NCBI GenBank assembly: GCA_963840035.1 | Contig: CAWIXE010000003.1 | Span: 96,001-160,000 of the forward strand | DNA from: a candidate division FCPU426 bacterium | GTDB lineage: Bacteria; Oederibacteriota; PGYV01; Palsa-1178 | DNA: 64,000 nucleotides | Direction of reading: 5' to 3' | Shown here: one piece after another, positions 1 to 64,000 of the stretch | Numbering within the stretch: position 1 is the stretch's first letter | How the letters are laid out: each line of letters begins with the position of its first letter | Position numbers and translations under genes: made by a program | The notes under the pieces: model-generated | What the model saw: only the letters and a program-made list of their open reading frames with translations | Told to the model about the DNA's origin: nothing | Databases searched by the model: none

Positions 1-90
1 TGCAAATATGCGTATAATTGCATTAATGGGCTCTTACTTAACCCTTATACTTAATTCTTATCCTTAGCTCTTAGACTTAGTTTTTAAAAG

Positions 91-326
91 CAAGGGCTAC
101 AGGCTGAGGATAAGGGTTAAGGGTAAGGGTTAAGGCACGGACAAGGGCTACAGGCTGAGGGTAAGGGTTAAGGATAAGGGTTAAGGCACGGACAAGGGCT
201 ACAGGCTGAGGATAAGGGTTAAGGATAAGGGTTAAGGCACGGACAAGGGCTACAGGCTGAGGATAAGGGTTAAGGCACGGACAAGGGCTACAGGCTGAGG
301 ATAAGTGATAAGGATAAGGGTTAAGG
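91..326. repeat. Tandem repeat, 51-bp unit (3 full copies, one 38-bp copy, one partial)
   Basis: caagggctacaggctgagg starts at 91, 142, 193, 244, 282, each followed by 1-2 copies of (a/g)taagggttaagg. Confidence 0.95.
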
Positions 327-346
327 TGGGATAAAACGGAGGCATT

Positions 347-661
347 ATGGACTTAAACGAACTGCAGGCTAACTTTTTTAAGGCGCTTTCAAATCCTGTC
401 AGGCTGAAGATACTGAACGCCATAAAGGACCAGAACAGCTGCGTGTGCGACCTTGTCAAGGTTGTGGGCGAGACTCAGCCCCAGGTTTCGCGCCACTTAT
501 CAGCGCTTAAAAACGCCGGCATACTGACGGCGGAAAAGACAGGCACCAGGATATGCCACAGGATAAAAAGCAAAGAAGTCTACAGGCTGCTTGAACTCTC
601 AAAGGGCATTATAAGGGAAAAGAACGAAAAAATCATGTCAACGCTTGATAAAGGAGAATAA
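347..661 (+). CDS. ArsR/SmtB family transcriptional regulator
   Basis: FKALSNPVRLKIL...CVCDL...QPQVSRHLSALKNAGIL winged HTH; ggagg RBS. Confidence 0.92.
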   Translation: MDLNELQANFFKALSNPVRLKILNAIKDQNSCVCDLVKVVGETQPQVSRHLSALKNAGILTAEKTGTRICHRIKSKEVYRLLELSKGIIREKNEKIMSTLDKGE

Positions 662-662
662 C

Positions 663-1718
663 ATGGAAAAATTAATTGACCAAAAGACAGCGGAAGGCTT
701 AAAGGCTAAGTTCAGCCTCGAGATGAAAAACCCGGTTGACGTTAAGATTTTCATCAACGAAATAATTGACCCGGCATTCCCCCAGCAGGCGGAGATAAAC
801 CAGTTTGCAAAATCAATTGTTAAGGAAATGCACGACATAGACCCGAGGATTCTGCCGCAGGAATTCAATTTCAACAGCCCCGTGGCAAAGGAACTGAACC
901 TGACGGTAAGCCCTTCAATAGTCATAGGCTATGACGAAGGATACAGGATAATTTACAGCGGCGCTCCTGTGGGCCATGAAGCTTCATCATTCATTGAAAC
1001 TATAGTATTTGTTTCACGGGGCGAATCCGGTCTATCTCCGGAAGCCGCGGCTAAAATAGCAAAAATAAAGAAACCCGTTGAAGTGCTCGTGTTCGTTACG
1101 CCTGACTGTCCGTACTGCCCGGGGTCGGTTATTGCGGCCAACCGGGCGGCAATAGAATCAAAAGGTCTTGTCACGGCAATCTGCGTGGAATCCATGGAAA
1201 ACCAAAAACTTGCCGGCGAGTTTGGCGTTTCAGCGGTCCCGCAGCAGGTCATAAACAGGGACAAAGCGTCCATTACCACTGGCACTCTAAAGGAAAAACC
1301 GTTCATACTTCAGCTTCTGCAATATGGGGCGCCTGACGCATACGCTGAGGAAGCGGCAAAAGCAAAAGAAGAGGCTAAGCTTCCGGACAAGCCGGCGGGC
1401 GTGGTGCACTTAACTGATGAGAACTTTAAGGAAGCCGCGGCAAAATATGAGAATCTCGTGATAGATTTCTGGGCGGAGTGGTGCGGGCCGTGCAAGATAC
1501 TCGGGCCCATAATTGAGCAGCTTGCGGCTGAAAACGCGGGCAAAGTCGTCTACGGAAAGCTTAATGTCGATGAGAACCAGGCCATAGCCGCGGAATTCGG
1601 CATTATGTCCATACCCACAATCCACTATTACAAAAATGGTGTAAAAGCAGGGGAAACAGTGGGGGCGCTGCCAAAGGCCCAGCTGGAAGAAGCCGCAAAA
1701 AAATATTTTAACATATAA
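663..1718 (+). CDS. Protein disulfide oxidoreductase (glutaredoxin-like) fused to thioredoxin
   Basis: VFVTPDCPYC motif and C-terminal DFWAEWCGPC; start placed at ATG 663 after aaggag. Confidence 0.88.
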   Translation: MEKLIDQKTAEGLKAKFSLEMKNPVDVKIFINEIIDPAFPQQAEINQFAKSIVKEMHDIDPRILPQEFNFNSPVAKELNLTVSPSIVIGYDEGYRIIYSGAPVGHEASSFIETIVFVSRGESGLSPEAAAKIAKIKKPVEVLVFVTPDCPYCPGSVIAANRAAIESKGLVTAICVESMENQKLAGEFGVSAVPQQVINRDKASITTGTLKEKPFILQLLQYGAPDAYAEEAAKAKEEAKLPDKPAGVVHLTDENFKEAAAKYENLVIDFWAEWCGPCKILGPIIEQLAAENAGKVVYGKLNVDENQAIAAEFGIMSIPTIHYYKNGVKAGETVGALPKAQLEEAAKKYFNI

Positions 1719-1765
1719 TTTTCTGACAGAACTTGTTTGCTGACAGGGATGTCTTCTAAAGGTAT

Positions 1766-1844
1766 TGGTAGCCGCAGCCTTCAGGCTGCGCAAGGCGGGA
1801 CCTGGATAGGCCGACGTTACGCAACCTAAAGGTTGCGGCTGCCA
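1766..1844. repeat. GTAG-type REP-like inverted doublet
   Basis: tggtagccgcagccttcaggctgcg ... cgcaacctaaaggttgcggctgcca; same unit at 9320 and 11979. Confidence 0.8.
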
Positions 1845-1887
1845 GCGGTAAAAAATCAACACAGGAAAACAACATTCAGGAGGATAC

Positions 1888-2883
1888 ATGGACATACCTT
1901 TAAAAATGGAATTTAACTCAGCATCCCATAACAGCGGCGAGGCCGGCACGGACCATGATGTCATAATTATCGGAGGAGGCCCCGCGGGGTTGACCGCGGC
2001 GCTGTATAACGCCAGGTCAGGATTAAAAGTGCTTTTACTCGAAAGGCTCGCCACCGGAGGTCAGATCTTTATTACAGCCGAGGTTGAGAACTATCCCGGC
2101 GTTGACTCCATTTCCGGGCCGGAACTCTCCAGGATAATGGAAAGCCAGGCCCTGAAGTTCGGCACAAAACTTGAATTTGACGAAGTGGAAAGCATTGTGG
2201 ATTCAGGCGCAATAAAAGCAGTGCATACTGCCGGCGGAAAAGTGTATAAAGCCCCGGCCGTCATAATATCAACAGGCGCAAGGTATAAAGATTTAGGGAT
2301 TCCGGGCGAGGATTTTTACAGGGGAAAAGGCGTGTCAAACTGCGCCACGTGTGACGGCGCTTTTTATAAGGGCCTTGAAGTCGCTGTAGTGGGCGGCGGG
2401 GAAACAGCCGTGGAAGAGGGCGTATACCTCACGAAATTTGCCTCAAAGGTGCACTTAATACACAGAAGGGACAGGCTTCGCGCGTGCAAACACGCGCAGG
2501 AATCGGCGCGCAATAACCCGAAGATAAACTTTATCATGGACACGGTAGTGGATGAGATAAAAGGCGGCCCCAGGGGAGTGGAAAAGCTCCTGCTTTCAAA
2601 TGTAAAGACCGGTATAAAAAGCGAGCTTAATGCATCCGGAATATTTGTATTTATCGGGTTTAATCCGAATACCGCATTCCTCAAAGGTTTCATAGATATG
2701 GACGAGCAGGGGTATGTTAAGGTAAACCCTGATATGTCGACGTCCAGAGAAGGGGTATTTGCCTGCGGCGACTGCGTGCAGAAATCATTAAGGCAGGTGG
2801 TAACTGCGGCGGGAGACGGCGCTACGGCCGCGTATACGGCAGAACATTATTTGGACAGGTTAAAAGGTACGGAATATAAATAA
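1888..2883 (+). CDS. trxB: Thioredoxin-disulfide reductase
   Basis: IIGGGPAGLTAALY, CATCDG, VVGGGETAVEEG, GVFACGD. Confidence 0.96.
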   Translation: MDIPLKMEFNSASHNSGEAGTDHDVIIIGGGPAGLTAALYNARSGLKVLLLERLATGGQIFITAEVENYPGVDSISGPELSRIMESQALKFGTKLEFDEVESIVDSGAIKAVHTAGGKVYKAPAVIISTGARYKDLGIPGEDFYRGKGVSNCATCDGAFYKGLEVAVVGGGETAVEEGVYLTKFASKVHLIHRRDRLRACKHAQESARNNPKINFIMDTVVDEIKGGPRGVEKLLLSNVKTGIKSELNASGIFVFIGFNPNTAFLKGFIDMDEQGYVKVNPDMSTSREGVFACGDCVQKSLRQVVTAAGDGATAAYTAEHYLDRLKGTEYK

Positions 2884-2959
2884 GGCGGAAGTAGTGTTTT
2901 AAACGGCTTGTTTGAGTTTTACTGCGGTGGTTAATAGTTGTTTTAAAAAGATTTCAAGA

Positions 2960-3149
2960 TGTCATTGCGAGGAGGCGTTCTTGTACTTTGCCGACGAAGT
3001 CCTTCGGCAAGCTCAGGACCATGAGCACCGTCGAATGGCAATCCCTGTACTTAGCGGTAAAAACAGGGATTGTGGTTCGATGAACTCACCATCGTGAGCT
3101 TGTCGAACGACTTCGTCGCCATAAGGCAAAGCGGCTCCTCTCAATGACA
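2960..3149. repeat. GTCATTGCGAG palindromic element with two internal inserts
   Basis: tgtcattgcgaggagg...cgacgaag/caatc...gattg/cttcgtcg...ctcctctcaatgaca. Confidence 0.88.
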
Positions 3150-3170
3150 AACTGGAAACATAAACAATGA

Positions 3171-5459
3171 CTACTGCAGTTTTACTTCCGGTTTTAAGCT
3201 TAATATCACTACCCCAACCCCCAAAAACAACAACGCGAAAGCCATCACCCCATATAGCATGATGTAATCGCGCAGATGCGTGGGCGAGTACTTGAAGGTG
3301 ACTTCGTGCTGGCCTTTTGTGACCTTAACCCCCATAAAAATATCAAAGCATTTTTCTATTACCGCGGTCCTGTTGTCCACATAAACGGTCCAGCCGGGGT
3401 AATAGTTGTTTGAAAAAATAAAATAGCCGTCCTTTTCAATGTTTGCCGATATTTTAAAGAAAGTATAATCGAGTTCCTTCCGCCTTGACCACGAATACTG
3501 GCCAATTATGAGGTCCAGTTTGTCTTTGCCGCCCGAAGTAAAGAACATTGGCAGCGCCTTGGGATTTTTGAATATCATAATGCCGTTATCATATATTTTT
3601 TCAAAATCAGCGATGCCGGGGTCGGAAAGGGATACAAGGTATTTTACATTAAGAAGGTTTAGCTTTTCGCGGTCCAGCACTGAATCACCCTGTATGACGC
3701 TGTCTAAAAATTCCGTATATGCTTTGGGTTGGACCGGGTTATAACCGCCGGCGTCATTTAAACCGTATACTATGCCGGTATTGGACGGGATCTTATTTAA
3801 GAAGGCGTATTCAGCCTCAAGCGGCGTTTTGCCGCCTGTCATGTTCGCGGAGTTGGCCGCTTCGGTATGTATGAACTTATAATTTGAGGTGCGCAGCAGG
3901 GAGACTGTTGCCGGCTTATAATCAGGGCTGTAAATCTTTTCCGGGAGCACCGGGTTTACGCCGAAAGTAAAATAGATGAGTTCAAAGAATATGGAAAATA
4001 TGAGGGTGCATGAGTAAAAGGCCGGGGAAATCTTACCCTTGTCCTTGAAATAAAACAGGGCAAAATTAAAGCCGAAAATTGCCAGGAAAGAAAAGAGCCC
4101 GAAAATGAAATTGGAAAATGTCTTTGGCCCCAGCCCGTATGTTTTCATTACGACTTCCCTGTTTATGACCACCAGCAGCGTTAACGCGCATATCGCGCAG
4201 AGGGTGTAAAAAATAAGTCTGAAGACCCTCCTTGAGATGCCGTGCATGTAACGGAACCTGTCAATGAAGGGCGCCCTGGCAGGGGTAAACGAATTTATGT
4301 GCTGTACAGTGAAAGCGGCCATTATTGAGGCGGGTATTATAAACAGCGTCATGGCAAATCCCGGGTGGCGCAGCATGGAAAAATAGGGCAGAAAAGTGAA
4401 AAACCAGGCGTGCACAGGCGTGTTCTTGCCCAGGGCCAGCAGTAGTGAAACGCCGGCAAGCGTTAAGCTGAAAGTGTAAAGCCTGCTTTTTGGGTAGAAA
4501 AATGACAGCACGAGCAGGAATACCGCGGAGACCGAAAAAAAGTTCATGATTCCCATGGAATAAAGTATCCAGTCCCTTAAAAAATTTGTCTTAAAGCCGT
4601 TTAAACCGGCGGGCATGAGCATTGACCACATGTTCGTAAAAGCCATGGAAGTCTCCGCCGCTATGTTATATTCAAATGACTGGCCGCGCGAGGAAAGTTT
4701 TAGAAGTTCCATGAACATGCCGGCTTGCGGCATGGAAAGCATGAAGATGGCCGCGAGGGAAATGAAGAGGAAAAACATGGCGTTTATAATCCTGGAAACG
4801 GTAAATGAGGAACGGTCAGAGAGGTTAATATAAAGCCAGTATGCAAAAACCAGCAGGGCGGTGTACACGACTGTCGGCGGATGGCCGGCTAAAACGCACA
4901 GAGCGCAGAAAAGGACAAAAAGCGGCCAATAAACGGTTTTTTTAGTCTTTAGAAACATTGAGAACGAAAGCAGTATTAGAGGCATCCACGCGAAAGCTCC
5001 CAGGGCGCTTAAGAAATTTATCCTTGTGACGGTAAAGGTGTTAAAAAGGAATATCAGAGTACCGACTATCGACGGCACGCGCGAAAATTCAAGGTGTTTG
5101 AGGAGAAAATACATTGATACGCCCATGATGATGAAGTGAAGCGCAATGTAGATCTTAAAGGCAGGCGCGAAATTCAGAAGGAGGAATACCAGTCCGAGCG
5201 GGTAAAAGCCGCCTTTTTGGATGTCGGCTAAGAACGGGACGCCCGAAAAAACAGAGGGGTTCCAGTAAGGCGTGACGCCTGTCTCCACGCACCTTCTTAA
5301 AAAATCCTTCCACGGGTAAAACTGGGTAAAGATATCGCCGATGAAAAAACTCTCAGGAAGGAAAAACACGGGCGAAAAATATATGATGACGCACAGCGTT
5401 ATAAAGGCGGCCGCGCCAAGGTCGCGGGCCGTATTGTCCTGTCCCGGTGTAAATTTCAT
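3171..5459 (-). CDS. YfhO-like polytopic membrane protein (GT-C fold)
   Basis: GD..TQFYPW, PYWNPSVFSGVPFLAD, LNLLNVKY, NNYYPGWTVYVD; many TM helices. Confidence 0.82.
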   Translation of the reverse strand: MKFTPGQDNTARDLGAAAFITLCVIIYFSPVFFLPESFFIGDIFTQFYPWKDFLRRCVETGVTPYWNPSVFSGVPFLADIQKGGFYPLGLVFLLLNFAPAFKIYIALHFIIMGVSMYFLLKHLEFSRVPSIVGTLIFLFNTFTVTRINFLSALGAFAWMPLILLSFSMFLKTKKTVYWPLFVLFCALCVLAGHPPTVVYTALLVFAYWLYINLSDRSSFTVSRIINAMFFLFISLAAIFMLSMPQAGMFMELLKLSSRGQSFEYNIAAETSMAFTNMWSMLMPAGLNGFKTNFLRDWILYSMGIMNFFSVSAVFLLVLSFFYPKSRLYTFSLTLAGVSLLLALGKNTPVHAWFFTFLPYFSMLRHPGFAMTLFIIPASIMAAFTVQHINSFTPARAPFIDRFRYMHGISRRVFRLIFYTLCAICALTLLVVINREVVMKTYGLGPKTFSNFIFGLFSFLAIFGFNFALFYFKDKGKISPAFYSCTLIFSIFFELIYFTFGVNPVLPEKIYSPDYKPATVSLLRTSNYKFIHTEAANSANMTGGKTPLEAEYAFLNKIPSNTGIVYGLNDAGGYNPVQPKAYTEFLDSVIQGDSVLDREKLNLLNVKYLVSLSDPGIADFEKIYDNGIMIFKNPKALPMFFTSGGKDKLDLIIGQYSWSRRKELDYTFFKISANIEKDGYFIFSNNYYPGWTVYVDNRTAVIEKCFDIFMGVKVTKGQHEVTFKYSPTHLRDYIMLYGVMAFALLFLGVGVVILSLKPEVKLQ

Positions 5460-8400
5460 TTTTTAACGGGTCTTCCGCAATAATTATCCAGCATGTTGTT
5501 GTAAGGCGCTCCTGATAGTATTGATTTTGTGTAATAAGCGTACGCTTCTTTTTTCCTGCCAAGCTCCATTAAAAGCAGCGCCTTGTTGCCGAAAACGGCG
5601 CCGGCCGGAATTTTTACAATGGCCTCTTCGTAAGAGTTAAGGGGAACAAGAGTCTTCAGCGCGGATTCTATAATATCATATTCTGCAAGGGCCTGCGCGT
5701 ACTTTTTTTCATGCCGGTAAATGACCGCGAGATTGGCGCGCGCTTCCAGGTAATCCGGCTCCGCGGCCAGTGCCTTGACAAGGAGCGCCTCTGCCGTAGT
5801 GATATCCTCAAATTTAGAAAGGTAAAAATCAGCCATTTCAGAATATGTAAAAGCCCTGAAAGGATTTGCCTTAAGCGCGAGGTTATAATTGGTTAACGCT
5901 TCGGCGCGGTCATCCAGCGCTGAATACGCGCGGGCCAGGTGGAGCCGCGAGATGTAGTTTAAGCCGTCGGTCTTAAGGGAAGCCTCAAAAAACGGGGCCG
6001 CTGACCGGAAGTTGCCGTTCTTTTCGAAATACAGCCCTTTTTCAAAAGGATAAACCGAGTTAAAAGGTTCGGCAAGGCTTGCCTGCCTTAAGAAATCGTA
6101 ATTACCTGTGTGCCTGTAACGCGAGTAGAGAAACTCACCGGCTGCCGGGCGCACGGCAAAGCTGAATATTATAAAGGCAAATAGAAGGGCCGGGAAATAG
6201 TAAATTTTTGTAAATAGGAGGGCTTCCTTAGGGACTGTTTTAAGCGAATATTTTTCAACTGTAATCATGGAGGCCAGGATAGCCACGGTGTAAAGCATGC
6301 CCGGGACGTGCAACGTAAAATAAAAAAGCGAATGAAAAAGCACGCATGCCACAGCCACGTAGGAGCCCGCGCTTGCCGCCCAGAGTTTTCTGTGGCCTTC
6401 ATACGCGGGGACAGAGCGCATGAGGCTGAAGATAAGGTAGAGCATCAATAAAAGGCCTGTAATGCCTGTGGCGGCCGCTGCCTGCAGCAGCTCATTATGC
6501 GCGAATGGGGTTTCTTTCTGATAGCGGGCAATTGCCTTAATGGGGAAATTATAAGACGGGAATACCTTTTCAAAACTTCCTATGCCGTAGCCTAAGACAG
6601 GCTTGTCAGCGGCCATTTTAGCCGAGGCTTTCCATATGTCGAGCCTGTTGAAATAAAAAGGGTCCTGTTTAACCGCGGTCAATTTGCTGCCGGACGGGGT
6701 TATCCCGCCAAAGGCCATGAGCAGCAGCGTGAGCAGCCCGGCGCTCATGATAAAGTTCTTCAGCTTGACGGCGCCCGGGTTATCCTTTACCTTTTCCCTG
6801 AATGCCCTGTAATACAGCCAGCACGCGCAGAAAGCGAATATGAATGTGAGGATGCCGCTTTTTGAGTAAGCAAGCCCGGCTGACACCGCGAAAAGCAGGA
6901 GCAGTGAGGATTTGGCCCACGGCATGCGGGGATTTTTTTCCAGCAGAAGTTTTGAAAGCAGCAGGGAAAATGGTATTGCCATGTAACCGGCAAAAAGGTT
7001 CTGGTTCGGGAAAAAAGCGTCGGCGTAGGGGTAAGCGCCCGTAAAGTAACGGTAGAGGTACTGGCCCCCCGCGGCAACGGAAAGCGCGGCCCCGGTTATT
7101 ATTATGAAATTTACCATGGAAATACGGAACTGCAGTCGCCGCAGGAACTGTGAGGAAAGAAAATAAAGCGCGGCCGCCGCCAGCGCCATGGAAAAGTATT
7201 TCAGCCCTTCATAAAGGTCCGGCGTGAATAAAAGGGAAAAGCCGAGCCATCCCATCATGAGGATTATCGGGAAGTCTATGGATGTCCTCCTGATGTTTTC
7301 CTTGCTGACGGTTAAAATGGCAAAGCCCGCCGCTATTATGACGTTTATAAGCGAAAGAACATATACCTGCCTGCCGCCTGTTATGGCGCACAGCGCCAGT
7401 ACGGACATGACGCAGTAAAATATTATGGAGCGCCTTTTTCCCGGGCTTAAACCAAGGAGATAGGATAACTTGACCTTTTTTAACTGTATCATCCCTATAT
7501 TTATCTGGCTTAAAAGGGCGGCTAAGAGTATGAGAAAGACAATCGTGACCTCGAAGATGTATATGTCAAAATCCACGAGGTTATGTATTAGAAACGCTGT
7601 AATGCCTGTCAGGAGTGAAAAGACCAGGACTTTCCTGCGGGGCGTCCTTATAAAATAAAAGTTCTGGATAATTGAGGAGTAAGCCTTGAATCCGGCGGCA
7701 ATAAATAAGCAAAGCCCCACCAGCCCCATTTCTACGGCCGCCTGGAACATGAAGTTGTGGGCGTATTTTAAGTACCCTGATTTTCCAAAGGCCGGGTTGT
7801 TGTATATCATCTCAAAATTTCCGGGGCCGGCGCCTGTTAGGATGAACTTTTGCACGATATCAGCCATCTTCAGGTAGCTCTCAAGTTTTGCCTGGACGCC
7901 GTGGCCGAACATGGAAAAGCCGCGCATTTTAAGGACCAGCAGAAGCAGCCCCACGCACACGGCAAGAAGCATCATGAAAAGCCTCCGGAAAGTCACAAGG
8001 CTCGGGTCTGAAACCAACAGCAGGACAATAAAGGTGCCGGTGATAAGGGATATGAAAGCGCCCACTGATTTCGTGAGGATCAGGTTAAAGACCAGCAGCG
8101 CGAGCGCCGCTCCAAGGTAAGGCCTGTATTTTTTTTCCGATTTAAAAAGGCCGAGAAGCACGGGTATCATGAGTATTAAAAATCCGGCAAAAGTATTGGG
8201 GTATATGAAGGTGGAAAATACCCTGCGGGTCTCCAGGCGTTCGCGCATGGCCCAGAGGTTCTCGGAGGTCATGGAACCAAGATACTTAAGCGTTTCCTCA
8301 AAGCCGAAATAATACTGGTACAATCCGTAAAGCCCGAGAAGCACGGAGCACACCGCGAGGAATATGAGGATACGGGTGAAATGCTTTTTCGCGTAGTTAT

Positions 8401-8725
8401 ATACCACATAAAAGAAAAGCAGGTAAATGGCAAACGTAACCGCAGCGTTGAAAGAGGCGAATAGGGAACGGGAAAAAAGGGAGGAGGCGATAGTCCATAT
8501 AAAAAGGGCAAAAAGGTAGCCGTCAATCGGCGTGTCAATCTTGAGTTCTTCTTTTAAGAGCTTGCTGCTCATGATGAAGATAAATCCGGCTATTACTATG
8601 GCGCACTTGTATATGACGGCATAACCGGGTTTTAAATATGAGGGAAAAAACAGGGAAAAAGCGGTAAGTGCCGCGAGTATGGCGAGTATGGTGTAGTCCG
8701 CTATTTTTATGAGTTTGTCTGTCAT
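5456..8725 (-). CDS. O-antigen ligase-family protein with two Wzy_C-like modules and C-terminal TPRs
   Basis: [23 protein letters not shown] and [24 protein letters not shown]-like helical tail. Confidence 0.8.
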
Positions 8726-9159
8726 TTTATCTGAAGCTTGGAGGCCGCCTCAAGCGCGAGATAATAACCCTGGTCGCCAAAACCCGAGATCTGGCCGACT
8801 GTGACCGGCGCGATAAAGGACTTCTGCCTGAAATCTTCGCGTTTGTAGATGTTTGACAAATGGACTTCGATGGTCGGTATGTTTATGGATGATATGGCGT
8901 CCCTGATGGCCACGGATGTATGCGTGTAAGCCGCCGGGTTTATGATGATACAGTCCGCCCAGTTCATGGCCTGCTGTATGGTGGTGACTATCTCGCCCTC
9001 GTGGTTTGACTGCACTATCTTTACTTCCATGCCCAGTTCCGCGGCTTTTTTCTCTATGTTTGAGTTTATTTCAGCGATGGAAATGTTGCCGTACACATTC
9101 GGTTCCCTCTGTCCCAGAAGGTTAAGGTTCGGGCCGTGTATGATAAGTATTTTTTTCAT
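8722..9159 (-). CDS. aroQ: Type II 3-dehydroquinate dehydratase
   Basis: [35 protein letters not shown]; start at MKKILII after ggag. Confidence 0.96.
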
Positions 9160-9294
9160 GCTGTGCTCCTCATTATTATAGTGGTTTTTTATCCCTGTTT
9201 CATTTGTTAAGTATAACAAAATAAGTTGTAAATTCAAGGGTGTTTTTATGCTATAATTATGGGGAATTAATGAACAATTTATGGCTTTAAGCAT

Positions 9295-9411
9295 TCATTA
9301 CGAGAAGGTGCTGTTGTCCTGGTAGTCGCAACCTTCAGGTTGCGGTACACCGTTACGCAGCCTAAAGGCTGCGGCTACCAGCAGCACCAAGGACGGCTCC
9401 TCGCAATGACA
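9295..9411. repeat. Composite: GTAG REP doublet inside the ends of a GTCATTGCGAG element
   Basis: tcattacgagaagg, then REP pair 9320-9380, then ggctcctcgcaatgaca. Confidence 0.75.
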
Positions 9412-9436
9412 ATCAAAAAAGAAAGGCATTTAAAAT

Positions 9437-10339
9437 ATGGACAAAATACCTTGTTTTCCCGATTTCACGCAGATTAGTATTGACCACAGGGAAGTCATAG
9501 AAAAGCGCCTTTTTGAAGCGCAGACTGCCCTCTCAGAGCTTAATTTCACCGAGATATACGCATGGCATGATTTAAGGGACATAAAAGCCACTGTCCATAA
9601 CAATAATATCTGCCTCCTGCTCAATAAGGGCGGGAAGGAATACTTTTACCCGCCGATAGGCAGCAATGAGCCCGTAAAAACCGTTATAGCCTTGCTTGAA
9701 TGGGGAGCAGGCGAGAAAAAAGACACTTACTTTTACTGCTTTGACGAAAAAGGCGCGGCCGCATGCGACGCCTCAGGCGTGCTGGCGGCGGAAGAGGACA
9801 GGGATAACGCCGACTATGTCTATGACATCAGCGACCTCATAAACCTCTCAGGAAGAAAATTTGACGGCAAGCGAAATCATTTGAAGGGTTTTTACAGGGA
9901 AAATGAGTTTGAGTTTCTCCACGTCACCCCGGAGATGATTGGTGAAATAAAAGAATTTCAGCAGAGGTGGTGCGAGGCGCGCGCGTGTGATGACGACCTT
10001 TCGCTCATAAATGAAAGCAAGGCGCTTCATGAAGTGCTGAATAGCTGGGACAAATTGGGCGTCTTTGGCGCGGTGATAAAAATAAAAGGCCACATACAGG
10101 CCTTTACCGCGGCCTCGGAGCTTAACAGCGAAACCGCCGTTGTCATGTTTGAAAAAGCAAACCCCATGTACAGGGGCATATACCAGGCCATAAACCAGCA
10201 GTTCTGCGAAAAGATGCTCTCAAAATATAAATGGATAAACAGGGAACAGGATACCGGGGACGAAGGCTTGCGGAAGGCAAAGATGTCATACAATCCCGCG
10301 CGGCTGGAGATGAAGTATAACGTAAGGTTAAGGGGATAA
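9437..10339 (+). CDS. DUF2156 / phosphatidylglycerol lysyltransferase C-terminal-like protein
   Basis: DYVY...LSGRKFDGKRNH, FEKAN, INREQDTGDEGLRKAKMSYNP. Confidence 0.88.
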   Translation: MDKIPCFPDFTQISIDHREVIEKRLFEAQTALSELNFTEIYAWHDLRDIKATVHNNNICLLLNKGGKEYFYPPIGSNEPVKTVIALLEWGAGEKKDTYFYCFDEKGAAACDASGVLAAEEDRDNADYVYDISDLINLSGRKFDGKRNHLKGFYRENEFEFLHVTPEMIGEIKEFQQRWCEARACDDDLSLINESKALHEVLNSWDKLGVFGAVIKIKGHIQAFTAASELNSETAVVMFEKANPMYRGIYQAINQQFCEKMLSKYKWINREQDTGDEGLRKAKMSYNPARLEMKYNVRLRG

Positions 10340-10341
10340 GC

Positions 10342-10404
10342 AGAGCCCAGAGCCCAAAGCTCAAGTGAAGGCATTTCCTTGGGCTATGAGCTCTGGGCTA
10401 TGGG
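10342..10404. repeat. Inverted heptamer array (AGAGCCC family)
   Basis: agagccc agagccc aaagctc aag / ctt gggctat gagctct gggctat. Confidence 0.9.
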
Positions 10405-10421
10405 ATTAAAAAAGGAGCTCC

Positions 10422-11177
10422 ATGAAACAACCAATAATATCCGTAACTGGCATTGTAAAAACCTACAGATCCGGCTTTATAAACCCGCGTATTACCAACG
10501 CCCTTCGCGGCATTGACCTTGACATACACGAGGGCGAGCTTTTTGGCGTGCTTGGGCCTAATGGCGCGGGCAAGTCAACGCTTTTAAACGTCATCATGGG
10601 GCTTATAACTCCTGATTCCGGATGCGTCATGATATCCGGCAATAAGACCTGCGGCATGTTTTCGCATGAGATACGCAACACCATGAACATGAGCTCGGGC
10701 AATCCTAATTATCCATGGGCATTGACCGTAAGGGAAGCGCTGAACTTTTACGGCATGTTGTATGGTTTGTGGGGCAAGAAACTAGATCATAAAGTGGATT
10801 ACCTGATAGACCTCATGGAACTTCAAAAATACGCCAATGTGCGTTTTGACGAATTATCCACGGGCACAAAGCAGCGCACGTCGATTGCCAAATCGCTATT
10901 AAATGAGCCGAAGATTCTGCTGCTTGACGAACCCACTTCAGGCATGGACCCGAACATATCGGTAAAAATAAGAAAAGTAATAAAACAGCTCCATAAGAAG
11001 ATGAAAATAACCATAATGCTCACCACGCATATCATGCGCGAAGCGGAGGAACTCTGCGGCAGGATAGCTTTCATAAAAGACGGGCAGATAGCGGCGCTGG
11101 GCACAAAGGAAAAAATAAAAAAAATGACATCGTCAAAAAACATGGAGGAGGCGTTCATTGAACTCGCAGCTGATTAG
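10422..11177 (+). CDS. ABC transporter ATP-binding protein
   Basis: GPNGAGKST, LSTGTKQR, LLLDEPT, TTH. Confidence 0.95.
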   Translation: MKQPIISVTGIVKTYRSGFINPRITNALRGIDLDIHEGELFGVLGPNGAGKSTLLNVIMGLITPDSGCVMISGNKTCGMFSHEIRNTMNMSSGNPNYPWALTVREALNFYGMLYGLWGKKLDHKVDYLIDLMELQKYANVRFDELSTGTKQRTSIAKSLLNEPKILLLDEPTSGMDPNISVKIRKVIKQLHKKMKITIMLTTHIMREAEELCGRIAFIKDGQIAALGTKEKIKKMTSSKNMEEAFIELAAD

Positions 11178-11940
11178 AATATACGCCTTTGCCTACAGGA
11201 ATTACATATTTGCCATAAGAAATTTTTTTACATTCGCGGAGATGTTGTTCTGGCCCATTATAGGCATACTTTCAATCGGGTTAATGGGCGGGTTCCTTTC
11301 GCTCAAAGGCGACATGATGTCATTTCTTTTGACAGGGGCCATCATGGCGGGCGTCTTTCAGACATCGCAACTTGACGTGGCATACGGCTTTCTCTATGAC
11401 GTGTGGTCCAAAAGCGTAAAGCAGACATTCATAGCGCCGGTTAAGAACATTGATTACATAATAGGCTCGTGGATCATCGGAACCGCAAGGGGAATCATCA
11501 CATTCTTCATGTTAGCCGCGCTTGCCATGCTCTTCTTTAAATTTACCCTGCCCGGAGCGGTTGTGCTTTGGATTTCGCTTTCAGGAGTATACCTTACAGC
11601 CATGATATCAGGGATGATGGTAATATTTTTCATATTCATGTTCGGCCAGAGGATAGACATCATAGCGTGGATGATATCGGCGTTAATGATGCTGCTGTGC
11701 GGCATCTACTACCCGGTAACATACCTGCCCGCGGTCTTCGCAAAAGTGGCGCAGTTCATCCCGCTGACATACTTCCTGGAATACTTCAGGACAGGCTACA
11801 ACTTCCCCCTGAACTTCACGCACCCGCTGCTTAAAGGCTACGGCCTTTCCGCAATATACATTGGCATTTTACTCTGGCTTATTGAGCTGGCGTTTTTAAG
11901 GGCGAAGAAGACCGGGATGCTGATACGACTAAGTGAGTAG
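11158..11940 (+). CDS. ABC-2 type transporter permease
   Basis: About 6 TM helices, GIYYPVTYLP, IPLTY; overlaps the ATPase gene. Confidence 0.88.
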   Translation: MNSQLIRIYAFAYRNYIFAIRNFFTFAEMLFWPIIGILSIGLMGGFLSLKGDMMSFLLTGAIMAGVFQTSQLDVAYGFLYDVWSKSVKQTFIAPVKNIDYIIGSWIIGTARGIITFFMLAALAMLFFKFTLPGAVVLWISLSGVYLTAMISGMMVIFFIFMFGQRIDIIAWMISALMMLLCGIYYPVTYLPAVFAKVAQFIPLTYFLEYFRTGYNFPLNFTHPLLKGYGLSAIYIGILLWLIELAFLRAKKTGMLIRLSE

Positions 11941-12048
11941 TGGGTGGTGAGTGGTGGGTAGCAGACAGTAGCGAACGTTGGTAGCCGCAGCCTTTAGGCT
12001 GCGATAGGCGGGATTTGCCCCTGTAGGGGCGGACCTATGTGTCCGCCC
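11934..12048. repeat. Repeat cluster: unpaired heptamer array plus two different GTAG REP-like hairpins
   Basis: tgagtag tgggtgg tgagtgg tgggtag; tggtagccgcagcctttaggctgcg; tgtaggggcggacctatgtgtccgccc. Confidence 0.78.
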
Positions 12049-12116
12049 GCAAGGCGGTGTTTTTGGTGTTGATGTTTGACCAAAGAGCGTGTAATATGTT
12101 AGGGTAATTAAGGCAA

Positions 12117-12193
12117 GGGCGCGTAACTCATTTGGTTAGAGTGCCAACCTCACACGTTGGAAGTAGTTGGTTCAAATCCAATCGCGCCCACCA
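12117..12193 (+). tRNA. tRNA-Val (anticodon CAC)
   Basis: Acceptor gggcgcg/cgcgccc, anticodon arm ccaac-ctCACac-gttgg, T-loop ggttcaaatcc, encoded CCA. Confidence 0.95.
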
Positions 12194-12215
12194 GGACTAA
12201 TAGAAAAAGCTAAAC

Positions 12216-12283
12216 AAGTTTTAAGTTTGAAGTTTTAAGATAATGCAATTACGGTTCAATCTTAAAACTTAAAACATCAAACT
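12216..12283. repeat. Inverted heptamer array (AAGTTTT family)
   Basis: aagtttt aagtttg aagtttt aagat / atctt aaaactt aaaacat caaact. Confidence 0.88.
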
Positions 12284-12315
12284 GTTTTTCATCTGATTTA
12301 AGGAGGTTTATTACC

Positions 12316-12426
12316 ATGGCAGACAATTGCGGATGCGGATGTTCCTGCGGCGGATCTATGAAGAAAGAAGCGGCGCCTAAGAAAAAAGTTGCGGCAAAGA
12401 AGAAAACCGTAAAGAAGAAGAAATAA
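12316..12426 (+). CDS. 36-aa protein, Cys-rich N-terminus and Lys/Ala-rich C-terminus (not in ORF track)
   Basis: aggagg at 12301; MADNCGCGCSCGGSMKKEAAPKKKVAAKKKTVKKKK*. Confidence 0.75.
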   Translation: MADNCGCGCSCGGSMKKEAAPKKKVAAKKKTVKKKK

Positions 12427-12436
12427 TATATAAAAC

Positions 12437-12537
12437 AGTTCGGAGGGTGGAGTTCGGGGTTCGGAGTTGGGATTAAACAGAACCCGGAACCGGAACGTTT
12501 TTATCCAACTTCGAACTCCGAACCCCGAACTCCGAAC
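12437..12537. repeat. Inverted heptamer array (AGTTCGG family)
   Basis: agttcgg agggtgg agttcgg ggttcgg agttgg / ccaact tcgaact ccgaacc ccgaact ccgaac. Confidence 0.9.
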
Positions 12538-12554
12538 GCTCTAAAGGAGTATTA

Positions 12555-14702
12555 ATGTTTGATGAAAAACCGTCTAAACCAGCTGCCATAGATTCCTCCA
12601 AACTCTTTAACATACGGGTTTGGGAGGGGATACAGTATAAGTTCGCAAAGGACTTAGGCATCGCGCTTAAGGTCATAAGTGAGGACGGCAAGATAAACAC
12701 CGAAGAATCCAATTTCAGCCCTTTCTTTAAACTCCTGATGTCCACCGAAGCCGGCCGCAAGATTTGCGAGATAAAGGCCGAGAACATCGACAGGGAAGCG
12801 CGGTTTGTCACGCTTTACGCGGACTGCACTTACTACTGCGCCACCACTTACTTCTACGGCAAGAAATTCAATATCCTCGTGGGCACAAAGGAAAGACCGC
12901 AGAATGAGGAACTTGTAAAGAAGCTCGCTGTGGACGCGGGCGTGGATTTTAATGAACTGCTCGCAGCTTATAAGGAAGTGCCTGAGTTTTCCGAAGAACG
13001 CCTTGTTAACGTAGCCGACCTCATAGTTGACCTTTTCAATATCGTCATCGAATTATCCGTCCAGGAATACATAACCCACATGGCTAATAAGGAAAAAGAA
13101 GAGGAAATAGCCAAGATGAGCGCCCTGATGGAAGCTTCCATTATCATTAATTCCACCAGGAACTTAGACCAGCTCTTAAAACTCATTATGCAGTCTGCCG
13201 AGAAGGTTATGCAGGCTGAAGCGTCATCGGTGTTCTTAATTGACAATGAGCGCAACGAGCTCTTTTTTGAAATAGCCACGGGCCCCAAGGAAGAGGAAGT
13301 ACAGAAGATAAGGCTGAAGATGGGCGAGGGCATCGCCGGATGGGTGGCTTATACAGGCGAGTCGCTGCTTGTGCCTGACGTGTCAAAGGACCCGCGTTTC
13401 GCGCGGCGCGTGGATGAGCAGACTCAGTTCATTACCCGCTCGGTTATCTGCGTTCCTTTAAAGGTGCGCAACCAGACCATCGGTGTGGTGCAGGTATTAA
13501 ATAAGATAGGCGGCGGAAATTTCTCAAAGACCGAGATAAAGTTCCTCGAGGCTTTAGCCTCACAGGCCGCCATCGCCATAGAGAACGCGAACTTATACGA
13601 GCATTTGGAAGAGCGCGCGGAGCAGTTAAATAAGGATTTAAAGAAAGTTAATGTAAACCTCTCGATTGAAAAACTAAGGATAGAATCCATCGTCCAGTCC
13701 ATGGAAGACGCTGTTATCGCCGTTGATTCAAACAAAAAGATGGTTATGATAAACAGGGTTGCCGAGCGCTTATTTGAGCTGGACTGGGACAGGGCCATGG
13801 AAAAACCCCTCGGGGACACCATGAAAAGCGGGGATATCATAAATAATTTCACTATGGTATTGAATGACAAGAAAATAACAAAGACAGAAGTAAAGCTGAT
13901 GATAGGCAATAAGGAGCATATCTTCGCGGCTGTCTTCGCGCCAATTATAGATGAAAAGGATAATACCGCCGGGTCAGTCGCGGTTTTCAGGGACATAACA
14001 GAGATAAAGGAACTCGACAAGATGAAGTCGGAGTTCTTGAACATGGTCTCGCACGAGTTAAGGACCCCGCTTACGCCCATACAGGCATACAGCGAGCTCA
14101 TGATGGTCAGGGACGTGGACTCGCAGAAGGTAAAGAAGTACGCGGATATCATAAACAAGGAAACCCAGAGGCTTGGCGCGCTCATAGGCGATCTGCTTGA
14201 CTTATCCAGGATTGACGCGGGCAAAGGCTTAAGCCTTACCCTTGAACCCATTGATTTTAACGAGCTTTTACATACGGTTTATGAGACATTTAAGAGCGCT
14301 TCGGTAAAGCACAAAATTATTTTGACACTGCCCGAGAAAAGTGAGATAATACTCGTTGACAGGAACAAAATGATACAGGTTCTCACGAACCTGCTGTCAA
14401 ATGCCCTGAAATACTCCCCTGAGGGTGGGGAAATTACCATAAGAGTCTGGGACGATGATAAGACATTGTATTTCAGCGTCAAGGACCAGGGGTTGGGAAT
14501 TGCCGGGGAAGACCTGGACAAGATATTCGACAAGTTCTACAGGGTGGAAAGCGAAAAGGTAAAAAAGATCGGCGGAACCGGAATAGGCCTTCCGATCGTC
14601 AAATACATACTTGAACTGCATAACGGCGGGGTTACGGTAAAAAGCGAGATAAACAAGGGAAGCGAATTCATATGCTACATACCAAAGGTAAAACAAAAGT
14701 AA
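12555..14702 (+). CDS. Soluble sensor histidine kinase (PocR-like, GAF, PAS, HisKA, HATPase)
   Basis: GEGIAGWVA..NK GAF; SHELRTPLT; NLLSNALKYS; DQGLG; GGTGIGL; PocR call is tentative. Confidence 0.9.
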   Translation: MFDEKPSKPAAIDSSKLFNIRVWEGIQYKFAKDLGIALKVISEDGKINTEESNFSPFFKLLMSTEAGRKICEIKAENIDREARFVTLYADCTYYCATTYFYGKKFNILVGTKERPQNEELVKKLAVDAGVDFNELLAAYKEVPEFSEERLVNVADLIVDLFNIVIELSVQEYITHMANKEKEEEIAKMSALMEASIIINSTRNLDQLLKLIMQSAEKVMQAEASSVFLIDNERNELFFEIATGPKEEEVQKIRLKMGEGIAGWVAYTGESLLVPDVSKDPRFARRVDEQTQFITRSVICVPLKVRNQTIGVVQVLNKIGGGNFSKTEIKFLEALASQAAIAIENANLYEHLEERAEQLNKDLKKVNVNLSIEKLRIESIVQSMEDAVIAVDSNKKMVMINRVAERLFELDWDRAMEKPLGDTMKSGDIINNFTMVLNDKKITKTEVKLMIGNKEHIFAAVFAPIIDEKDNTAGSVAVFRDITEIKELDKMKSEFLNMVSHELRTPLTPIQAYSELMMVRDVDSQKVKKYADIINKETQRLGALIGDLLDLSRIDAGKGLSLTLEPIDFNELLHTVYETFKSASVKHKIILTLPEKSEIILVDRNKMIQVLTNLLSNALKYSPEGGEITIRVWDDDKTLYFSVKDQGLGIAGEDLDKIFDKFYRVESEKVKKIGGTGIGLPIVKYILELHNGGVTVKSEINKGSEFICYIPKVKQK

Positions 14703-14717
14703 AAGGAGGCAAGAGAA

Positions 14718-15131
14718 ATGAGTGACCTGAAAAAGAAAATAGTGGTAGCTGACGACGAACCGTTCATACTCTCGGCATTGCAGGATACATTATCCGATTC
14801 TTACAGCGTAACCACGGCTTCAAACGGCGCCGAGGCCATTAAGGTTGTTCAGAAAGTGATGCCTGACCTCATCATTTTAGACGTCATGATGCCTGAAATG
14901 GACGGCTTAGAGGCGTGCAAAAACTTAAAAAGGGATAAAGTTACATCATCCATACCGGTAATTCTTTTAACGGCCAAGGGACAGATTACCGACATCGAAA
15001 AAGGGTTTAAGTCCGGCGCTGACGCGTATGTGGTAAAGCCCTTCTCACCGGCAAGGCTCATAGAAAAAGTAGAGGAAATATTCGAAAAAGTAGAGATGAG
15101 AAAAAAGATAATGGAAGACAAAAAGAAATAA
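14718..15131 (+). CDS. Single-domain response regulator
   Basis: VADDE, LDVMMPEMDG, LTAK, KPF. Confidence 0.95.
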   Translation: MSDLKKKIVVADDEPFILSALQDTLSDSYSVTTASNGAEAIKVVQKVMPDLIILDVMMPEMDGLEACKNLKRDKVTSSIPVILLTAKGQITDIEKGFKSGADAYVVKPFSPARLIEKVEEIFEKVEMRKKIMEDKKK

Positions 15132-15234
15132 AAGCCTCAGAAATCCCTCTCTTATCTCCCTTTCTGAAACAAAGGGAGACGATCGCTGGAGACACGATTA
15201 GCGTGGGAGACGGAAGGGAATTCGAAAGATATGT

Positions 15235-15264
15235 AAAACCCCGTGAAAATCGGGGTTTTATTTT
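15235..15264 (+). terminator. Rho-independent terminator
   Basis: aaaaccccg-tgaaaat-cggggtttt followed by T-rich tail. Confidence 0.8.
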
Positions 15265-15319
15265 ATGTTAGTAAGTGAAATATATCACAAGCAAGGGTAA
15301 ATTATTCAAAAATTTAATA

Positions 15320-15350
15320 TTGACATTTAAGTCATAGTTTGTTATATATT
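15320..15350 (+). promoter_or_regulatory. Sigma70-type promoter of the serine operon
   Basis: TTGACA, 17 bp, TATATA with TG upstream. Confidence 0.6.
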
Positions 15351-15399
15351 ATAGCAAGATAGTTCAAAATTTCACAATCTATTGAGGAGGTATTGGAAA

Positions 15400-16554
15400 A
15401 TGAGGAAAAAATACATCATGGCACCAGGCCCGACAGAAGTACCGGCAGATGTTTTAGTCGAAGCAGCAAAACCCGTAATGCACCACAGGACGCCGCAGTT
15501 CAGGAAGATCCTAACTGAAGTCCTGGACGGCATGAAGTACGTTCTCGGCACAACAAGGAATGTTTACCTTATGGCCTCTTCAGGAACAGGCGCCATGGAA
15601 ACAGCGATGGCAAACCTCGTTAACGCGGGCGATAAGATAATAGTAGGAACCATCGGCGCTTTCGGCGACAGGTGGGAAAACCTCGGAAAAGCATACGGCG
15701 CTACCATGGTAAAGATAGCCCCTGAGTGGGGATATGCCATAAAGCCGGAAGAGATCAAAAAGGCGCTCGACGCGAACCCGGACGCTACCGCGGTTTTTGT
15801 CCAGCTTAATGAAACATCAACGGGAGTATACAATGATATAGAAGCAATCGGTAAGATCGTAGCCGCCTCCAAAGCAGTCCTCGTGGTTGACGGCATATCC
15901 GGCATAGGAGCCCAGCCTTTCTACATGGACAAGTGGCTGGTCGACTGCATAGTGGTAGGATCGCAGAAAGGCTTAATGATACCGCCGGGGCTCGCTTACG
16001 TTGCCTGCAGCGAAAAAGCCTGGAAACTTGTGGAAACAAACAAGACACCTAAATTTTACTTTGACCTGAAAAGGTATGAGAAGGCCCTTACAAAGGAAAA
16101 AATGCCGGATACCCCGTGGACATCCGCCGTTTCCCTTATAATGCAGCAGGCTGTTGCGCTGCGCATGATAAAGGAAGAGACCAACGAGAAGATCTGGGAA
16201 CGCCACGCAATCCTTTCAAAATCAGTGCGCGAAGGCATTAAGGCGCTCGGCCTTGAGCTCTTCGCGAAAGAAAACCCGGCGGTAGTGCTGACATCGGTTG
16301 TCGCGCCGCAGGGCATAGACACAAAGGTCCTTATGAAAAAAATACGCGACGAGTACGGCATATCCATGGCAGGCGGACAGGGCAAGATGGAAGGCCTGAT
16401 ATTCAGGATAGGCACACTCGGGTATACGGACAGGTTTGACGCTGTGATGGGAATGGCCGCGACCGAAATGGCATTGAAAGACATGGGCGCGAACATCGAG
16501 ATAGGAAAAGGCGTAAAGAGGACGATGGAAGTACTGATGGCGGAGTATAAATAA
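15400..16554 (+). CDS. Class V PLP aminotransferase (serine-pyruvate/alanine-glyoxylate type, probable SerC substitute)
   Basis: MAPGPT, HHRTPQF, SSGTGAME, NETSTG, GSQKGLMIPPG; directly upstream of serA. Confidence 0.9.
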   Translation: MRKKYIMAPGPTEVPADVLVEAAKPVMHHRTPQFRKILTEVLDGMKYVLGTTRNVYLMASSGTGAMETAMANLVNAGDKIIVGTIGAFGDRWENLGKAYGATMVKIAPEWGYAIKPEEIKKALDANPDATAVFVQLNETSTGVYNDIEAIGKIVAASKAVLVVDGISGIGAQPFYMDKWLVDCIVVGSQKGLMIPPGLAYVACSEKAWKLVETNKTPKFYFDLKRYEKALTKEKMPDTPWTSAVSLIMQQAVALRMIKEETNEKIWERHAILSKSVREGIKALGLELFAKENPAVVLTSVVAPQGIDTKVLMKKIRDEYGISMAGGQGKMEGLIFRIGTLGYTDRFDAVMGMAATEMALKDMGANIEIGKGVKRTMEVLMAEYK

Positions 16555-16582
16555 AAATCATGACCAATAGGGGAGGTATTAC

Positions 16583-18172
16583 ATGTACAAGATCCTTGTA
16601 AGCGACAAGCTCTCGGAAGACGCGATAAATATGATAAAGAACGAGAAGGATGTGGAGTGCACTGTGAAGACCGGCATGACAGAGGACCAGCTCGCGGAGG
16701 AGCTGCCGAACTATGACGCTCTCATCATAAGGAGCGCTTCCAAAGTGACGGCAAAGACCCTTGAGAAGGTAAAAAAGCTTAAAGTAATCGGCCGCGCGGG
16801 CGTTGGCGTTGATAACGTCGACATGCCGGCTGCCACGGCCAAGGGCGTTATCGTAATGAATACGCCTGACGCTAACACGCTCTCCACGGCAGAGCAGACC
16901 ATCACCCTTATCATGGGTATGGCAAGGAACCTGCCGCAGGCTGACGCTTCGCTTAAGGCAAAGAAATGGGAGCGCAATAAATTTACAGGCATAGAGCTTT
17001 ACGGCAAAACCCTGGGAGTAATAGGTTTGGGCAGGATAGGCGCGGAAGTATCCAAAAGGATGTCATCTTTCGGGATGAAGATTATCGGATATGACCCGTT
17101 TATAACAAAAGAAAAAGCGCAGGAGCTCGGCATAGAGACCATGTCTGTCGCAGAGGTAATTAAAAAGGCGGATATCATCACGTTCCACGTGCCCAAGAAC
17201 AAGGAAACCACGGGAATGATAGGAACAAAGGAAATAGCCACCATGAAAGACGGCGTAATGATAGTTAACTGCGCCAGGGGCGGCATTGTAGTGGAAAAAG
17301 ACCTGGCAGAAGCCTTAAAATCAGGCAAGGTTAAAAGGGCCGCGCTCGACGTATATGACAACGAACCGCCGTTTGACTCGGACCTTTTCACTGTGGACCC
17401 GTCGGTTATCATCATGGCCCCGCATCTGGGAGCCTCGACAATTGAAGCGCAGGAAAATGTCGGCAAGGTTATTGTGGAGCAGGTTATAGAGACCCTGCGC
17501 GGCGGCATGGTAAAGAACGCCCTGAACATACCGGCTGTGGACCCTGAAGTATTAAAGGAAATGCAGCCGTTCTTAAACTTAAACGACAAACTCGGCAAGT
17601 TCGCGGCCCAGCTTGTGGACGGCAACGTAAAATCAATCACCATAGAGTACAGCGGCGAGATAGCAAAGTACAACATGAAGTACATGACCATAGGCGCGGT
17701 AAAAGGGTTCCTTTCGCCGGCAATGGGCGACAGCGTGAACTTCGTTAACGCCATGCCCCTTGCCAAGGAGCGCGGCATAGCGGTAGTGGAAAAGACGAAC
17801 TCAGTGACCACTGACTACCCGAACCTGGTAAGCGTCACCGTAGAAACGGACAAGGACAAACGCAGCGTATACGGAAGCTTAACCATAAAGAAGGAAGCCA
17901 GGATAGTACAGGTTGACAAGTTTGAAGTGGAAATCGCGCCGGAGAAGAACATCATAGTTTACAAGAACAACGACAAGCCGGGCGTAATAGGCAGGATGGG
18001 AACAGTCCTGGGCTCAAACAACATCAACATAGCCTCCTTTGCCCTCGGCAGAAACAAAGAGGAAAAAGTGGCGCTCGGAGTAGTCACGGTCGACAACGAA
18101 GTGCCCAAGACAGTCATAGACTCGATAAAGAACATGGAAGACATCATAGAGGTAAAGTATATTACCCTCTAG
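16583..18172 (+). CDS. serA: D-3-phosphoglycerate dehydrogenase with ASB and ACT domains
   Basis: GRAGVGVDN, GLGRIG, NCARGG, PHLGAST, DKPGVIG. Confidence 0.96.
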   Translation: MYKILVSDKLSEDAINMIKNEKDVECTVKTGMTEDQLAEELPNYDALIIRSASKVTAKTLEKVKKLKVIGRAGVGVDNVDMPAATAKGVIVMNTPDANTLSTAEQTITLIMGMARNLPQADASLKAKKWERNKFTGIELYGKTLGVIGLGRIGAEVSKRMSSFGMKIIGYDPFITKEKAQELGIETMSVAEVIKKADIITFHVPKNKETTGMIGTKEIATMKDGVMIVNCARGGIVVEKDLAEALKSGKVKRAALDVYDNEPPFDSDLFTVDPSVIIMAPHLGASTIEAQENVGKVIVEQVIETLRGGMVKNALNIPAVDPEVLKEMQPFLNLNDKLGKFAAQLVDGNVKSITIEYSGEIAKYNMKYMTIGAVKGFLSPAMGDSVNFVNAMPLAKERGIAVVEKTNSVTTDYPNLVSVTVETDKDKRSVYGSLTIKKEARIVQVDKFEVEIAPEKNIIVYKNNDKPGVIGRMGTVLGSNNINIASFALGRNKEEKVALGVVTVDNEVPKTVIDSIKNMEDIIEVKYITL

Positions 18173-18198
18173 AGACAAGAGATAAGAGACAAAAGACA
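18171..18198. repeat. Unpaired heptamer array (AGAGACA family)
   Basis: agagaca agagata agagaca aaagaca, overlapping the serA stop. Confidence 0.8.
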
Positions 18199-18200
18199 GG

Positions 18201-18230
18201 AGGCGGGCAAAAATGCCCGCCTTTTTGTTT
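18201..18230 (+). terminator. Rho-independent terminator
   Basis: aggcgggca-aaaa-tgcccgcct then tttt. Confidence 0.85.
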
Positions 18231-18256
18231 GTGTGGTTTGGCAATTGACGGATCTT

Positions 18257-18295
18257 CCCCCCTCTCCCTCTATGGGAGAGGGATGGGGTGAGGGT
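18257..18295. repeat. CCCTCTCCC/GGGGTGAGGG palindromic element (single arm)
   Basis: ccctctccctctatgggagagggatggggtgaggg; relative at 63198. Confidence 0.72.
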
Positions 18296-18452
18296 GCCGC
18301 AGCGGCACAAACTACTGCATTACCTCCAGTCATGTATGCCCGCCCGCACCGTGCCTGTTTAATATGTATTTAATTAACCCTACCTAATGTTAAACTTGAT
18401 TTTGGCAGTAGGGATGATAAGATGAATATATAAAGGATTGAAAGGGGAAATT

Positions 18453-19574
18453 ATGAAAACAATATTTTCTATCGTATTTTTCTTACTGTTTTTCTCAATT
18501 ACTGTCAATTCACTAGATATTGACACTATTTTTTCTGATGGAATAGCAGCCTTTAATGAGGGGAACTATAACAAAGCATTAGAATGTTTTGATGAAGTGG
18601 TTAAAATGGATCCGAAGAATCCTAGGGCATACGTATATCGTGGAATGGCAAAATGTGAATATGATCCCAAAACAGCAATTAAAGACCTTGACAAGGCTAT
18701 AACAATGAATCCATCAATATCAAAAGCATACTATGTACGGGCAAAAGCAAAATATCGATTGAGCGACATGGAAGGCGCTTTGATAGATTTAAATAAGGCA
18801 ATAGAACTTGATCCGGAAGATGCATCTCCTTATGTCGGCAGGGGTATTATCGAAGACAACTCTGGAAATTCAAAAGATGCACTTGCAGATTTTGAAAAAG
18901 CACTGAGTATTAATCCTGATAACGGAATGGCACATTTTAATATTGGAAATATTAAGGCGACTGCAGGAGACTACACTGCAGCAATTAAAAGTTTTAATGA
19001 GGCGATTAGGTTAGGCCCCCCTGAAGCTGACAAGTATATAAATCACGGGCGAGCAATGCAATCATTAGGCGATATTCAGGCGGCAATTTTTGATTTTAAT
19101 AAAGCAATTGAAATTAATTCGCAATCTAAGGAAGCATATATCTATCTTGGGAAAGCTTTAATGATATTTGGAAATAGCAGCAAGGCGTTGGAATGTGCTA
19201 ATAAAGTCATAAAACTAGATCCAAGCAGTGCTGAGGGCTATTGCATGAGAGCATACATTGAGAATTTAATGTTAAATGGTAATGCCGCGATTAGGGATTG
19301 TAATAAAGCTGTGGATAACGATCCAAAATATTTTGCTAGTTACAACCAAAGAGCCATAGCATTAGTTAGTTTGGGGAGGTATAAAGACGCTATACCTGAT
19401 TACAATAAAATGCTTGAATTTTATTTAGATGATAAAGTTAAGGCGACAATACTCAATAAACGCGGAATTGCCAAAAGGCACTACGGAGACATAGCGGGTT
19501 CGGAAGAAGATATTGTTGAGGCAAGATCTTTAGGTTATGATGGGACAGATACGGACCTATATGTGTGGTTTTAA
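18453..19574 (+). CDS. Exported tetratricopeptide repeat protein
   Basis: Signal-like N-terminus; repeated A..D..KAI.L.P TPR units; visibly AT-rich. Confidence 0.9.
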   Translation: MKTIFSIVFFLLFFSITVNSLDIDTIFSDGIAAFNEGNYNKALECFDEVVKMDPKNPRAYVYRGMAKCEYDPKTAIKDLDKAITMNPSISKAYYVRAKAKYRLSDMEGALIDLNKAIELDPEDASPYVGRGIIEDNSGNSKDALADFEKALSINPDNGMAHFNIGNIKATAGDYTAAIKSFNEAIRLGPPEADKYINHGRAMQSLGDIQAAIFDFNKAIEINSQSKEAYIYLGKALMIFGNSSKALECANKVIKLDPSSAEGYCMRAYIENLMLNGNAAIRDCNKAVDNDPKYFASYNQRAIALVSLGRYKDAIPDYNKMLEFYLDDKVKATILNKRGIAKRHYGDIAGSEEDIVEARSLGYDGTDTDLYVWF

Positions 19575-19834
19575 AAAGGTTTTTTATATTTCCAAAATAT
19601 ATATAATAATTGAAATTGATAATACGAAAACGTTACATTAAAACTATTACTTTTACATGATAGTTTATACTACAAATTATAGGCAGCTACATAAACAGTT
19701 CAATTTTTACCATCGGGACATCTCATTTACCCTTGCCAAAACAGAAGTTTTGCTATATCATTATTAGGCATCTGAGACCTTTTTCAGCAATCTCAAATCT
19801 CAAATGCAAATATACTACGAAACGAGGTACATTT

Positions 19835-21115
19835 ATGTCCGCAGACGTTATTTTAGGAGCGCAGTGGGGCGATGAAGGCAAAGGCAAAATAGTGGATTTA
19901 TTCGCGGAAAAATACGATGTCATAGTGCGTTATCAGGGCGGGGCAAACGCCGGGCACACTGTAATCGTCGGAAAAGAAAAATATGTCATGCACCTGCTTC
20001 CTTCAGGAGTGCTTCATAAGGGCAAGATGAATATAATCGGACACGGAGTGGTCCTGGACATGGAAGAGCTGGTTAAGGAAATAGACGGCCTGAAAAAAAG
20101 GGGCATATCCATCACGCCTAAGAACCTTTTAATAAGCGAAAATACCGCCATAGTATTGCCTTACCACAAGATGATAGATAAAGCCAAAGAAGCAAAGAAA
20201 GCAGGGGATAAAAAGATAGGAACTACAGGCAGGGGCATAGGCCCGGCTTATACGGACAAATATGTCAGGACAGGCGTGCGCCTGCGTGATGTATTTAACG
20301 CGGAAGTATTAAAGGCAAAGATCGAGGAAAACCTCGAGGAAAAGAACTTCCTGCTGAAAAATTTCTATGGTGACAAGGAAATATCGGCGGCAGAGGTCAT
20401 AGCGCAGACAGAAAAATTCGCGAAAGAACTCAAGCCTTACATGGCAAACACGGTAAGGGTTATCAATGACCTGCTAAATAAAGGCAAGAAAGTCCTCTTT
20501 GAAGGCGCACAGGGCGCCCTGCTTGACATAGATTTTGGAACCTATCCCTACGTGACTTCGTCTAATCCTACGATAGGCGGGGTAATGACCGGCGCGGGAG
20601 TCTCGCACAGGCATATTAAAAAAGTATGGGGCATTACAAAAGCCTATCAGACCAGGGTCGGCAACGGGCCTTTCCCGACAGAGATGGAAGAGAAAACAGG
20701 CGCTAAGACCAGGGAAGCTGGCGGCGAGTACGGCGCTACCACCGGCAGGCCCAGGCGCTGCGGCTGGCTCGACCTTGTGGCGCTTAAATACGTGGCTGAG
20801 CTCAACGGTTTGACAGACATCCTACTTACAAAAATAGACGTGCTTTCCATATTTGACGAGATAAAGGTCTGCACGCAGTATATTTACAAGGGGAAGAAGA
20901 CAGACGCGTTTGTATCAGACGGCGAGGAACTGTATACGTGCAAGCCGGTATATGTGACTTTAAAGGGCTGGAAGAAGGATATTACAAAGGCCCGCAAGTC
21001 CAAGGACCTTCCGAAGGAAGCGAAGGCATACATAAAATTCATAGAAAAGTACATGGGAGTGAATGTATCCATTGTGTCAGTAGGGCCTGAGAGGGACCAG
21101 ATACTTAATAACTGA
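19835..21115 (+). CDS. purA: Adenylosuccinate synthetase
   Basis: GAQWGDEGKGK, GGANAGHT, GTTGRGIGP, EYGATTGRPRRCGW. Confidence 0.97.
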   Translation: MSADVILGAQWGDEGKGKIVDLFAEKYDVIVRYQGGANAGHTVIVGKEKYVMHLLPSGVLHKGKMNIIGHGVVLDMEELVKEIDGLKKRGISITPKNLLISENTAIVLPYHKMIDKAKEAKKAGDKKIGTTGRGIGPAYTDKYVRTGVRLRDVFNAEVLKAKIEENLEEKNFLLKNFYGDKEISAAEVIAQTEKFAKELKPYMANTVRVINDLLNKGKKVLFEGAQGALLDIDFGTYPYVTSSNPTIGGVMTGAGVSHRHIKKVWGITKAYQTRVGNGPFPTEMEEKTGAKTREAGGEYGATTGRPRRCGWLDLVALKYVAELNGLTDILLTKIDVLSIFDEIKVCTQYIYKGKKTDAFVSDGEELYTCKPVYVTLKGWKKDITKARKSKDLPKEAKAYIKFIEKYMGVNVSIVSVGPERDQILNN

Positions 21116-21208
21116 AAACAGCCATTGTTTGTCATAAAAGCAATACGCGAAGGGCAGAGGCCGTATTTGGCATATAAGGGGCGCAAGCTGCTGTTTTAAG
21201 GAGCGGGT

Positions 21209-22051
21209 ATGGTTAAAATCAATTTTAATTTAACACAATACAAAGTATTGATATTTTTCTTTTCCCTGGCCATGGTTTTATTAATTGGCCATATCGACTC
21301 CATAACCGGCAAGGAAATTTCAGTCACCACATTCTACCTTATTCCCGTTTCAATCGCAGCCTGGTATGTCGGCCCCAAAACAGGTTATTTAATTTCGCTG
21401 CTTTCAACTGTCGTATGGTTCCTGGCGGATGTGGTCGCCGGCGCCAGCTACACTCACTTTCTCATACCTTTCTGGAATGGGGTAGGCATACTGTTCTTTT
21501 TCACCGGTTCAGTTTATCTTTTAGTGTATCTTAAGAAAGAGATCCAGACGCAGAAACAGCTTGCCATGGAGGATTTTCTCACAAAAGTATCCAATGGCCG
21601 CGCCTTTTATAATTACGCGAAGATCGAACTCAGCAGGATACAAAGGTATGACAGCCCGCTTACGCTTGTTTACCTGGACCTTGATAATTTCAAGGCGATA
21701 AATGACAGTCTCGGACATGCGGTGGGAGACAGGCTTCTTTATACGGTGGCCCATACCATCAGGACCAACATCAGGCTCACTGACGCGGTGGCCCGCCTTG
21801 GCGGGGATGAATTTGCCATACTGCTTCCGTCCATGGATTTCAAGGCCACACCGGCGTTTGTAAACAAGATAAGGGAGAGCGTGGACCATGAAATGAAAAA
21901 AAACAACTGGCCCGTGTCCTTAAGCGCGGGCGTTGTGACTTATATGAAGGCGCCGGATAATGTGGATGAGATGATAAAGCTGGCGGACAACCTTATGTAT
22001 ACGGTAAAAAAACAGGGCAAAAATGACGTCAAATATATTGTGTATGATTAA
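21209..22051 (+). CDS. Membrane-bound diguanylate cyclase
   Basis: N-terminal TM helices; DLDNFKAINDSLGH; RLTD I-site; RLGGDEF. Confidence 0.93.
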   Translation: MVKINFNLTQYKVLIFFFSLAMVLLIGHIDSITGKEISVTTFYLIPVSIAAWYVGPKTGYLISLLSTVVWFLADVVAGASYTHFLIPFWNGVGILFFFTGSVYLLVYLKKEIQTQKQLAMEDFLTKVSNGRAFYNYAKIELSRIQRYDSPLTLVYLDLDNFKAINDSLGHAVGDRLLYTVAHTIRTNIRLTDAVARLGGDEFAILLPSMDFKATPAFVNKIRESVDHEMKKNNWPVSLSAGVVTYMKAPDNVDEMIKLADNLMYTVKKQGKNDVKYIVYD

Positions 22052-22077
22052 ACCTATGGGATATAAAAAGGAGATGT

Positions 22078-22893
22078 ATGTTTAAAAAAATAATGATATT
22101 TCTGGCGCTGATAGCGGTTTCCGCCGGTATAGGCTATGCTGACCTGTTAACCGGCCAGGAAATACTGCTTACTGTATTTTATCTGATACCAATATCCATC
22201 GCGGCCTGGTTCCTCGGCGCGAAATACGGCATATCACTTTCTTTCCTGTCGGCCGGGTTGTGGTATTACACCGAGTCAACCGCGGGAAGGGAGTATTCAA
22301 GCGCGCTCATACTGTACTGGGACACGGTTGTTTTGGCAATTTTCTTTATTGTTGTCGCATACCTGCTGGGAATGATAAAAAAACTGTTAAAAGAAGAGCG
22401 GGAAATTTCCCGTACGGATTATTTGACGGGACTCTCAAACAGGCGGTATTTTTTTGAGGCTGTCGAAGCGGAGATAGGCAGGAGCAGCAGGGCTGAGTCG
22501 CCTTTTACCATAGCGTACATAGACGCGGATAATTTTAAGAACGTAAACGACACGCTGGGGCATCACGCGGGGGACAGGGTTTTAATCGCGGCAGCGGAAG
22601 TGCTGAAAAAACACATACGCAAAATGGACGCCGCAGCAAGGCTTGGCGGCGATGAATTCGCGCTGCTTTTGCCGACAGCGGGCAGCGGCGATTCCAAGAT
22701 CATACTTGATAAAATCATGGGTTCGTTAAGGGAAGAAATGAACAGATCCGGGTTTCCCGTGACTTTTTCCGTGGGCGTCATAGCGTTTAAACAGTTCCCC
22801 GGAAGCGCTGATAACGCGGTTAAAATGGCTGACTCGCTCATGTATGAAGTAAAAAAAGAAGGAAAAAATAACGCAAAGTTTTCCGTGTTTTAG
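22078..22893 (+). CDS. Membrane-bound diguanylate cyclase (paralogue)
   Basis: TM helices with FYLIPISIAAW; DADNFKNVNDTLGH; RKMD; RLGGDEF. Confidence 0.93.
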   Translation: MFKKIMIFLALIAVSAGIGYADLLTGQEILLTVFYLIPISIAAWFLGAKYGISLSFLSAGLWYYTESTAGREYSSALILYWDTVVLAIFFIVVAYLLGMIKKLLKEEREISRTDYLTGLSNRRYFFEAVEAEIGRSSRAESPFTIAYIDADNFKNVNDTLGHHAGDRVLIAAAEVLKKHIRKMDAAARLGGDEFALLLPTAGSGDSKIILDKIMGSLREEMNRSGFPVTFSVGVIAFKQFPGSADNAVKMADSLMYEVKKEGKNNAKFSVF

Positions 22894-22900
22894 GCAACAA

Positions 22901-23704
22901 ATGAAAATAATTGATTTCCATACCCATTTTTATACAGGTGAAAGAACACAGGACGCCAGGGATTACCTGGTCAGGGAAGGTTATATCCTTAATACCCCTG
23001 ACGGAGGGCTTGACGGCCTGAAAAAATTCATGAAGGAAGATTCCGTTGATTTCTGCGTTAACCTGCCTGTGGCTGCCGCCCCTGATGCCGTAAAGCCCAT
23101 AAACCGCAGGGCCATAGAGTATAACGCGCGGGAAAAGGGAATAATAAGTTTCGGCGCGGTACATCCGGGCATGGAAGCGGTTACCGATGAACTTGATTAT
23201 ATATCGAAGAATGGCATTAAAGGCATAAAAATCCATCCGCAGGAACAGGGATTTTTTCCGGATGATGAATCCATGAAAAGTGTTTATTCATTCTGCGAAA
23301 ACAAAGGCATAGTTGTCATAGCCCACGCCGGCGCCGGAGCTGAGGCTGATTTTGATAAAAAAACCATAAAAGGCACGCCTGAAAGGTTCAGGGGCGTTAT
23401 TGATTCATACCCGGCCTTAAAGCTGGTTGTGGCGCATATGGGAGGCCTGCAGATGTGGAAAGAGGCCGCAAAACACCTCGTTGGAACTAGAACATATGTT
23501 GATACGGCTTACTGCACGATAATGGATGACGGCTTATTAAGGGAGATGATATATGGCTTCGGGGCTGATAAAACATTATTTGGCACCGACTTCCCGTGGC
23601 AGAGGCAGAACATTACTTTCGATAAAGTGAAAAAGGCCGTAAAGACAGAAAATGACCTCGAAATGATAACGAACAAAAACGCTTCCGCGCTGCTGGGGAT
23701 ATAG
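22901..23704 (+). CDS. Amidohydrolase_2 family metal-dependent hydrolase
   Basis: IDFHTH, GIKIHP, AHMGG, LFGTDFP. Confidence 0.9.
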   Translation: MKIIDFHTHFYTGERTQDARDYLVREGYILNTPDGGLDGLKKFMKEDSVDFCVNLPVAAAPDAVKPINRRAIEYNAREKGIISFGAVHPGMEAVTDELDYISKNGIKGIKIHPQEQGFFPDDESMKSVYSFCENKGIVVIAHAGAGAEADFDKKTIKGTPERFRGVIDSYPALKLVVAHMGGLQMWKEAAKHLVGTRTYVDTAYCTIMDDGLLREMIYGFGADKTLFGTDFPWQRQNITFDKVKKAVKTENDLEMITNKNASALLGI

Positions 23705-23708
23705 CGGT

Positions 23709-25437
23709 ATGCTGCCCGAAGGCAAATGCCTCTTTTTTCACACATCGCAGGGGAATAAAAGAAAGTCTTATCTTTTTACAAAACCAGAAAAAACAATCAT
23801 ATGCAAAAACCCCTCCGGGCTTGCAGGCGCGCTGGCTGAAGTTCAGGCGGCTGTGGATAAAGGCTTTTACGCGGCCGGATTTATGGCGTATGAAGCCGGA
23901 TATAGCATCCTGCCAAGGGCGGGAAAACCGCGCGAAGAGGCCGGGCCGCTGCTTAATTTTGGGATATATAAAAAGCCTTATGTGTATAATGAGCTTGATT
24001 TAAACGGGAACGGCGGATGTGAAAATATCAGGCCTTCGCTGACGCTTAAAGCCTACACTAATAAATTCAACCGCATTAAAAAATTAATTTCAGCGGGCGA
24101 GGTCTATCAGGTAAATGAATGTTTTAAAGTGAGTTTTAAGACGGATACCGACCCGCAGAAACTTTTTGAATCGCTCTGTTTAAGGCAAAAGACGGAATAT
24201 TCAGCGTATATAAATGACGGAAAGAATATTTACATGTCCTTTTCGCCGGAACTATTCTTTAAGCTCGATGGCAGGGACATCACCATGAAACCCATGAAAG
24301 GCACGCTGCTTAAGCCGTGCGGCAGGCAGGCCCTTGATAGGTTTAAAGACTGCTCCAAAACGTCGGCGGAGAATATAATGATAGTGGACCTTATAAGGAA
24401 TGACCTTGGCAGGATATGCTCTGTAAACAGCGTTAAAACAAGCGGACTTTTTGATGTGGAAGAATTTGACACCCTGTATCAGATGACGTCCACTGTTAAG
24501 GGAAAACTAAAGCAGGGAACAGGGCTAACTGAAATCATGGCGGCTGTTTTCCCGTCAGGATCGGTAACCGGGGCACCCAAACTGCGCGCCATGCAGGTTA
24601 TACGGCAGACTGAGGATGAAGACAGGGGCTTATATACAGGCGCGATAGGGTTTATATCCCCGCGTATGAAAAAAGCAATATTCAGCATCCCGATAAGGAC
24701 CGCGGTAATAAAGGGGCCAAAAAGGGGAAATGGGCATAGGAAGCGGCATAGTGCATGATTCAAAAGCCGGCGATGAATACGCGGAATGCCTTGGCAAGGC
24801 CGCGTTTCTAAAAGAAGACTTCAAACTTATCGAATCCCTCTTATTTGAAAACGGAAAGTATTCCCTCTTTGAAAATCATGTCGCGAGGATGGCAAAATCA
24901 GCCGCGTATTTCAGGTTCCCGGTGACGGCCGCGGACATCAGGCTTTCCCTGGAGAAGTATTCCAAAAAACTCAACAAAAAGAAATTATTCAAGGTCAGAC
25001 TGCTTGCGTCAGCCGGCGGAAGGCTTCATGTTGAGTCTGAAAAAATAGTAAATACCCCGGAGTTTTCAGGCAAACTGATTATTTCAAAAACAACAACAAA
25101 TTCCGGGGATATATTCCTGCGCCATAAGACCACAAAGAGGCGGGTGTACGACGGCGAGTATGATGAATGCGTTAAAAAAGGTTTTTTTGACGTTGTGTTT
25201 TTTAACGAAAAAGGGGAAATCACAGAGGCGCACAGCTCCAATATTTTTCTTGAAAAGAACGGGATACTTTATACCCCTCCGGTTGAGTGCGGCCTGCTTC
25301 CCGGCACATACAGGGAATATCTTCTCGCGCAGGGCGGAAAATACAGGGAAAAGGTACTGCGCTTAAACGACCTTAAAAAGGCCGACAGGATATGGATATG
25401 CAATTCCGTACGCGGCATGAGGGAGGTATATGTATAA
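23709..25437 (+). pseudogene. pabB: PabB/PabC-like fusion (aminodeoxychorismate synthase plus class IV lyase) split by a 1-bp frameshift near 24720; may be an assembly error
   Basis: GEVYQVN, SPELFF, KPMKGT, AENIMIVDLIRNDLG, FPSGSVTGAPK; continues in +1 frame as MGIGSGIV...HKTT...GLLPGT. Confidence 0.8.
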
Positions 25438-25913
25438 TGCGTGTCGTTGAAATGGTGGATTCGGACAGGGACCACATACGCAACATTGTCAGGCAGTGGG
25501 GGGATGATTTCATACTTTCCCGCGGCCGGAAAATATACCCGTTTTTAGGAAGGGGATTCATAGCTGAAAACGACAAAGGCGAGGCCGTCGGCGTGGCAAC
25601 ATATGAGATAAATGGCGGGGAATGCGAACTTACCCTCATTGAGGTCATAGAAAAAAGGTCCGGAGCTGGTTCCATGCTGGTGGATTATGTCATGAAAGCC
25701 GCGAAATTTGCCGGGTGCAAGAGGCTCTGGCTGGTAACGACAAACAACAACCTGGATGCCATGAAATTTTATGAGAAACTGGGGTTTGTTCAAAAAGCGG
25801 TTTATCCGGGAGCGATAACAGAAGCCAGAGTAATTAAACCTTCGATACCTTTAACGGACAAGGATGGGGTGGAAATAAAGGACGAAGTTGAATACGAGAG
25901 GCAATTACTATAA
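25437..25913 (+). CDS. GNAT family acetyltransferase
   Basis: RSGAGSML, RLWLVTTNNNLDAMKFYEKLGF; TAATG overlap with upstream stop. Confidence 0.9.
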   Translation: MRVVEMVDSDRDHIRNIVRQWGDDFILSRGRKIYPFLGRGFIAENDKGEAVGVATYEINGGECELTLIEVIEKRSGAGSMLVDYVMKAAKFAGCKRLWLVTTNNNLDAMKFYEKLGFVQKAVYPGAITEARVIKPSIPLTDKDGVEIKDEVEYERQLL

Positions 25914-25938
25914 TTAGGAAAAATTAAAGTGTCTAGTT

Positions 25939-26051
25939 TGTCATTGCGAGGAGCCGAATTTGTTTTATGGCGACGAAGCAATCTCGTTTGAGCTCTCAAA
26001 CAACAAGATTGCTTCGTCGGCAGACTGCTAAATCGCCTCCTCGCAATGACA
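25939..26051. repeat. GTCATTGCGAG palindromic element
   Basis: tgtcattgcgaggag..cgacgaagcaatc..gattgcttcgtcg..ctcctcgcaatgaca. Confidence 0.92.
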
Positions 26052-26065
26052 GGCTAAATAATAAT

Positions 26066-26097
26066 AAAAAAGGAGCGGTTTTTGCCGCTCCTTTTTT
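26066..26097. terminator. Bidirectional intrinsic terminator between convergent genes
   Basis: aaaaaaggagcgg-ttttt g-ccgctcctttttt. Confidence 0.88.
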
Positions 26098-26107
26098 ATT
26101 ATTATGT

Positions 26108-28444
26108 TTATTTCTTTTTGGCTATTTTCTTTTTTACCGGTTTTGCCTTAACTGCTGGTTTTATTTTTGCAGCCGGCTGTGGAGCCGGAGCAGGCGCTGC
26201 CTGCGGTTTCGGCTGCTGCACAGGCAGTGGTTTTGGCTGCTCTGCTGATTGTGGTTTCGGCTGTTGTATCGGCTGCGGCTGGTTCTGCGGCTTATACTGC
26301 TGCTGGCCTTGCGGTTTATACTGCTGCTGGCCCTGAGGCTTATACTGCTGCTGGCCCTGAGGCTTATACTGCTGCTGGCCTTGAGGCCTATACTGCTGCT
26401 GTGTCTGCGGGTTATACGGCTGCTGACCCTGGAGCCTTGGCTGCTGCGCCGACTGTACCGGCGTTTTTGGAGCTTCTACTTTGGGAGCCGGAGGAGGAGG
26501 CACGGGCCTTTTTACACCCATCTTATACCTGATGTAGTTTATCTTTCCTCCATCCAGGATTATTTCCTTTTCGCGGTCTGAAAGCTGTGTGAATAACTTG
26601 ATATCCATGGCTCCATTTACCCGCATCGTAATGTTCTTTCCTGCTTTTATGGAGTTTGCAACGTCAATCAATTCAAGCCTGTCGCCCGCGTTTATCCTGT
26701 CATAATCCTTTGGATTCGTAAAATTAAGGGGCAAAAGGCCGAAATTAATAAGATTTGCCTTGTGTATGCGGGCAAATGACTTGGTGATGACCGCTTTTAC
26801 ACCCAGGTGCATGGGCGCGAGCGCGGCGTGCTCGCGTGACGAACCCTGGCCGTAATTGTCGCCGCCGATTATGAACCCGCCGTTGTCCTTGATGGCGCGG
26901 GTATAAAATGACGGGTCAAGTTTGATGAACACGTGTTTTGATATTTCGGGTATGTTGGAACGAAGGGGAAGTATCTTCGCGCCGGCCGGCATGATATCGT
27001 CCGTAGTTATGTTGTCACCGGTCTTTATCAATACCTTTCCTGACATCATATCTGAGACGGGTTTTCCTTCCGGGAGCGGTTTTATATTCGGGCCCATTAT
27101 TATATTTACCTTTGAAGCCTCCGCAGGGGAGAGCGGCTTTAAAAGCAGGGCGTTATCAACTTCAAATTTTATAAGCGGGTTAACCACAGGGGCTTTTCCA
27201 AGTTTCTTAGGGTCAGTAACTTCGCCGAAAACAGCGGCCGCGACCGCAACCTCAACGCTTGAAAGGAAGATTGACGCGTCTGCCGTGCCTGAACGGCCTT
27301 TGAAATTTCTGTTAAAGGTCCTTATTGATACTGAACCGGAGGCCGGAGCGTGTCCCATGCCTATGCACGGGCCGCAGGCTGATTCAACAACCCTGGCGCC
27401 GGCTTCTATATAATAGGAAAGAGCGCCGTTTTGTACGAGCGCATTCAATATGGTCCTGGAGCCCGGCGCTACTATGAAGGAGACGTCCTTGTGCACTTTC
27501 TTGCCCTTCAACGCAAGTGCTGCTGTCATCAGGTCTTTATATGAGGAATTCGTACAGCTGCCGATTATTACCTGGCTTACCTTCTGGCCCTTTAATTCCT
27601 TGACGGCTTTTACAGCGTCAGGCGAGTGGGGCATGGCCACCAGAGGTTCGACTTTTTTTAAGTCTATTTCAAATATCTCTTTATACTGTGCTTTTTTATC
27701 CGGAGCGAAGGCTTTATAATCCTTTGCCCTTCCAAAGGCCTTCAGGAACTTCTGGGTGTTTGCGTCTGACGGGAATATGGAGGTCGTGGCGCCGAGTTCC
27801 GCGCCCATGTTTGTGATGGTGGCCCTTTCAGGTACTGACAATGATTTTACGCCGTCGCCAAAATATTCAAATACGCGGTTTACCCCGCCCTTGACAGTAT
27901 ATTTTTTAAGCACTGTCAGGATGATGTCTTTCGCGGATGACCATGCAGGAAGCTTTCCTTTTAATTTAATTCCTATGACTTCAGGGCAGGTAAGCGAGTA
28001 AGGATAACCCGCCATTGCAGATGCCACTTCAAGTCCGCCCACGCCGATTGCAATCATTCCCACCCCGCCGGCAGTGGGGGTGTGGCTGTCAGAGCCTATG
28101 AGCGTATCGCCCGGTTTGGCGAACCTTTCGGAATGCACCTGGTGGCAGATTCCGTTGCCCGGCTTTGAAAAGTATAGGCCGAATTTTTCCGCAACTGACT
28201 GGAGGAAAAGGTGGTCGTCGGCGTTCTCAAAACCGGTCTGCAGCGTATTGTGGTCGACATAGCTCACTGAAAGCTTGGTCGATATCTTTGAAAGGCCGAA
28301 ATTCAGGAATTCCAGGTAAGCCATGGTGCCTGTGGCGTCCTGCGTGAGGGTCTGGTCAATCTTAATGGAAATTTCCTCACCCGCTATGAGCTTGCCAGAA
28401 ACCATGTGTTTTTTCAGTATCTTTTCCGTCAAAGTACCTTTCAT
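26108..28444 (-). CDS. Aconitate hydratase (short type) with low-complexity C-terminal extension
   Basis: QDATGT, GICHQVH, GSDSHT, GSCTN, CGPCIG, NYGQGSSREHAAL; start after gaggtgg. Confidence 0.93.
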   Translation of the reverse strand: MKGTLTEKILKKHMVSGKLIAGEEISIKIDQTLTQDATGTMAYLEFLNFGLSKISTKLSVSYVDHNTLQTGFENADDHLFLQSVAEKFGLYFSKPGNGICHQVHSERFAKPGDTLIGSDSHTPTAGGVGMIAIGVGGLEVASAMAGYPYSLTCPEVIGIKLKGKLPAWSSAKDIILTVLKKYTVKGGVNRVFEYFGDGVKSLSVPERATITNMGAELGATTSIFPSDANTQKFLKAFGRAKDYKAFAPDKKAQYKEIFEIDLKKVEPLVAMPHSPDAVKAVKELKGQKVSQVIIGSCTNSSYKDLMTAALALKGKKVHKDVSFIVAPGSRTILNALVQNGALSYYIEAGARVVESACGPCIGMGHAPASGSVSIRTFNRNFKGRSGTADASIFLSSVEVAVAAAVFGEVTDPKKLGKAPVVNPLIKFEVDNALLLKPLSPAEASKVNIIMGPNIKPLPEGKPVSDMMSGKVLIKTGDNITTDDIMPAGAKILPLRSNIPEISKHVFIKLDPSFYTRAIKDNGGFIIGGDNYGQGSSREHAALAPMHLGVKAVITKSFARIHKANLINFGLLPLNFTNPKDYDRINAGDRLELIDVANSIKAGKNITMRVNGAMDIKLFTQLSDREKEIILDGGKINYIRYKMGVKRPVPPPPAPKVEAPKTPVQSAQQPRLQGQQPYNPQTQQQYRPQGQQQYKPQGQQQYKPQGQQQYKPQGQQQYKPQNQPQPIQQPKPQSAEQPKPLPVQQPKPQAAPAPAPQPAAKIKPAVKAKPVKKKIAKKK
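26285..26401 (-). repeat. Coding 24-bp tandem repeat (QQQY[KR]PQG, about 5 copies)
   Basis: tatactgctgctg recurs every 24 bp. Confidence 0.92.
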
Positions 28445-28527
28445 ATGCCACCTCATTGTGTATTGTATTTCATCTTTAAAACATTGAATAATATTAAAGT
28501 AAAGCGTGGGATTTGTAAATAGTTTTT

Positions 28528-28620
28528 AATGTGAATTTTAGATTTTCAATTTTAGATTTTCAATTGCGGACGGACTAAGGCATGTTTTTAATTGAAAATT
28601 GAAAATTCAGAATTGAAAAT
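28528..28620. repeat. Inverted heptamer array (AATTTTC/GAAAATT family)
   Basis: gattttc aatttta gattttc aatt / aattgaa aattgaa aattcag aattgaa. Confidence 0.85.
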
Positions 28621-28630
28621 GGATTAAAAC

Positions 28631-28687
28631 CCGACTTACAGTCTTGACAAAACGCAAAAAACCGACTATTATATTTGCCGTAGTCGG
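28631..28687 (+). promoter_or_regulatory. Promoter with probable TetR operator half-sites
   Basis: TTGACA 28644, TATTAT 28667; ccgacta(28662)...tagtcgg(28681); ccgact-tac-agtc at 28631. Confidence 0.65.
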
Positions 28688-28709
28688 AATACAAATATAA
28701 GGAGACCAC

Positions 28710-29282
28710 ATGAAACAGACAAAGGAACTTATCTTAAAGACCGCAAAGAAACTTTTCGCAAAAAAGGGTTTAACCGACACCACCATGGACGACGTGGCAA
28801 AGGAAGCGCGCATAGGAAAAGGGACCATATATCATTATTTTGAGTCCAAGGAGCAGATGTACTGCCAGATACTTGACGATGACATGGCCGGAATCAAGGA
28901 AAGCCTGATAAAAATGGTGGCTGCCGAGACCGAGCCGGATAAAAAATTCAGGGCCTATATGCTCGGACGCATGCAGTCCATGCAGAAATTTTCCGCTTTC
29001 TACGCAATGTTTAAGAAAGACTACGTGGATTACTACGGATACATCAAAAAAGCGTATGACAAATACCAGGATTTTGAGATGTCAAATGTAAGGCAATTCC
29101 TCCAGGAAGGCCTGGAAAAAGGCATACTCATTGTGGAGGACATTGATTTTACCACGCTTATGCTAACCCAGGTCATAAAAGGTCTTGAGTACCAGTTTGC
29201 GATGGAAAAAGAGGAAGACATAGAGAAAAAGGTAAATATACTTATGAACATCATATATAAGGGGCTTTTAAAAAATAAGTAA
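28710..29282 (+). CDS. TetR/AcrR family regulator
   Basis: LFAKKGLTDTTMDDVAKEARIGKGTIYHYFESKE. Confidence 0.95.
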   Translation: MKQTKELILKTAKKLFAKKGLTDTTMDDVAKEARIGKGTIYHYFESKEQMYCQILDDDMAGIKESLIKMVAAETEPDKKFRAYMLGRMQSMQKFSAFYAMFKKDYVDYYGYIKKAYDKYQDFEMSNVRQFLQEGLEKGILIVEDIDFTTLMLTQVIKGLEYQFAMEKEEDIEKKVNILMNIIYKGLLKNK

Positions 29283-29295
29283 TAGTGGAGGGCAC

Positions 29296-30084
29296 ATGAA
29301 AAGATTTGCCGTAATTATACTGGCTATTGCGTTTTTTTCGGTTTGCGCCGCTGTTGACAAAAAAATTGATTTTGTAAAAGAAGGCGACAAATACTTTGGG
29401 ATGAGGAACTCCATAACAAACACCGCAGACGACCTGGCCAACATTGACAGGGCGGTTGAGAATTATAAAGCTGCTTTTGACGCGGACAAGGCAAACGAGA
29501 AGCTTCTTTATAAATACGCCAAGGCACTTGATTTTAAATACAGGTATCTGACCGCCACGGCCGAGGAAAAAAAGGTAAAGTACGAGGAATTAAGCAGGGA
29601 ATTTGAACCGCTCGGTGCCACCATGTCAAAGACAAAGGAATTTAACTATGTCATGGCGCTAATGTGGGCGAGGAGGGGGGACGTAACCCCCAATGTCCTG
29701 GAAGCCGCCAAAGAAGGCGTGGCAGATAAGATAAAAGGGTATGCCGAGGCGTTGTACAACCAGGATAAGACTTTTGACAATTACGCGACCTGCCTTATCC
29801 TCGGAAGGCTGCATTATAAATCCCCGAACATACCGTTTATACTCGGCTGGCCGGATAAGAATAAATCAAAGGAATACCTTGAGGAAATATATAAAGCCCG
29901 GCCCGACGACACGGAAGCAAGGTTCTTCCTTGCGGATACATACTGGGAGCTCGGGAAAAAGGATGAAGCGACAAAGCTTTATAAGGAAGTATCAAAAGCT
30001 TCCCCGAGGAAAGACTGGTGGTATTACGACACCGCGTCCATAGAGAAATGCAAGGCGAGGATGACGGAGTTGGGGATTCAGTAA
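29296..30084 (+). CDS. Exported helical-repeat (TPR-like) protein
   Basis: Signal peptide; LGRLHYKSP and ARFFLADTYWELGK TPR-like segments. Confidence 0.72.
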   Translation: MKRFAVIILAIAFFSVCAAVDKKIDFVKEGDKYFGMRNSITNTADDLANIDRAVENYKAAFDADKANEKLLYKYAKALDFKYRYLTATAEEKKVKYEELSREFEPLGATMSKTKEFNYVMALMWARRGDVTPNVLEAAKEGVADKIKGYAEALYNQDKTFDNYATCLILGRLHYKSPNIPFILGWPDKNKSKEYLEEIYKARPDDTEARFFLADTYWELGKKDEATKLYKEVSKASPRKDWWYYDTASIEKCKARMTELGIQ

Positions 30085-30097
30085 GATCATAAGTGCG

Positions 30098-30200
30098 GTC
30101 TCAATGATCTCAGTGGTCTCAGAAATCTCAAAAGGGAAAGGCAAAGTCGCGTTAGTTTTCCGGCTATTGAGATTATTGAGACTTTTGGGATTATTGAGAC
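30098..30200. repeat. Inverted nonamer array
   Basis: gtctcaatg atctcagtg gtctcagaa atctcaa / ttgagatta ttgagactt ttgggatta ttgagac. Confidence 0.88.
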
Positions 30201-30213
30201 TTTCTTGACGGAA

Positions 30214-30750
30214 TTAATTCACGTGGTTCATCACAAATAAATCCTGCCCCTTAGCGTCGTCTATGACTATCGCGTAAAAGTCCTCAATTTCCAGCTTGTA
30301 TATGGCCTCAGGCCCCAGTTCGGGGAAGGCTATTACCTCTGATTTCTTTATTGTCCTTACATATTCAGCGCCCAGGCCGCCCATGGCTGAAAAATAAACA
30401 GCTTTATTCTTTTCAATTGCTTCCTTTACCGCAAGCGAGCGTTCGCCTTTTCCTATCATGCCCTTTAAGCCGTGTTCCAGCAGTATGGGGGTAAAAACGT
30501 CCATGCGTGAGGATGTTGTTGGGCCGCAGGAGCCTATGACGTTTCCTTCTTTTGCCGGAGTAGGCCCGCAATAATATATGACCTGATTGGTAAGGTCAAA
30601 GGGCAGTTTGGAGCGCTTATGCATGAGTTCCACGACTTTAGCGTGGGCAGCGTCGCGCATGGTATATATGGTTCCGGAAATTAAGACTTCGTCCCCGGCT
30701 TCCAGATCATCTATAGTTTCTGCGTCTAAGGGTGCTGTGATGCGCTTCAT
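30214..30750 (-). CDS. Fe-S fumarate hydratase, beta subunit
   Basis: GTIYTMRDAAH, YYCGP, GPTTSSRM, IGKG, ELGPEAI. Confidence 0.92.
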   Translation of the reverse strand: MKRITAPLDAETIDDLEAGDEVLISGTIYTMRDAAHAKVVELMHKRSKLPFDLTNQVIYYCGPTPAKEGNVIGSCGPTTSSRMDVFTPILLEHGLKGMIGKGERSLAVKEAIEKNKAVYFSAMGGLGAEYVRTIKKSEVIAFPELGPEAIYKLEIEDFYAIVIDDAKGQDLFVMNHVN

Positions 30751-30763
30751 TTATGCTCCGTTT

Positions 30764-30866
30764 ATTTTATATTTTAGATTTTAAATTTTAGATTTAAGGT
30801 GTGCTTCGCACTTTATGATAAAAGACGAAACCTTAAATATAAAATTTAAAATATAAAATCTAAAAT
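30764..30866. repeat. Inverted heptamer array (ATTTTAG family)
   Basis: attttat attttag attttaa attttag atttaagg / ccttaaat ataaaat ttaaaat ataaaat ctaaaat. Confidence 0.9.
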
Positions 30867-31705
30867 TAGATTGTAAAAGATTTATGCCTCGCGGAATGGC
30901 ACTGTATGTTTACCGCGACCGGCAGGCTGGCTATGTGGCACGGTTTTGTCTCTATCTTGACCGCGAGCACTGTCGTTTGCCCGCCAAAGCCAAGCGGGCC
31001 TATATTCAGCGTGTTCAATGCCTTATAAAACTGGTGCTCCAGTTTTGCGGCGTTCTTGTCGCTTTTATTAAAGTCGTCCACATTCCTTAAAAGCGCTTTT
31101 TTTGCCAGTATGGCGCAGGTTTCCATGTTGCCGCCGATTCCAACGCCTATTATATAAGGAGGGCAGGCAGAAGCGCCGGCTTTCTTTACCGTTTCCATGA
31201 CAAAATCCTGAATTCCCTCTACGCCGTCGGAAGGGTTCAGCATTTTAAGGGCTGATTTATTTTCGGCTCCGGCGCCTTTTGTCATTATTGAAATTTTTAT
31301 ATTTGGGCCCCTTACGAGTTTGGTATGTATTATGGCCGGGGTATTTGTCCCGGTATTTTCCCGGGTTATCGGGTCGGCGACTGATTTCCTAAGGCAGCCT
31401 TTTTCGTAACCCTGTTCGACGCCTTTGTTGATAGCCTTATATATGTCGCCGTCTATGGCCACTTCATTGCCGACCTCAAGGAAAACCACGGCAATGCCGG
31501 TGTCCTGGCACAGCGGGTATACGCCTTTTTTCGCAATCTTGTGGTTCTCGGCTATTTTATACAGGATGTTCTTGGGTTTTTTATCCTCTTCGCGGGCGGC
31601 AGAGTCTTTGATGGCCGTTAATACGTCATAAGGAAGAAAATGATTGGCATCAATGACAAGCTGGGATACAACGTCTGTGATTTTTTTACAAGTGATTTCA
31701 CGCAT
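30866..31705 (-). CDS. Fe-S fumarate hydratase, alpha subunit
   Basis: PLCQDTG, KGAGAEN, ACPP, CHIASLPVAVNIQCH; start MREIT. Confidence 0.92.
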   Translation of the reverse strand: MREITCKKITDVVSQLVIDANHFLPYDVLTAIKDSAAREEDKKPKNILYKIAENHKIAKKGVYPLCQDTGIAVVFLEVGNEVAIDGDIYKAINKGVEQGYEKGCLRKSVADPITRENTGTNTPAIIHTKLVRGPNIKISIMTKGAGAENKSALKMLNPSDGVEGIQDFVMETVKKAGASACPPYIIGVGIGGNMETCAILAKKALLRNVDDFNKSDKNAAKLEHQFYKALNTLNIGPLGFGGQTTVLAVKIETKPCHIASLPVAVNIQCHSARHKSFTI

Positions 31706-31716
31706 ATGCACCTTCG

Positions 31717-31789
31717 AGTCCCAAGCCCCAAGACTCATGACCCAAGTGAAGGCTTTCCACTTGAGTCATGGGTCCTGGGTCATGAGACT
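31717..31789. repeat. Inverted heptamer array (TGACCCA family)
   Basis: agtccca agcccca agactca tgaccca agtg / cact tgagtca tgggtcc tgggtca tgagact. Confidence 0.92.
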
Positions 31790-32720
31790 ATATTTTATCC
31801 TTTATCTTATCTATCTGTTCCTTTATAGACGCTGCCGAGGCTTCAAGCAGTTTCTTTTCTTCGGGTGAAAGTTTAATATCAACTATCTTCTGAATCCCTG
31901 AGCCGCCAAGGACAACCGGCAGCCCTATGAAGAGGTCATTAAAACCGTATTCGCCTTCCGTAAATACCGAGCAGGGAAGGGTGGCCTTTCTGTCGTTTAT
32001 CAGGCACTCCATCATGCGTACAGTTGACGCGGCCGGAGCGTAATACGCGCTTCCGGTTTTTAAAAGGGCCACAATCTCAGCCCCTCCGTTGCGCGCCTTG
32101 TCGGTTAATTCCGTTACTTCCGCGGCAGGCACATGGGCGGAGAGTTCTTTTCCGGCCACTTTTGTATGCGAGACAAGCGGCACCATGGTGTCGCCGTGCG
32201 AGCCGAGTATCATGGATTCTATGTAGTTGGAAGGGACTTTCAGCCTGTTTTGTATGAAGTGGTAGAACCTGTATGTATCAAGCACGCCGGCCATTCCCAT
32301 GACGCGGTGCCTGGAAAAGCCGGTGACTTTGTAAGCTGTATACGCCATGACATCAAGAGGGTTTGAAACGATGATGACAAATGGGTTCTTTTTTGAGGCT
32401 TTAATCTTTAAGGAAACATCCTTGATTATTTCGAAATTCTTGAAAAGAAGGTCGTCCCTGGTCATACCCGGTTTCCTGGCAAGCCCGGCTGTCACCACTA
32501 TTACGTCAGCGTCCATTATCTGCCCGTAGTCATCGCCGCCTTCCACTTTCGCGTCGGAACCAAAAAGGAATTTTGACTGGTTTAAGTCTATGGCTTTTCC
32601 TTTGGCCATGTCGGCCGCGACGTCAAGCAGATATATGTCCCCTAAATTTTTCATGAGCGCGATGTGCGCTGTCGTCGCGCCGACGTTGCCGGCGCCGATT
32701 ATGCCGATCTTGGTTTTCAT
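31788..32720 (-). CDS. mdh: Malate dehydrogenase (LDH-like)
   Basis: GAGNVG, TAGLARKPGMTRDDL, SNPLD, GSHGD, KTGSAYYAPA. Confidence 0.94.
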   Translation of the reverse strand: MKTKIGIIGAGNVGATTAHIALMKNLGDIYLLDVAADMAKGKAIDLNQSKFLFGSDAKVEGGDDYGQIMDADVIVVTAGLARKPGMTRDDLLFKNFEIIKDVSLKIKASKKNPFVIIVSNPLDVMAYTAYKVTGFSRHRVMGMAGVLDTYRFYHFIQNRLKVPSNYIESMILGSHGDTMVPLVSHTKVAGKELSAHVPAAEVTELTDKARNGGAEIVALLKTGSAYYAPAASTVRMMECLINDRKATLPCSVFTEGEYGFNDLFIGLPVVLGGSGIQKIVDIKLSPEEKKLLEASAASIKEQIDKIKDKI

Positions 32721-32734
32721 AAGGTCTCCTTAGT

Positions 32735-32806
32735 ATAGCTCAGAGCCCAGAGCCCAAAGCTCAAGGGAATGCTCCTCCTTGGGCTATGGGCTTTGGGACA
32801 TAGGCT
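32735..32806. repeat. Inverted heptamer array (AGAGCCC family)
   Basis: atagctc agagccc agagccc aaagctc aagg / cctt gggctat gggcttt gggacat. Confidence 0.9.
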
Positions 32807-32808
32807 TG

Positions 32809-34014
32809 TTATTTCATGTTCTCCACTATTTTTGTCGCAAACTCCGAACAGCGCACTTCAGTCGCGCCTTCCATCTGCCTTGCCATGTCATATGTGACGA
32901 ATTTCTGCGTGAATGTTTTTTCCATGGCTGATATTATCAGGTTCGCGGCTTCCACCCAGCCCATGTGCTCGAGCATCATGACGGCCGAGAGTATAAGGGA
33001 ACCCGGGTTTATCTTGTCCAAGTTGGCGTACTTTGGGGCGGTGCCGTGTGTGGCTTCGAACATGGCGAATTTTCCGATGTTCGCTCCGGGCGCGATGCCC
33101 AGTCCGCCGACCTGCGCTGCCGCCGCGTCAGAGAGGTAATCGCCGTTTAAGTTCGGCGTGACCACCACGTCATATTCATCGGGCCTTAAAAGCACCTGCT
33201 GGAACATGGCGTCCGCTATGCGGTCTTTTACGATTATTTTTCCTTCGGCCGATACGCCGGGTTTCATGTCTGATTCTTTTATTATCATGTCCTTAAAGTT
33301 CTCGTCAGCTTCCTTATAGCACCATTTCGCGAAGGCGCCCTCGGTATACTTCATGATGTTGCCCTTGTGCACTATGGTGACGGACTTCTTTTTGTTTTTT
33401 ATGGCGTACTGCATGGCCATCCTCATTAACCTGCGCGAACCGAACTCGCTCATGGGCTTGATGCCGATTCCGCTTTCGGAAAGTATTGACTTGTTGAAGT
33501 TGTCGTTGATGAAAGAGATCATTTTCTTGGCTTCTGCCGAACCGGCTTCCCATTCTATCCCGGCGTATACATCCTCGGTGTTTTCCCTGAAGATGACGAT
33601 GTTAAGCTTTTCAGGGTGCTTTACCGGGGAGGGGACATTTGTAAACCAGCGCACCGGCCTGACGCAGGCGAAGAGGTCCAGCCTCTGGCGCAGCGTTACA
33701 TTTAACGACCTTATGCCGCCGCCGATGGGCGTGGTTAACGGGCCCTTAATGGAGACCACATAGTCTTTTACAGCTTCTATTGTTTCTTCCGGAAGGTAAG
33801 TTCCGTATTTTAAGTTTGCCTTTTCACCGGCGTAAATTTCTTTCCATTCAATTTTCCGGGTTCCGTTATATGCCGTTGCGACGGCGCCGTCGACTACCGC
33901 GGCCGTGGCTTTCCAGATATCCGGCCCAATCCCGTCGCCTTCTATGTAGGCAATGATGGGGTTATCAGGTACGACAAGTTCGTTCTTTTCGTTTAAGGTT
34001 ATTTTTTCAGCCAT
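32809..34014 (-). CDS. icd: Isocitrate dehydrogenase (E. coli-type, probably NADP+)
   Basis: [49 protein letters not shown]. Confidence 0.96.
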
Positions 34015-34017
34015 TTT

Positions 34018-35418
34018 TTACTCCACGTTTTTTGAGAATTTAGCGTAGATTTCAGGGAGGTGTATCTTTGTGAAATCGATCATTTCCTCGTCGGAAATGC
34101 CGATGGTACGCTCGCCTTCATACGCCTTGTCTACTGCCGATTTGATTATCTTTACTCCTTCGGCGTCTTTCGTAATTTTTTCTGCCGCGGGAACTTTGAA
34201 GTAGTTGTTTACCCAGTAAGCGATGCCTGCCACGCCGGACTTGTCGGTGATGCCGACCATGGGCGGCCTGTTCAATATTTTTTCCGTATCAAAGATGTTA
34301 TAGATCTCTTCGCTCTTTGAGATGCCGTCGGCGTGTATGCCGGCTTTTGTCAGGTTGAAGTTCTTTCCCACAAAAGGCCTGTTAGTGGCGATCTCAACTC
34401 CCATTTCGTGGTGCATGAAATCCGCAATCTCGGTTATGACTGTGGTGTCAATTTTTTCCTTGCCCTCCCTGCCGCGGAATGAAAGGTATTCCATTACAAG
34501 CGCTTCAATCGGGGTATTGCCGGTGCGTTCGCCGATTCCGAGCCACGCGCCGTTGGCTGCCGAGCACCCGTAAAGCCATGAATGCGAGGCGTTTGTTAAG
34601 CCGCGGTAAAAGTCATTATGCCCGTGCCACTCCAGCCATTCTGAAGGCACTTCAGCGTGTTTGTTAAGGCCGTAAATAATTCCGTGCACATTCCTGGGAA
34701 GCGCGGCGCCCGCTATGGCTATGCCGTATCCCATGGTGTCGCAGGCCCTTACTTTAACCGGCATGTTGTATTCCTTTGAAAGTTTCATCAGCTCGCGCGC
34801 GAATGGAATTACAAAGCCGTAAATATCGGCGCGTGTGATATCTTCAAAATGGCAGCGCGGGATGATGCCGTTGTCAAGCGCGGCGCGGACAATCTTTAAA
34901 TAGTTTTCCATGGCCTGTTTGCGGGTCCATTTAAGCTTAAGGAAGATATGATAATCAGAAACTGATGTAAGGATGCCGGTTTCTTTTAATCCCATTTCTT
35001 TTACAAGCTTGAAGTCCGATTCCACAGCCCTGATCCAGCCGGTTACCTGAGGGTACTTATAACCGCGCGCCAGGCATTTTTCAACCGCTTCGCGGTCCCT
35101 TTTAGTGTAAAGGAAAAATTCCGTCTGCCTGATAAGCCCGGAGTCGCCGTCAAGCTTGTGCATAAGGTCAAAGAGCTGAACTATGTGCTCAACCTTGAAA
35201 GGCGGCAAAGACTGCTGGCCGTCGCGGAATGTAGTGTCTGTAATCCACGCGTTTTCGACGACGTTCATCGGAACGAGGCGCTGGTTGAAAATAATGCGCG
35301 GCACATCTTCATAAGGGAACATGTCCCTGTAAAGCTGCGGTTCGGCTACATTTTGTAGCTCGTAGTGGTAAAATTCTTCCTCAAACAGGTTAATCCTTTT
35401 GTTGAAATTTAATGACAT
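34018..35418 (-). CDS. Re-citrate synthase (DRE-TIM/LeuA superfamily)
   Basis: ITDTTFRDGQQS, CHFEDITRAD, EWHGHNDF, GIGERTGN, AGIHADG; no LeuA regulatory tail; heads the icd-mdh-fum operon. Confidence 0.8.
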   Translation of the reverse strand: MSLNFNKRINLFEEEFYHYELQNVAEPQLYRDMFPYEDVPRIIFNQRLVPMNVVENAWITDTTFRDGQQSLPPFKVEHIVQLFDLMHKLDGDSGLIRQTEFFLYTKRDREAVEKCLARGYKYPQVTGWIRAVESDFKLVKEMGLKETGILTSVSDYHIFLKLKWTRKQAMENYLKIVRAALDNGIIPRCHFEDITRADIYGFVIPFARELMKLSKEYNMPVKVRACDTMGYGIAIAGAALPRNVHGIIYGLNKHAEVPSEWLEWHGHNDFYRGLTNASHSWLYGCSAANGAWLGIGERTGNTPIEALVMEYLSFRGREGKEKIDTTVITEIADFMHHEMGVEIATNRPFVGKNFNLTKAGIHADGISKSEEIYNIFDTEKILNRPPMVGITDKSGVAGIAYWVNNYFKVPAAEKITKDAEGVKIIKSAVDKAYEGERTIGISDEEMIDFTKIHLPEIYAKFSKNVE

Positions 35419-35632
35419 AACAGCCTCCTGAAATAGAGTTATTAGCTTAAAGTTTAAATGTCCGGCGTCGTGGTTGTGGTTGTTACAACTTCAAACCTGT
35501 AACCCTAGACTTTAAACACGCAGCCTTATATAATAATGAAGAAGCGTTTGCATAAGGCCTTAAACAGCTTATTTACCAATAAGCAAAAGGATTATATAGG
35601 AATGGGTCGGAATTGTCAAACGGGAAAAAGCC

Positions 35633-35727
35633 GATTTTCAATTTGAAATTTTCAATTTTCAATTAAAAACAAGGCGTTTTATTGTTTTGTGCTTAATTAA
35701 AAATTTAAAATAGAAAATTCAAAATTG
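35633..35727. repeat. Inverted heptamer array (AATTTTC family)
   Basis: gattttc aatttga aattttc aattttc aattaa / ttaatt aaaaatt taaaata gaaaatt caaaatt. Confidence 0.82.
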
Positions 35728-35787
35728 GTTTTATCTTGATTTATATGGTAATTTAATATATATTATCTTCACTTACAGGAGGCACGC

Positions 35788-36822
35788 GTGGAACTGGATC
35801 AGATTGTTAAAAAGTTGAAAAGCGAGTTAAAAGAGGTTTCAGGCAAGCGGGTTCTGGTATTGTCCGGCATCATGCTTTTTGCCGTTTCCATAGTTTTTTG
35901 CTCGGTTTTCATATCCACAAGAGAATCCGTGGCAAACACCCCGTTTCAGCCGGCTTCTTTTAAGGACATCATGAAGGATAAAGGGCAGAACATAGGGGCC
36001 CTGTATAAAGACAGCTACGCTGAAGTGTCAAAAAGGGACAAGGACCTTGCTTATCTGCTGCTGAGGGAAAAATTTAAGGGCAAAAACGTCGCGTTTACCC
36101 TGTATAAGGTAAAACTCGGAGAGAATTTCTGGGGCATAGCCAAGGACCACGGAGTGAATATAGACACAATTATTGCGGCAAACCCTGACATGAACGATTT
36201 AAAATCATATTCCAACCAGCAGGTTATAATTCCGTCAAAACGCGGGGTCATACACGAGGTCAATGAAAACGGCGAGAACGCGGCCACGCTTGCGAACGTG
36301 TATAAAGTTGACAAGGCGGAAATAGAAAAAAACAACGACCTTTTCCTCGGAATGATGAACAGGGGAGACCTGATATTCATACCTGACGCGAAGCCGGTGT
36401 TTATCAGCGAGAATCTCAAGAAACTTTTTGCCAAGCGCAACATGTTCCGTTCCCCGCTTTCAGGAAAATACACTTCCTTAACAGGGGTAAGGATACATCC
36501 TGTGACAGGCGATAAGACAGTGCATCAGGGCGTCGATATAAAGGCGGACATGGGTTCATGGGTTGGAGCGTCAGCTGACGGCACCGTCATATTCGCGGGC
36601 TGGGCAGGGAACCTGGGCTACGCGGTTAAGATAAAACATAAAGACGGCTATATGTCGGTTTACGGACACTTAAGCAAAATATTTGTCCATGAAGGCCAGA
36701 AGGTTTTCGCGGGAAAACTTGTGGCAAAGACAGGCAATTCCGGAAGGACAACCGGCCCGCACCTTCACTTCGCGATTTATAAGGACGGGAGCCTGCAGGA
36801 CCCTTTAAAGTTCCTGTGGTAA
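35788..36822 (+). CDS. LysM plus M23 peptidase
   Basis: TM anchor, YKVKLGENFWGIA LysM, HQGVD, YGHLS, TGPHLHF. Confidence 0.93.
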   Translation: MELDQIVKKLKSELKEVSGKRVLVLSGIMLFAVSIVFCSVFISTRESVANTPFQPASFKDIMKDKGQNIGALYKDSYAEVSKRDKDLAYLLLREKFKGKNVAFTLYKVKLGENFWGIAKDHGVNIDTIIAANPDMNDLKSYSNQQVIIPSKRGVIHEVNENGENAATLANVYKVDKAEIEKNNDLFLGMMNRGDLIFIPDAKPVFISENLKKLFAKRNMFRSPLSGKYTSLTGVRIHPVTGDKTVHQGVDIKADMGSWVGASADGTVIFAGWAGNLGYAVKIKHKDGYMSVYGHLSKIFVHEGQKVFAGKLVAKTGNSGRTTGPHLHFAIYKDGSLQDPLKFLW

Positions 36823-36825
36823 GAC

Positions 36826-36921
36826 GATTCTGAATTCTGGATTCTAAATTTTGGATTAAAATAACCGGGACTAAAGCTGGGGTTTATATATCTAATGTCT
36901 AATATCGCATATCAAATATCA
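36826..36921. repeat. Degenerate pair of heptamer arrays
   Basis: gattctg aattctg gattcta aattttg; aatgtct aatatcg catatca aatatca (poorly complementary). Confidence 0.6.
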
Positions 36922-36932
36922 GGCCGGCAATA

Positions 36933-38423
36933 ATGCGCATAGTTTTTGCTTACCCTCCGCGTTTTGTCGACGGCAAGATCCCCCTTCTCGGGCAGAACAG
37001 GCAGTTTAAGTATACCCATTCAAACGAAATAAAAATATACCCACTCATCCCGGCTTATACTGTCACCATTTTAAAGCGCGACGGACATGATGTGCTTTTC
37101 CTGGACGCGATAAACATGGGGATGACCGGCGAGGATTTTGAAAAACAGCTGACGGATTTTAAGCCTGACATGGTAATCACCGAGACAAAAACACCCATTA
37201 TAAAATTCCACTGGGGCTGGATAGATTACATGAAGACGCAGCTGCCTAACGCGAAATTTGTTTTAGTCGGGGACCATGTAAGTTTCTTTCCTGATGAATC
37301 ACTGCAGAAGTCGAAGGTTGATTATGTTGTCGCGGGCGGGGATTATGACATATCGATTTCCATACTGGTAAAATACCTTGAAGGCAAAGGCGGCATGCCC
37401 GCGGGCGTGCACTACAGGACAAAAATTTTAACTCCCACGGCAGGATACCAGGAAATAAAAAACTCAGGAAAACCCGAGTTATATAACGACCTTGATTCGC
37501 TCCCGTTCATTGACCGGGACATAACGCACTGGGAAATATACGGCGAGGCTTACTTGTACAGGCCGTGCGCGTACATACTGACAGGACGCGGCTGCGGCAG
37601 GGAAGGCAAGGAAACAGGCGGGGTATGCACCTTCTGCATATGGCAGCACGCTTTCTGGCAGAGAAAGGCGCGCCTGCGTTCGCCTAAGAACGTGGCGGAT
37701 GAAATAGAAATACTTGTTAAAAAATACGGAGTATATGAAATATTTGACGATAATGAGTCGGGTGCGGTATGGTCACAGCCATGGCTTGAAGGATTCCTTG
37801 TAGAGATTGAAAAACGTGGTTTAAAGGGAAAGTTCATAATATCCACAAACGCGCGCGCTGAAAATCTGACCGAGGAAAAATGCAGGCTCATGAAAGCCAT
37901 AGGCTACAGGCTCCTGAAAGTCGGGCTTGAAGCGGGCACCACTGATTCACTGCGCAGGATGGGAAAACTTGAGTCAGTTGAAGAAATAATGGAAAACGTA
38001 AAGCGCGCAAAAAGATACGGTTTCAGGGTAATGCTCACAATGATGGTGGGTTATTCGTGGGAAGACGTACAGGACGTGAAGCAGACTTACAAAGTGGCAA
38101 AGGAACTCATGCTGTATAAAACGCATTTCGGCGATTCCCTTCAGGCGTCCATCATAATGCCATACCCGGGCACGCCCTTATACCGCGACGCGGAAAACCA
38201 CGGCTGGCTGACTGAAGCGGGGAAAGATTATGAAAAGATGGATATGGAGCATGACATTTTAAAATCAAATTATGACAATGTTTACTGGTGCAAAAAAATG
38301 TGGAACATACACAAACATCCGCTGTTTTTGCTCAAAAGCCTGCTGACGCTGAATAATAAAAGGGACATAGCCCTGGCGTTTCGCGGGGTTAAGTCTTTGC
38401 TGGGGCATACGAAAGATTATTAA
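36933..38423 (+). CDS. B12-binding-domain radical SAM protein
   Basis: N-terminal B12-binding-like fold, LDSLPF, GRGC-x10-CTFC, FDDN, VGLE, PYPGTPLY. Confidence 0.85.
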   Translation: MRIVFAYPPRFVDGKIPLLGQNRQFKYTHSNEIKIYPLIPAYTVTILKRDGHDVLFLDAINMGMTGEDFEKQLTDFKPDMVITETKTPIIKFHWGWIDYMKTQLPNAKFVLVGDHVSFFPDESLQKSKVDYVVAGGDYDISISILVKYLEGKGGMPAGVHYRTKILTPTAGYQEIKNSGKPELYNDLDSLPFIDRDITHWEIYGEAYLYRPCAYILTGRGCGREGKETGGVCTFCIWQHAFWQRKARLRSPKNVADEIEILVKKYGVYEIFDDNESGAVWSQPWLEGFLVEIEKRGLKGKFIISTNARAENLTEEKCRLMKAIGYRLLKVGLEAGTTDSLRRMGKLESVEEIMENVKRAKRYGFRVMLTMMVGYSWEDVQDVKQTYKVAKELMLYKTHFGDSLQASIIMPYPGTPLYRDAENHGWLTEAGKDYEKMDMEHDILKSNYDNVYWCKKMWNIHKHPLFLLKSLLTLNNKRDIALAFRGVKSLLGHTKDY

Positions 38424-38617
38424 CTGAGCATCCTGATACTTGTATTGTCCTTGTGGTGGGCGTATATCATGCGCCCGCGCTTTGTTTTTGTCAAAAAATC
38501 CAGCCCAGTCAATGACAAAACACCCTTGAAGCCCATGTATAACAATATTGCTAAATTTGTTTTACATATTACCTGCCCTGTGTTATAATAATATCGAAAA
38601 CCACACAGGAGGCCTTT

Positions 38618-38866
38618 ATGAAAACACAACTTAAAGCCGTGAGGCTTGAAAAGAAGATCATGGATTCCCTCGAACCCCTAATGAAAAGGAAACATTACAA
38701 TTTTTCCGAGGTGGTCACCGAGGCGCTTGAAGGCTACATAGAAGAACAAAAACTCGCTGAAGCGGTTAATGGGGCTTTTGGCGCATGGAAAGAAAAAAAC
38801 CACCCTGAATTTAAAAACGGCGTTGAAGCGTATGTAAGGAAGGTAAGAAAGGGCAGGAAATTTTAA
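38618..38866 (+). CDS. Putative ribbon-helix-helix antitoxin
   Basis: AVRLE..NFSEVVTEAL..AFGAWK; overlaps PIN gene start. Confidence 0.75.
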   Translation: MKTQLKAVRLEKKIMDSLEPLMKRKHYNFSEVVTEALEGYIEEQKLAEAVNGAFGAWKEKNHPEFKNGVEAYVRKVRKGRKF

Positions 38867-39237
38867 TGGCGTTGTTTGACACGGATGTGTTGATAGACGT
38901 GTTGCGCGGCACTAAAGGGGCTAAAGAAGCGGTTCTAAAAAATGCGGGTCCAAATAATCTTATAAGCGCCATAACCTACGGTGAGATACTTTTCGGCATG
39001 CGCGGCCATGAGGACGAAATGACACTGAAGCTGTTATCGGCATTCCAGGTAATTGCTGCGGATAAATCCATTGTCGAGGCTGCAATTGATATAAAGCGGA
39101 AAGCAAAGGGGCATGACCTGGAGCTTTTTGACTGCATTATAGCCGCGACGGCGATGGTTACGGGAATGGAATTAATAACAAGGAATAAAAAACATTATCC
39201 GGATAAGAGGGTCAAGGTGGTTGTACCGGAGTATTAG
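38866..39237 (+). CDS. vapC: PIN-domain toxin (VapC family)
   Basis: FDTDVLID, ITYGEI, DCIIAATA, LITRNKKHY. Confidence 0.9.
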   Translation: MALFDTDVLIDVLRGTKGAKEAVLKNAGPNNLISAITYGEILFGMRGHEDEMTLKLLSAFQVIAADKSIVEAAIDIKRKAKGHDLELFDCIIAATAMVTGMELITRNKKHYPDKRVKVVVPEY

Positions 39238-39353
39238 TCTGGCTATAGTAGCGGCAGGATTATCCTCTTCGCATAGCTTCGACGGACATGGTATCCTGCC
39301 GTACGAAGTGCCGGGCGCATATAATGCGCCCGCTACAAAATATGGAGGGAAAC

Positions 39354-39677
39354 ATGAAAAGAATAGTAACCGGGATTATGTTTGGCTCTATCGCAGGCGT
39401 GCTGGACGTCATACCTATGATTTTGCAAAAACTCAGCTTTGACACGGACATATCGGCTTTTTGCATGTGGGTGGTTTCGGGTTTCCTGGTTTCAGTGATA
39501 AACATAAAAGTTCATTACCTTATAAAAGGCGTAATTGTCCCGTTTTGTGTTGCTCTGCCGGCGCTGGTTCTGATTGGCTGGAAAGAACCCTTCAACCTGA
39601 TACCAATCGGCATAATGACGGTAATTCTCGGGTTGGGGCTGGGGTTTGCAGTGGAAAAGTGGAACAAGGCGGTTTAA
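39354..39677 (+). CDS. Small hypothetical membrane protein
   Basis: ggagg RBS; four hydrophobic segments. Confidence 0.7.
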   Translation: MKRIVTGIMFGSIAGVLDVIPMILQKLSFDTDISAFCMWVVSGFLVSVINIKVHYLIKGVIVPFCVALPALVLIGWKEPFNLIPIGIMTVILGLGLGFAVEKWNKAV

Positions 39678-39958
39678 GACTTTATTTGCTTTTCCTCGTC
39701 TTTTTTTTCGTAATCCCGCAGCACTTCCGCTGGAATCAATTTTGATATTATAAACATGCCCAATGCCGCCAGCGTTGCGTCGTCCAGCCAGCCTAAGACA
39801 GGGGCAAAATCAGGGATAAAATCAAAGGGAAGGATGATATATGATATTATGATGACGCCTATAAGTTTCGGGACCCACGGAGTGCGCTTATCAAAAAGTG
39901 CCTTAATAAGGTGAAATACCTGGTGAAAAAAACCGATTGAGTTTGTTTTATTTTTCAT
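39674..39958 (-). CDS. YkvA/DUF1232 family protein
   Basis: RTPW..K, YIILPFDFIPDFAPVLGWLDD. Confidence 0.9.
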   Translation of the reverse strand: MKNKTNSIGFFHQVFHLIKALFDKRTPWVPKLIGVIIISYIILPFDFIPDFAPVLGWLDDATLAALGMFIISKLIPAEVLRDYEKKDEEKQIKS

Positions 39959-40052
39959 GTTGTTATTTTACCATATAAACGCCTAAAAGTTATTAAAAAT
40001 GGACATAAATACACTTGACAAAAAGTTAAACTAAATGTAAAATGTGGTTACC

Positions 40053-41192
40053 ATGGTTAAAAGAACATACTGGATGAACCTCATAGAGAAAGCTTTAAAA
40101 CACAGGCCCATATTGTGGCTGCGCGGCGTAAGAAGGTCGGGCAAGACCTTTTTGTGCAAAAGTATTACGGGCGTCACTTATTTTGACTGTGAAATGCCGG
40201 AGGCGCGCAGATATGTGTCCAATGAAATATTCCTGAAGGAAAATACAGGAAAGACCATTGTACTTGATGAAATCCATAAGCTTGACGACCCTGCGGGGCT
40301 GCTCAAAGTTGCCGCCGACCACCACCCGGGCACAAAAATAATCGCTACAGGATCTTCTTCGCTTGAAACCATAAAAAAATTCAGCGATACACTGACCGGA
40401 AGAAAAAGCAGGATACTGCTTACGCCGGTTATTTCCGCGGAGTATGCGGGTTTTGGCGCGGCTTCAGCGGCAACCAGGATGCTAAACGGCGGGCTTCCCC
40501 CATTTTTATCCTCAAAAACAAGGCGCGCTGAGGATTATAACGAGTGGATAGACTCCTACTGGGCGAGGGATATAATGGGACTTTTCAAACTTGAAAAGCG
40601 CGATTCTTTCATGAAACTCATGGAACTTGTCTTTAATGACAGCGGGTGCATCTTTGACGCGGGGAAGTTTGCAGCCGCGTGTGAAGTCTCAAGGCAGACA
40701 ATTAAAAATTATCTTTCAGTGCTTGAAACCACGTCCGCGGTATATGTCATAAGGCCCTATTCAGGGAGGAACTTAAACGAGATAGTAGCCAGGCCAAAGG
40801 TTTATTGTTTTGATACCGGGTTTATGGCTTTCATAAAAGGCTGGGATGCGCTAAGGCAGGACGATTACGGCATAATGTGGGAGCATCTGGTGTTAAACGA
40901 GCTTACAGCCGCCCTGCAAAACGAAAAGGTTTTTTACTGGAGGGACAAGCAGGGGCACGAGGTTGATTTTGTGGTCAAGTCAGGCAGGGATTCAGTGGAT
41001 GCCATAGAATGCAAGTGGAAGTCCGAATCATTTGACCCGGCAAACATGAAAATATTCAGGAATTATCACCCCGGCGGGACCAACTATGTCGTTTCTCATG
41101 ACGCACACGGGAAAAAAGTCATGGAAAAGAAAGGGCTAAAAGTCACTTTCACCGGTATTGAAGACATAATAGAACTGTTTGGAAAGGAGTAA
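40053..41192 (+). CDS. AAA_14 ATPase with DUF4143 domain
   Basis: GVRRSGKT, LDEIH, TGSS, GGLP, PKVYCFDTG, EVDFV, IECK. Confidence 0.88.
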   Translation: MVKRTYWMNLIEKALKHRPILWLRGVRRSGKTFLCKSITGVTYFDCEMPEARRYVSNEIFLKENTGKTIVLDEIHKLDDPAGLLKVAADHHPGTKIIATGSSSLETIKKFSDTLTGRKSRILLTPVISAEYAGFGAASAATRMLNGGLPPFLSSKTRRAEDYNEWIDSYWARDIMGLFKLEKRDSFMKLMELVFNDSGCIFDAGKFAAACEVSRQTIKNYLSVLETTSAVYVIRPYSGRNLNEIVARPKVYCFDTGFMAFIKGWDALRQDDYGIMWEHLVLNELTAALQNEKVFYWRDKQGHEVDFVVKSGRDSVDAIECKWKSESFDPANMKIFRNYHPGGTNYVVSHDAHGKKVMEKKGLKVTFTGIEDIIELFGKE

Positions 41193-41193
41193 C

Positions 41194-42708
41194 ATGAAGC
41201 TAAAAATATTACTGATAAACCCGCCCAGAGTTGACGGATTTCCCGTTGTCCGCGAGGAACGCTTTGAACATAAGGACATAGGTTCCGTATACCCGCCGTT
41301 ATCTTTATTATATACCGCTGCCGTTCTTGAAAAAAATCCGGATTTTGAAGTGCGCGTCCTTGACGCAAACGCGCTGGACCTTAACCTAAACCAGGTGGAA
41401 GCGGAGCTGCTTAAGTTCACCCCTGATGTTGTTATGTCGCGCGTGGGTTTTGATACGCAGGCGCCGGACCTGAAAGTCCTGTATGCGGCCAAATGCCTTG
41501 GCGCGCTCACTGTTTTAAGGAGCAAGATAATAGCCGACGTCCCCGCTTTGCGGGATGAGATATTAAAAGGCAATTCCGTTGACCTCTTTATAAATTCTGA
41601 ACCTGAGGCTGTTGTGGAAAAGCTCTGTATTGAGGTGATTAAAAATCTGCAGGCTAAAGCGCAAAAAGAACAGCCTGCTTCGTGCCTGCGCGACCCTGAC
41701 TGCAGGGCGGTGGATGACCTGGATTTCTTAACTCATGTGCCGGGTATTTCTTTTTATACCAACGGCAGGATAATAACGACGCTTCCGGCAAAAGAAATTA
41801 CCGACATAGACACGCTGCCGTATCCTGCGTACCACCTGCTTCCGTCATTAAAGCCATACCATACAGGGGTCATGGACGCGCCTTTCGCGCTTATTCAGAC
41901 CACAAGGGGGTGCCCGTTTTTATGCACTTTCTGCGCTTTTGGAAAGACGAAATGCAGGGAGCGCGGGGTTGAGTCCGTGATTAATGAGATAAAATATCTG
42001 AGGGACAAATTCAAAATAAAATCATTTCTATTCTTTGACGATACCATTTCCATAAAGCAGGGAAGGCTTGAGGAGCTTGCCAACAGGATGATAGAGGAAA
42101 AGCTGAACAAACTATCCTGGGTGTGCTGCACCAGGGCAAACCTGGTAAATTATGAAATGCTCAAAACCCTGAAAAAAGCCGGCATGAAAGAAATCGCCAT
42201 AGGCATAGAAACGGGCTCTGCTGAAATATTGAGGAATATTAAAAAAGGCGTGACCTTAGACGACATAAGGCAGTGCGCGAAGTGGTGCCATGAACTCGGC
42301 ATCATGTTCTACGGCCTTGCGATAATAGGCCTGCCCGGGGAGACCAGGGAAACGGTGAACGAGACAGTGGAATTCATAAAGGAGATAGACCCGTTCTACA
42401 CGCAGTTTTGTTTTTCCACGCCGTTCCCGAATACGGATATGTATGAATACTACGAAAAGAATAATTTTCTGCTTACCAAAGACTGGTCAAAATATTTCCC
42501 CCTGGCAGACGAGCCTGTTATAAGGACAGAGGCGCTGACAGCCGCCGACCTTAAGGAACTGCGCGCAAAGGCATATTCAAAAATATTGATGAGGCCGATG
42601 TATTTACTCAGGCAGATACGGCCGTTTGACTGGAAATGGAATGTTGTAGGCGCGGTTAAGATTGCGAACAGGATTTGGCGTGTGCTCACAGGCAGGCCGG
42701 TGAGGTAA
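41194..42708 (+). CDS. B12-binding-domain radical SAM protein
   Basis: LLINPP, YPPLSL, RGCPFLCTFC, FFDDT, GIETG, TPFPNT. Confidence 0.9.
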   Translation: MKLKILLINPPRVDGFPVVREERFEHKDIGSVYPPLSLLYTAAVLEKNPDFEVRVLDANALDLNLNQVEAELLKFTPDVVMSRVGFDTQAPDLKVLYAAKCLGALTVLRSKIIADVPALRDEILKGNSVDLFINSEPEAVVEKLCIEVIKNLQAKAQKEQPASCLRDPDCRAVDDLDFLTHVPGISFYTNGRIITTLPAKEITDIDTLPYPAYHLLPSLKPYHTGVMDAPFALIQTTRGCPFLCTFCAFGKTKCRERGVESVINEIKYLRDKFKIKSFLFFDDTISIKQGRLEELANRMIEEKLNKLSWVCCTRANLVNYEMLKTLKKAGMKEIAIGIETGSAEILRNIKKGVTLDDIRQCAKWCHELGIMFYGLAIIGLPGETRETVNETVEFIKEIDPFYTQFCFSTPFPNTDMYEYYEKNNFLLTKDWSKYFPLADEPVIRTEALTAADLKELRAKAYSKILMRPMYLLRQIRPFDWKWNVVGAVKIANRIWRVLTGRPVR

Positions 42709-42713
42709 GATAT

Positions 42714-42816
42714 AGTCCCAGGACCCAAGACTCATGACCCAAGTCAGCAAAAACACAAATGCATAAACAAAGACATTAGGTTGTGATTTTTGACTTGGGG
42801 CTTGGGTCATGGGGCT
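42714..42816. repeat. Inverted heptamer array (TGACCCA family)
   Basis: agtccca ggaccca agactca tgaccca agtca / tgact tggggct tgggtca tggggct. Confidence 0.9.
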
Positions 42817-42821
42817 TGTGT

Positions 42822-43022
42822 CTAATTTGCACTACAAATCACCATCCCCTTATTCCTGTAATTATTCCCGGTTATGGCGTCCTCGGGGTCGCCCAGGACC
42901 TGATCGGAAAAATCAGAGGAAAAATCGCCGGGGTAGGGATCCCACATATTCAGGTCACTTATGAAAATGACATTCTTTATGTCCTTTATCTTCATCTTAA
43001 ACATGGCCACTTTTACCTTCAT
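42822..43022 (-). CDS. Small hypothetical protein (66 aa)
   Basis: aaggagg 8 nt before ATG; no competing long ORF. Confidence 0.6.
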   Translation of the reverse strand: MKVKVAMFKMKIKDIKNVIFISDLNMWDPYPGDFSSDFSDQVLGDPEDAITGNNYRNKGMVICSAN

Positions 43023-43153
43023 AGCATTAGCCTCCTTGTTTGGAAAGCCTGCTTTCGCTTGTCCTTTTAAGCTGCCTTACACTATATATATCGGAATTCC
43101 AGCGTTAAAATTTAGACAAATATTATAAAGGTTGGTTTCTGTTAAAAAAAAGA

Positions 43154-43336
43154 TTAATTCTGTGATAAATAAAGGGTTTTTGAATGATTGCGTGAAGTTA
43201 AGAACTTAACGTAAGTATCACGGTGAACGGCGTCCTGTTCTTCCGTGACCCCGAAAAATGGCTCCCATTTGCTGAAATCTATGTCCTGGATGCTTTTCGA
43301 CCTATCAGGCGCAATGGTCTTGATTTTTACCCGCAT
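43154..43336 (-). CDS. Small hypothetical protein (60 aa)
   Basis: ggagg 7 nt before ATG; shares a motif with the neighbouring ORF. Confidence 0.6.
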   Translation of the reverse strand: MRVKIKTIAPDRSKSIQDIDFSKWEPFFGVTEEQDAVHRDTYVKFLTSRNHSKTLYLSQN

Positions 43337-43725
43337 TATAAAACCTCCGGCAGTAGTTAATAGAAAGTTTTAGCGATAGTACTTTTGGGATTGATTGCGG
43401 AACTGCAAAAGGGTAGTTTCTTACTTATATGCTACTATACTTGAGGCGGGGATTCAAGGAAAAAGTGGGTTGTGGGTGGTGAACCTGGCTTGATGATTGT
43501 AGATTCGGTTTTGTAGGTTGATTCCTGAATCGCCTAAACGCTGGCAGCTGCAGCAGGCTGTGTTTTATATGCGTAAATTAGGTTTTCTGCGCCTTTCTTC
43601 CTTATTATTTATATGCCGGTATGTCCCCTACAATTCTATTGAATTTTCCCATGTTTTCCGTATAATATCATGGATTTGTTAAAATCAGGGGCAGATTGCC
43701 CCAACACTATAAACGGAGGAATTAC

Positions 43726-45396
43726 ATGGAAAAACTCTCAGAACTGCAGAAATTAAGGCTCACCTACAAACCGGCTTTACCGGCAATATTAAAGTCTCCT
43801 TTTTCTTCAATCAAACCCAAGGTTGGCGCTGCCACAACGGCTATATCGGACCCTGAAAAACTTAAAAAAATATTTAAAAACATATTTGGCAAGCCCGTTG
43901 TCACCTTTACAAAGGGAAAGAACAATGGCTTTAACAAAAAAGCGTTAAAGGTCGGGGTCGTGCTATCGGGCGGGCAGGCAGCCGGCGGGCATAATGTCAT
44001 AGCCGGGCTCTTTGACGGGCTTAAAAAGGCCAATAAGAAAAACAGGCTCTTTGGATTTTTGGGCGGGCCTTCGGGCATCATTGACGGGAAGATGATGGAA
44101 ATAACAGCCTCCTTGCTGGAAGATTACCGCAACACCGGCGGTTTTGACATGATAAAGTCCGGAAGGACAAAGATCGAGACTGCCGAGCAGTTCAACAAGT
44201 CAAAGAACACCATAGTCAATAACGGCATAGACGCGCTCGTAGTCGTCGGCGGGGACGATTCAAATACCAACGCCGCCCTGCTCGCGGAATACTTCATGGC
44301 GGAAAAAGTGGCGGTCCAGGTCATCGGCGTGCCAAAGACCATAGACGGCGACTTAAAGAACGACATGATAGAAACATCATTCGGCTTTGACACGGCTACA
44401 AAGATATACTCCGAGCTCGTCGGCAATATATGCCGCGACGTTAATTCCGCGACAAAGTACTGGCACTTCATACGCTTGATGGGCAGGAGCGCTTCGCACA
44501 TCACCCTCGAAGTCGGTTTCCAGACCCAGCCGAACATAACGCTTATAGGCGAGGAGATCCTCGCTAAAAATATGACCCTTGCCCAGGTTGTCGACACCAT
44601 AGTTGAAGTCGTGCTCGAAAGGGCCGATAAGGGCAAGAACTTCGGGGTATGCCTGGTGCCCGAGGGTTTAATCGAGTTCATACCGGAGATTAAGGAACTG
44701 ATAAAGTCATTAAACGACACGCTTGCCACACATGAGCAGCAGCTAAAGGCCATAGAACATTTACGGGGAAAAAAGGATTATGTTTATGAAAATATCGAAC
44801 CGAGGCTTTCCGACCTCATGAAGTCGCTTCCTGACAACATCGAAAGCCAGCTGATACTTGACAGGGACCCGCACGGCAACGTCATGGTATCGCAGATAGA
44901 GACGGAAAAGCTGCTCGTGGAAATGGTGGAGAAGAAACTCCGCTCCATGAAAAAAGAAGGGGCTTTCAAGGGCAAGTTCGCCGCCATCACGCACTTCTTC
45001 GGATACGAAGGCCGCTGCGGCTTCCCGACAAATTTTGACACCAACTACTGCTACGCGCTCGGATATAACGCGGTTGTGCTTGTGGTAAACGGCATGACCG
45101 GCTATATGTCTTCGGTAAGAAATCTGACAAAGGCGCCTTCACAGTGGCTGGCAGGCGGAGTGCCGTTGACTATGATGATGAACATTGAAAGAAGGCACGG
45201 CCAGGACAAGGCAGTCATACAAAAAGCCCTGGTCGAACTCGATGGAAAGCCGTTTAAGGCCCTTGTCGCAATGCGCGATAAGCTGGCTCTCAATGATATG
45301 TACCTCTTCCCGGGTCCGATACAGTACTTCGGTCCCGCGCAGGTGGTGGACGCTACGACAAAGACGCTGCAGTTTGAGCGTGGGAAGAAAAAATAG
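43726..45396 (+). CDS. pfp: Pyrophosphate-dependent phosphofructokinase (long clade)
   Basis: SGGQAAGGHNV, GGDDSNT, PKTIDGDL, RLMGRSASH, GYEGR. Confidence 0.94.
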   Translation: MEKLSELQKLRLTYKPALPAILKSPFSSIKPKVGAATTAISDPEKLKKIFKNIFGKPVVTFTKGKNNGFNKKALKVGVVLSGGQAAGGHNVIAGLFDGLKKANKKNRLFGFLGGPSGIIDGKMMEITASLLEDYRNTGGFDMIKSGRTKIETAEQFNKSKNTIVNNGIDALVVVGGDDSNTNAALLAEYFMAEKVAVQVIGVPKTIDGDLKNDMIETSFGFDTATKIYSELVGNICRDVNSATKYWHFIRLMGRSASHITLEVGFQTQPNITLIGEEILAKNMTLAQVVDTIVEVVLERADKGKNFGVCLVPEGLIEFIPEIKELIKSLNDTLATHEQQLKAIEHLRGKKDYVYENIEPRLSDLMKSLPDNIESQLILDRDPHGNVMVSQIETEKLLVEMVEKKLRSMKKEGAFKGKFAAITHFFGYEGRCGFPTNFDTNYCYALGYNAVVLVVNGMTGYMSSVRNLTKAPSQWLAGGVPLTMMMNIERRHGQDKAVIQKALVELDGKPFKALVAMRDKLALNDMYLFPGPIQYFGPAQVVDATTKTLQFERGKKK

Positions 45397-45402
45397 GAAA
45401 AC

Positions 45403-45462
45403 AAAGCCCAAAGCCCAGAGCCCAAGGTTGCCTTGAGCTCTGGGCTATTCACTTTGGGCTAT
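45403..45462. repeat. Inverted heptamer array (AGAGCCC family)
   Basis: aaagccc aaagccc agagccc aagg / cctt gagctct gggctat. Confidence 0.88.
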
Positions 45463-45477
45463 ATTGAAGGAGACCAC

Positions 45478-48400
45478 GTGGGGAAAAAACCTAAGAAAGT
45501 AAAAAAGGCTTCAAAGCCTCTCAACAAAAATTTCAAGATATACTTCCTTTTCGGAATGATCCTGCTTGCGGCGCTTGTGCTGCGGCTGGCGCAGCCTGAC
45601 TGGTATAACGACAGGCAGTTCCACCCTGACGAACGCTGGATTGTGGGCAGCGCCGTGCCCATGATTAAATACTGGGGCGACAAACCCATCGGGCTGCAAT
45701 ACGGCTCGCTGCCATTATACCTTCTATCCACATATAACGGCGGAGTCACGGCATTAAGGAACGCCTTCTTTCCGCGTATGGACATGAACAAAGCGTTAAT
45801 CGGCGGGGCCAGGGCCATATCAGGGTTAATCAGCACCGGCACCATTGTTTTTATATTTTTAACCTGTCTGGTCCTTTTCCGGCCGGGGGTCGCGCTGCTG
45901 GCGGCAGCTTTGATGGCCTTTACCACACTTGATATCCACGCCGCCCACTTTTTTACAACAGACCCATTTATATCTTTTTTTGTTTCCATCTCCATTTATT
46001 TCTGCGCGAAGATATATAAGAAGGGGAAACTTATAGACTACATACTCGCCGGAGTTTTTTACGGCGCGGCTATAGCGTCAAAGACGGCGGCCCTTCCTTT
46101 TGCCGCGGCCATATTCGTCGCGCACATACTCCATTTTGTCACCATAAAGGGCAGCTCAAAAAGGGATAAGGAAAAGAAGACGGCTTCATGGGTGAATTTC
46201 GCTTGGGCAGTAACGGCGGTCGTGATTACGTTCTTCATATGCATGCCGCACGCCATACTTGATTACCCGAAGTTTGCCGCTGACCAGGATTACCAGAAAC
46301 GCATACTTATAACGGGCGAAGGCGATGTCCCGTATAACAGGCAGTACATAGATACTCCCAAGTATATTTTTTACATAGAGAACATGATTAAGTACACCAT
46401 GGGCATACCATACGGCACCATGGCATTCATCGCGTTCTTCTTCTATATATTTATTTTCTTCAGGGATTTAAAGGACGGCAGGATCGGGAACCGGGAAATA
46501 CTCATCATACTTGCGGGGCTTGTGCCGTACTTCCTCATCGTGGGTTTCTCATTCGCGAAGTTCAACAGGTACATGGTGCCCATGACTCCTTTTCTGGCGC
46601 TTTTAACGGCAAAGCTGCTTTTTGACATCAGGGACAGGCTTAAGGAAAAGAAAATAGGCACCGCGTTAATCGCGGTTGTTTTAGGAGGCGCGATGTTCTA
46701 CGGCATAGCCTTTATGAATGTTTACGCCAATTCGCACAGCTGGATTGAATCCTCCCGCTGGATGTTTAAGAACATACCGGCTGTGACCGCGGATATAAAA
46801 GGCGCGCCGCACAGGACAAGGGTATTAAATGAAATGTGGGGCGACGACCTTCCTGTCTGGGCTGACGGCCGCGGCGGGGAAACATATGAGAACCTCAAAT
46901 GGAATGTGCAGGAGCCTGACTCCCCGAACAAGATAGAGGAACTTTCAAACATGCTTTCCTTCACTGATTACGTGGCCATGGCTGACAAGCGGGCATACGG
47001 CACCTACCAGCGCCTGCCGAAACGCTACCCGATTAATTATTTTTATTATACGACCATGTTAAAGAACGCCGATATCCTCGGATATAAACTCGTCTATGAA
47101 AAGGTAAATTACCCGTCGTTATTCGGCATCACCATAAACGACGACAAGGCTGACGAGTCTTTCCAGCTTTATGACCACCCGAAAGTTTATATATTCAAGA
47201 ATGAAAAATATTTTACAAAGGAACAGTTAAAACAGATACTGCTTGACGGTTCGGCAAAGATTACGCAGGGCATAGGCGCCGCCACCGGCGGCGCGACAGG
47301 CGCGCTCAAAGAAATAGGCTCGGACAACCCTAATATCGGCAAGATACGGGACGCGGTAAAAGGCGTCATACCCCAGCTTTCCATCGTGTTCTGGTACCTT
47401 CTGATACAGCTGCTTGCCATGATGATGATGCCTTTGAACATGGTTATATTTAAGAACTTAAAAGACAAAGGCTACGGCCTTGCCAAGATAGCGGGATTGT
47501 TTTTCTTCGCCTGGATTAACTGGCTTCTGGTATCCATGAACGTTTGGAATTTTTACCAGATGAACCTGTGGATACTTCTGGCAATCCTTTTTGGGGTTAG
47601 CGCGTTCTTCTCAATAAAGAACAGGCCGGAAATAACCGCGTTTACAAAGTCGAACAGGGGTTATATTATAGCGGCTGAATCAATATTTTTAGCGGCATAC
47701 CTCTTATTCATCATTGTTAAGCTCTGGGCTCCTGATATACATAACGTCGCGGGCCACGGTTATAACGGCGGCGGAGAGCCCATGGGGCTTGCTTACTTAA
47801 GCGCCATATATAATGACGTAAAATTCCCGCCGCATGACCCGTGGATGTCAGGCTTTACCCTCAATTATTATTACTGGGGCCAGTTGATTTTAGCGACGGC
47901 GTCAAAGCTGTTAGGTTACCTGCCGAAGGTTACTTATAACCTTTCACTGGCAATATTGTTTGCCCTTTGTTTTATCTCTGCATTCTCGCTGGCGTACAAT
48001 ATGACGGGAAAGAAACGCTACGGCGTCCTGGCGGGGTTTCTGCTGGCGTGCGCCGGGAATTTCCATACCCTTGTTTTTATCATAGACAAGATGATAAACA
48101 GCCCGGACATACGCGGTTTCTTAGGCGGGGTTTTCTCGTTCCAGTTTATCTGGGACCCGACAAGGATATACCCCAGCCCTGTAATAACCGAACTTCCGTT
48201 CTTCTCATACCTGTACGGCGATTTACACGCGCATAACATAGTAATACCGGTCACCGTGCTTGCCATCGCCCTTATTTATAACGTCATGAAAAGCCCGAAT
48301 AAGGAACTAAGCCTGTATAAAAATTTAGGAAGCACGCCCGCTGAGATCGCCTTAACCTCGGCAGCGCTCTCCGTCACAGTGGGTTCCATGCTGGCGATAA

Positions 48401-49914
48401 ACACCTGGAATTTCCCTCCGGTTGTAATTACTTTTGGACTGGCGCTGGGAATGCTTGCGTTTATGCTCTACAGGGAAAACAGCAAGCAGGTCATGAAAAT
48501 GAAAACGCCGGTAAAGCTAAAAACACTCGGCGGATTCGGGGCGGATATTGCCGCGACCATGGCAGTCATTCTCGCTGTTGCATGGGCGGCATTTGTATTC
48601 TTTCACCTGAATTTTCATTCGCCTTATAAGGCGGCGCTCGGTCATGTCACAAGGCCAGAGCAGGCCGGCGTGTTTGTCGTATTTGAATACTTCTCCATAT
48701 TTTTTATAATCATATCCGCGTGGATGTTCCAATCATGGGCGTCCGGGTTTGAGACTTTTCTTAAAAAAACCGGGCTTTCAAAAATAAGGAACTTCAACTC
48801 GCGCAAGACCGGAAAAATGATAACAAAGGGCATAGACAGGATATTTGACAACCCGCCGCTGTTCCTGAGGTTTTTATCAGGGCTTATAGTGGCCGCTCTT
48901 TTTATCCTGCTTCTTTTCATCCAGACAGCGTTTGCATTCCTTTTTGTCATGATCGTTACCTGCGTATGGATGCTATTTAAGGCAAAATCAAGGGAAGAGG
49001 CGCTCGCGCTTGTGCTTGTTTTTGTATCTTTATGCATCGTCGTCGGGACGGAACTCTTCTACATAGCCGACGGCAGGATGAATACTGTTTTCAAATTTTA
49101 CATGGTAGCCTGGACGCTTCTGGCTTTAAGCGTCCCGTACCTCGCGTATATGTTCATGGAAACATTTAAAAAGCAGCTGAAACTGAAAAAATTTGACGGG
49201 CTCATCGCGGCCGGATCCGCCATAGCGTTCCTTGTGATACAGGGAGTGCTCGCGTTTGTGGACAACAGGACAGGCAACGGTTTCGCAAGGGTGTTTTTCA
49301 TCATGGCGGTATTTGCCGCGCCCCTTTTGTTTGTCATACTGCGCGACAGGGTCGGCAAGGCAGTGCTTGCAGGAGCTTTTATTTACCTGCTCGTGCCAGC
49401 TGTGTTATACCCGGTGCTCGGGTCCTTGACGAAAATGTCGATATGCAGCAGCGGTTTTTCCCAGGCGCCCAGGATAGACGGGACAAAATACATGTCGCGC
49501 ATGGAACAAAGGCCGGGCTCCACGAGGGATTTTGACAAATATGATTATGACTCCATAGAGTGGATAAATAAAAACTTCAAACAGATTGAGCCCATACTGG
49601 AAGCGCCGGGGGAAAACATGTACTCGGGAGTTTCCAGGATATCGATTTTCACCGGAATGCCGACCTTAATCGGATGGGGATACCAGGTAAGCCAGCAGAG
49701 CGGCCGCGATACCAACACTAGGAACATTAACGCAAATTACATATACGGCCAGTCGACTGTGGAAGAGGCATTGAACGTATTAAAGACATACAACATCAAA
49801 TACGTTTACATGGGGACAATTGAAAGATCCATGTATAACAACCCGATGAAATTCGCCGGAGTGGCGGACGTCGTGTACTCGAACGCGGGGGCTACGCTTT
49901 ATAAGATCAGGTAA
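45478..49914 (+). CDS. Large membrane protein: PMT/ArnT-like GT-C module fused to DUF2298 (YYY) module
   Basis: FHPDER, YGSLP, DESFQLYDHP; GGEPM, FPPHDPWMSG..LNYYYWG, GDLHAH, NTVFKFY; GTG start after gaaggag. Confidence 0.82.
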   Translation: MGKKPKKVKKASKPLNKNFKIYFLFGMILLAALVLRLAQPDWYNDRQFHPDERWIVGSAVPMIKYWGDKPIGLQYGSLPLYLLSTYNGGVTALRNAFFPRMDMNKALIGGARAISGLISTGTIVFIFLTCLVLFRPGVALLAAALMAFTTLDIHAAHFFTTDPFISFFVSISIYFCAKIYKKGKLIDYILAGVFYGAAIASKTAALPFAAAIFVAHILHFVTIKGSSKRDKEKKTASWVNFAWAVTAVVITFFICMPHAILDYPKFAADQDYQKRILITGEGDVPYNRQYIDTPKYIFYIENMIKYTMGIPYGTMAFIAFFFYIFIFFRDLKDGRIGNREILIILAGLVPYFLIVGFSFAKFNRYMVPMTPFLALLTAKLLFDIRDRLKEKKIGTALIAVVLGGAMFYGIAFMNVYANSHSWIESSRWMFKNIPAVTADIKGAPHRTRVLNEMWGDDLPVWADGRGGETYENLKWNVQEPDSPNKIEELSNMLSFTDYVAMADKRAYGTYQRLPKRYPINYFYYTTMLKNADILGYKLVYEKVNYPSLFGITINDDKADESFQLYDHPKVYIFKNEKYFTKEQLKQILLDGSAKITQGIGAATGGATGALKEIGSDNPNIGKIRDAVKGVIPQLSIVFWYLLIQLLAMMMMPLNMVIFKNLKDKGYGLAKIAGLFFFAWINWLLVSMNVWNFYQMNLWILLAILFGVSAFFSIKNRPEITAFTKSNRGYIIAAESIFLAAYLLFIIVKLWAPDIHNVAGHGYNGGGEPMGLAYLSAIYNDVKFPPHDPWMSGFTLNYYYWGQLILATASKLLGYLPKVTYNLSLAILFALCFISAFSLAYNMTGKKRYGVLAGFLLACAGNFHTLVFIIDKMINSPDIRGFLGGVFSFQFIWDPTRIYPSPVITELPFFSYLYGDLHAHNIVIPVTVLAIALIYNVMKSPNKELSLYKNLGSTPAEIALTSAALSVTVGSMLAINTWNFPPVVITFGLALGMLAFMLYRENSKQVMKMKTPVKLKTLGGFGADIAATMAVILAVAWAAFVFFHLNFHSPYKAALGHVTRPEQAGVFVVFEYFSIFFIIISAWMFQSWASGFETFLKKTGLSKIRNFNSRKTGKMITKGIDRIFDNPPLFLRFLSGLIVAALFILLLFIQTAFAFLFVMIVTCVWMLFKAKSREEALALVLVFVSLCIVVGTELFYIADGRMNTVFKFYMVAWTLLALSVPYLAYMFMETFKKQLKLKKFDGLIAAGSAIAFLVIQGVLAFVDNRTGNGFARVFFIMAVFAAPLLFVILRDRVGKAVLAGAFIYLLVPAVLYPVLGSLTKMSICSSGFSQAPRIDGTKYMSRMEQRPGSTRDFDKYDYDSIEWINKNFKQIEPILEAPGENMYSGVSRISIFTGMPTLIGWGYQVSQQSGRDTNTRNINANYIYGQSTVEEALNVLKTYNIKYVYMGTIERSMYNNPMKFAGVADVVYSNAGATLYKIR

Positions 49915-49916
49915 AG

Positions 49917-49948
49917 TGAGTAGCGGGTGGTGAGTGGCGGGTAGCGGG
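49917..49948. repeat. Unpaired heptamer array (TGAGTGG family)
   Basis: tgagtag cgggtgg tgagtgg cgggtag; near-identical to 11934. Confidence 0.8.
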
Positions 49949-50021
49949 CAGGAATAATGATTTAAAGCTGAAAGGCTTGGGTGTGTCGTTTAAATTAGAA
50001 ATTTTTTCCGAACGGAGCACT

Positions 50022-50567
50022 ATGGATATTATCGGCACTTTGAAAGCGTATGATATTGCTCTTTTTAAGTTTATAAACATTGGCCTTTATAACCATGCAA
50101 TTGCGGCGGTTATAAAGATTATTGCCAATGACATAACTGTGGTTGTTGTGCTGGCTGTAGGATTATATTTTATGGCCCGGAACTTCACTCAAAAGGCAAA
50201 ACTAAATCTGAGCTTTGGGCTCTGGGCTTTAATAACAACAAACATAATTTGCAATTTTGTGATAAAACCGTTCTTTAAAAGGCCGAGGCCGGTCGTGGAT
50301 ATACCGGGAATGCATTCGCTGGCCTGGGTTTCATATAAAAGCTACGCTTTCCCGTCCACCCACGCTGCCATGGCCATGGCCATCACCGTGGTGTTATGGG
50401 ATGATTATAAGGGTATGCGGCCATGGATGGTCCTGTTTAATCTGGGGCTTGCGTTTTTCTGCGTCTACACAGGCGGACATTATCCCGCGGACGTGGCCGG
50501 CGGGATGTGCGTTGGGTTGCTTATTGGGTTTGTGTTTAATTTGGTAAAGTCAAAAGTGAAAATTTAA
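50022..50567 (+). CDS. PAP2 family phosphatase
   Basis: KPFFKRPRP, FPSTH, GHYPADV. Confidence 0.9.
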   Translation: MDIIGTLKAYDIALFKFINIGLYNHAIAAVIKIIANDITVVVVLAVGLYFMARNFTQKAKLNLSFGLWALITTNIICNFVIKPFFKRPRPVVDIPGMHSLAWVSYKSYAFPSTHAAMAMAITVVLWDDYKGMRPWMVLFNLGLAFFCVYTGGHYPADVAGGMCVGLLIGFVFNLVKSKVKI

Positions 50568-50611
50568 AAACGTAAATTTAAGGCTGGGATAAAAATATAA
50601 AGTGAGGAAAA

Positions 50612-51757
50612 ATGAAAAAGGCATTAATCTATGTTGTGTTGATATCATCTTTTTTTGCGCCGCTTTTTGCCGGGGATGACGCGGAGACGGTTAACGTGCT
50701 TTGCTACCACAGGTTCCAGCCGCGCAGCCCGGGAAGCGTAAAAAACAAGGTTTACGGCGATACATACTCGGTTAATATGGATGATTTTGAAAAACAGATG
50801 CAGTTTTTAAAAGACGGCGGTTATACTGTCGTGCCCATGAAGAGCCTTCTGGGATGGATAGACGGCAGGGAAAAACTGCCGGAAAAAGCCGTGGTTATAA
50901 CCGTTGATGACGGATACAGCTCGGTTTATACAAAGGCATTCCCGTTATTAAAGGAATTGAAATACCCGTTTACGCTTTACCTTTACCCCCAGTTTTACCC
51001 TGCGGCCGGAAGTTCCCTGAAGCCGGACGCTGTAAAAAAAATGCGTGAAAGCGGCCTGGTGGATTTCGGGTCGCACTCTATGACACATCCGATATTGACC
51101 CGGTGGGGCAACAAGAGCGAAAAGGAGTACCTGGATTTTCTGAAAAAAGAGATTGTTGATTCAAAGGCGGAACTTGAAAAAAAGCTGGGGTTTGAAGTGG
51201 ATACCATAGCGTACCCTTTCGGCACATATTCGGCAAACACCCTGCCTTTTGCGGTGAAAGCCGGCTACAAAGCCGGGTTCTCGGTGGTGGCATCATACTG
51301 CATGAAGACAGACAACAGGTATGCCCTGAAGAGGACTATGATATTTAACAAGACATCAATAAAGCGTTTTCAGGAGATACTGGAAAAAAAGCCCCTTAAA
51401 ATAAAAGTTGTTTCCCCTTATGACGGTGATATAATAAACGAACGCATGCCGGAACTTTCGGCTGTTATTGAGGATGATTCCATGATAAATACGGCCACAG
51501 TCATGTTTACCATGGGAAACGAGGCTGTACGAGACAGCGCGTATGATACGGCAACTAAGACGCTCACGCACAAATACACCCGCAAACTGCCCCGCGGCCT
51601 TCACGAGGCCAGGGTTACTGCGGATGGCAAAGACGGCGGCAAATATGAATACGCCTGGATGTTTCTTATAGGAAGGGCCGCTGACAAAGACGCCACAGAA
51701 GCCGCAATAGCGGGCATTAACATTGAAAAAGGAGAAGATAATGCAGAAAAAAGATAA
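50612..51757 (+). CDS. Polysaccharide deacetylase (NodB/CE4) with C-terminal beta domain
   Basis: VLCYH, ITVDDGY, SHSMTH, AYPFG. Confidence 0.9.
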   Translation: MKKALIYVVLISSFFAPLFAGDDAETVNVLCYHRFQPRSPGSVKNKVYGDTYSVNMDDFEKQMQFLKDGGYTVVPMKSLLGWIDGREKLPEKAVVITVDDGYSSVYTKAFPLLKELKYPFTLYLYPQFYPAAGSSLKPDAVKKMRESGLVDFGSHSMTHPILTRWGNKSEKEYLDFLKKEIVDSKAELEKKLGFEVDTIAYPFGTYSANTLPFAVKAGYKAGFSVVASYCMKTDNRYALKRTMIFNKTSIKRFQEILEKKPLKIKVVSPYDGDIINERMPELSAVIEDDSMINTATVMFTMGNEAVRDSAYDTATKTLTHKYTRKLPRGLHEARVTADGKDGGKYEYAWMFLIGRAADKDATEAAIAGINIEKGEDNAEKR

Positions 51758-52499
51758 AAAAAGCGAGTACGACCTGCGGGAGAAACTGATATTAAGCGTG
51801 GACCTGGATGACGCGGCCGCGGCGTATAACCTCATAGACAAGCTTGCCGCGTATGTAAAGTATTATAAGATCGGGCTGCAGCTGATCACAAAAGACGGCC
51901 CGCGCATGGTCATGACCCTTAAAAGAAAGGGCCTGAAGATTTTTTATGACGCGAAATTCTACGACATACCGCAGACCGTATATAACGCCGCTTACGAGGC
52001 CACCAGGCTCGGCGTTAACATGATGAACGTGCACGCTTCCGGCGGGCCGGAGATGATAGCCCGCGCCAAGGAAGCCATAAACGCGGCCTCTGACAAGCTG
52101 CAGGTGGAAAAGCCCCTGCTGCTGGCAGTGACCGTGCTTACTTCCATGGAAACAAAAGATTTAAAAAAGATACTTGATGTCAAATTAAGCGCGAAGGATA
52201 TGGTCCTAAGGCTTGCCGCCATGGCGAAAAAAGCCGGGGCAGACGGAGTGGTGTGCTCGCCCCAGGAAATAAAAATGATAAAAAAAGAGCTTGGCGCTGA
52301 TTTTATTGTCGTCACCCCGGGCATCAGGCTGGATAACTCGAAGAAACACGACCAGAAGAGGGTTATGAACCCGAAGGAAGCCATAGCGGCAGGGGCTGAT
52401 TATATAGTTGTCGGAAGGCCCATACTGGAAGCTGATAATAAACTTGAAGCTGTGGAAAAAATATTAAAAATGATAAAAGAGGGATACAACAATGAATAG
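51741..52499 (+). CDS. pyrF: Orotidine-5'-phosphate decarboxylase
   Basis: KIG, DAKFYDIPQT, VTVLTS, VTPGIR, VVGRPI. Confidence 0.95.
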   Translation: MQKKDKKSEYDLREKLILSVDLDDAAAAYNLIDKLAAYVKYYKIGLQLITKDGPRMVMTLKRKGLKIFYDAKFYDIPQTVYNAAYEATRLGVNMMNVHASGGPEMIARAKEAINAASDKLQVEKPLLLAVTVLTSMETKDLKKILDVKLSAKDMVLRLAAMAKKAGADGVVCSPQEIKMIKKELGADFIVVTPGIRLDNSKKHDQKRVMNPKEAIAAGADYIVVGRPILEADNKLEAVEKILKMIKEGYNNE

Positions 52500-53079
52500 C
52501 GAAAAAGTACTGGCAGTATTCAGGAAAGCAAACTCACTTCTGGCAGGGCACTTTCTTCTGACCTCCGGCAAGCACTCGAGCGTGTACCTGGAAAAGTTCA
52601 TGGTATTGCAGCAGCCAAAGTCCACGGAAAAACTGTGCAAGCAGATAGCAAACCACTTTAAGAAGAAAAAAATAGACGTTGTACTGGGCGCCGCTGTCGG
52701 CGGGATTATCATAGCGTATGAAACGGCCAGGCACCTGGGCACGCGCGCCATATTTATGGAGCGGGAGGAAGGCAAGCTCAAACTGCGCAGGAACTTTGAG
52801 ATAAAGGAAGGCGAGAATGTACTCATAGTGGAGGACATTGTGACTACCGGCGGATCGGTACAGGAACTACTTGATGAGCTTAAAGCCAGCCATAAGTGCA
52901 ATGTCGCGGGCATAGGCATATTCATAGACCGCAGCAACGGGAAGGCTGACTTTGGAGTGGCAGACACATACGCCCTGGCAAAGCTGGACGTAAAAGCGTA
53001 TGACGAGAAAGAGTGCCCGCTGTGCAAGGAAGGCACGCCGCTTACAAAAAGGGGAAGCAAGTACCTGGCAAAAAAGTAG
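52492..53079 (+). CDS. pyrE: Orotate phosphoribosyltransferase
   Basis: GHFLLTSGKHS, VLIVEDIVTTGGS. Confidence 0.95.
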   Translation: MNSEKVLAVFRKANSLLAGHFLLTSGKHSSVYLEKFMVLQQPKSTEKLCKQIANHFKKKKIDVVLGAAVGGIIIAYETARHLGTRAIFMEREEGKLKLRRNFEIKEGENVLIVEDIVTTGGSVQELLDELKASHKCNVAGIGIFIDRSNGKADFGVADTYALAKLDVKAYDEKECPLCKEGTPLTKRGSKYLAKK

Positions 53080-53138
53080 GATTTTAAATTGCGGTTTGTG
53101 GTAATATGGAATTAATGCTGTGATAGTAACAAGTTTGT

Positions 53139-53245
53139 TGTCATTGCGAGGAGCCGTTTTTGTTTCACGGCGACGAAGCAATCTTGTCAAAAACAGCGGG
53201 ATTGCTTCGTCGGCATGGATCTGAAGGCGCCTCCTCGCAATGGCA
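53139..53245. repeat. GTCATTGCGAG palindromic element
   Basis: tgtcattgcgaggag..cgacgaagcaatc..gattgcttcgtcg..ctcctcgcaatggca. Confidence 0.92.
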
Positions 53246-53308
53246 CGGTTTATTTGTTGCAACAGGCAGAAAAGAAGCATAAAACTGATTGGTGCGCGGA
53301 GGTTTTGA

Positions 53309-54595
53309 ATGAAAATTTGCGTAATAGGAACCGGTTACGTCGGGCTGGTAACGGGTGTGTGCATAGCTGACCTCGGAAATAATATCACATGCGTCGACAT
53401 TGACGAGAAAAAAATAAATAACCTGAAAAAAGGCATACTTCCCATATATGAGCCGGGGCTTGACGACCTGCTCAAGCGCAATAAAAAAAGGATCAAGTTT
53501 ACGACCAGCATCAAAGACGGTATAAGGGAAGCGTCCATTATCTTTATCGCGGTCGGAACCCCGCCCACAAAAACGGGCGAAGCTGACCTGACTTTTGTAA
53601 AGTCCGTCGCGAAAGAGATAGGCAAAAATATGAAATCCAGCAAAATTATTGTGGACAAGTCCACTGTACCTGCCGGAACCGGCGACATAGTCGAAAGCAT
53701 CATAGAGGAATACTCAAAGGGAAAATATAAGTTTGATGTCGCGTCATGCCCCGAGTTTTTAAAAGAGGGAAGCGCGATAAATGACTTTATGAATCCTGAC
53801 AGGGTTGTGATTGGGGCCAAAAGGAAGGAAGCCGCGGAAAAAGTCGCGGAGATATTCAAGCCGCTTAACACAAAGATAATAATATCCGACATCAGGAGCG
53901 CGGAGATGATAAAACACGCGTCAAATACCTTCCTTGCCATGAAGATATCATTTATAAACGAAGTGGCGAACATCTGCGAGAGGGTGGGAGCTGACGTCGA
54001 GACAGTCGCCAACGGAATGGGGCTCGACAAGAGGATTGGCAGGATGTTTTTAAACGCGGGCGCGGGATACGGCGGTTCCTGTTTTCCCAAGGACGTCGCG
54101 GCCCTGCAGTGCATAGCAAGAAGCGAGAACTACGAGCCCATACTTTTAAGCGCGGTCATGGAAGTTAACAGGCAGCAGAGGAAAGTGCTCCTGAACAAGA
54201 TAAAAAACATGATGGGGACCCTGGAAGGCAGGCAGATAGGCGTCCTCGGAATTGCTTTTAAGCCGAATACCGACGACATAAGGGACGCTGTTGCCATAGA
54301 CATAATAGAAGCGCTCCTTGAAAAGGGATGCAGGATAAAAGCGTACGACCCGGTTGCCATGCCGAACGCGAAAAAAGCGCTAAAAGGCGTTACGTTCTCA
54401 AAGGACGCTTATGCCGCGGCTGAGAATGCGGAATGCCTTGTCATACTTACCGAATGGAACGAGTTCAAGGAACTTGACATAAAGAAGATAAAAAGCCTTA
54501 TGAAAAAACCGGCCATTGTGGACGGAAGGAACATCTACGACCCGGCGAAGATGAAGAAGATGGGGTTTGAGTATACGGGGATAGGAAGAAACTAA
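53309..54595 (+). CDS. ugd: UDP-glucose 6-dehydrogenase
   Basis: GTGYVG, DKSTVP, PEFLKEG, GYGGSCFPKD, FKPNTDD, DGRN. Confidence 0.93.
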   Translation: MKICVIGTGYVGLVTGVCIADLGNNITCVDIDEKKINNLKKGILPIYEPGLDDLLKRNKKRIKFTTSIKDGIREASIIFIAVGTPPTKTGEADLTFVKSVAKEIGKNMKSSKIIVDKSTVPAGTGDIVESIIEEYSKGKYKFDVASCPEFLKEGSAINDFMNPDRVVIGAKRKEAAEKVAEIFKPLNTKIIISDIRSAEMIKHASNTFLAMKISFINEVANICERVGADVETVANGMGLDKRIGRMFLNAGAGYGGSCFPKDVAALQCIARSENYEPILLSAVMEVNRQQRKVLLNKIKNMMGTLEGRQIGVLGIAFKPNTDDIRDAVAIDIIEALLEKGCRIKAYDPVAMPNAKKALKGVTFSKDAYAAAENAECLVILTEWNEFKELDIKKIKSLMKKPAIVDGRNIYDPAKMKKMGFEYTGIGRN

Positions 54596-54596
54596 T

Positions 54597-54680
54597 AAAC
54601 TTGAAACTTAAAGCTGAAAACTGAAAATTAGAACGGATTGTCTTAGTCTCAACTTTAAGTTTTCAATTTTAAACTTTAAG
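54597..54680. repeat. Inverted heptamer array (AAACTTA family, degenerate)
   Basis: aaacttg aaactta aagctga aaactga / ttaagtt ttcaatt ttaaact ttaag. Confidence 0.75.
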
Positions 54681-54698
54681 ATAAAACGAGGTGTAAAG

Positions 54699-54977
54699 AT
54701 GTCAAAGAACAAAAACAAAGAAACAAAGCAGGCTGCGCCGGTAAAAGAGGGCGGGGAGTTTACTTTTAAGGATTACTTTTATGTGAACCTGATGTTCTGG
54801 GGATTCCTCCTCGTGGTGGCGCTTATTGTATATTTTACCGCCGGCGCGAAATGGGATCCGATCATGCAGAATGTTTTTACATTCATATTCCTGGTTTTCG
54901 GGTTAGGATTTACGGGTGTCTCGGTATTTGACGCCATCTATGAAAAACTTTCAAAAGGCAGCGCTGATGAGAAATAA
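54699..54977 (+). CDS. Small two-TM hypothetical protein
   Basis: gaggtg RBS; two hydrophobic helices. Confidence 0.75.
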   Translation: MSKNKNKETKQAAPVKEGGEFTFKDYFYVNLMFWGFLLVVALIVYFTAGAKWDPIMQNVFTFIFLVFGLGFTGVSVFDAIYEKLSKGSADEK

Positions 54978-55716
54978 GTTTTTCATCATAGCGGCGCTTC
55001 TTTTATCCGCGGCGGCAATTAACGCGGAGACCATGATCTTAGAGGATGAGTCACCAAGGCAGGCCCCGGTACCCGGAGCCACAGCCGTAAAAACGGCGGT
55101 TGTTAAGCCTGCTGCCACGGCGGCTATTCAGCCTGCGCAGGTAAAACCGGCAGTTACAGCGGCAGTACAGCCCACACAGGTGAAACCCGCCCCAACGGCC
55201 CAGCCGACGCAGTTTCCGGCCGAGGATTTAAAGCCGAGGATTGAAGCGCTTAAGAATTCGCTAGATGCCATAAAAACCCAGGCAGAGGCAAACGCGGCGC
55301 TGGTAAAGGAAATGCAGGAGAATCTGAAAAAGGTTGAATCGCGTTCGCTGGAAACCCAGACCACCGTGGAAAACCTCGACCTGCTTAAGTCAAAAGTTCT
55401 TACCCTTGAGGAAAAGGGCTCGGAAACACGCGCGTCCATAGAAAAATATTCGAAGGATTTTGACTCCATGAAAGAATCGGTAAAGTCAAACGTGGATAAA
55501 CTGCAGGGATGGAACGACATACTTGAAGTCCTTAAAAAACAGATAAATGACAATGAACTTGAGGTCGCCAAAATAAAAAAGACCATAAATGACGTAAAAG
55601 GCAAATACGGCGACCAGGATGAGAACATGTTCAGTTCCATTCTGAAATGGCCGTATGCCGGTTTCACGGCGCTGGTGATTTCGATAGTGGCTTTAAGCGT
55701 GGCGATAGCGAAGTAA
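54967..55716 (+). CDS. Exported protein with P/T/A-rich repeats, coiled coil and C-terminal membrane anchor
   Basis: Signal peptide MRNKFFIIAALLLSAAAINA; VKPA..TA..QP.Q x3; heptad region; terminal TM. Confidence 0.78.
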   Translation: MRNKFFIIAALLLSAAAINAETMILEDESPRQAPVPGATAVKTAVVKPAATAAIQPAQVKPAVTAAVQPTQVKPAPTAQPTQFPAEDLKPRIEALKNSLDAIKTQAEANAALVKEMQENLKKVESRSLETQTTVENLDLLKSKVLTLEEKGSETRASIEKYSKDFDSMKESVKSNVDKLQGWNDILEVLKKQINDNELEVAKIKKTINDVKGKYGDQDENMFSSILKWPYAGFTALVISIVALSVAIAK

Positions 55717-55740
55717 GGTGTGATGAAGCGGGATTAAGGC

Positions 55741-55807
55741 AGTTTTAAGTTTTTAGTTTTAAGATAGGTCTTCAACATCTTAAAACTTAAAACTTAAAAC
55801 TTAAAAT
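55741..55807. repeat. Inverted heptamer array (AAGTTTT family)
   Basis: agtttt aagtttt tagtttt aagat / atctt aaaactt x3 aaaat. Confidence 0.92.
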
Positions 55808-55827
55808 CTGTGTTTAAAGGAGCAAAA

Positions 55828-56689
55828 ATGCCGTTTAGCATGACCGGTTGGGGGACTTACAGGGCTGGAAAATATACCATTAACTTAAAGGGGCTTAATT
55901 CAAAATATAAGGAAGTGGTGCTTCACCTGCCTCAGGAATTCTTTGAGGCTGAGCCGTATATATATAAATTTCTCAATGACAGTGTGACCCGCGGCAGGGT
56001 GGACATGTTTGTGAACCTTGACAAGAGCAACCTTCAAAAACACGTCCATGTAAATGAAGGGTTGTTTAAGGAGGCATATGCTTCACTGACGAAACTCATG
56101 AAAAAGTCAAAGATAAAAGGCGAGATACCGGTACAGACCGTGCTCAATTCGGTGGAAGGCATCATCATGGTAAAGGACGCCGAAGCAAAGGACTCTTTCT
56201 CGTGGAAAAAGATAAAACCCGCGGTAGAGGCGGCATTGGCGGATTTCATGAAAATGAAGGAAAAGGAAGCGCAGGGCCATGTGGCGGACATAGAAGAAAG
56301 GCTTGCTATAATAGAAAAAGAGACCGAGAAGCATAAAAAAGATGTATGTTGATTTCAAGGAAGAATACATAATCAAGACAAGAGAACGTCTTGAGGTTGT
56401 AATGGCCAAGGAAAACAGGCAGGGATTTTTAAATACAGAGGCTGTCGAAGTCCTGGATAAATACAACATAACCGAGGAACTCGTAAGGATAGGCTCGCAT
56501 GTAAAACAGGCGTTGTCGATATTAAAATCACCGGCCGCGGGCAGGAAACTTGATTTTCTTGCCCAGGAGTTTTACAGGGAAGCAAACACCATCGGCTCCA
56601 AGATAAACAACGCTAAGATAGCGCACGCGGTAATAGTGCTGAAAGAAAATACGGAAAAGATCAGGGAACAGGCGATGAATCTCGAATAA
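55828..56689 (+). pseudogene. yicC: YicC/YloC endoribonuclease family, split by a 1-bp frameshift near 56335; may be an assembly error
   Basis: SMTGWG, RGRVD; +1 frame continues ITEELVR, GRKLDFLAQEFYREANTIGSK, EKIREQAMNLE. Confidence 0.85.
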
Positions 56690-56775
56690 AATTACCAATT
56701 ACTAATGACTAATTACCAATAAAGTACAGGTAATCCCGCAGTTTATTGGTAATTAGTAATTGGTAATTAGTAATT
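56690..56775. repeat. Inverted heptamer array (AATTACC family)
   Basis: aattacc aattact aatgact aattacc aataaa / tttatt ggtaatt agtaatt ggtaatt agtaatt. Confidence 0.93.
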
Positions 56776-56789
56776 ACGCGGAGGTAATT

Positions 56790-57065
56790 TTGCTGTTGAA
56801 TGTAGGCTTTGACAACGCGGTTGTAATCGACAGGATTATTGCCATAATCGATGTAAGTTCAACACCCGTGAAAAGGATGATAGAGGACGCCAGGAAAAAT
56901 TTTCTTCTGGTGGACGCGACCCACGGCAAGAAAATAAAGTCGGTTGTTGTGATGGATTCAAACCACTGTGTTTTATCGGCGATACTGCCGGAAACGCTTA
57001 TCTTAAGATGCGGCAACAGGGATAAACAGCCTGATAAAAAAATAAAGGAACCGGATAAAAAATGA
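56790..57065 (+). CDS. remA: RemA/DUF370 family protein
   Basis: LNVGFDN, RIIAI, VDATHGKK, LSAILPET; sits between yicC and gmk; TTG start assumed. Confidence 0.85.
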   Translation: MLLNVGFDNAVVIDRIIAIIDVSSTPVKRMIEDARKNFLLVDATHGKKIKSVVVMDSNHCVLSAILPETLILRCGNRDKQPDKKIKEPDKK

Positions 57066-57643
57066 AGAACAAGGGAATAGTATTCGTTGTTTCCGCCCCT
57101 TCCGGGACAGGGAAAACAACGGTAATAAACGAATTTCTCCGTACTCATAAGAGCGATTTTACGGTGTCTGTTTCCGTAACCACCAGGCATCCGCGCGCCG
57201 GCGAGGTTGACGGCAGCCATTATTACTTTTTTACAAAGGAAAAGTTCAGGGAATACGTCAAAAAGGGCAGGTTTCTGGAATACGCGCCGGTCCTTGATAA
57301 CTATTATGGCACCTTAAAATCTACGGTTATAAAGTCCACTGTGGCCGGAAAAAATGTTATAATGGACATTGACGTGCAGGGAGCCAGGCAAATAAAGGCA
57401 AAAATGAAGGATTGCGTAACGGTATTTATCATACCCCCTTCCTTCAGGGTTTTGGAGAAAAGGCTCAAAGGCCGCAAGACGGAAACAGCTGAAAACATTA
57501 GGAAAAGGCTCAATCTGGCAAAAAAAGAATTGAAAGAACGCGGAAAGTATGATTATATAATAATGAACCAGGACCTTAAGGAGGCTACCGGATACCTGGA
57601 GGCTATATACGCTTTGGAGCGGTTTAAGAGGTACGTAGTTTAG
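57062..57643 (+). CDS. gmk: Guanylate kinase
   Basis: SAPSGTGKTT, TTRHPRAGEVDG, YYGT, DIDVQGA. Confidence 0.96.
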   Translation: MKNKGIVFVVSAPSGTGKTTVINEFLRTHKSDFTVSVSVTTRHPRAGEVDGSHYYFFTKEKFREYVKKGRFLEYAPVLDNYYGTLKSTVIKSTVAGKNVIMDIDVQGARQIKAKMKDCVTVFIIPPSFRVLEKRLKGRKTETAENIRKRLNLAKKELKERGKYDYIIMNQDLKEATGYLEAIYALERFKRYVV

Positions 57644-57646
57644 CAG

Positions 57647-57760
57647 GTCATTGCGAGGAGGCGTTTTAGCTATTTGCCGACGAAGCAATCCTGCTGTTGT
57701 AATACGTAAAAAGCGAGATTGCTTCGTCGCCATGGATCTAAGGCGGCTCCTCGCAATGAC
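57647..57760. repeat. GTCATTGCGAG palindromic element inside an operon
   Basis: gtcattgcgaggagg..cgacgaagcaatc..gattgcttcgtcg..ctcctcgcaatgac. Confidence 0.92.
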
Positions 57761-57816
57761 AGACTTTGAAATCACAGGCTGGCGGTCAAACCGCGGCTAA
57801 AACTGAAGGAGCACAT

Positions 57817-58044
57817 ATGAAAAAGTTTGATTTTACAATTCAGGACCTGAAATCCAAGATCGGAAACAAGTACGCCGCTGTTATCATCATTGCCGCAAGG
57901 GCAAAGGCCATAAGGGAAAATCCGGCCGATGTAGATGAGACAGACAGGAAGAAAAAAGCCACCGTAACTGCGGTTAAAGAGTTCTTAAACGACAAGATTA
58001 AGTTCCCTGAATTTGACCTTGAAAAAATAAACATCGGGGATTAA
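57817..58044 (+). CDS. rpoZ: RNA polymerase omega subunit
   Basis: NKYAAVIIIAARAK, KATVTAVKE; gmk-rpoZ-coaBC synteny. Confidence 0.85.
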   Translation: MKKFDFTIQDLKSKIGNKYAAVIIIAARAKAIRENPADVDETDRKKKATVTAVKEFLNDKIKFPEFDLEKINIGD

Positions 58045-58051
58045 ACCTAAT

Positions 58052-59244
58052 ATGACACGCGTTGTCCTCGGCATTACAGGCGGGATAGCCGCGTACAAGA
58101 CCCCGGACCTCGTAAGGATGCTCACGGGGGACGGCATTGAGACCCTGTGCGTCATGACAAAGGAAGCCAGGGAATTTGTAACGCCGCTTACATTGCGTAC
58201 CTTGTCAGGCAATCCGGTTTTTGAAGACATGTTCTTTGAGTCCAAAAACCCGGGCTCAAACGTCACCCATATAGGCCTTGCGCAGAACTGCTCCCTTATC
58301 ATCATTGCCCCGGCTACGGCTAATGTTATCGGAAAGATAGCCAACGGCATCGCGGACGACCTTTTAACCACCACTGTAATGGCCACGGACAAGAAAGTGC
58401 TTATAGCCCCGGCCATGAACACCAAAATGTGGGAAAACCCGATAGTCAGGCAGAATGTTGAAAAGCTGAAAAAACTCGGGTACATATTCATAGGCCCGGG
58501 CAAAGGCGAGCTTGCCTGCGGCGATTACGGCGACGGGCGCATGGAAGAACCGGGAAAAATATTTGAGAAAGCAAAGTCATTATTAAAAAAAAAATAGCTG
58601 ACACTTCCAGCCCGAAAAAAACAATACTCATAACCTCCGGGGCCACCCGCGAGTATATTGATTCAGTCCGTTTTATTTCAAACCCTTCATCCGGAAAAAC
58701 CGGTTATTACCTTGCCATGGAAGCGGTATCGCGCGGATATAAGGTGATATTCATAACCGGCACATCGGGCGCCAGGCCTGAGGGCGCTGACGTAGTGGAA
58801 ACGGAATCAGCTGCGGACATGTTCGCCGCTGTGATGGAAAATTATAAAAAAGCCGACATCATCATAGGCGCCGCTGCAGTCGGGGATTTTACGGCAGACA
58901 GGGCAGCCGGCAAGATAAAAAGAAAAGGCGCTATGACACTGGAATTAAAACCCACCAAAGACATTATGGCCGCAGTCGGCAAAAAGAAGGGACGCCGGGT
59001 GCTCGTGGGTTTTTCCGCTGAAGCCGGGCATATGCGCGGCGAGGCAATCAGGAAAATATCCGCAAAGAACCTCGACATGGCGGTCTTTAACGACATTACT
59101 AAAAAAGGCGCCGGGTTCGGGTCTGACAACAATGAGATTGAGATAATAGGCAGGGACGGAAAAAAACTTTACAAAGGCGCCGGACCCAAGAGCAAGCTGG
59201 CCGGGATAATACTTGATTTTGCCGGAAAGGCCGGATTAAAATGA
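58052..59244 (+). CDS. coaBC: Bifunctional CoaBC with frames disjoined at an A10 run (58585-58594)
   Basis: GITGGIAAYK, APATAN, PAMN, LACGDYG; -1 frame continues ITSGATREYIDSVRFISNPSSG, AAAVGDF, VGFSAE. Confidence 0.88.
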
Positions 59245-60902
59245 AAAAAACAGCCCTTCTGATAATGTTAATGTTCATGGCGGGAGCGGTTTTCTGCGCT
59301 GCCAATAAAGTATCGGGGCTTCCAAAGCACGGCGGGGAAGTGCTGGTAATTTATAAAAATGTTTTCAGCGAGGCGGACATAAGCGGTTTCCTGAAGAACC
59401 ACCCTTCAAAAGATGCTTCAAGAGTTTCAATTATTTCAACATTTGAAAACTATTACGGCCTGACAAAACAGCCGGATCCGCAGGGGAATACCCTTTTTGT
59501 CCGTTATAAAATAGCTGACCCCGGCGCAATGGACACGGTTTTATCAGCGCTTAAATCAGAGGCATTAGTGGCGGATGCCCAGCCTAATTTTATCAGGCAC
59601 GCGCTTTATATGGGGGATTACCCGTTAATCCCGGGCGGGCCGAATGATACTTTCTATCAGAATAAAAACCAGTGGGGTTTCTCGCAGGTAAGGGCTGATA
59701 AAGCTTTTGCAGCGGGGCTTATACCATTCACGGCATCTCCCGTAAAAGTTACGGTGGCTGTCCTGGATACAGGTATTTATTTCAACCATGTGGATTTGAT
59801 AGGAGTGACCGTAACCGGCAGGAACATACTCTCGCCAGGAGATGAACCCCTTGACGATGATACAGGTTCAAGGGGAGGCCATGGAACGAGGCTTTCCGGC
59901 ATCATAGCGGCAAACACAAATAATAGCGGAATAGGGATAGCCGGTTCGGCATACTGTAATGTAACTTGGACAAGCAGGGTAGTTATAATGCCGGTTAAAG
60001 TACTGGACGCTACCGGCTCTGGCACTGATTCTGACATATATGAGGGAATAGTGTGGGCTGTGGACAACGGAGCAAAGGTCATAAATTTGAGCCTTGGCAG
60101 CCCTGATGGCGGAATAATACTGCAGACAGCCGTTAATTACGCGTACGACAATAATGTGGTGGTCGTGGCGACCACAGGCAATGACGCGTCGCAGACATTT
60201 TTTCCCGCGGGATACTCGACCGTCATCGCAGTAGGCGCGACTGACCTTGTTGCCGATATAAACGGAAATACGCATGATATCAGCGCTGATTTTTCCAACT
60301 TCGGCAAGGTTGACGTGTCGGCGCCCGGCGTGGATATTAAAAGCTGTATGAACAGTTCCACAACTTCCTATAGTGTGCTGGGGGACATGTCTTCGGACGG
60401 AACATCATATGCTTCGCCGTTTGTAGCGGGCTTAGCCGGACTCATACTGTTAAAGTATCCCGGATTAAACCCCGGGGAAGTAAGGGATATAATAACAAAA
60501 ACAAGCGACGACGCCGGAGCTGCCGGGTATGATAAATACTTTGGCTGGGGCAGGGTTAACTTTTACAGGGCCCTGACACTGGACAAAAAGATGAATATAA
60601 ATCCGTCAATTAAAACATTCAACTGGCCCAACCCCTTCTCCCCGGAAATGGAAGGGTTTACAAACATCGTATTTATCCCTGAAAAAGCCGGCAACATAAA
60701 AATTACCATTTATGACGGCGGCGGGGATGTGGTCTGGGAAAATGATATAAACAGCGGCGCCGTAACGCCGGGCGCGTATAATACCGTCAAATGGGACGGC
60801 CTTAATAAGGAAGCCAGAAAAGTTGCGAACGGAACATATTTTTATGTGGTAAAGCAGGGAAGCGGTTTATTCGGGAAAAACAAGATAACGGTACTGCATT
60901 AA
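59241..60902 (+). CDS. S8 subtilisin-like protease with FlgD-Ig/T9SS-CTD-like C-terminus
   Basis: VAVLDTG, HGT, NLSLG, GTSYASP; NWPNPFSP...WDG...NGTYFY. Confidence 0.9.
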   Translation: MKKTALLIMLMFMAGAVFCAANKVSGLPKHGGEVLVIYKNVFSEADISGFLKNHPSKDASRVSIISTFENYYGLTKQPDPQGNTLFVRYKIADPGAMDTVLSALKSEALVADAQPNFIRHALYMGDYPLIPGGPNDTFYQNKNQWGFSQVRADKAFAAGLIPFTASPVKVTVAVLDTGIYFNHVDLIGVTVTGRNILSPGDEPLDDDTGSRGGHGTRLSGIIAANTNNSGIGIAGSAYCNVTWTSRVVIMPVKVLDATGSGTDSDIYEGIVWAVDNGAKVINLSLGSPDGGIILQTAVNYAYDNNVVVVATTGNDASQTFFPAGYSTVIAVGATDLVADINGNTHDISADFSNFGKVDVSAPGVDIKSCMNSSTTSYSVLGDMSSDGTSYASPFVAGLAGLILLKYPGLNPGEVRDIITKTSDDAGAAGYDKYFGWGRVNFYRALTLDKKMNINPSIKTFNWPNPFSPEMEGFTNIVFIPEKAGNIKITIYDGGGDVVWENDINSGAVTPGAYNTVKWDGLNKEARKVANGTYFYVVKQGSGLFGKNKITVLH

Positions 60903-60920
60903 AGTGCGTATGAGAAAAAG

Positions 60921-61033
60921 AGAGACAAGAGACTGGAGACTGGAGTAAAAATGAAAACTAAAGAAATAGCAGCAAAAGTAGTTGATGTTTTTTTTGCATT
61001 TATCCTTACTCCTGTCTCCAGTCTCCTGTCTGC
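60921..61033. repeat. Inverted heptamer array (GGAGACT family) overlapping a gene start
   Basis: agagaca agagact ggagact ggagtaa / ttactcc tgtctcc agtctcc tgtct. Confidence 0.88.
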
Positions 61034-62063
61034 CTTCGATTTCCTCAAATGCAGGCTCTTTACTGTGCTGCTTTTACTAATTTTACCCGGCCTCCTCACT
61101 GCCTCCGGCGGTGACGCTTTCGCGTTTTTAAAGCATGGCGCCGGCGCCAGGGCCATGGCTATGGGCGGCGCGTACGCGTCGGCATGCTCGGATTCCTCAG
61201 CGCTTTATTATAACCCGGGAGGGACGGTAAGGCTCTCAGGGCTCGAGCTCATGGCTGAAACAGAGGTCTTAAGCATGGGCCGCTCGCTTAATTATGTCGC
61301 TACTGCCGCGCCATTTACCGTATCCGGGAATATTTACGCCGTGGGTTTCGGGTGGATAAATTATTCAGCCGGCAATGACCTTGAAAAAAGGCTTACTGAC
61401 TCTCCTTTGCCTGATTCGACATTTTCCGACAATTCAAACGTATTCATATTTAACGTAGCGACAAAACTCTCCGACAGACTTTCACTTGGGGCTAATTTCA
61501 AACTATTTTACGGAAACATACTTACATACAAAGGTACCGGGGTGGGATTTGACATTGGCGGGCTGCTGGATATATGGCAGGGAGTGCGCGCGGCGGTGGC
61601 AGTATCAAACATCAGCACAAACATAACATGGAACAATTCCCCTTATTCGGAAACAGTACCGGTCGTGGCGGCAGGAGGCATTTCTTGGGAAGCTAAAAAC
61701 GCTTTTAACGCGAAGGGCTTTGACATCCTAACAGCGGCTGACCTGGTTTATAACGCTTTTTCAGGTTTCAAACTGCGGCTTGGCGCGGAATTTGAAGGCA
61801 ACGACTTTGTCAGCGCTAGGATAGGCTGGAATAACGGGGTAACAGCGGGCTTAGGGCTGAAGCTTAAGCCCTCGGAGGTGCTTTCCGTTAAGATTGATTA
61901 CACATTTATGACTGACCAGATAGAGCCGGGCGCTTTCAACCACAGGATAGGCGCCTGTGTGTCGTACGGTGTGCCGCCTGCAAGGATTGAGCATAAGGAC
62001 AAGACCCCGGAGCCGGCGGCAACAGGGTCCAAACAGACAAAGGACGACGAATATGGGTGGTAG
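60951..62063 (+). CDS. PorV/PorQ-like outer-membrane beta-barrel protein
   Basis: FLKHGAGARAMAMGGA...SALYYNPGG, GFDIG, RLGAE, IDY; amphipathic beta pattern. Confidence 0.78.
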   Translation: MKTKEIAAKVVDVFFAFILTPVSSLLSAFDFLKCRLFTVLLLLILPGLLTASGGDAFAFLKHGAGARAMAMGGAYASACSDSSALYYNPGGTVRLSGLELMAETEVLSMGRSLNYVATAAPFTVSGNIYAVGFGWINYSAGNDLEKRLTDSPLPDSTFSDNSNVFIFNVATKLSDRLSLGANFKLFYGNILTYKGTGVGFDIGGLLDIWQGVRAAVAVSNISTNITWNNSPYSETVPVVAAGGISWEAKNAFNAKGFDILTAADLVYNAFSGFKLRLGAEFEGNDFVSARIGWNNGVTAGLGLKLKPSEVLSVKIDYTFMTDQIEPGAFNHRIGACVSYGVPPARIEHKDKTPEPAATGSKQTKDDEYGW

Positions 62064-63174
62064 GAAAAAACTTCTTTTTCTGGAATATTTTCCATTCATG
62101 GGCGGAGGACAGGCGGTACTGCTTAACATCATCAGGTATTTAAAAAAAGAGTATGATGTGGAAGCCCTTATATTTAACCGCGGACTCATAGAACCGGAAC
62201 TGAAAAAAACGGGTATAAAAACGCACCATATCCAGGCGCCGGAAAAGGTCAAATACAGGTACATTGATAAATACATCCCCTTTTATAAGAAACTGACGGA
62301 TTTTCTCAAATCCGGGAAATATGACCTCGTATATTCCGGCGGAATGTTTGCCACAAAACTCGCGGCCCCGGCTTGTTTTTTTCTGAAGGTGCCGCTTATC
62401 TGGCACAAACAGCTGATAATTGAAAAAGGATATTTTTCATATAACGCCTCGCAGGCAAGGCTGTTGTCAAATTTTACATCAAAGATAATCTGCGTATCTG
62501 ACGCGTCCAGGGAATCCATGATAAAGTCCGGGGTAAATCCGAAAAAACTTGTGACAGTGCATAATGGGGTTGAAATCCATAAAGCCAAAGGCCAAAGGCT
62601 GAGGATAAGGGATAAGTATAAGGTTAAGGGTGATTTTGTATGCGGGACAGTGTGCATATTCAGGCAGAACAAAGGGCTTGAACTGCTTGTAAAAGCCGCG
62701 GGGATAATAGAAAAACAAAACAAAAAAATAAAGTTCATGCTCGTGGGCAAAGCCGATAAGGGCCAGGAAGGTTATGAAATGGAAATAAGGGAAAGCGTAA
62801 AACGAAGAGGGCTTAGGAACTTCATTTTTGCAGGATACGGAGATAAATTTGATTTCATGCCCGGGTTTGACCTGTACGTAATGTCCTCGCCCAATGAGCC
62901 ATTCGGACTGGTGACCATAGAAGCCATGTCGCTGGGAATACCGGTTGTGGGTTTTAACAAAGGCGGCACAGGGGAAATAGTGACGGATGGCAGGGACGGG
63001 CTTCTTGCCAAAGAAATCAGCGCAGAGGCGCTTGCCGGAAAGATAATGAAAGCTTATAATGATAAAAAGAAGATGAAGGCGATGGGGAAAGAGGCGATGA
63101 AGACGGTAATGTCGAAGTTTAATATAGAAAAGCAGATGTGCGAAATAAAGAGCATTATAGAAGGACAAATATAG
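62053..63174 (+). CDS. Glycosyltransferase family 4
   Basis: GGGQ, VHNGV, KG, EPFGLVTIEAMSLGIPVV. Confidence 0.92.
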   Translation: MGGRKKLLFLEYFPFMGGGQAVLLNIIRYLKKEYDVEALIFNRGLIEPELKKTGIKTHHIQAPEKVKYRYIDKYIPFYKKLTDFLKSGKYDLVYSGGMFATKLAAPACFFLKVPLIWHKQLIIEKGYFSYNASQARLLSNFTSKIICVSDASRESMIKSGVNPKKLVTVHNGVEIHKAKGQRLRIRDKYKVKGDFVCGTVCIFRQNKGLELLVKAAGIIEKQNKKIKFMLVGKADKGQEGYEMEIRESVKRRGLRNFIFAGYGDKFDFMPGFDLYVMSSPNEPFGLVTIEAMSLGIPVVGFNKGGTGEIVTDGRDGLLAKEISAEALAGKIMKAYNDKKKMKAMGKEAMKTVMSKFNIEKQMCEIKSIIEGQI

Positions 63175-63197
63175 GTTTTAGACAGAAATAGTACTTA

Positions 63198-63279
63198 CCC
63201 CTCTCCTTCTTAGGAGAGGGGCTGGGGTGAGGTGAATAAAGCGTCCCTCACCCTACCCTCTCTCCCCCGCAAGGGGGGA
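63198..63279. repeat. CCCTCTCC/GGGGTGAGG palindromic doublet
   Basis: cccctctcct-tct-taggagagggg ctggggtgagg ... ccctcaccctaccctctctccccc-gcaa-ggggg. Confidence 0.8.
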
Positions 63280-63334
63280 CTTTAAATAGCCGGGGGGATA
63301 GCGATAAAAATACGATAAAAACACAGAGGCAAAT

Positions 63335-64000
63335 ATGAAACTATCGGTTGTTATTATAACAAAGAATGAAGAGCGAATCATCTCCCGCTGCCTTGACGCT
63401 GTAAAATGGGCGGACGAGATAATCATAGCTGATTCAGGCAGCACGGATAGGACGCTTGAGATAGCAAAGCGCTTCAAAGCTAAAATTTTCAAGAAAACCT
63501 GGGCAGGATACTCAAAACAGAAGAATTTTGCCATATCAAAAGCCAAAGGCGACTGGATACTATCCCTGGACGCCGACGAGATAGTCACCCCGGAACTTAA
63601 GGATGAAATATACCGGGTGATAGCCCCGAAGACACCTTTAAATGGACAATCGACAATTGATAATCGTAAATCAGCATTAAACGGCTATTTCATCCCGCGT
63701 AAGACCTACTTTTACGGCCATCTCATGCGGTTCGGCAATACATACCCTGACAGCCAGATGAGGTTGTTTAAAAAGGGTAAGGCGAGTTTTGAGGAAACAG
63801 ACATCCATGAAAGGGCTGTTGTGGAAGGACAGGCCGGAGAGCTTAAAAATTCCATGCTGCATTATTCAAAAACAGATATAGCCTCGCATATAAGCGCGAT
63901 AAATTCATACACTGAACTTGAGGTAAAAAAGGCAATTAAGGCGGGTTACAGGCCGACAGGTTATTCAGTTTTGATAAAACCATTGCTCTATTTTATGAAG
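63335..64000 (+). CDS. Glycosyltransferase family 2 (truncated by window end; not in ORF track)
   Basis: MKLSVVIITKNEE, DSGSTDRT, QKNFA, WILSLDADE, RLFK, IHE, LHY. Confidence 0.92.
   Translation, partial: MKLSVVIITKNEERIISRCLDAVKWADEIIIADSGSTDRTLEIAKRFKAKIFKKTWAGYSKQKNFAISKAKGDWILSLDADEIVTPELKDEIYRVIAPKTPLNGQSTIDNRKSALNGYFIPRKTYFYGHLMRFGNTYPDSQMRLFKKGKASFEETDIHERAVVEGQAGELKNSMLHYSKTDIASHISAINSYTELEVKKAIKAGYRPTGYSVLIKPLLYFMK

Follow-up and report, generated by a model that had tools for sequence, protein, structure and literature searches.

Our results suggest that the period-7 hairpins scattered over the genome of an FCPU426 bacterium are likely gene-less copies of a mobile PF05635/TIGR02436 (four-helix-bundle) cassette, spread after stop codons, whose arms are predicted sites for a protein pentamer. 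That hairpins and gene-filled cassettes belong to the same class of element seems to us very likely, and there are good grounds for thinking that the hairpins spread as elements; the predicted binding of the arrays by the pentamer we would put at an even chance. The first-pass annotation of this DNA had offered two readings, mRNA processing or stability elements and empty sites of a small mobile cassette. The latter is supported by the shared arms, by the filled, empty and bare states of the same junctions and by unit switching in relatives. The former was not borne out, since the G-U excess of the stems tracks the replication strand, the free positions of the units are uncompensated and a given junction does not keep its hairpin from genome to genome.

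Hairpins of the window

The window is a stretch of 64,000 nt (contig CAWIXE010000003.1 of assembly GCA_963840035.1, positions 96,001 to 160,000), and site coordinates count from its start. At all 15 sites listed earlier, 3–5 imperfect 7-nt units are indeed followed by a loop and by the mirrored array, one site (36826) being decayed. Our detector recovered 14 of the 15; at 36826 the right arm is decayed and the fold z is +0.7, against –2.4 to –9.9 at the other 14. Two further sites were found, a tandem element at 37–236 and a period-9 hairpin at 30098–30200. Four sites need correction: 12216 follows tRNA-Val instead of a stop codon, the genes on either side of 28528 and of 35633 are divergent, and those beside 42714 are convergent. 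An Rfam search of the window matched the tRNA alone. The sites are:

37..236, no strand: tandem (BIME-like) element, family 5 (ACCCTTA); a single left arm with several right arms; absent from the earlier list
10341..10402, + strand: hairpin, family 3 (AGCCCAA); stop codon 1 nt upstream, ABC ATPase gene 19 nt downstream
12212..12287, + strand: hairpin, family 6 (TTTTAAG); about 20 nt past tRNA-Val
12438..12537, + strand: hairpin, family 10 (GTTCGGA); 11 nt past a 36-codon ORF (12316–12426)
28524..28629, no strand: hairpin, family 0 (TTTCAAT); divergent aconitase and TetR-like genes on either side
30098..30200, no strand: period-9 hairpin, GTCTCAATG type; convergent stop codons on either side; 13 in the genome; absent from the earlier list
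30764..30866, – strand: hairpin, family 12 (ATTTTAG); fumarase alpha/beta junction
31717..31789, – strand: hairpin, family 7 (ACCCAAG); mdh/fumarase alpha junction
32735..32806, – strand: hairpin, family 3 (AGCCCAA); icd/mdh junction; different units or none in relatives
35627..35732, no strand: hairpin, family 0 (TTTCAAT); divergent genes on either side
36826..36916, + strand: decayed hairpin, GATTCTG type; clear left arm, degenerate right arm
42713..42824, no strand: hairpin, family 7 (ACCCAAG); convergent genes; stop codon 4 nt upstream
45402..45456, + strand: hairpin, family 3 (AGCCCAA); 5 nt past the PPi-phosphofructokinase stop codon
54597..54680, + strand: hairpin, family 2 (AACTGAA); directly past the UDP-glucose dehydrogenase stop codon
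55741..55801, + strand: hairpin, family 6 (TTTTAAG); 5΄ of yicC
56690..56775, + strand: hairpin, family 11 (AATTACT), a family also present in genome G002; yicC/remA junction, 0 nt past the stop codon
60918..61036, + strand: hairpin, family 1 (GAGACAA); 15 nt past a subtilase-like gene

Abundance and placement in the genome

A sensitive scan of the whole genome gave 399 raw and 353 filtered hairpins, and none in each of three shuffles; its period-6 count, unfiltered, was 110. In a strict scan, 187 inverted pairs were found at period 7 and 0–28 at each of the remaining periods from 4 to 12, with none in two shuffles. Nearly all hairpins (349/353) are intergenic, gene calls being those of a simple in-house caller that missed some short or atypical genes. 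The proposed nearness to stop codons holds genome-wide: a stop codon lies at most 15 nt before the start of 232 of the 295 co-directional hairpins, and in roomy spacers this is the case for 48/86 where 8.8 would be expected. The proposed nearness to the next ribosome-binding site, in contrast, proved to be geometry only (10/86 in roomy spacers against 15.1 expected), so the hairpins are not anchored on that site; the Shine-Dalgarno sequence starts at a median of 7 nt past the right arm. Among lone arms, a stop codon adjoins 150/169 of the left type and 14/90 of the right type. No such anchoring on stop codons is seen in the genome's other palindromic repeats (15/85, 0/26 and 1/29). As had been noted for the window, U-tails are rare: tail-like ends occur in just 34/295 co-directional hairpins, which does not fit intrinsic terminators.

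The stop codon TGA is rarer before hairpins (17/224 against 206/1399) and TAG is unchanged, and we do not claim a link to release factors. Arms also pair over long range around rplU or atpF-atpH; we set these pairs aside as probable chance pairings of common arms.

Four-helix-bundle genes between the same arms

The first-pass annotation mentioned, without an example in the window, that similar arrays flank TIGR02436 genes. This is the case in the genome: of its eight TIGR02436 genes three, at loci L001, L006 and L007, are enclosed by heptamer arrays in inverted orientation (families 8, 2 and 10), with the PF05635 ORF in the loop, and the window sites are without such an ORF. Each of the three cognate proteins is paired with a family of 14–29 gene-less sites, and the window site at 12437 shares 31 + 19 identical nt with the arms of the L007 cassette, the 31 nt lying in its left arm. 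In this genome, gene-filled copies are confined to three of the roughly 15 families. The intact ORFs found inside matched arms belonged to four-helix-bundle genes or IS30-like insertions, apart from two arm pairs that enclose ordinary genes and may be chance pairings. No four-helix-bundle remnant was present in the 83 loops of at least 45 nt, and the loops are unlike cassette interiors; a simple internal deletion is therefore not supported as the origin of the gene-less copies.

To our knowledge, no catalytic activity has been ascribed to a PF05635/TIGR02436 four-helix-bundle protein. The genome, which is 98% complete, has no RVT_1 match and no PDDEXK_3 (GxxExxY) match, and no mobilising enzyme for the hairpins was found in this analysis. 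The solved relatives 2GSC and 2RLD hold five chains per entry; a residue-to-base scan gave no code beyond the main subfamily split.

Orthologous junctions in relatives

Orthologous junctions were found filled, empty with a different unit, or bare in relatives. In genome G015 a gene-filled cassette stands in the place of what is here an empty hairpin of another unit, G008 has one where this genome holds a lone left arm, and G019 and G020 have one between two genes that overlap in this genome. Between pyrC and carA this genome has about 545 nt, and the spacing is –4 to 47 nt in 16/16 relatives with pyrC found upstream. The icd/mdh junction carries a hairpin in about 8/19 relatives, as read by eye; the junction after yicC does so in 3/21. 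Metagenome contigs held no close relative, the best mdh match being 76%. No clear target-site duplication was seen, although old copies could have lost one: 4- to 8-mers shared by the two flanks occur at 313, 158, 63, 18 and 10 of the 353 hairpins, against 303, 156, 54, 14 and 4 in mismatched controls.

Architecture of the units and arms

That units differ between sites and recur at distant loci holds throughout the genome, where the hairpins fall into about 15 families of fixed polarity (reversed in 7/3260 within-family pairs). Within a unit about five positions are fixed and two are free. At one free position C occurs 121 times, A 101, G 40 and T just 4, and the adjoining positions are fixed at 97–98%. 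The free positions are not mirrored between the arms: in family 0 (n = 63) agreement was 0.548 with the own arm and 0.552 across hairpins (p = 0.60), and the anchored test gave p = 0.60, 0.96, 0.07 and 0.51 in four families, the fifth having too few copies. A whole-arm test (0.695 with the own partner against 0.636, n = 294) and in-register identity (0.815 against 0.727 with a 7-nt shift) are biased because the arms were delimited by the same alignment, and we relied on the anchored test for that reason. Among 708 arms, 263 have four units, 214 five, 10 six and 6 seven or more; the limit of five is less sharp under a looser threshold, which gives six units in 94/706 arms, and among cassettes from other phyla, where 16/82 period-7 arms have six or more. 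The arrays have family-specific inner ends, and some are long perfect expansions. The loops are mostly unique (31 have a 14-mer in common with another loop; 211 are at least 20 nt long), without the conserved interior of a MITE. Of 62 units, 60% have a purine-purine-pyrimidine-pyrimidine core in common where chance would give 43%, a weak signal because the rotation was chosen to fit.

Beside the 7-base arrays there are 8-base and 9-base versions, and the period follows the protein clade. In other phyla, period-8 arms were found, as predicted, at 10 of 13 close relatives of the period-8 clade (one of the ten being the query locus itself and two near-copies), and period 7 at none; 69 other loci had period 7 in 41 cases and period 8 in 3. 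On the tree, period 8 requires 7 changes against 16.4 when shuffled. Gene-less period-8 hairpins also occur in genomes holding this clade (G012, G022 and G023). Period and clade are inherited together in the cassette, so their match is no proof of recognition. Hairpin density rises with the number of four-helix-bundle genes (21 genomes, Spearman 0.62, kin not being independent), yet G008 has 7 genes and 1 hairpin in 72.5 kb. In the sample of the phylum 31/74 genes are armless, including a whole 18-member clade, with which a search of viral contigs gave no matches. Taken together, the unmirrored free positions, the rarity of more than five units and the period that follows clade suggest, at the level of sequence, arrays of pentamer binding sites instead of selection for perfect pairing.

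Proposed mechanism and alternatives

We propose that gene-less copies would spread by inserting directly behind stop codons, where they may be tolerated because the next Shine-Dalgarno sequence lies outside the stem. In each arm four to five binding sites would follow one another, one unit per pentamer subunit, and the inserting enzyme is probably a host factor or supplied in trans. When transcribed, the arms would form a stem of 25–40 bp with a mismatch at about every unit, probably an RNase III substrate by analogy with the Coxiella 23S intervening sequence. More tentatively, PF05635 pentamers might provide recognition for mobile elements of a class not yet described, a ring reading about five units and the clade setting a period of 7, 8 or 9; the ring would then direct the cassette and its gene-less copies behind stop codons, probably via an RNA step.

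An unlikely alternative is that the stems are host-domesticated mRNA elements, RNase III sites or REP-like ribosome-stalling stems that cut, stabilise or uncouple polycistronic mRNA after the stop codons of core genes, with the four-helix-bundle protein a regulator or passenger. The start within 15 nt of a stop codon (232/295) and the Shine-Dalgarno sequence at a median of 7 nt past the right arm would suit such a role, as would the higher coding scores of genes upstream of hairpins and the RNase III gene found in the genome; RNase III cuts the Coxiella stem (PMC4990558), and tmRNA action is set off in other bacteria by stems that lie within 15 nt of a stop codon (PMC5009743). Presence, however, is not conserved at icd/mdh (about 8/19, by eye) or after yicC (3/21), and the free positions lack compensation. 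Nor did we accept the G-U bias as proof of selection on RNA, since it tracks the replication strand: G-U against A-C pairs number 323:241 where the sense strand is leading and 13:17 where it is lagging, the two effects being told apart by just 18 hairpins; at divergent junctions the leading strand shows 40:20, and folding energy has the same pattern. A use in mRNA can also hold as a secondary one.

It is less probable still that the arrays are by-products of replication, built by 7-nt slippage and mirrored by template switching, kept where harmless and merely entered by four-helix-bundle genes. The widespread, unexplained heptamer excess (PMC4692102), the mostly unique loops, the long perfect expansions and the IS30-like elements inserted in arms speak for this, but template switching would give mirrored variants, which are absent here, and slippage leaves unexplained the fixed polarity, the family-specific inner ends, the drop after five units, the base exclusion at free positions and the clade-linked period. 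Least probable, in our opinion, is that a resident transposase, for instance RAYT or IS30, moves the hairpins at the DNA level as ordinary MITE or REP elements. Eight Y1 transposase matches exist in the genome, the families are dispersed with terminal inverted arrays, and unmirrored free positions would suit two DNA binding-site arrays; yet the Y1 genes, read by eye, are flanked by GTAG-type or other palindromes of their own and by no heptamer arrays, their repeats are not anchored on stop codons, no target duplication is clear, and the intact ORFs in matched arms are those listed above.

Comparison with known systems

In the published literature we found just the parts of this system, namely heptamer repeats and the Coxiella 23S intervening sequence. 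Cyanobacterial STRR are intergenic heptameric repeats, and our arrays resemble repeats of this and the GGGAATC type in being tandem, 7-nt, intergenic, strand-oriented near gene ends and partly in inverted pairs. Heptamers are described between genes in Xanthomonas (GGGAATC, with 70–75 inverted pairs) and Nostoc (GGGGA(C/T)T) (PMC4692102) and in Beggiatoaceae (TAACTGA) (PMC4679880). There one unit dominates per genome, against about 15 here, and the accessible parts of these reports mention no protein partner, cassette or filled/empty polymorphism (PMC4692102, PMC4679880); 'helix bundle' and '23S' are absent from the available Beggiatoaceae text (PMC4679880).

The Coxiella burnetii 23S intervening sequence, which encodes S23p, forms a 28-bp stem from terminal inverted repeats, cut by RNase III; it has a variable number of tandem heptamers before a PF05635-family ORF in the loop and is sporadically distributed (PMC4990558). 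Our elements share the terminal inverted repeats with heptamers, the long stem and, at L001, L006 and L007, the PF05635-family gene in the loop. Unlike it, they lie in mRNA spacers past stop codons, not in rRNA (no hairpin is within 2.5 kb of the single 23S motif found in the genome), and of the hundreds present nearly all lack a gene; they make up about 15 unit families, and period-8 and period-9 forms occur as well.

REP, BIME and REPIN elements with their RAYT have a conserved 20–40 nt palindrome with a GTAG-type tag, which also flanks the RAYT gene. The hairpins are likewise dispersed non-autonomous palindromes, often close behind stop codons, with tandem mosaics and insertion-sequence hits, and they are linked to a single gene family that has these repeats on its flanks. 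Their arms, however, are periodic arrays, the linked protein is a helical pentamer-former without known catalytic activity, and the RAYT-like repeats of this genome are a separate set, heptamer arms flanking the four-helix-bundle genes. From MITEs they differ in having neither a clear target-site duplication nor a conserved interior. Avd of the diversity-generating retroelements is a homologous pentameric barrel that binds an RNA stem-loop through all five protomers (PMC10053308, 10.1101/2023.10.23.563531), with flipped-out bases between protomers (10.1101/2023.10.23.563531); unlike those retroelements, this genome gave no reverse transcriptase match, and adenine mutagenesis was rejected as the source of variation since many unit adenines are invariant.

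Our analysis adds to the first-pass annotation the fixed and free unit positions, the lack of mirroring at the latter, the rarity of arms with more than five units, the 8- and 9-base forms and the 8-base arms predicted from clade. If our broader proposal is true, a single system would account both for the rRNA intervening sequences and for the excess of heptamers in the intergenic DNA of bacteria. Two old puzzles, that excess and the role of the large PF05635 family, become jointly testable: the genome offers cognate protein/array pairs and a sharp binding prediction, namely five units, positions that are either fixed or free, and a period that goes with the clade. Should the stems be processed, mRNA processing sites would make up about 11% of the co-directional junctions here (295/2608).

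Results

The hairpins are real and occur genome-wide. In the 3.46-Mb, 98% complete genome (G000) whose contig C3 carries the window, a strict scan detected 902 period-7 arrays and 187 inverted pairs; the remaining periods between 4 and 12 gave 0–28 pairs each, and two shuffles gave none. A sensitive scan returned 399 hairpins, 353 once overlaps and weakly periodic arms were dropped, and zero in three shuffled genomes. The 15 sites of the first-pass annotation are inverted period-7 arrays as claimed, the one at 36826 being decayed; the sensitive scan missed this site, recovered the other 14/15 and, with a period-9 scan, added two to the window:

37-236, tandem BIME-like element of family 5 (sensitive scan)
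30098-30200, period-9 hairpin (period-9 scan)

The hairpins fall into about 15 unit families of 8–69 copies each. Median arm and loop lengths are 32 and 22 nt. Polarity is fixed within families (reversed in 7/3260 pairs), inner ends are fixed per family, and the loops are mostly unique in sequence. Within a unit about five positions are near-invariant and two are free. The largest family has three positions fixed at 97–98% and another that reads C in 121, A in 101, G in 40 and T in 4 units; since neutral decay from C should yield T, this base looks to be excluded there. Family 5 (ACCCTTA) also forms BIME-like tandem mosaics built of arms with a constant spacer:

Window 37-330
G000 C1:277702-278951
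G000 C1:370619-371303

Loops of families 11 (AATTACT) and 12 (ATTTTAG) often hold a TTATTATAAT-like motif amid GC-rich short palindromes (e.g. window 30800-30830), with TATAAT on either strand in 8/13 and 7/11 loops, respectively; the motif may be either a nested repeat or an internal promoter.

Gene positions were the output of our own simple gene caller. Of the 353 hairpins, 295 separate co-directional genes, 28 convergent and 26 divergent ones, and 4 fall within called genes. In the co-directional set, 232/295 start within 15 nt of the upstream stop codon and only 34/295 have U-tail-like ends, in agreement with the earlier statement that most lack a U-tail. The first-pass annotation had noted many hairpins beginning close to a stop codon and ending just before the next RBS. 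Where the spacer leaves at least 80 nt of slack (n=86), the distance to the stop is at most 20 nt in 48 against 8.8 expected, which upholds the former, and that to the next start is at most 35 nt in 10 against 15.1 expected, which does not support the latter. Because there is a stop excess but no start excess, the upstream gene end is the anchor, and proximity to the next RBS is a consequence of the spacers being short. Lone arms, of the same polarity as the hairpins, abut stops in 150/169 left-type versus 14/90 right-type cases. A hairpin lies within 60 nt downstream of 7/46 tRNA or tmRNA genes. The leading strand carries about 85–95% of genes genome-wide, and GC skew switches clearly on C1 and C2.

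The link to four-helix-bundle (TIGR02436) genes, which the first-pass annotation had only suggested, now has direct examples: among the genome's 8 matches, L001, L006 and L007 are enclosed by inverted heptamer arrays belonging to families 8, 2 (AACTGAA) and 10 (GTTCGGA), respectively, four have no arms, and one has longer composite inverted repeats:

G000 C2:219362-219685, L002, four-helix-bundle gene, ~48-nt units upstream and ~36-nt units downstream

Window site 12437 has 31 nt in common with the left arm of L007 and 19 nt with the right. With relatives included, 74 such genes were compared; arms were of period 7 in 23, period 8 in 4, period 9 in 4, period 13 in 1 and other inverted repeats in 11, and absent in 31, including an 18-row clade that is wholly armless. 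L003, L004 and L005 belong with relatives to this clade. Several of its members are neighbours of tRNA genes, or of one and the same glycogen-synthase-like gene, and upstream of L005 stand tandem period-8 hairpins. A related gene was also seen on two near-identical viral contigs, where it is flanked by arms of the family-9 type known from this genome.

In one four-helix-bundle clade the best period is 8 in 6/7 members. With an alignment of these members as prediction query across several phyla, 13 close matches (one a query locus, two near-copies) had period-8 arms in 10, period 9 in 1 and none in 2, and 69 other loci (four from a different query) had period 7 in 41 and period 8 in 3; 2 more at contig edges were left out. 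Gene-less period-8 hairpins with matching units occur in genomes carrying this clade. Since gene and arms travel together, the match of period and clade indicates co-inheritance, not recognition, and a residue-to-base scan gave no signal beyond the main subfamily split. The same period-8 cassette (L231 and L055) was seen in the same-order relative G020 and in a Spirochaetia-titled record, which are probably one genome under two labels.

At orthologous junctions filled, empty with another unit, and bare states were all found. By eye, icd|mdh holds a hairpin in about 8/19 syntenic relatives, in a variety of 7- or 9-nt units, and is bare in the rest; 3' of yicC a hairpin is present in 3/21 relatives, that of G002 being of this genome's family. 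The pyrC|carA spacer, here filled by the 545-nt L001 cassette, measures -4 to 47 nt in 16/16 relatives with pyrC upstream. A gene-filled cassette stands in G015 at the place of an empty hairpin of a different unit here, in G008 where this genome keeps a lone arm, and in G019 and G020 between two genes that overlap here. In 20-kb mdh windows hairpins occur in 8/8 genomes with at least five TIGR02436 genes and 0/12 with three or fewer; over 21 genomes (7–138 kb per relative, kin being non-independent) hairpin density and gene number have a rank correlation of 0.62, with G008 as exception. In AT-rich genomes, noise accounts for some of the period-8 and period-9 calls.

Discussion

We consider it reasonably likely that the hairpins belong to a cassette family whose gene-less copies would have spread to positions just behind stop codons, each arm serving as a predicted array of sites for a four-helix-bundle pentamer. 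TRAP offers an analogy: it wraps a periodic strand in which some positions are fixed and others free. Relatives with solved structures have five chains per entry, and arms seldom exceed five units (five in 214 and six in 10 of 708 arms; with looser matching, n=706, the mode is five and six were counted in 94); in the period-9 family arms are longer (median 39 nt) yet hold at most five units. The Coxiella paper (PMC4990558) cites Xcc0516 as a homopentamer, and an Avd study describes flipped-out bases held between the five Avd protomers (10.1101/2023.10.23.563531). No reverse transcriptase match was found in the genome, and no four-helix-bundle gene remnants in hairpin loops. RNase III is present in the genome, which makes putative processing of the stems by it plausible.

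That the hairpins are domesticated mRNA elements seems unlikely. G-U exceed A-C pairs on the leading strand regardless of transcription direction, and the excess is absent in the 18 cases with the sense strand lagging; these counts and the concordant folding energies give no sign of selection for RNA-strand pairing, the separating sample of 18 being small. Origin as slippage by-products is less probable still. Three-unit strings number 99 distinct among 130 arms; at free positions of the largest family (n=63) arms resemble their own partner (0.548) no more than they do other copies (0.552), so there is no mirroring, and three smaller families gave p=0.96, 0.07 and 0.51.

An ordinary MITE or REP is the least credible reading. 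The hairpins behave as an intervening sequence or a REP-type element does, yet from each of 23S IVS, REP, MITE and terminator they differ in at least one of the features by which membership was judged. No clear target duplication was seen at the hairpins, the genome's Y1 transposases carry their own repeats, and three further types of palindromic repeat found in it show little or no stop-anchoring (15/85, 0/26 and 1/29). RAYT-like Y1 transposase genes (L170, L172, L174 and L175) are flanked by GTAG-type REP palindrome arrays, a repeat system separate from the heptamer hairpins. Comparison drew on PMC4990558, PMC4679880 (Beggiatoaceae), PMC4692102 (Xanthomonas), PMC10053308, 10.1101/2023.10.23.563531 and PMC5009743; in the literature searched, with most subscription papers outside it, no paper joined intergenic heptamer hairpins to PF05635 cassettes.

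yicC (window 55810-56689) and coaBC (window 58052-59244) each appear as two ORFs, with the break near adenine runs, and pyrB and atpH are apparently split elsewhere; all four probably reflect indel errors of a long-read assembly, not true breaks. A 36-codon ORF at window 12316-12426, flanked by two hairpins, has a CGCGCSCG motif and a lysine-rich tail. Some heptamer elements are interrupted by insertions that, judged by their sequence, are IS30-like:

G000 C2:827229-828452, IS30-like element
G000 C3:228225-229414, IS30-like element
G000 C2:388072-389232, IS30-like element

One IS30-like element is inserted into family-11 arms at two loci.
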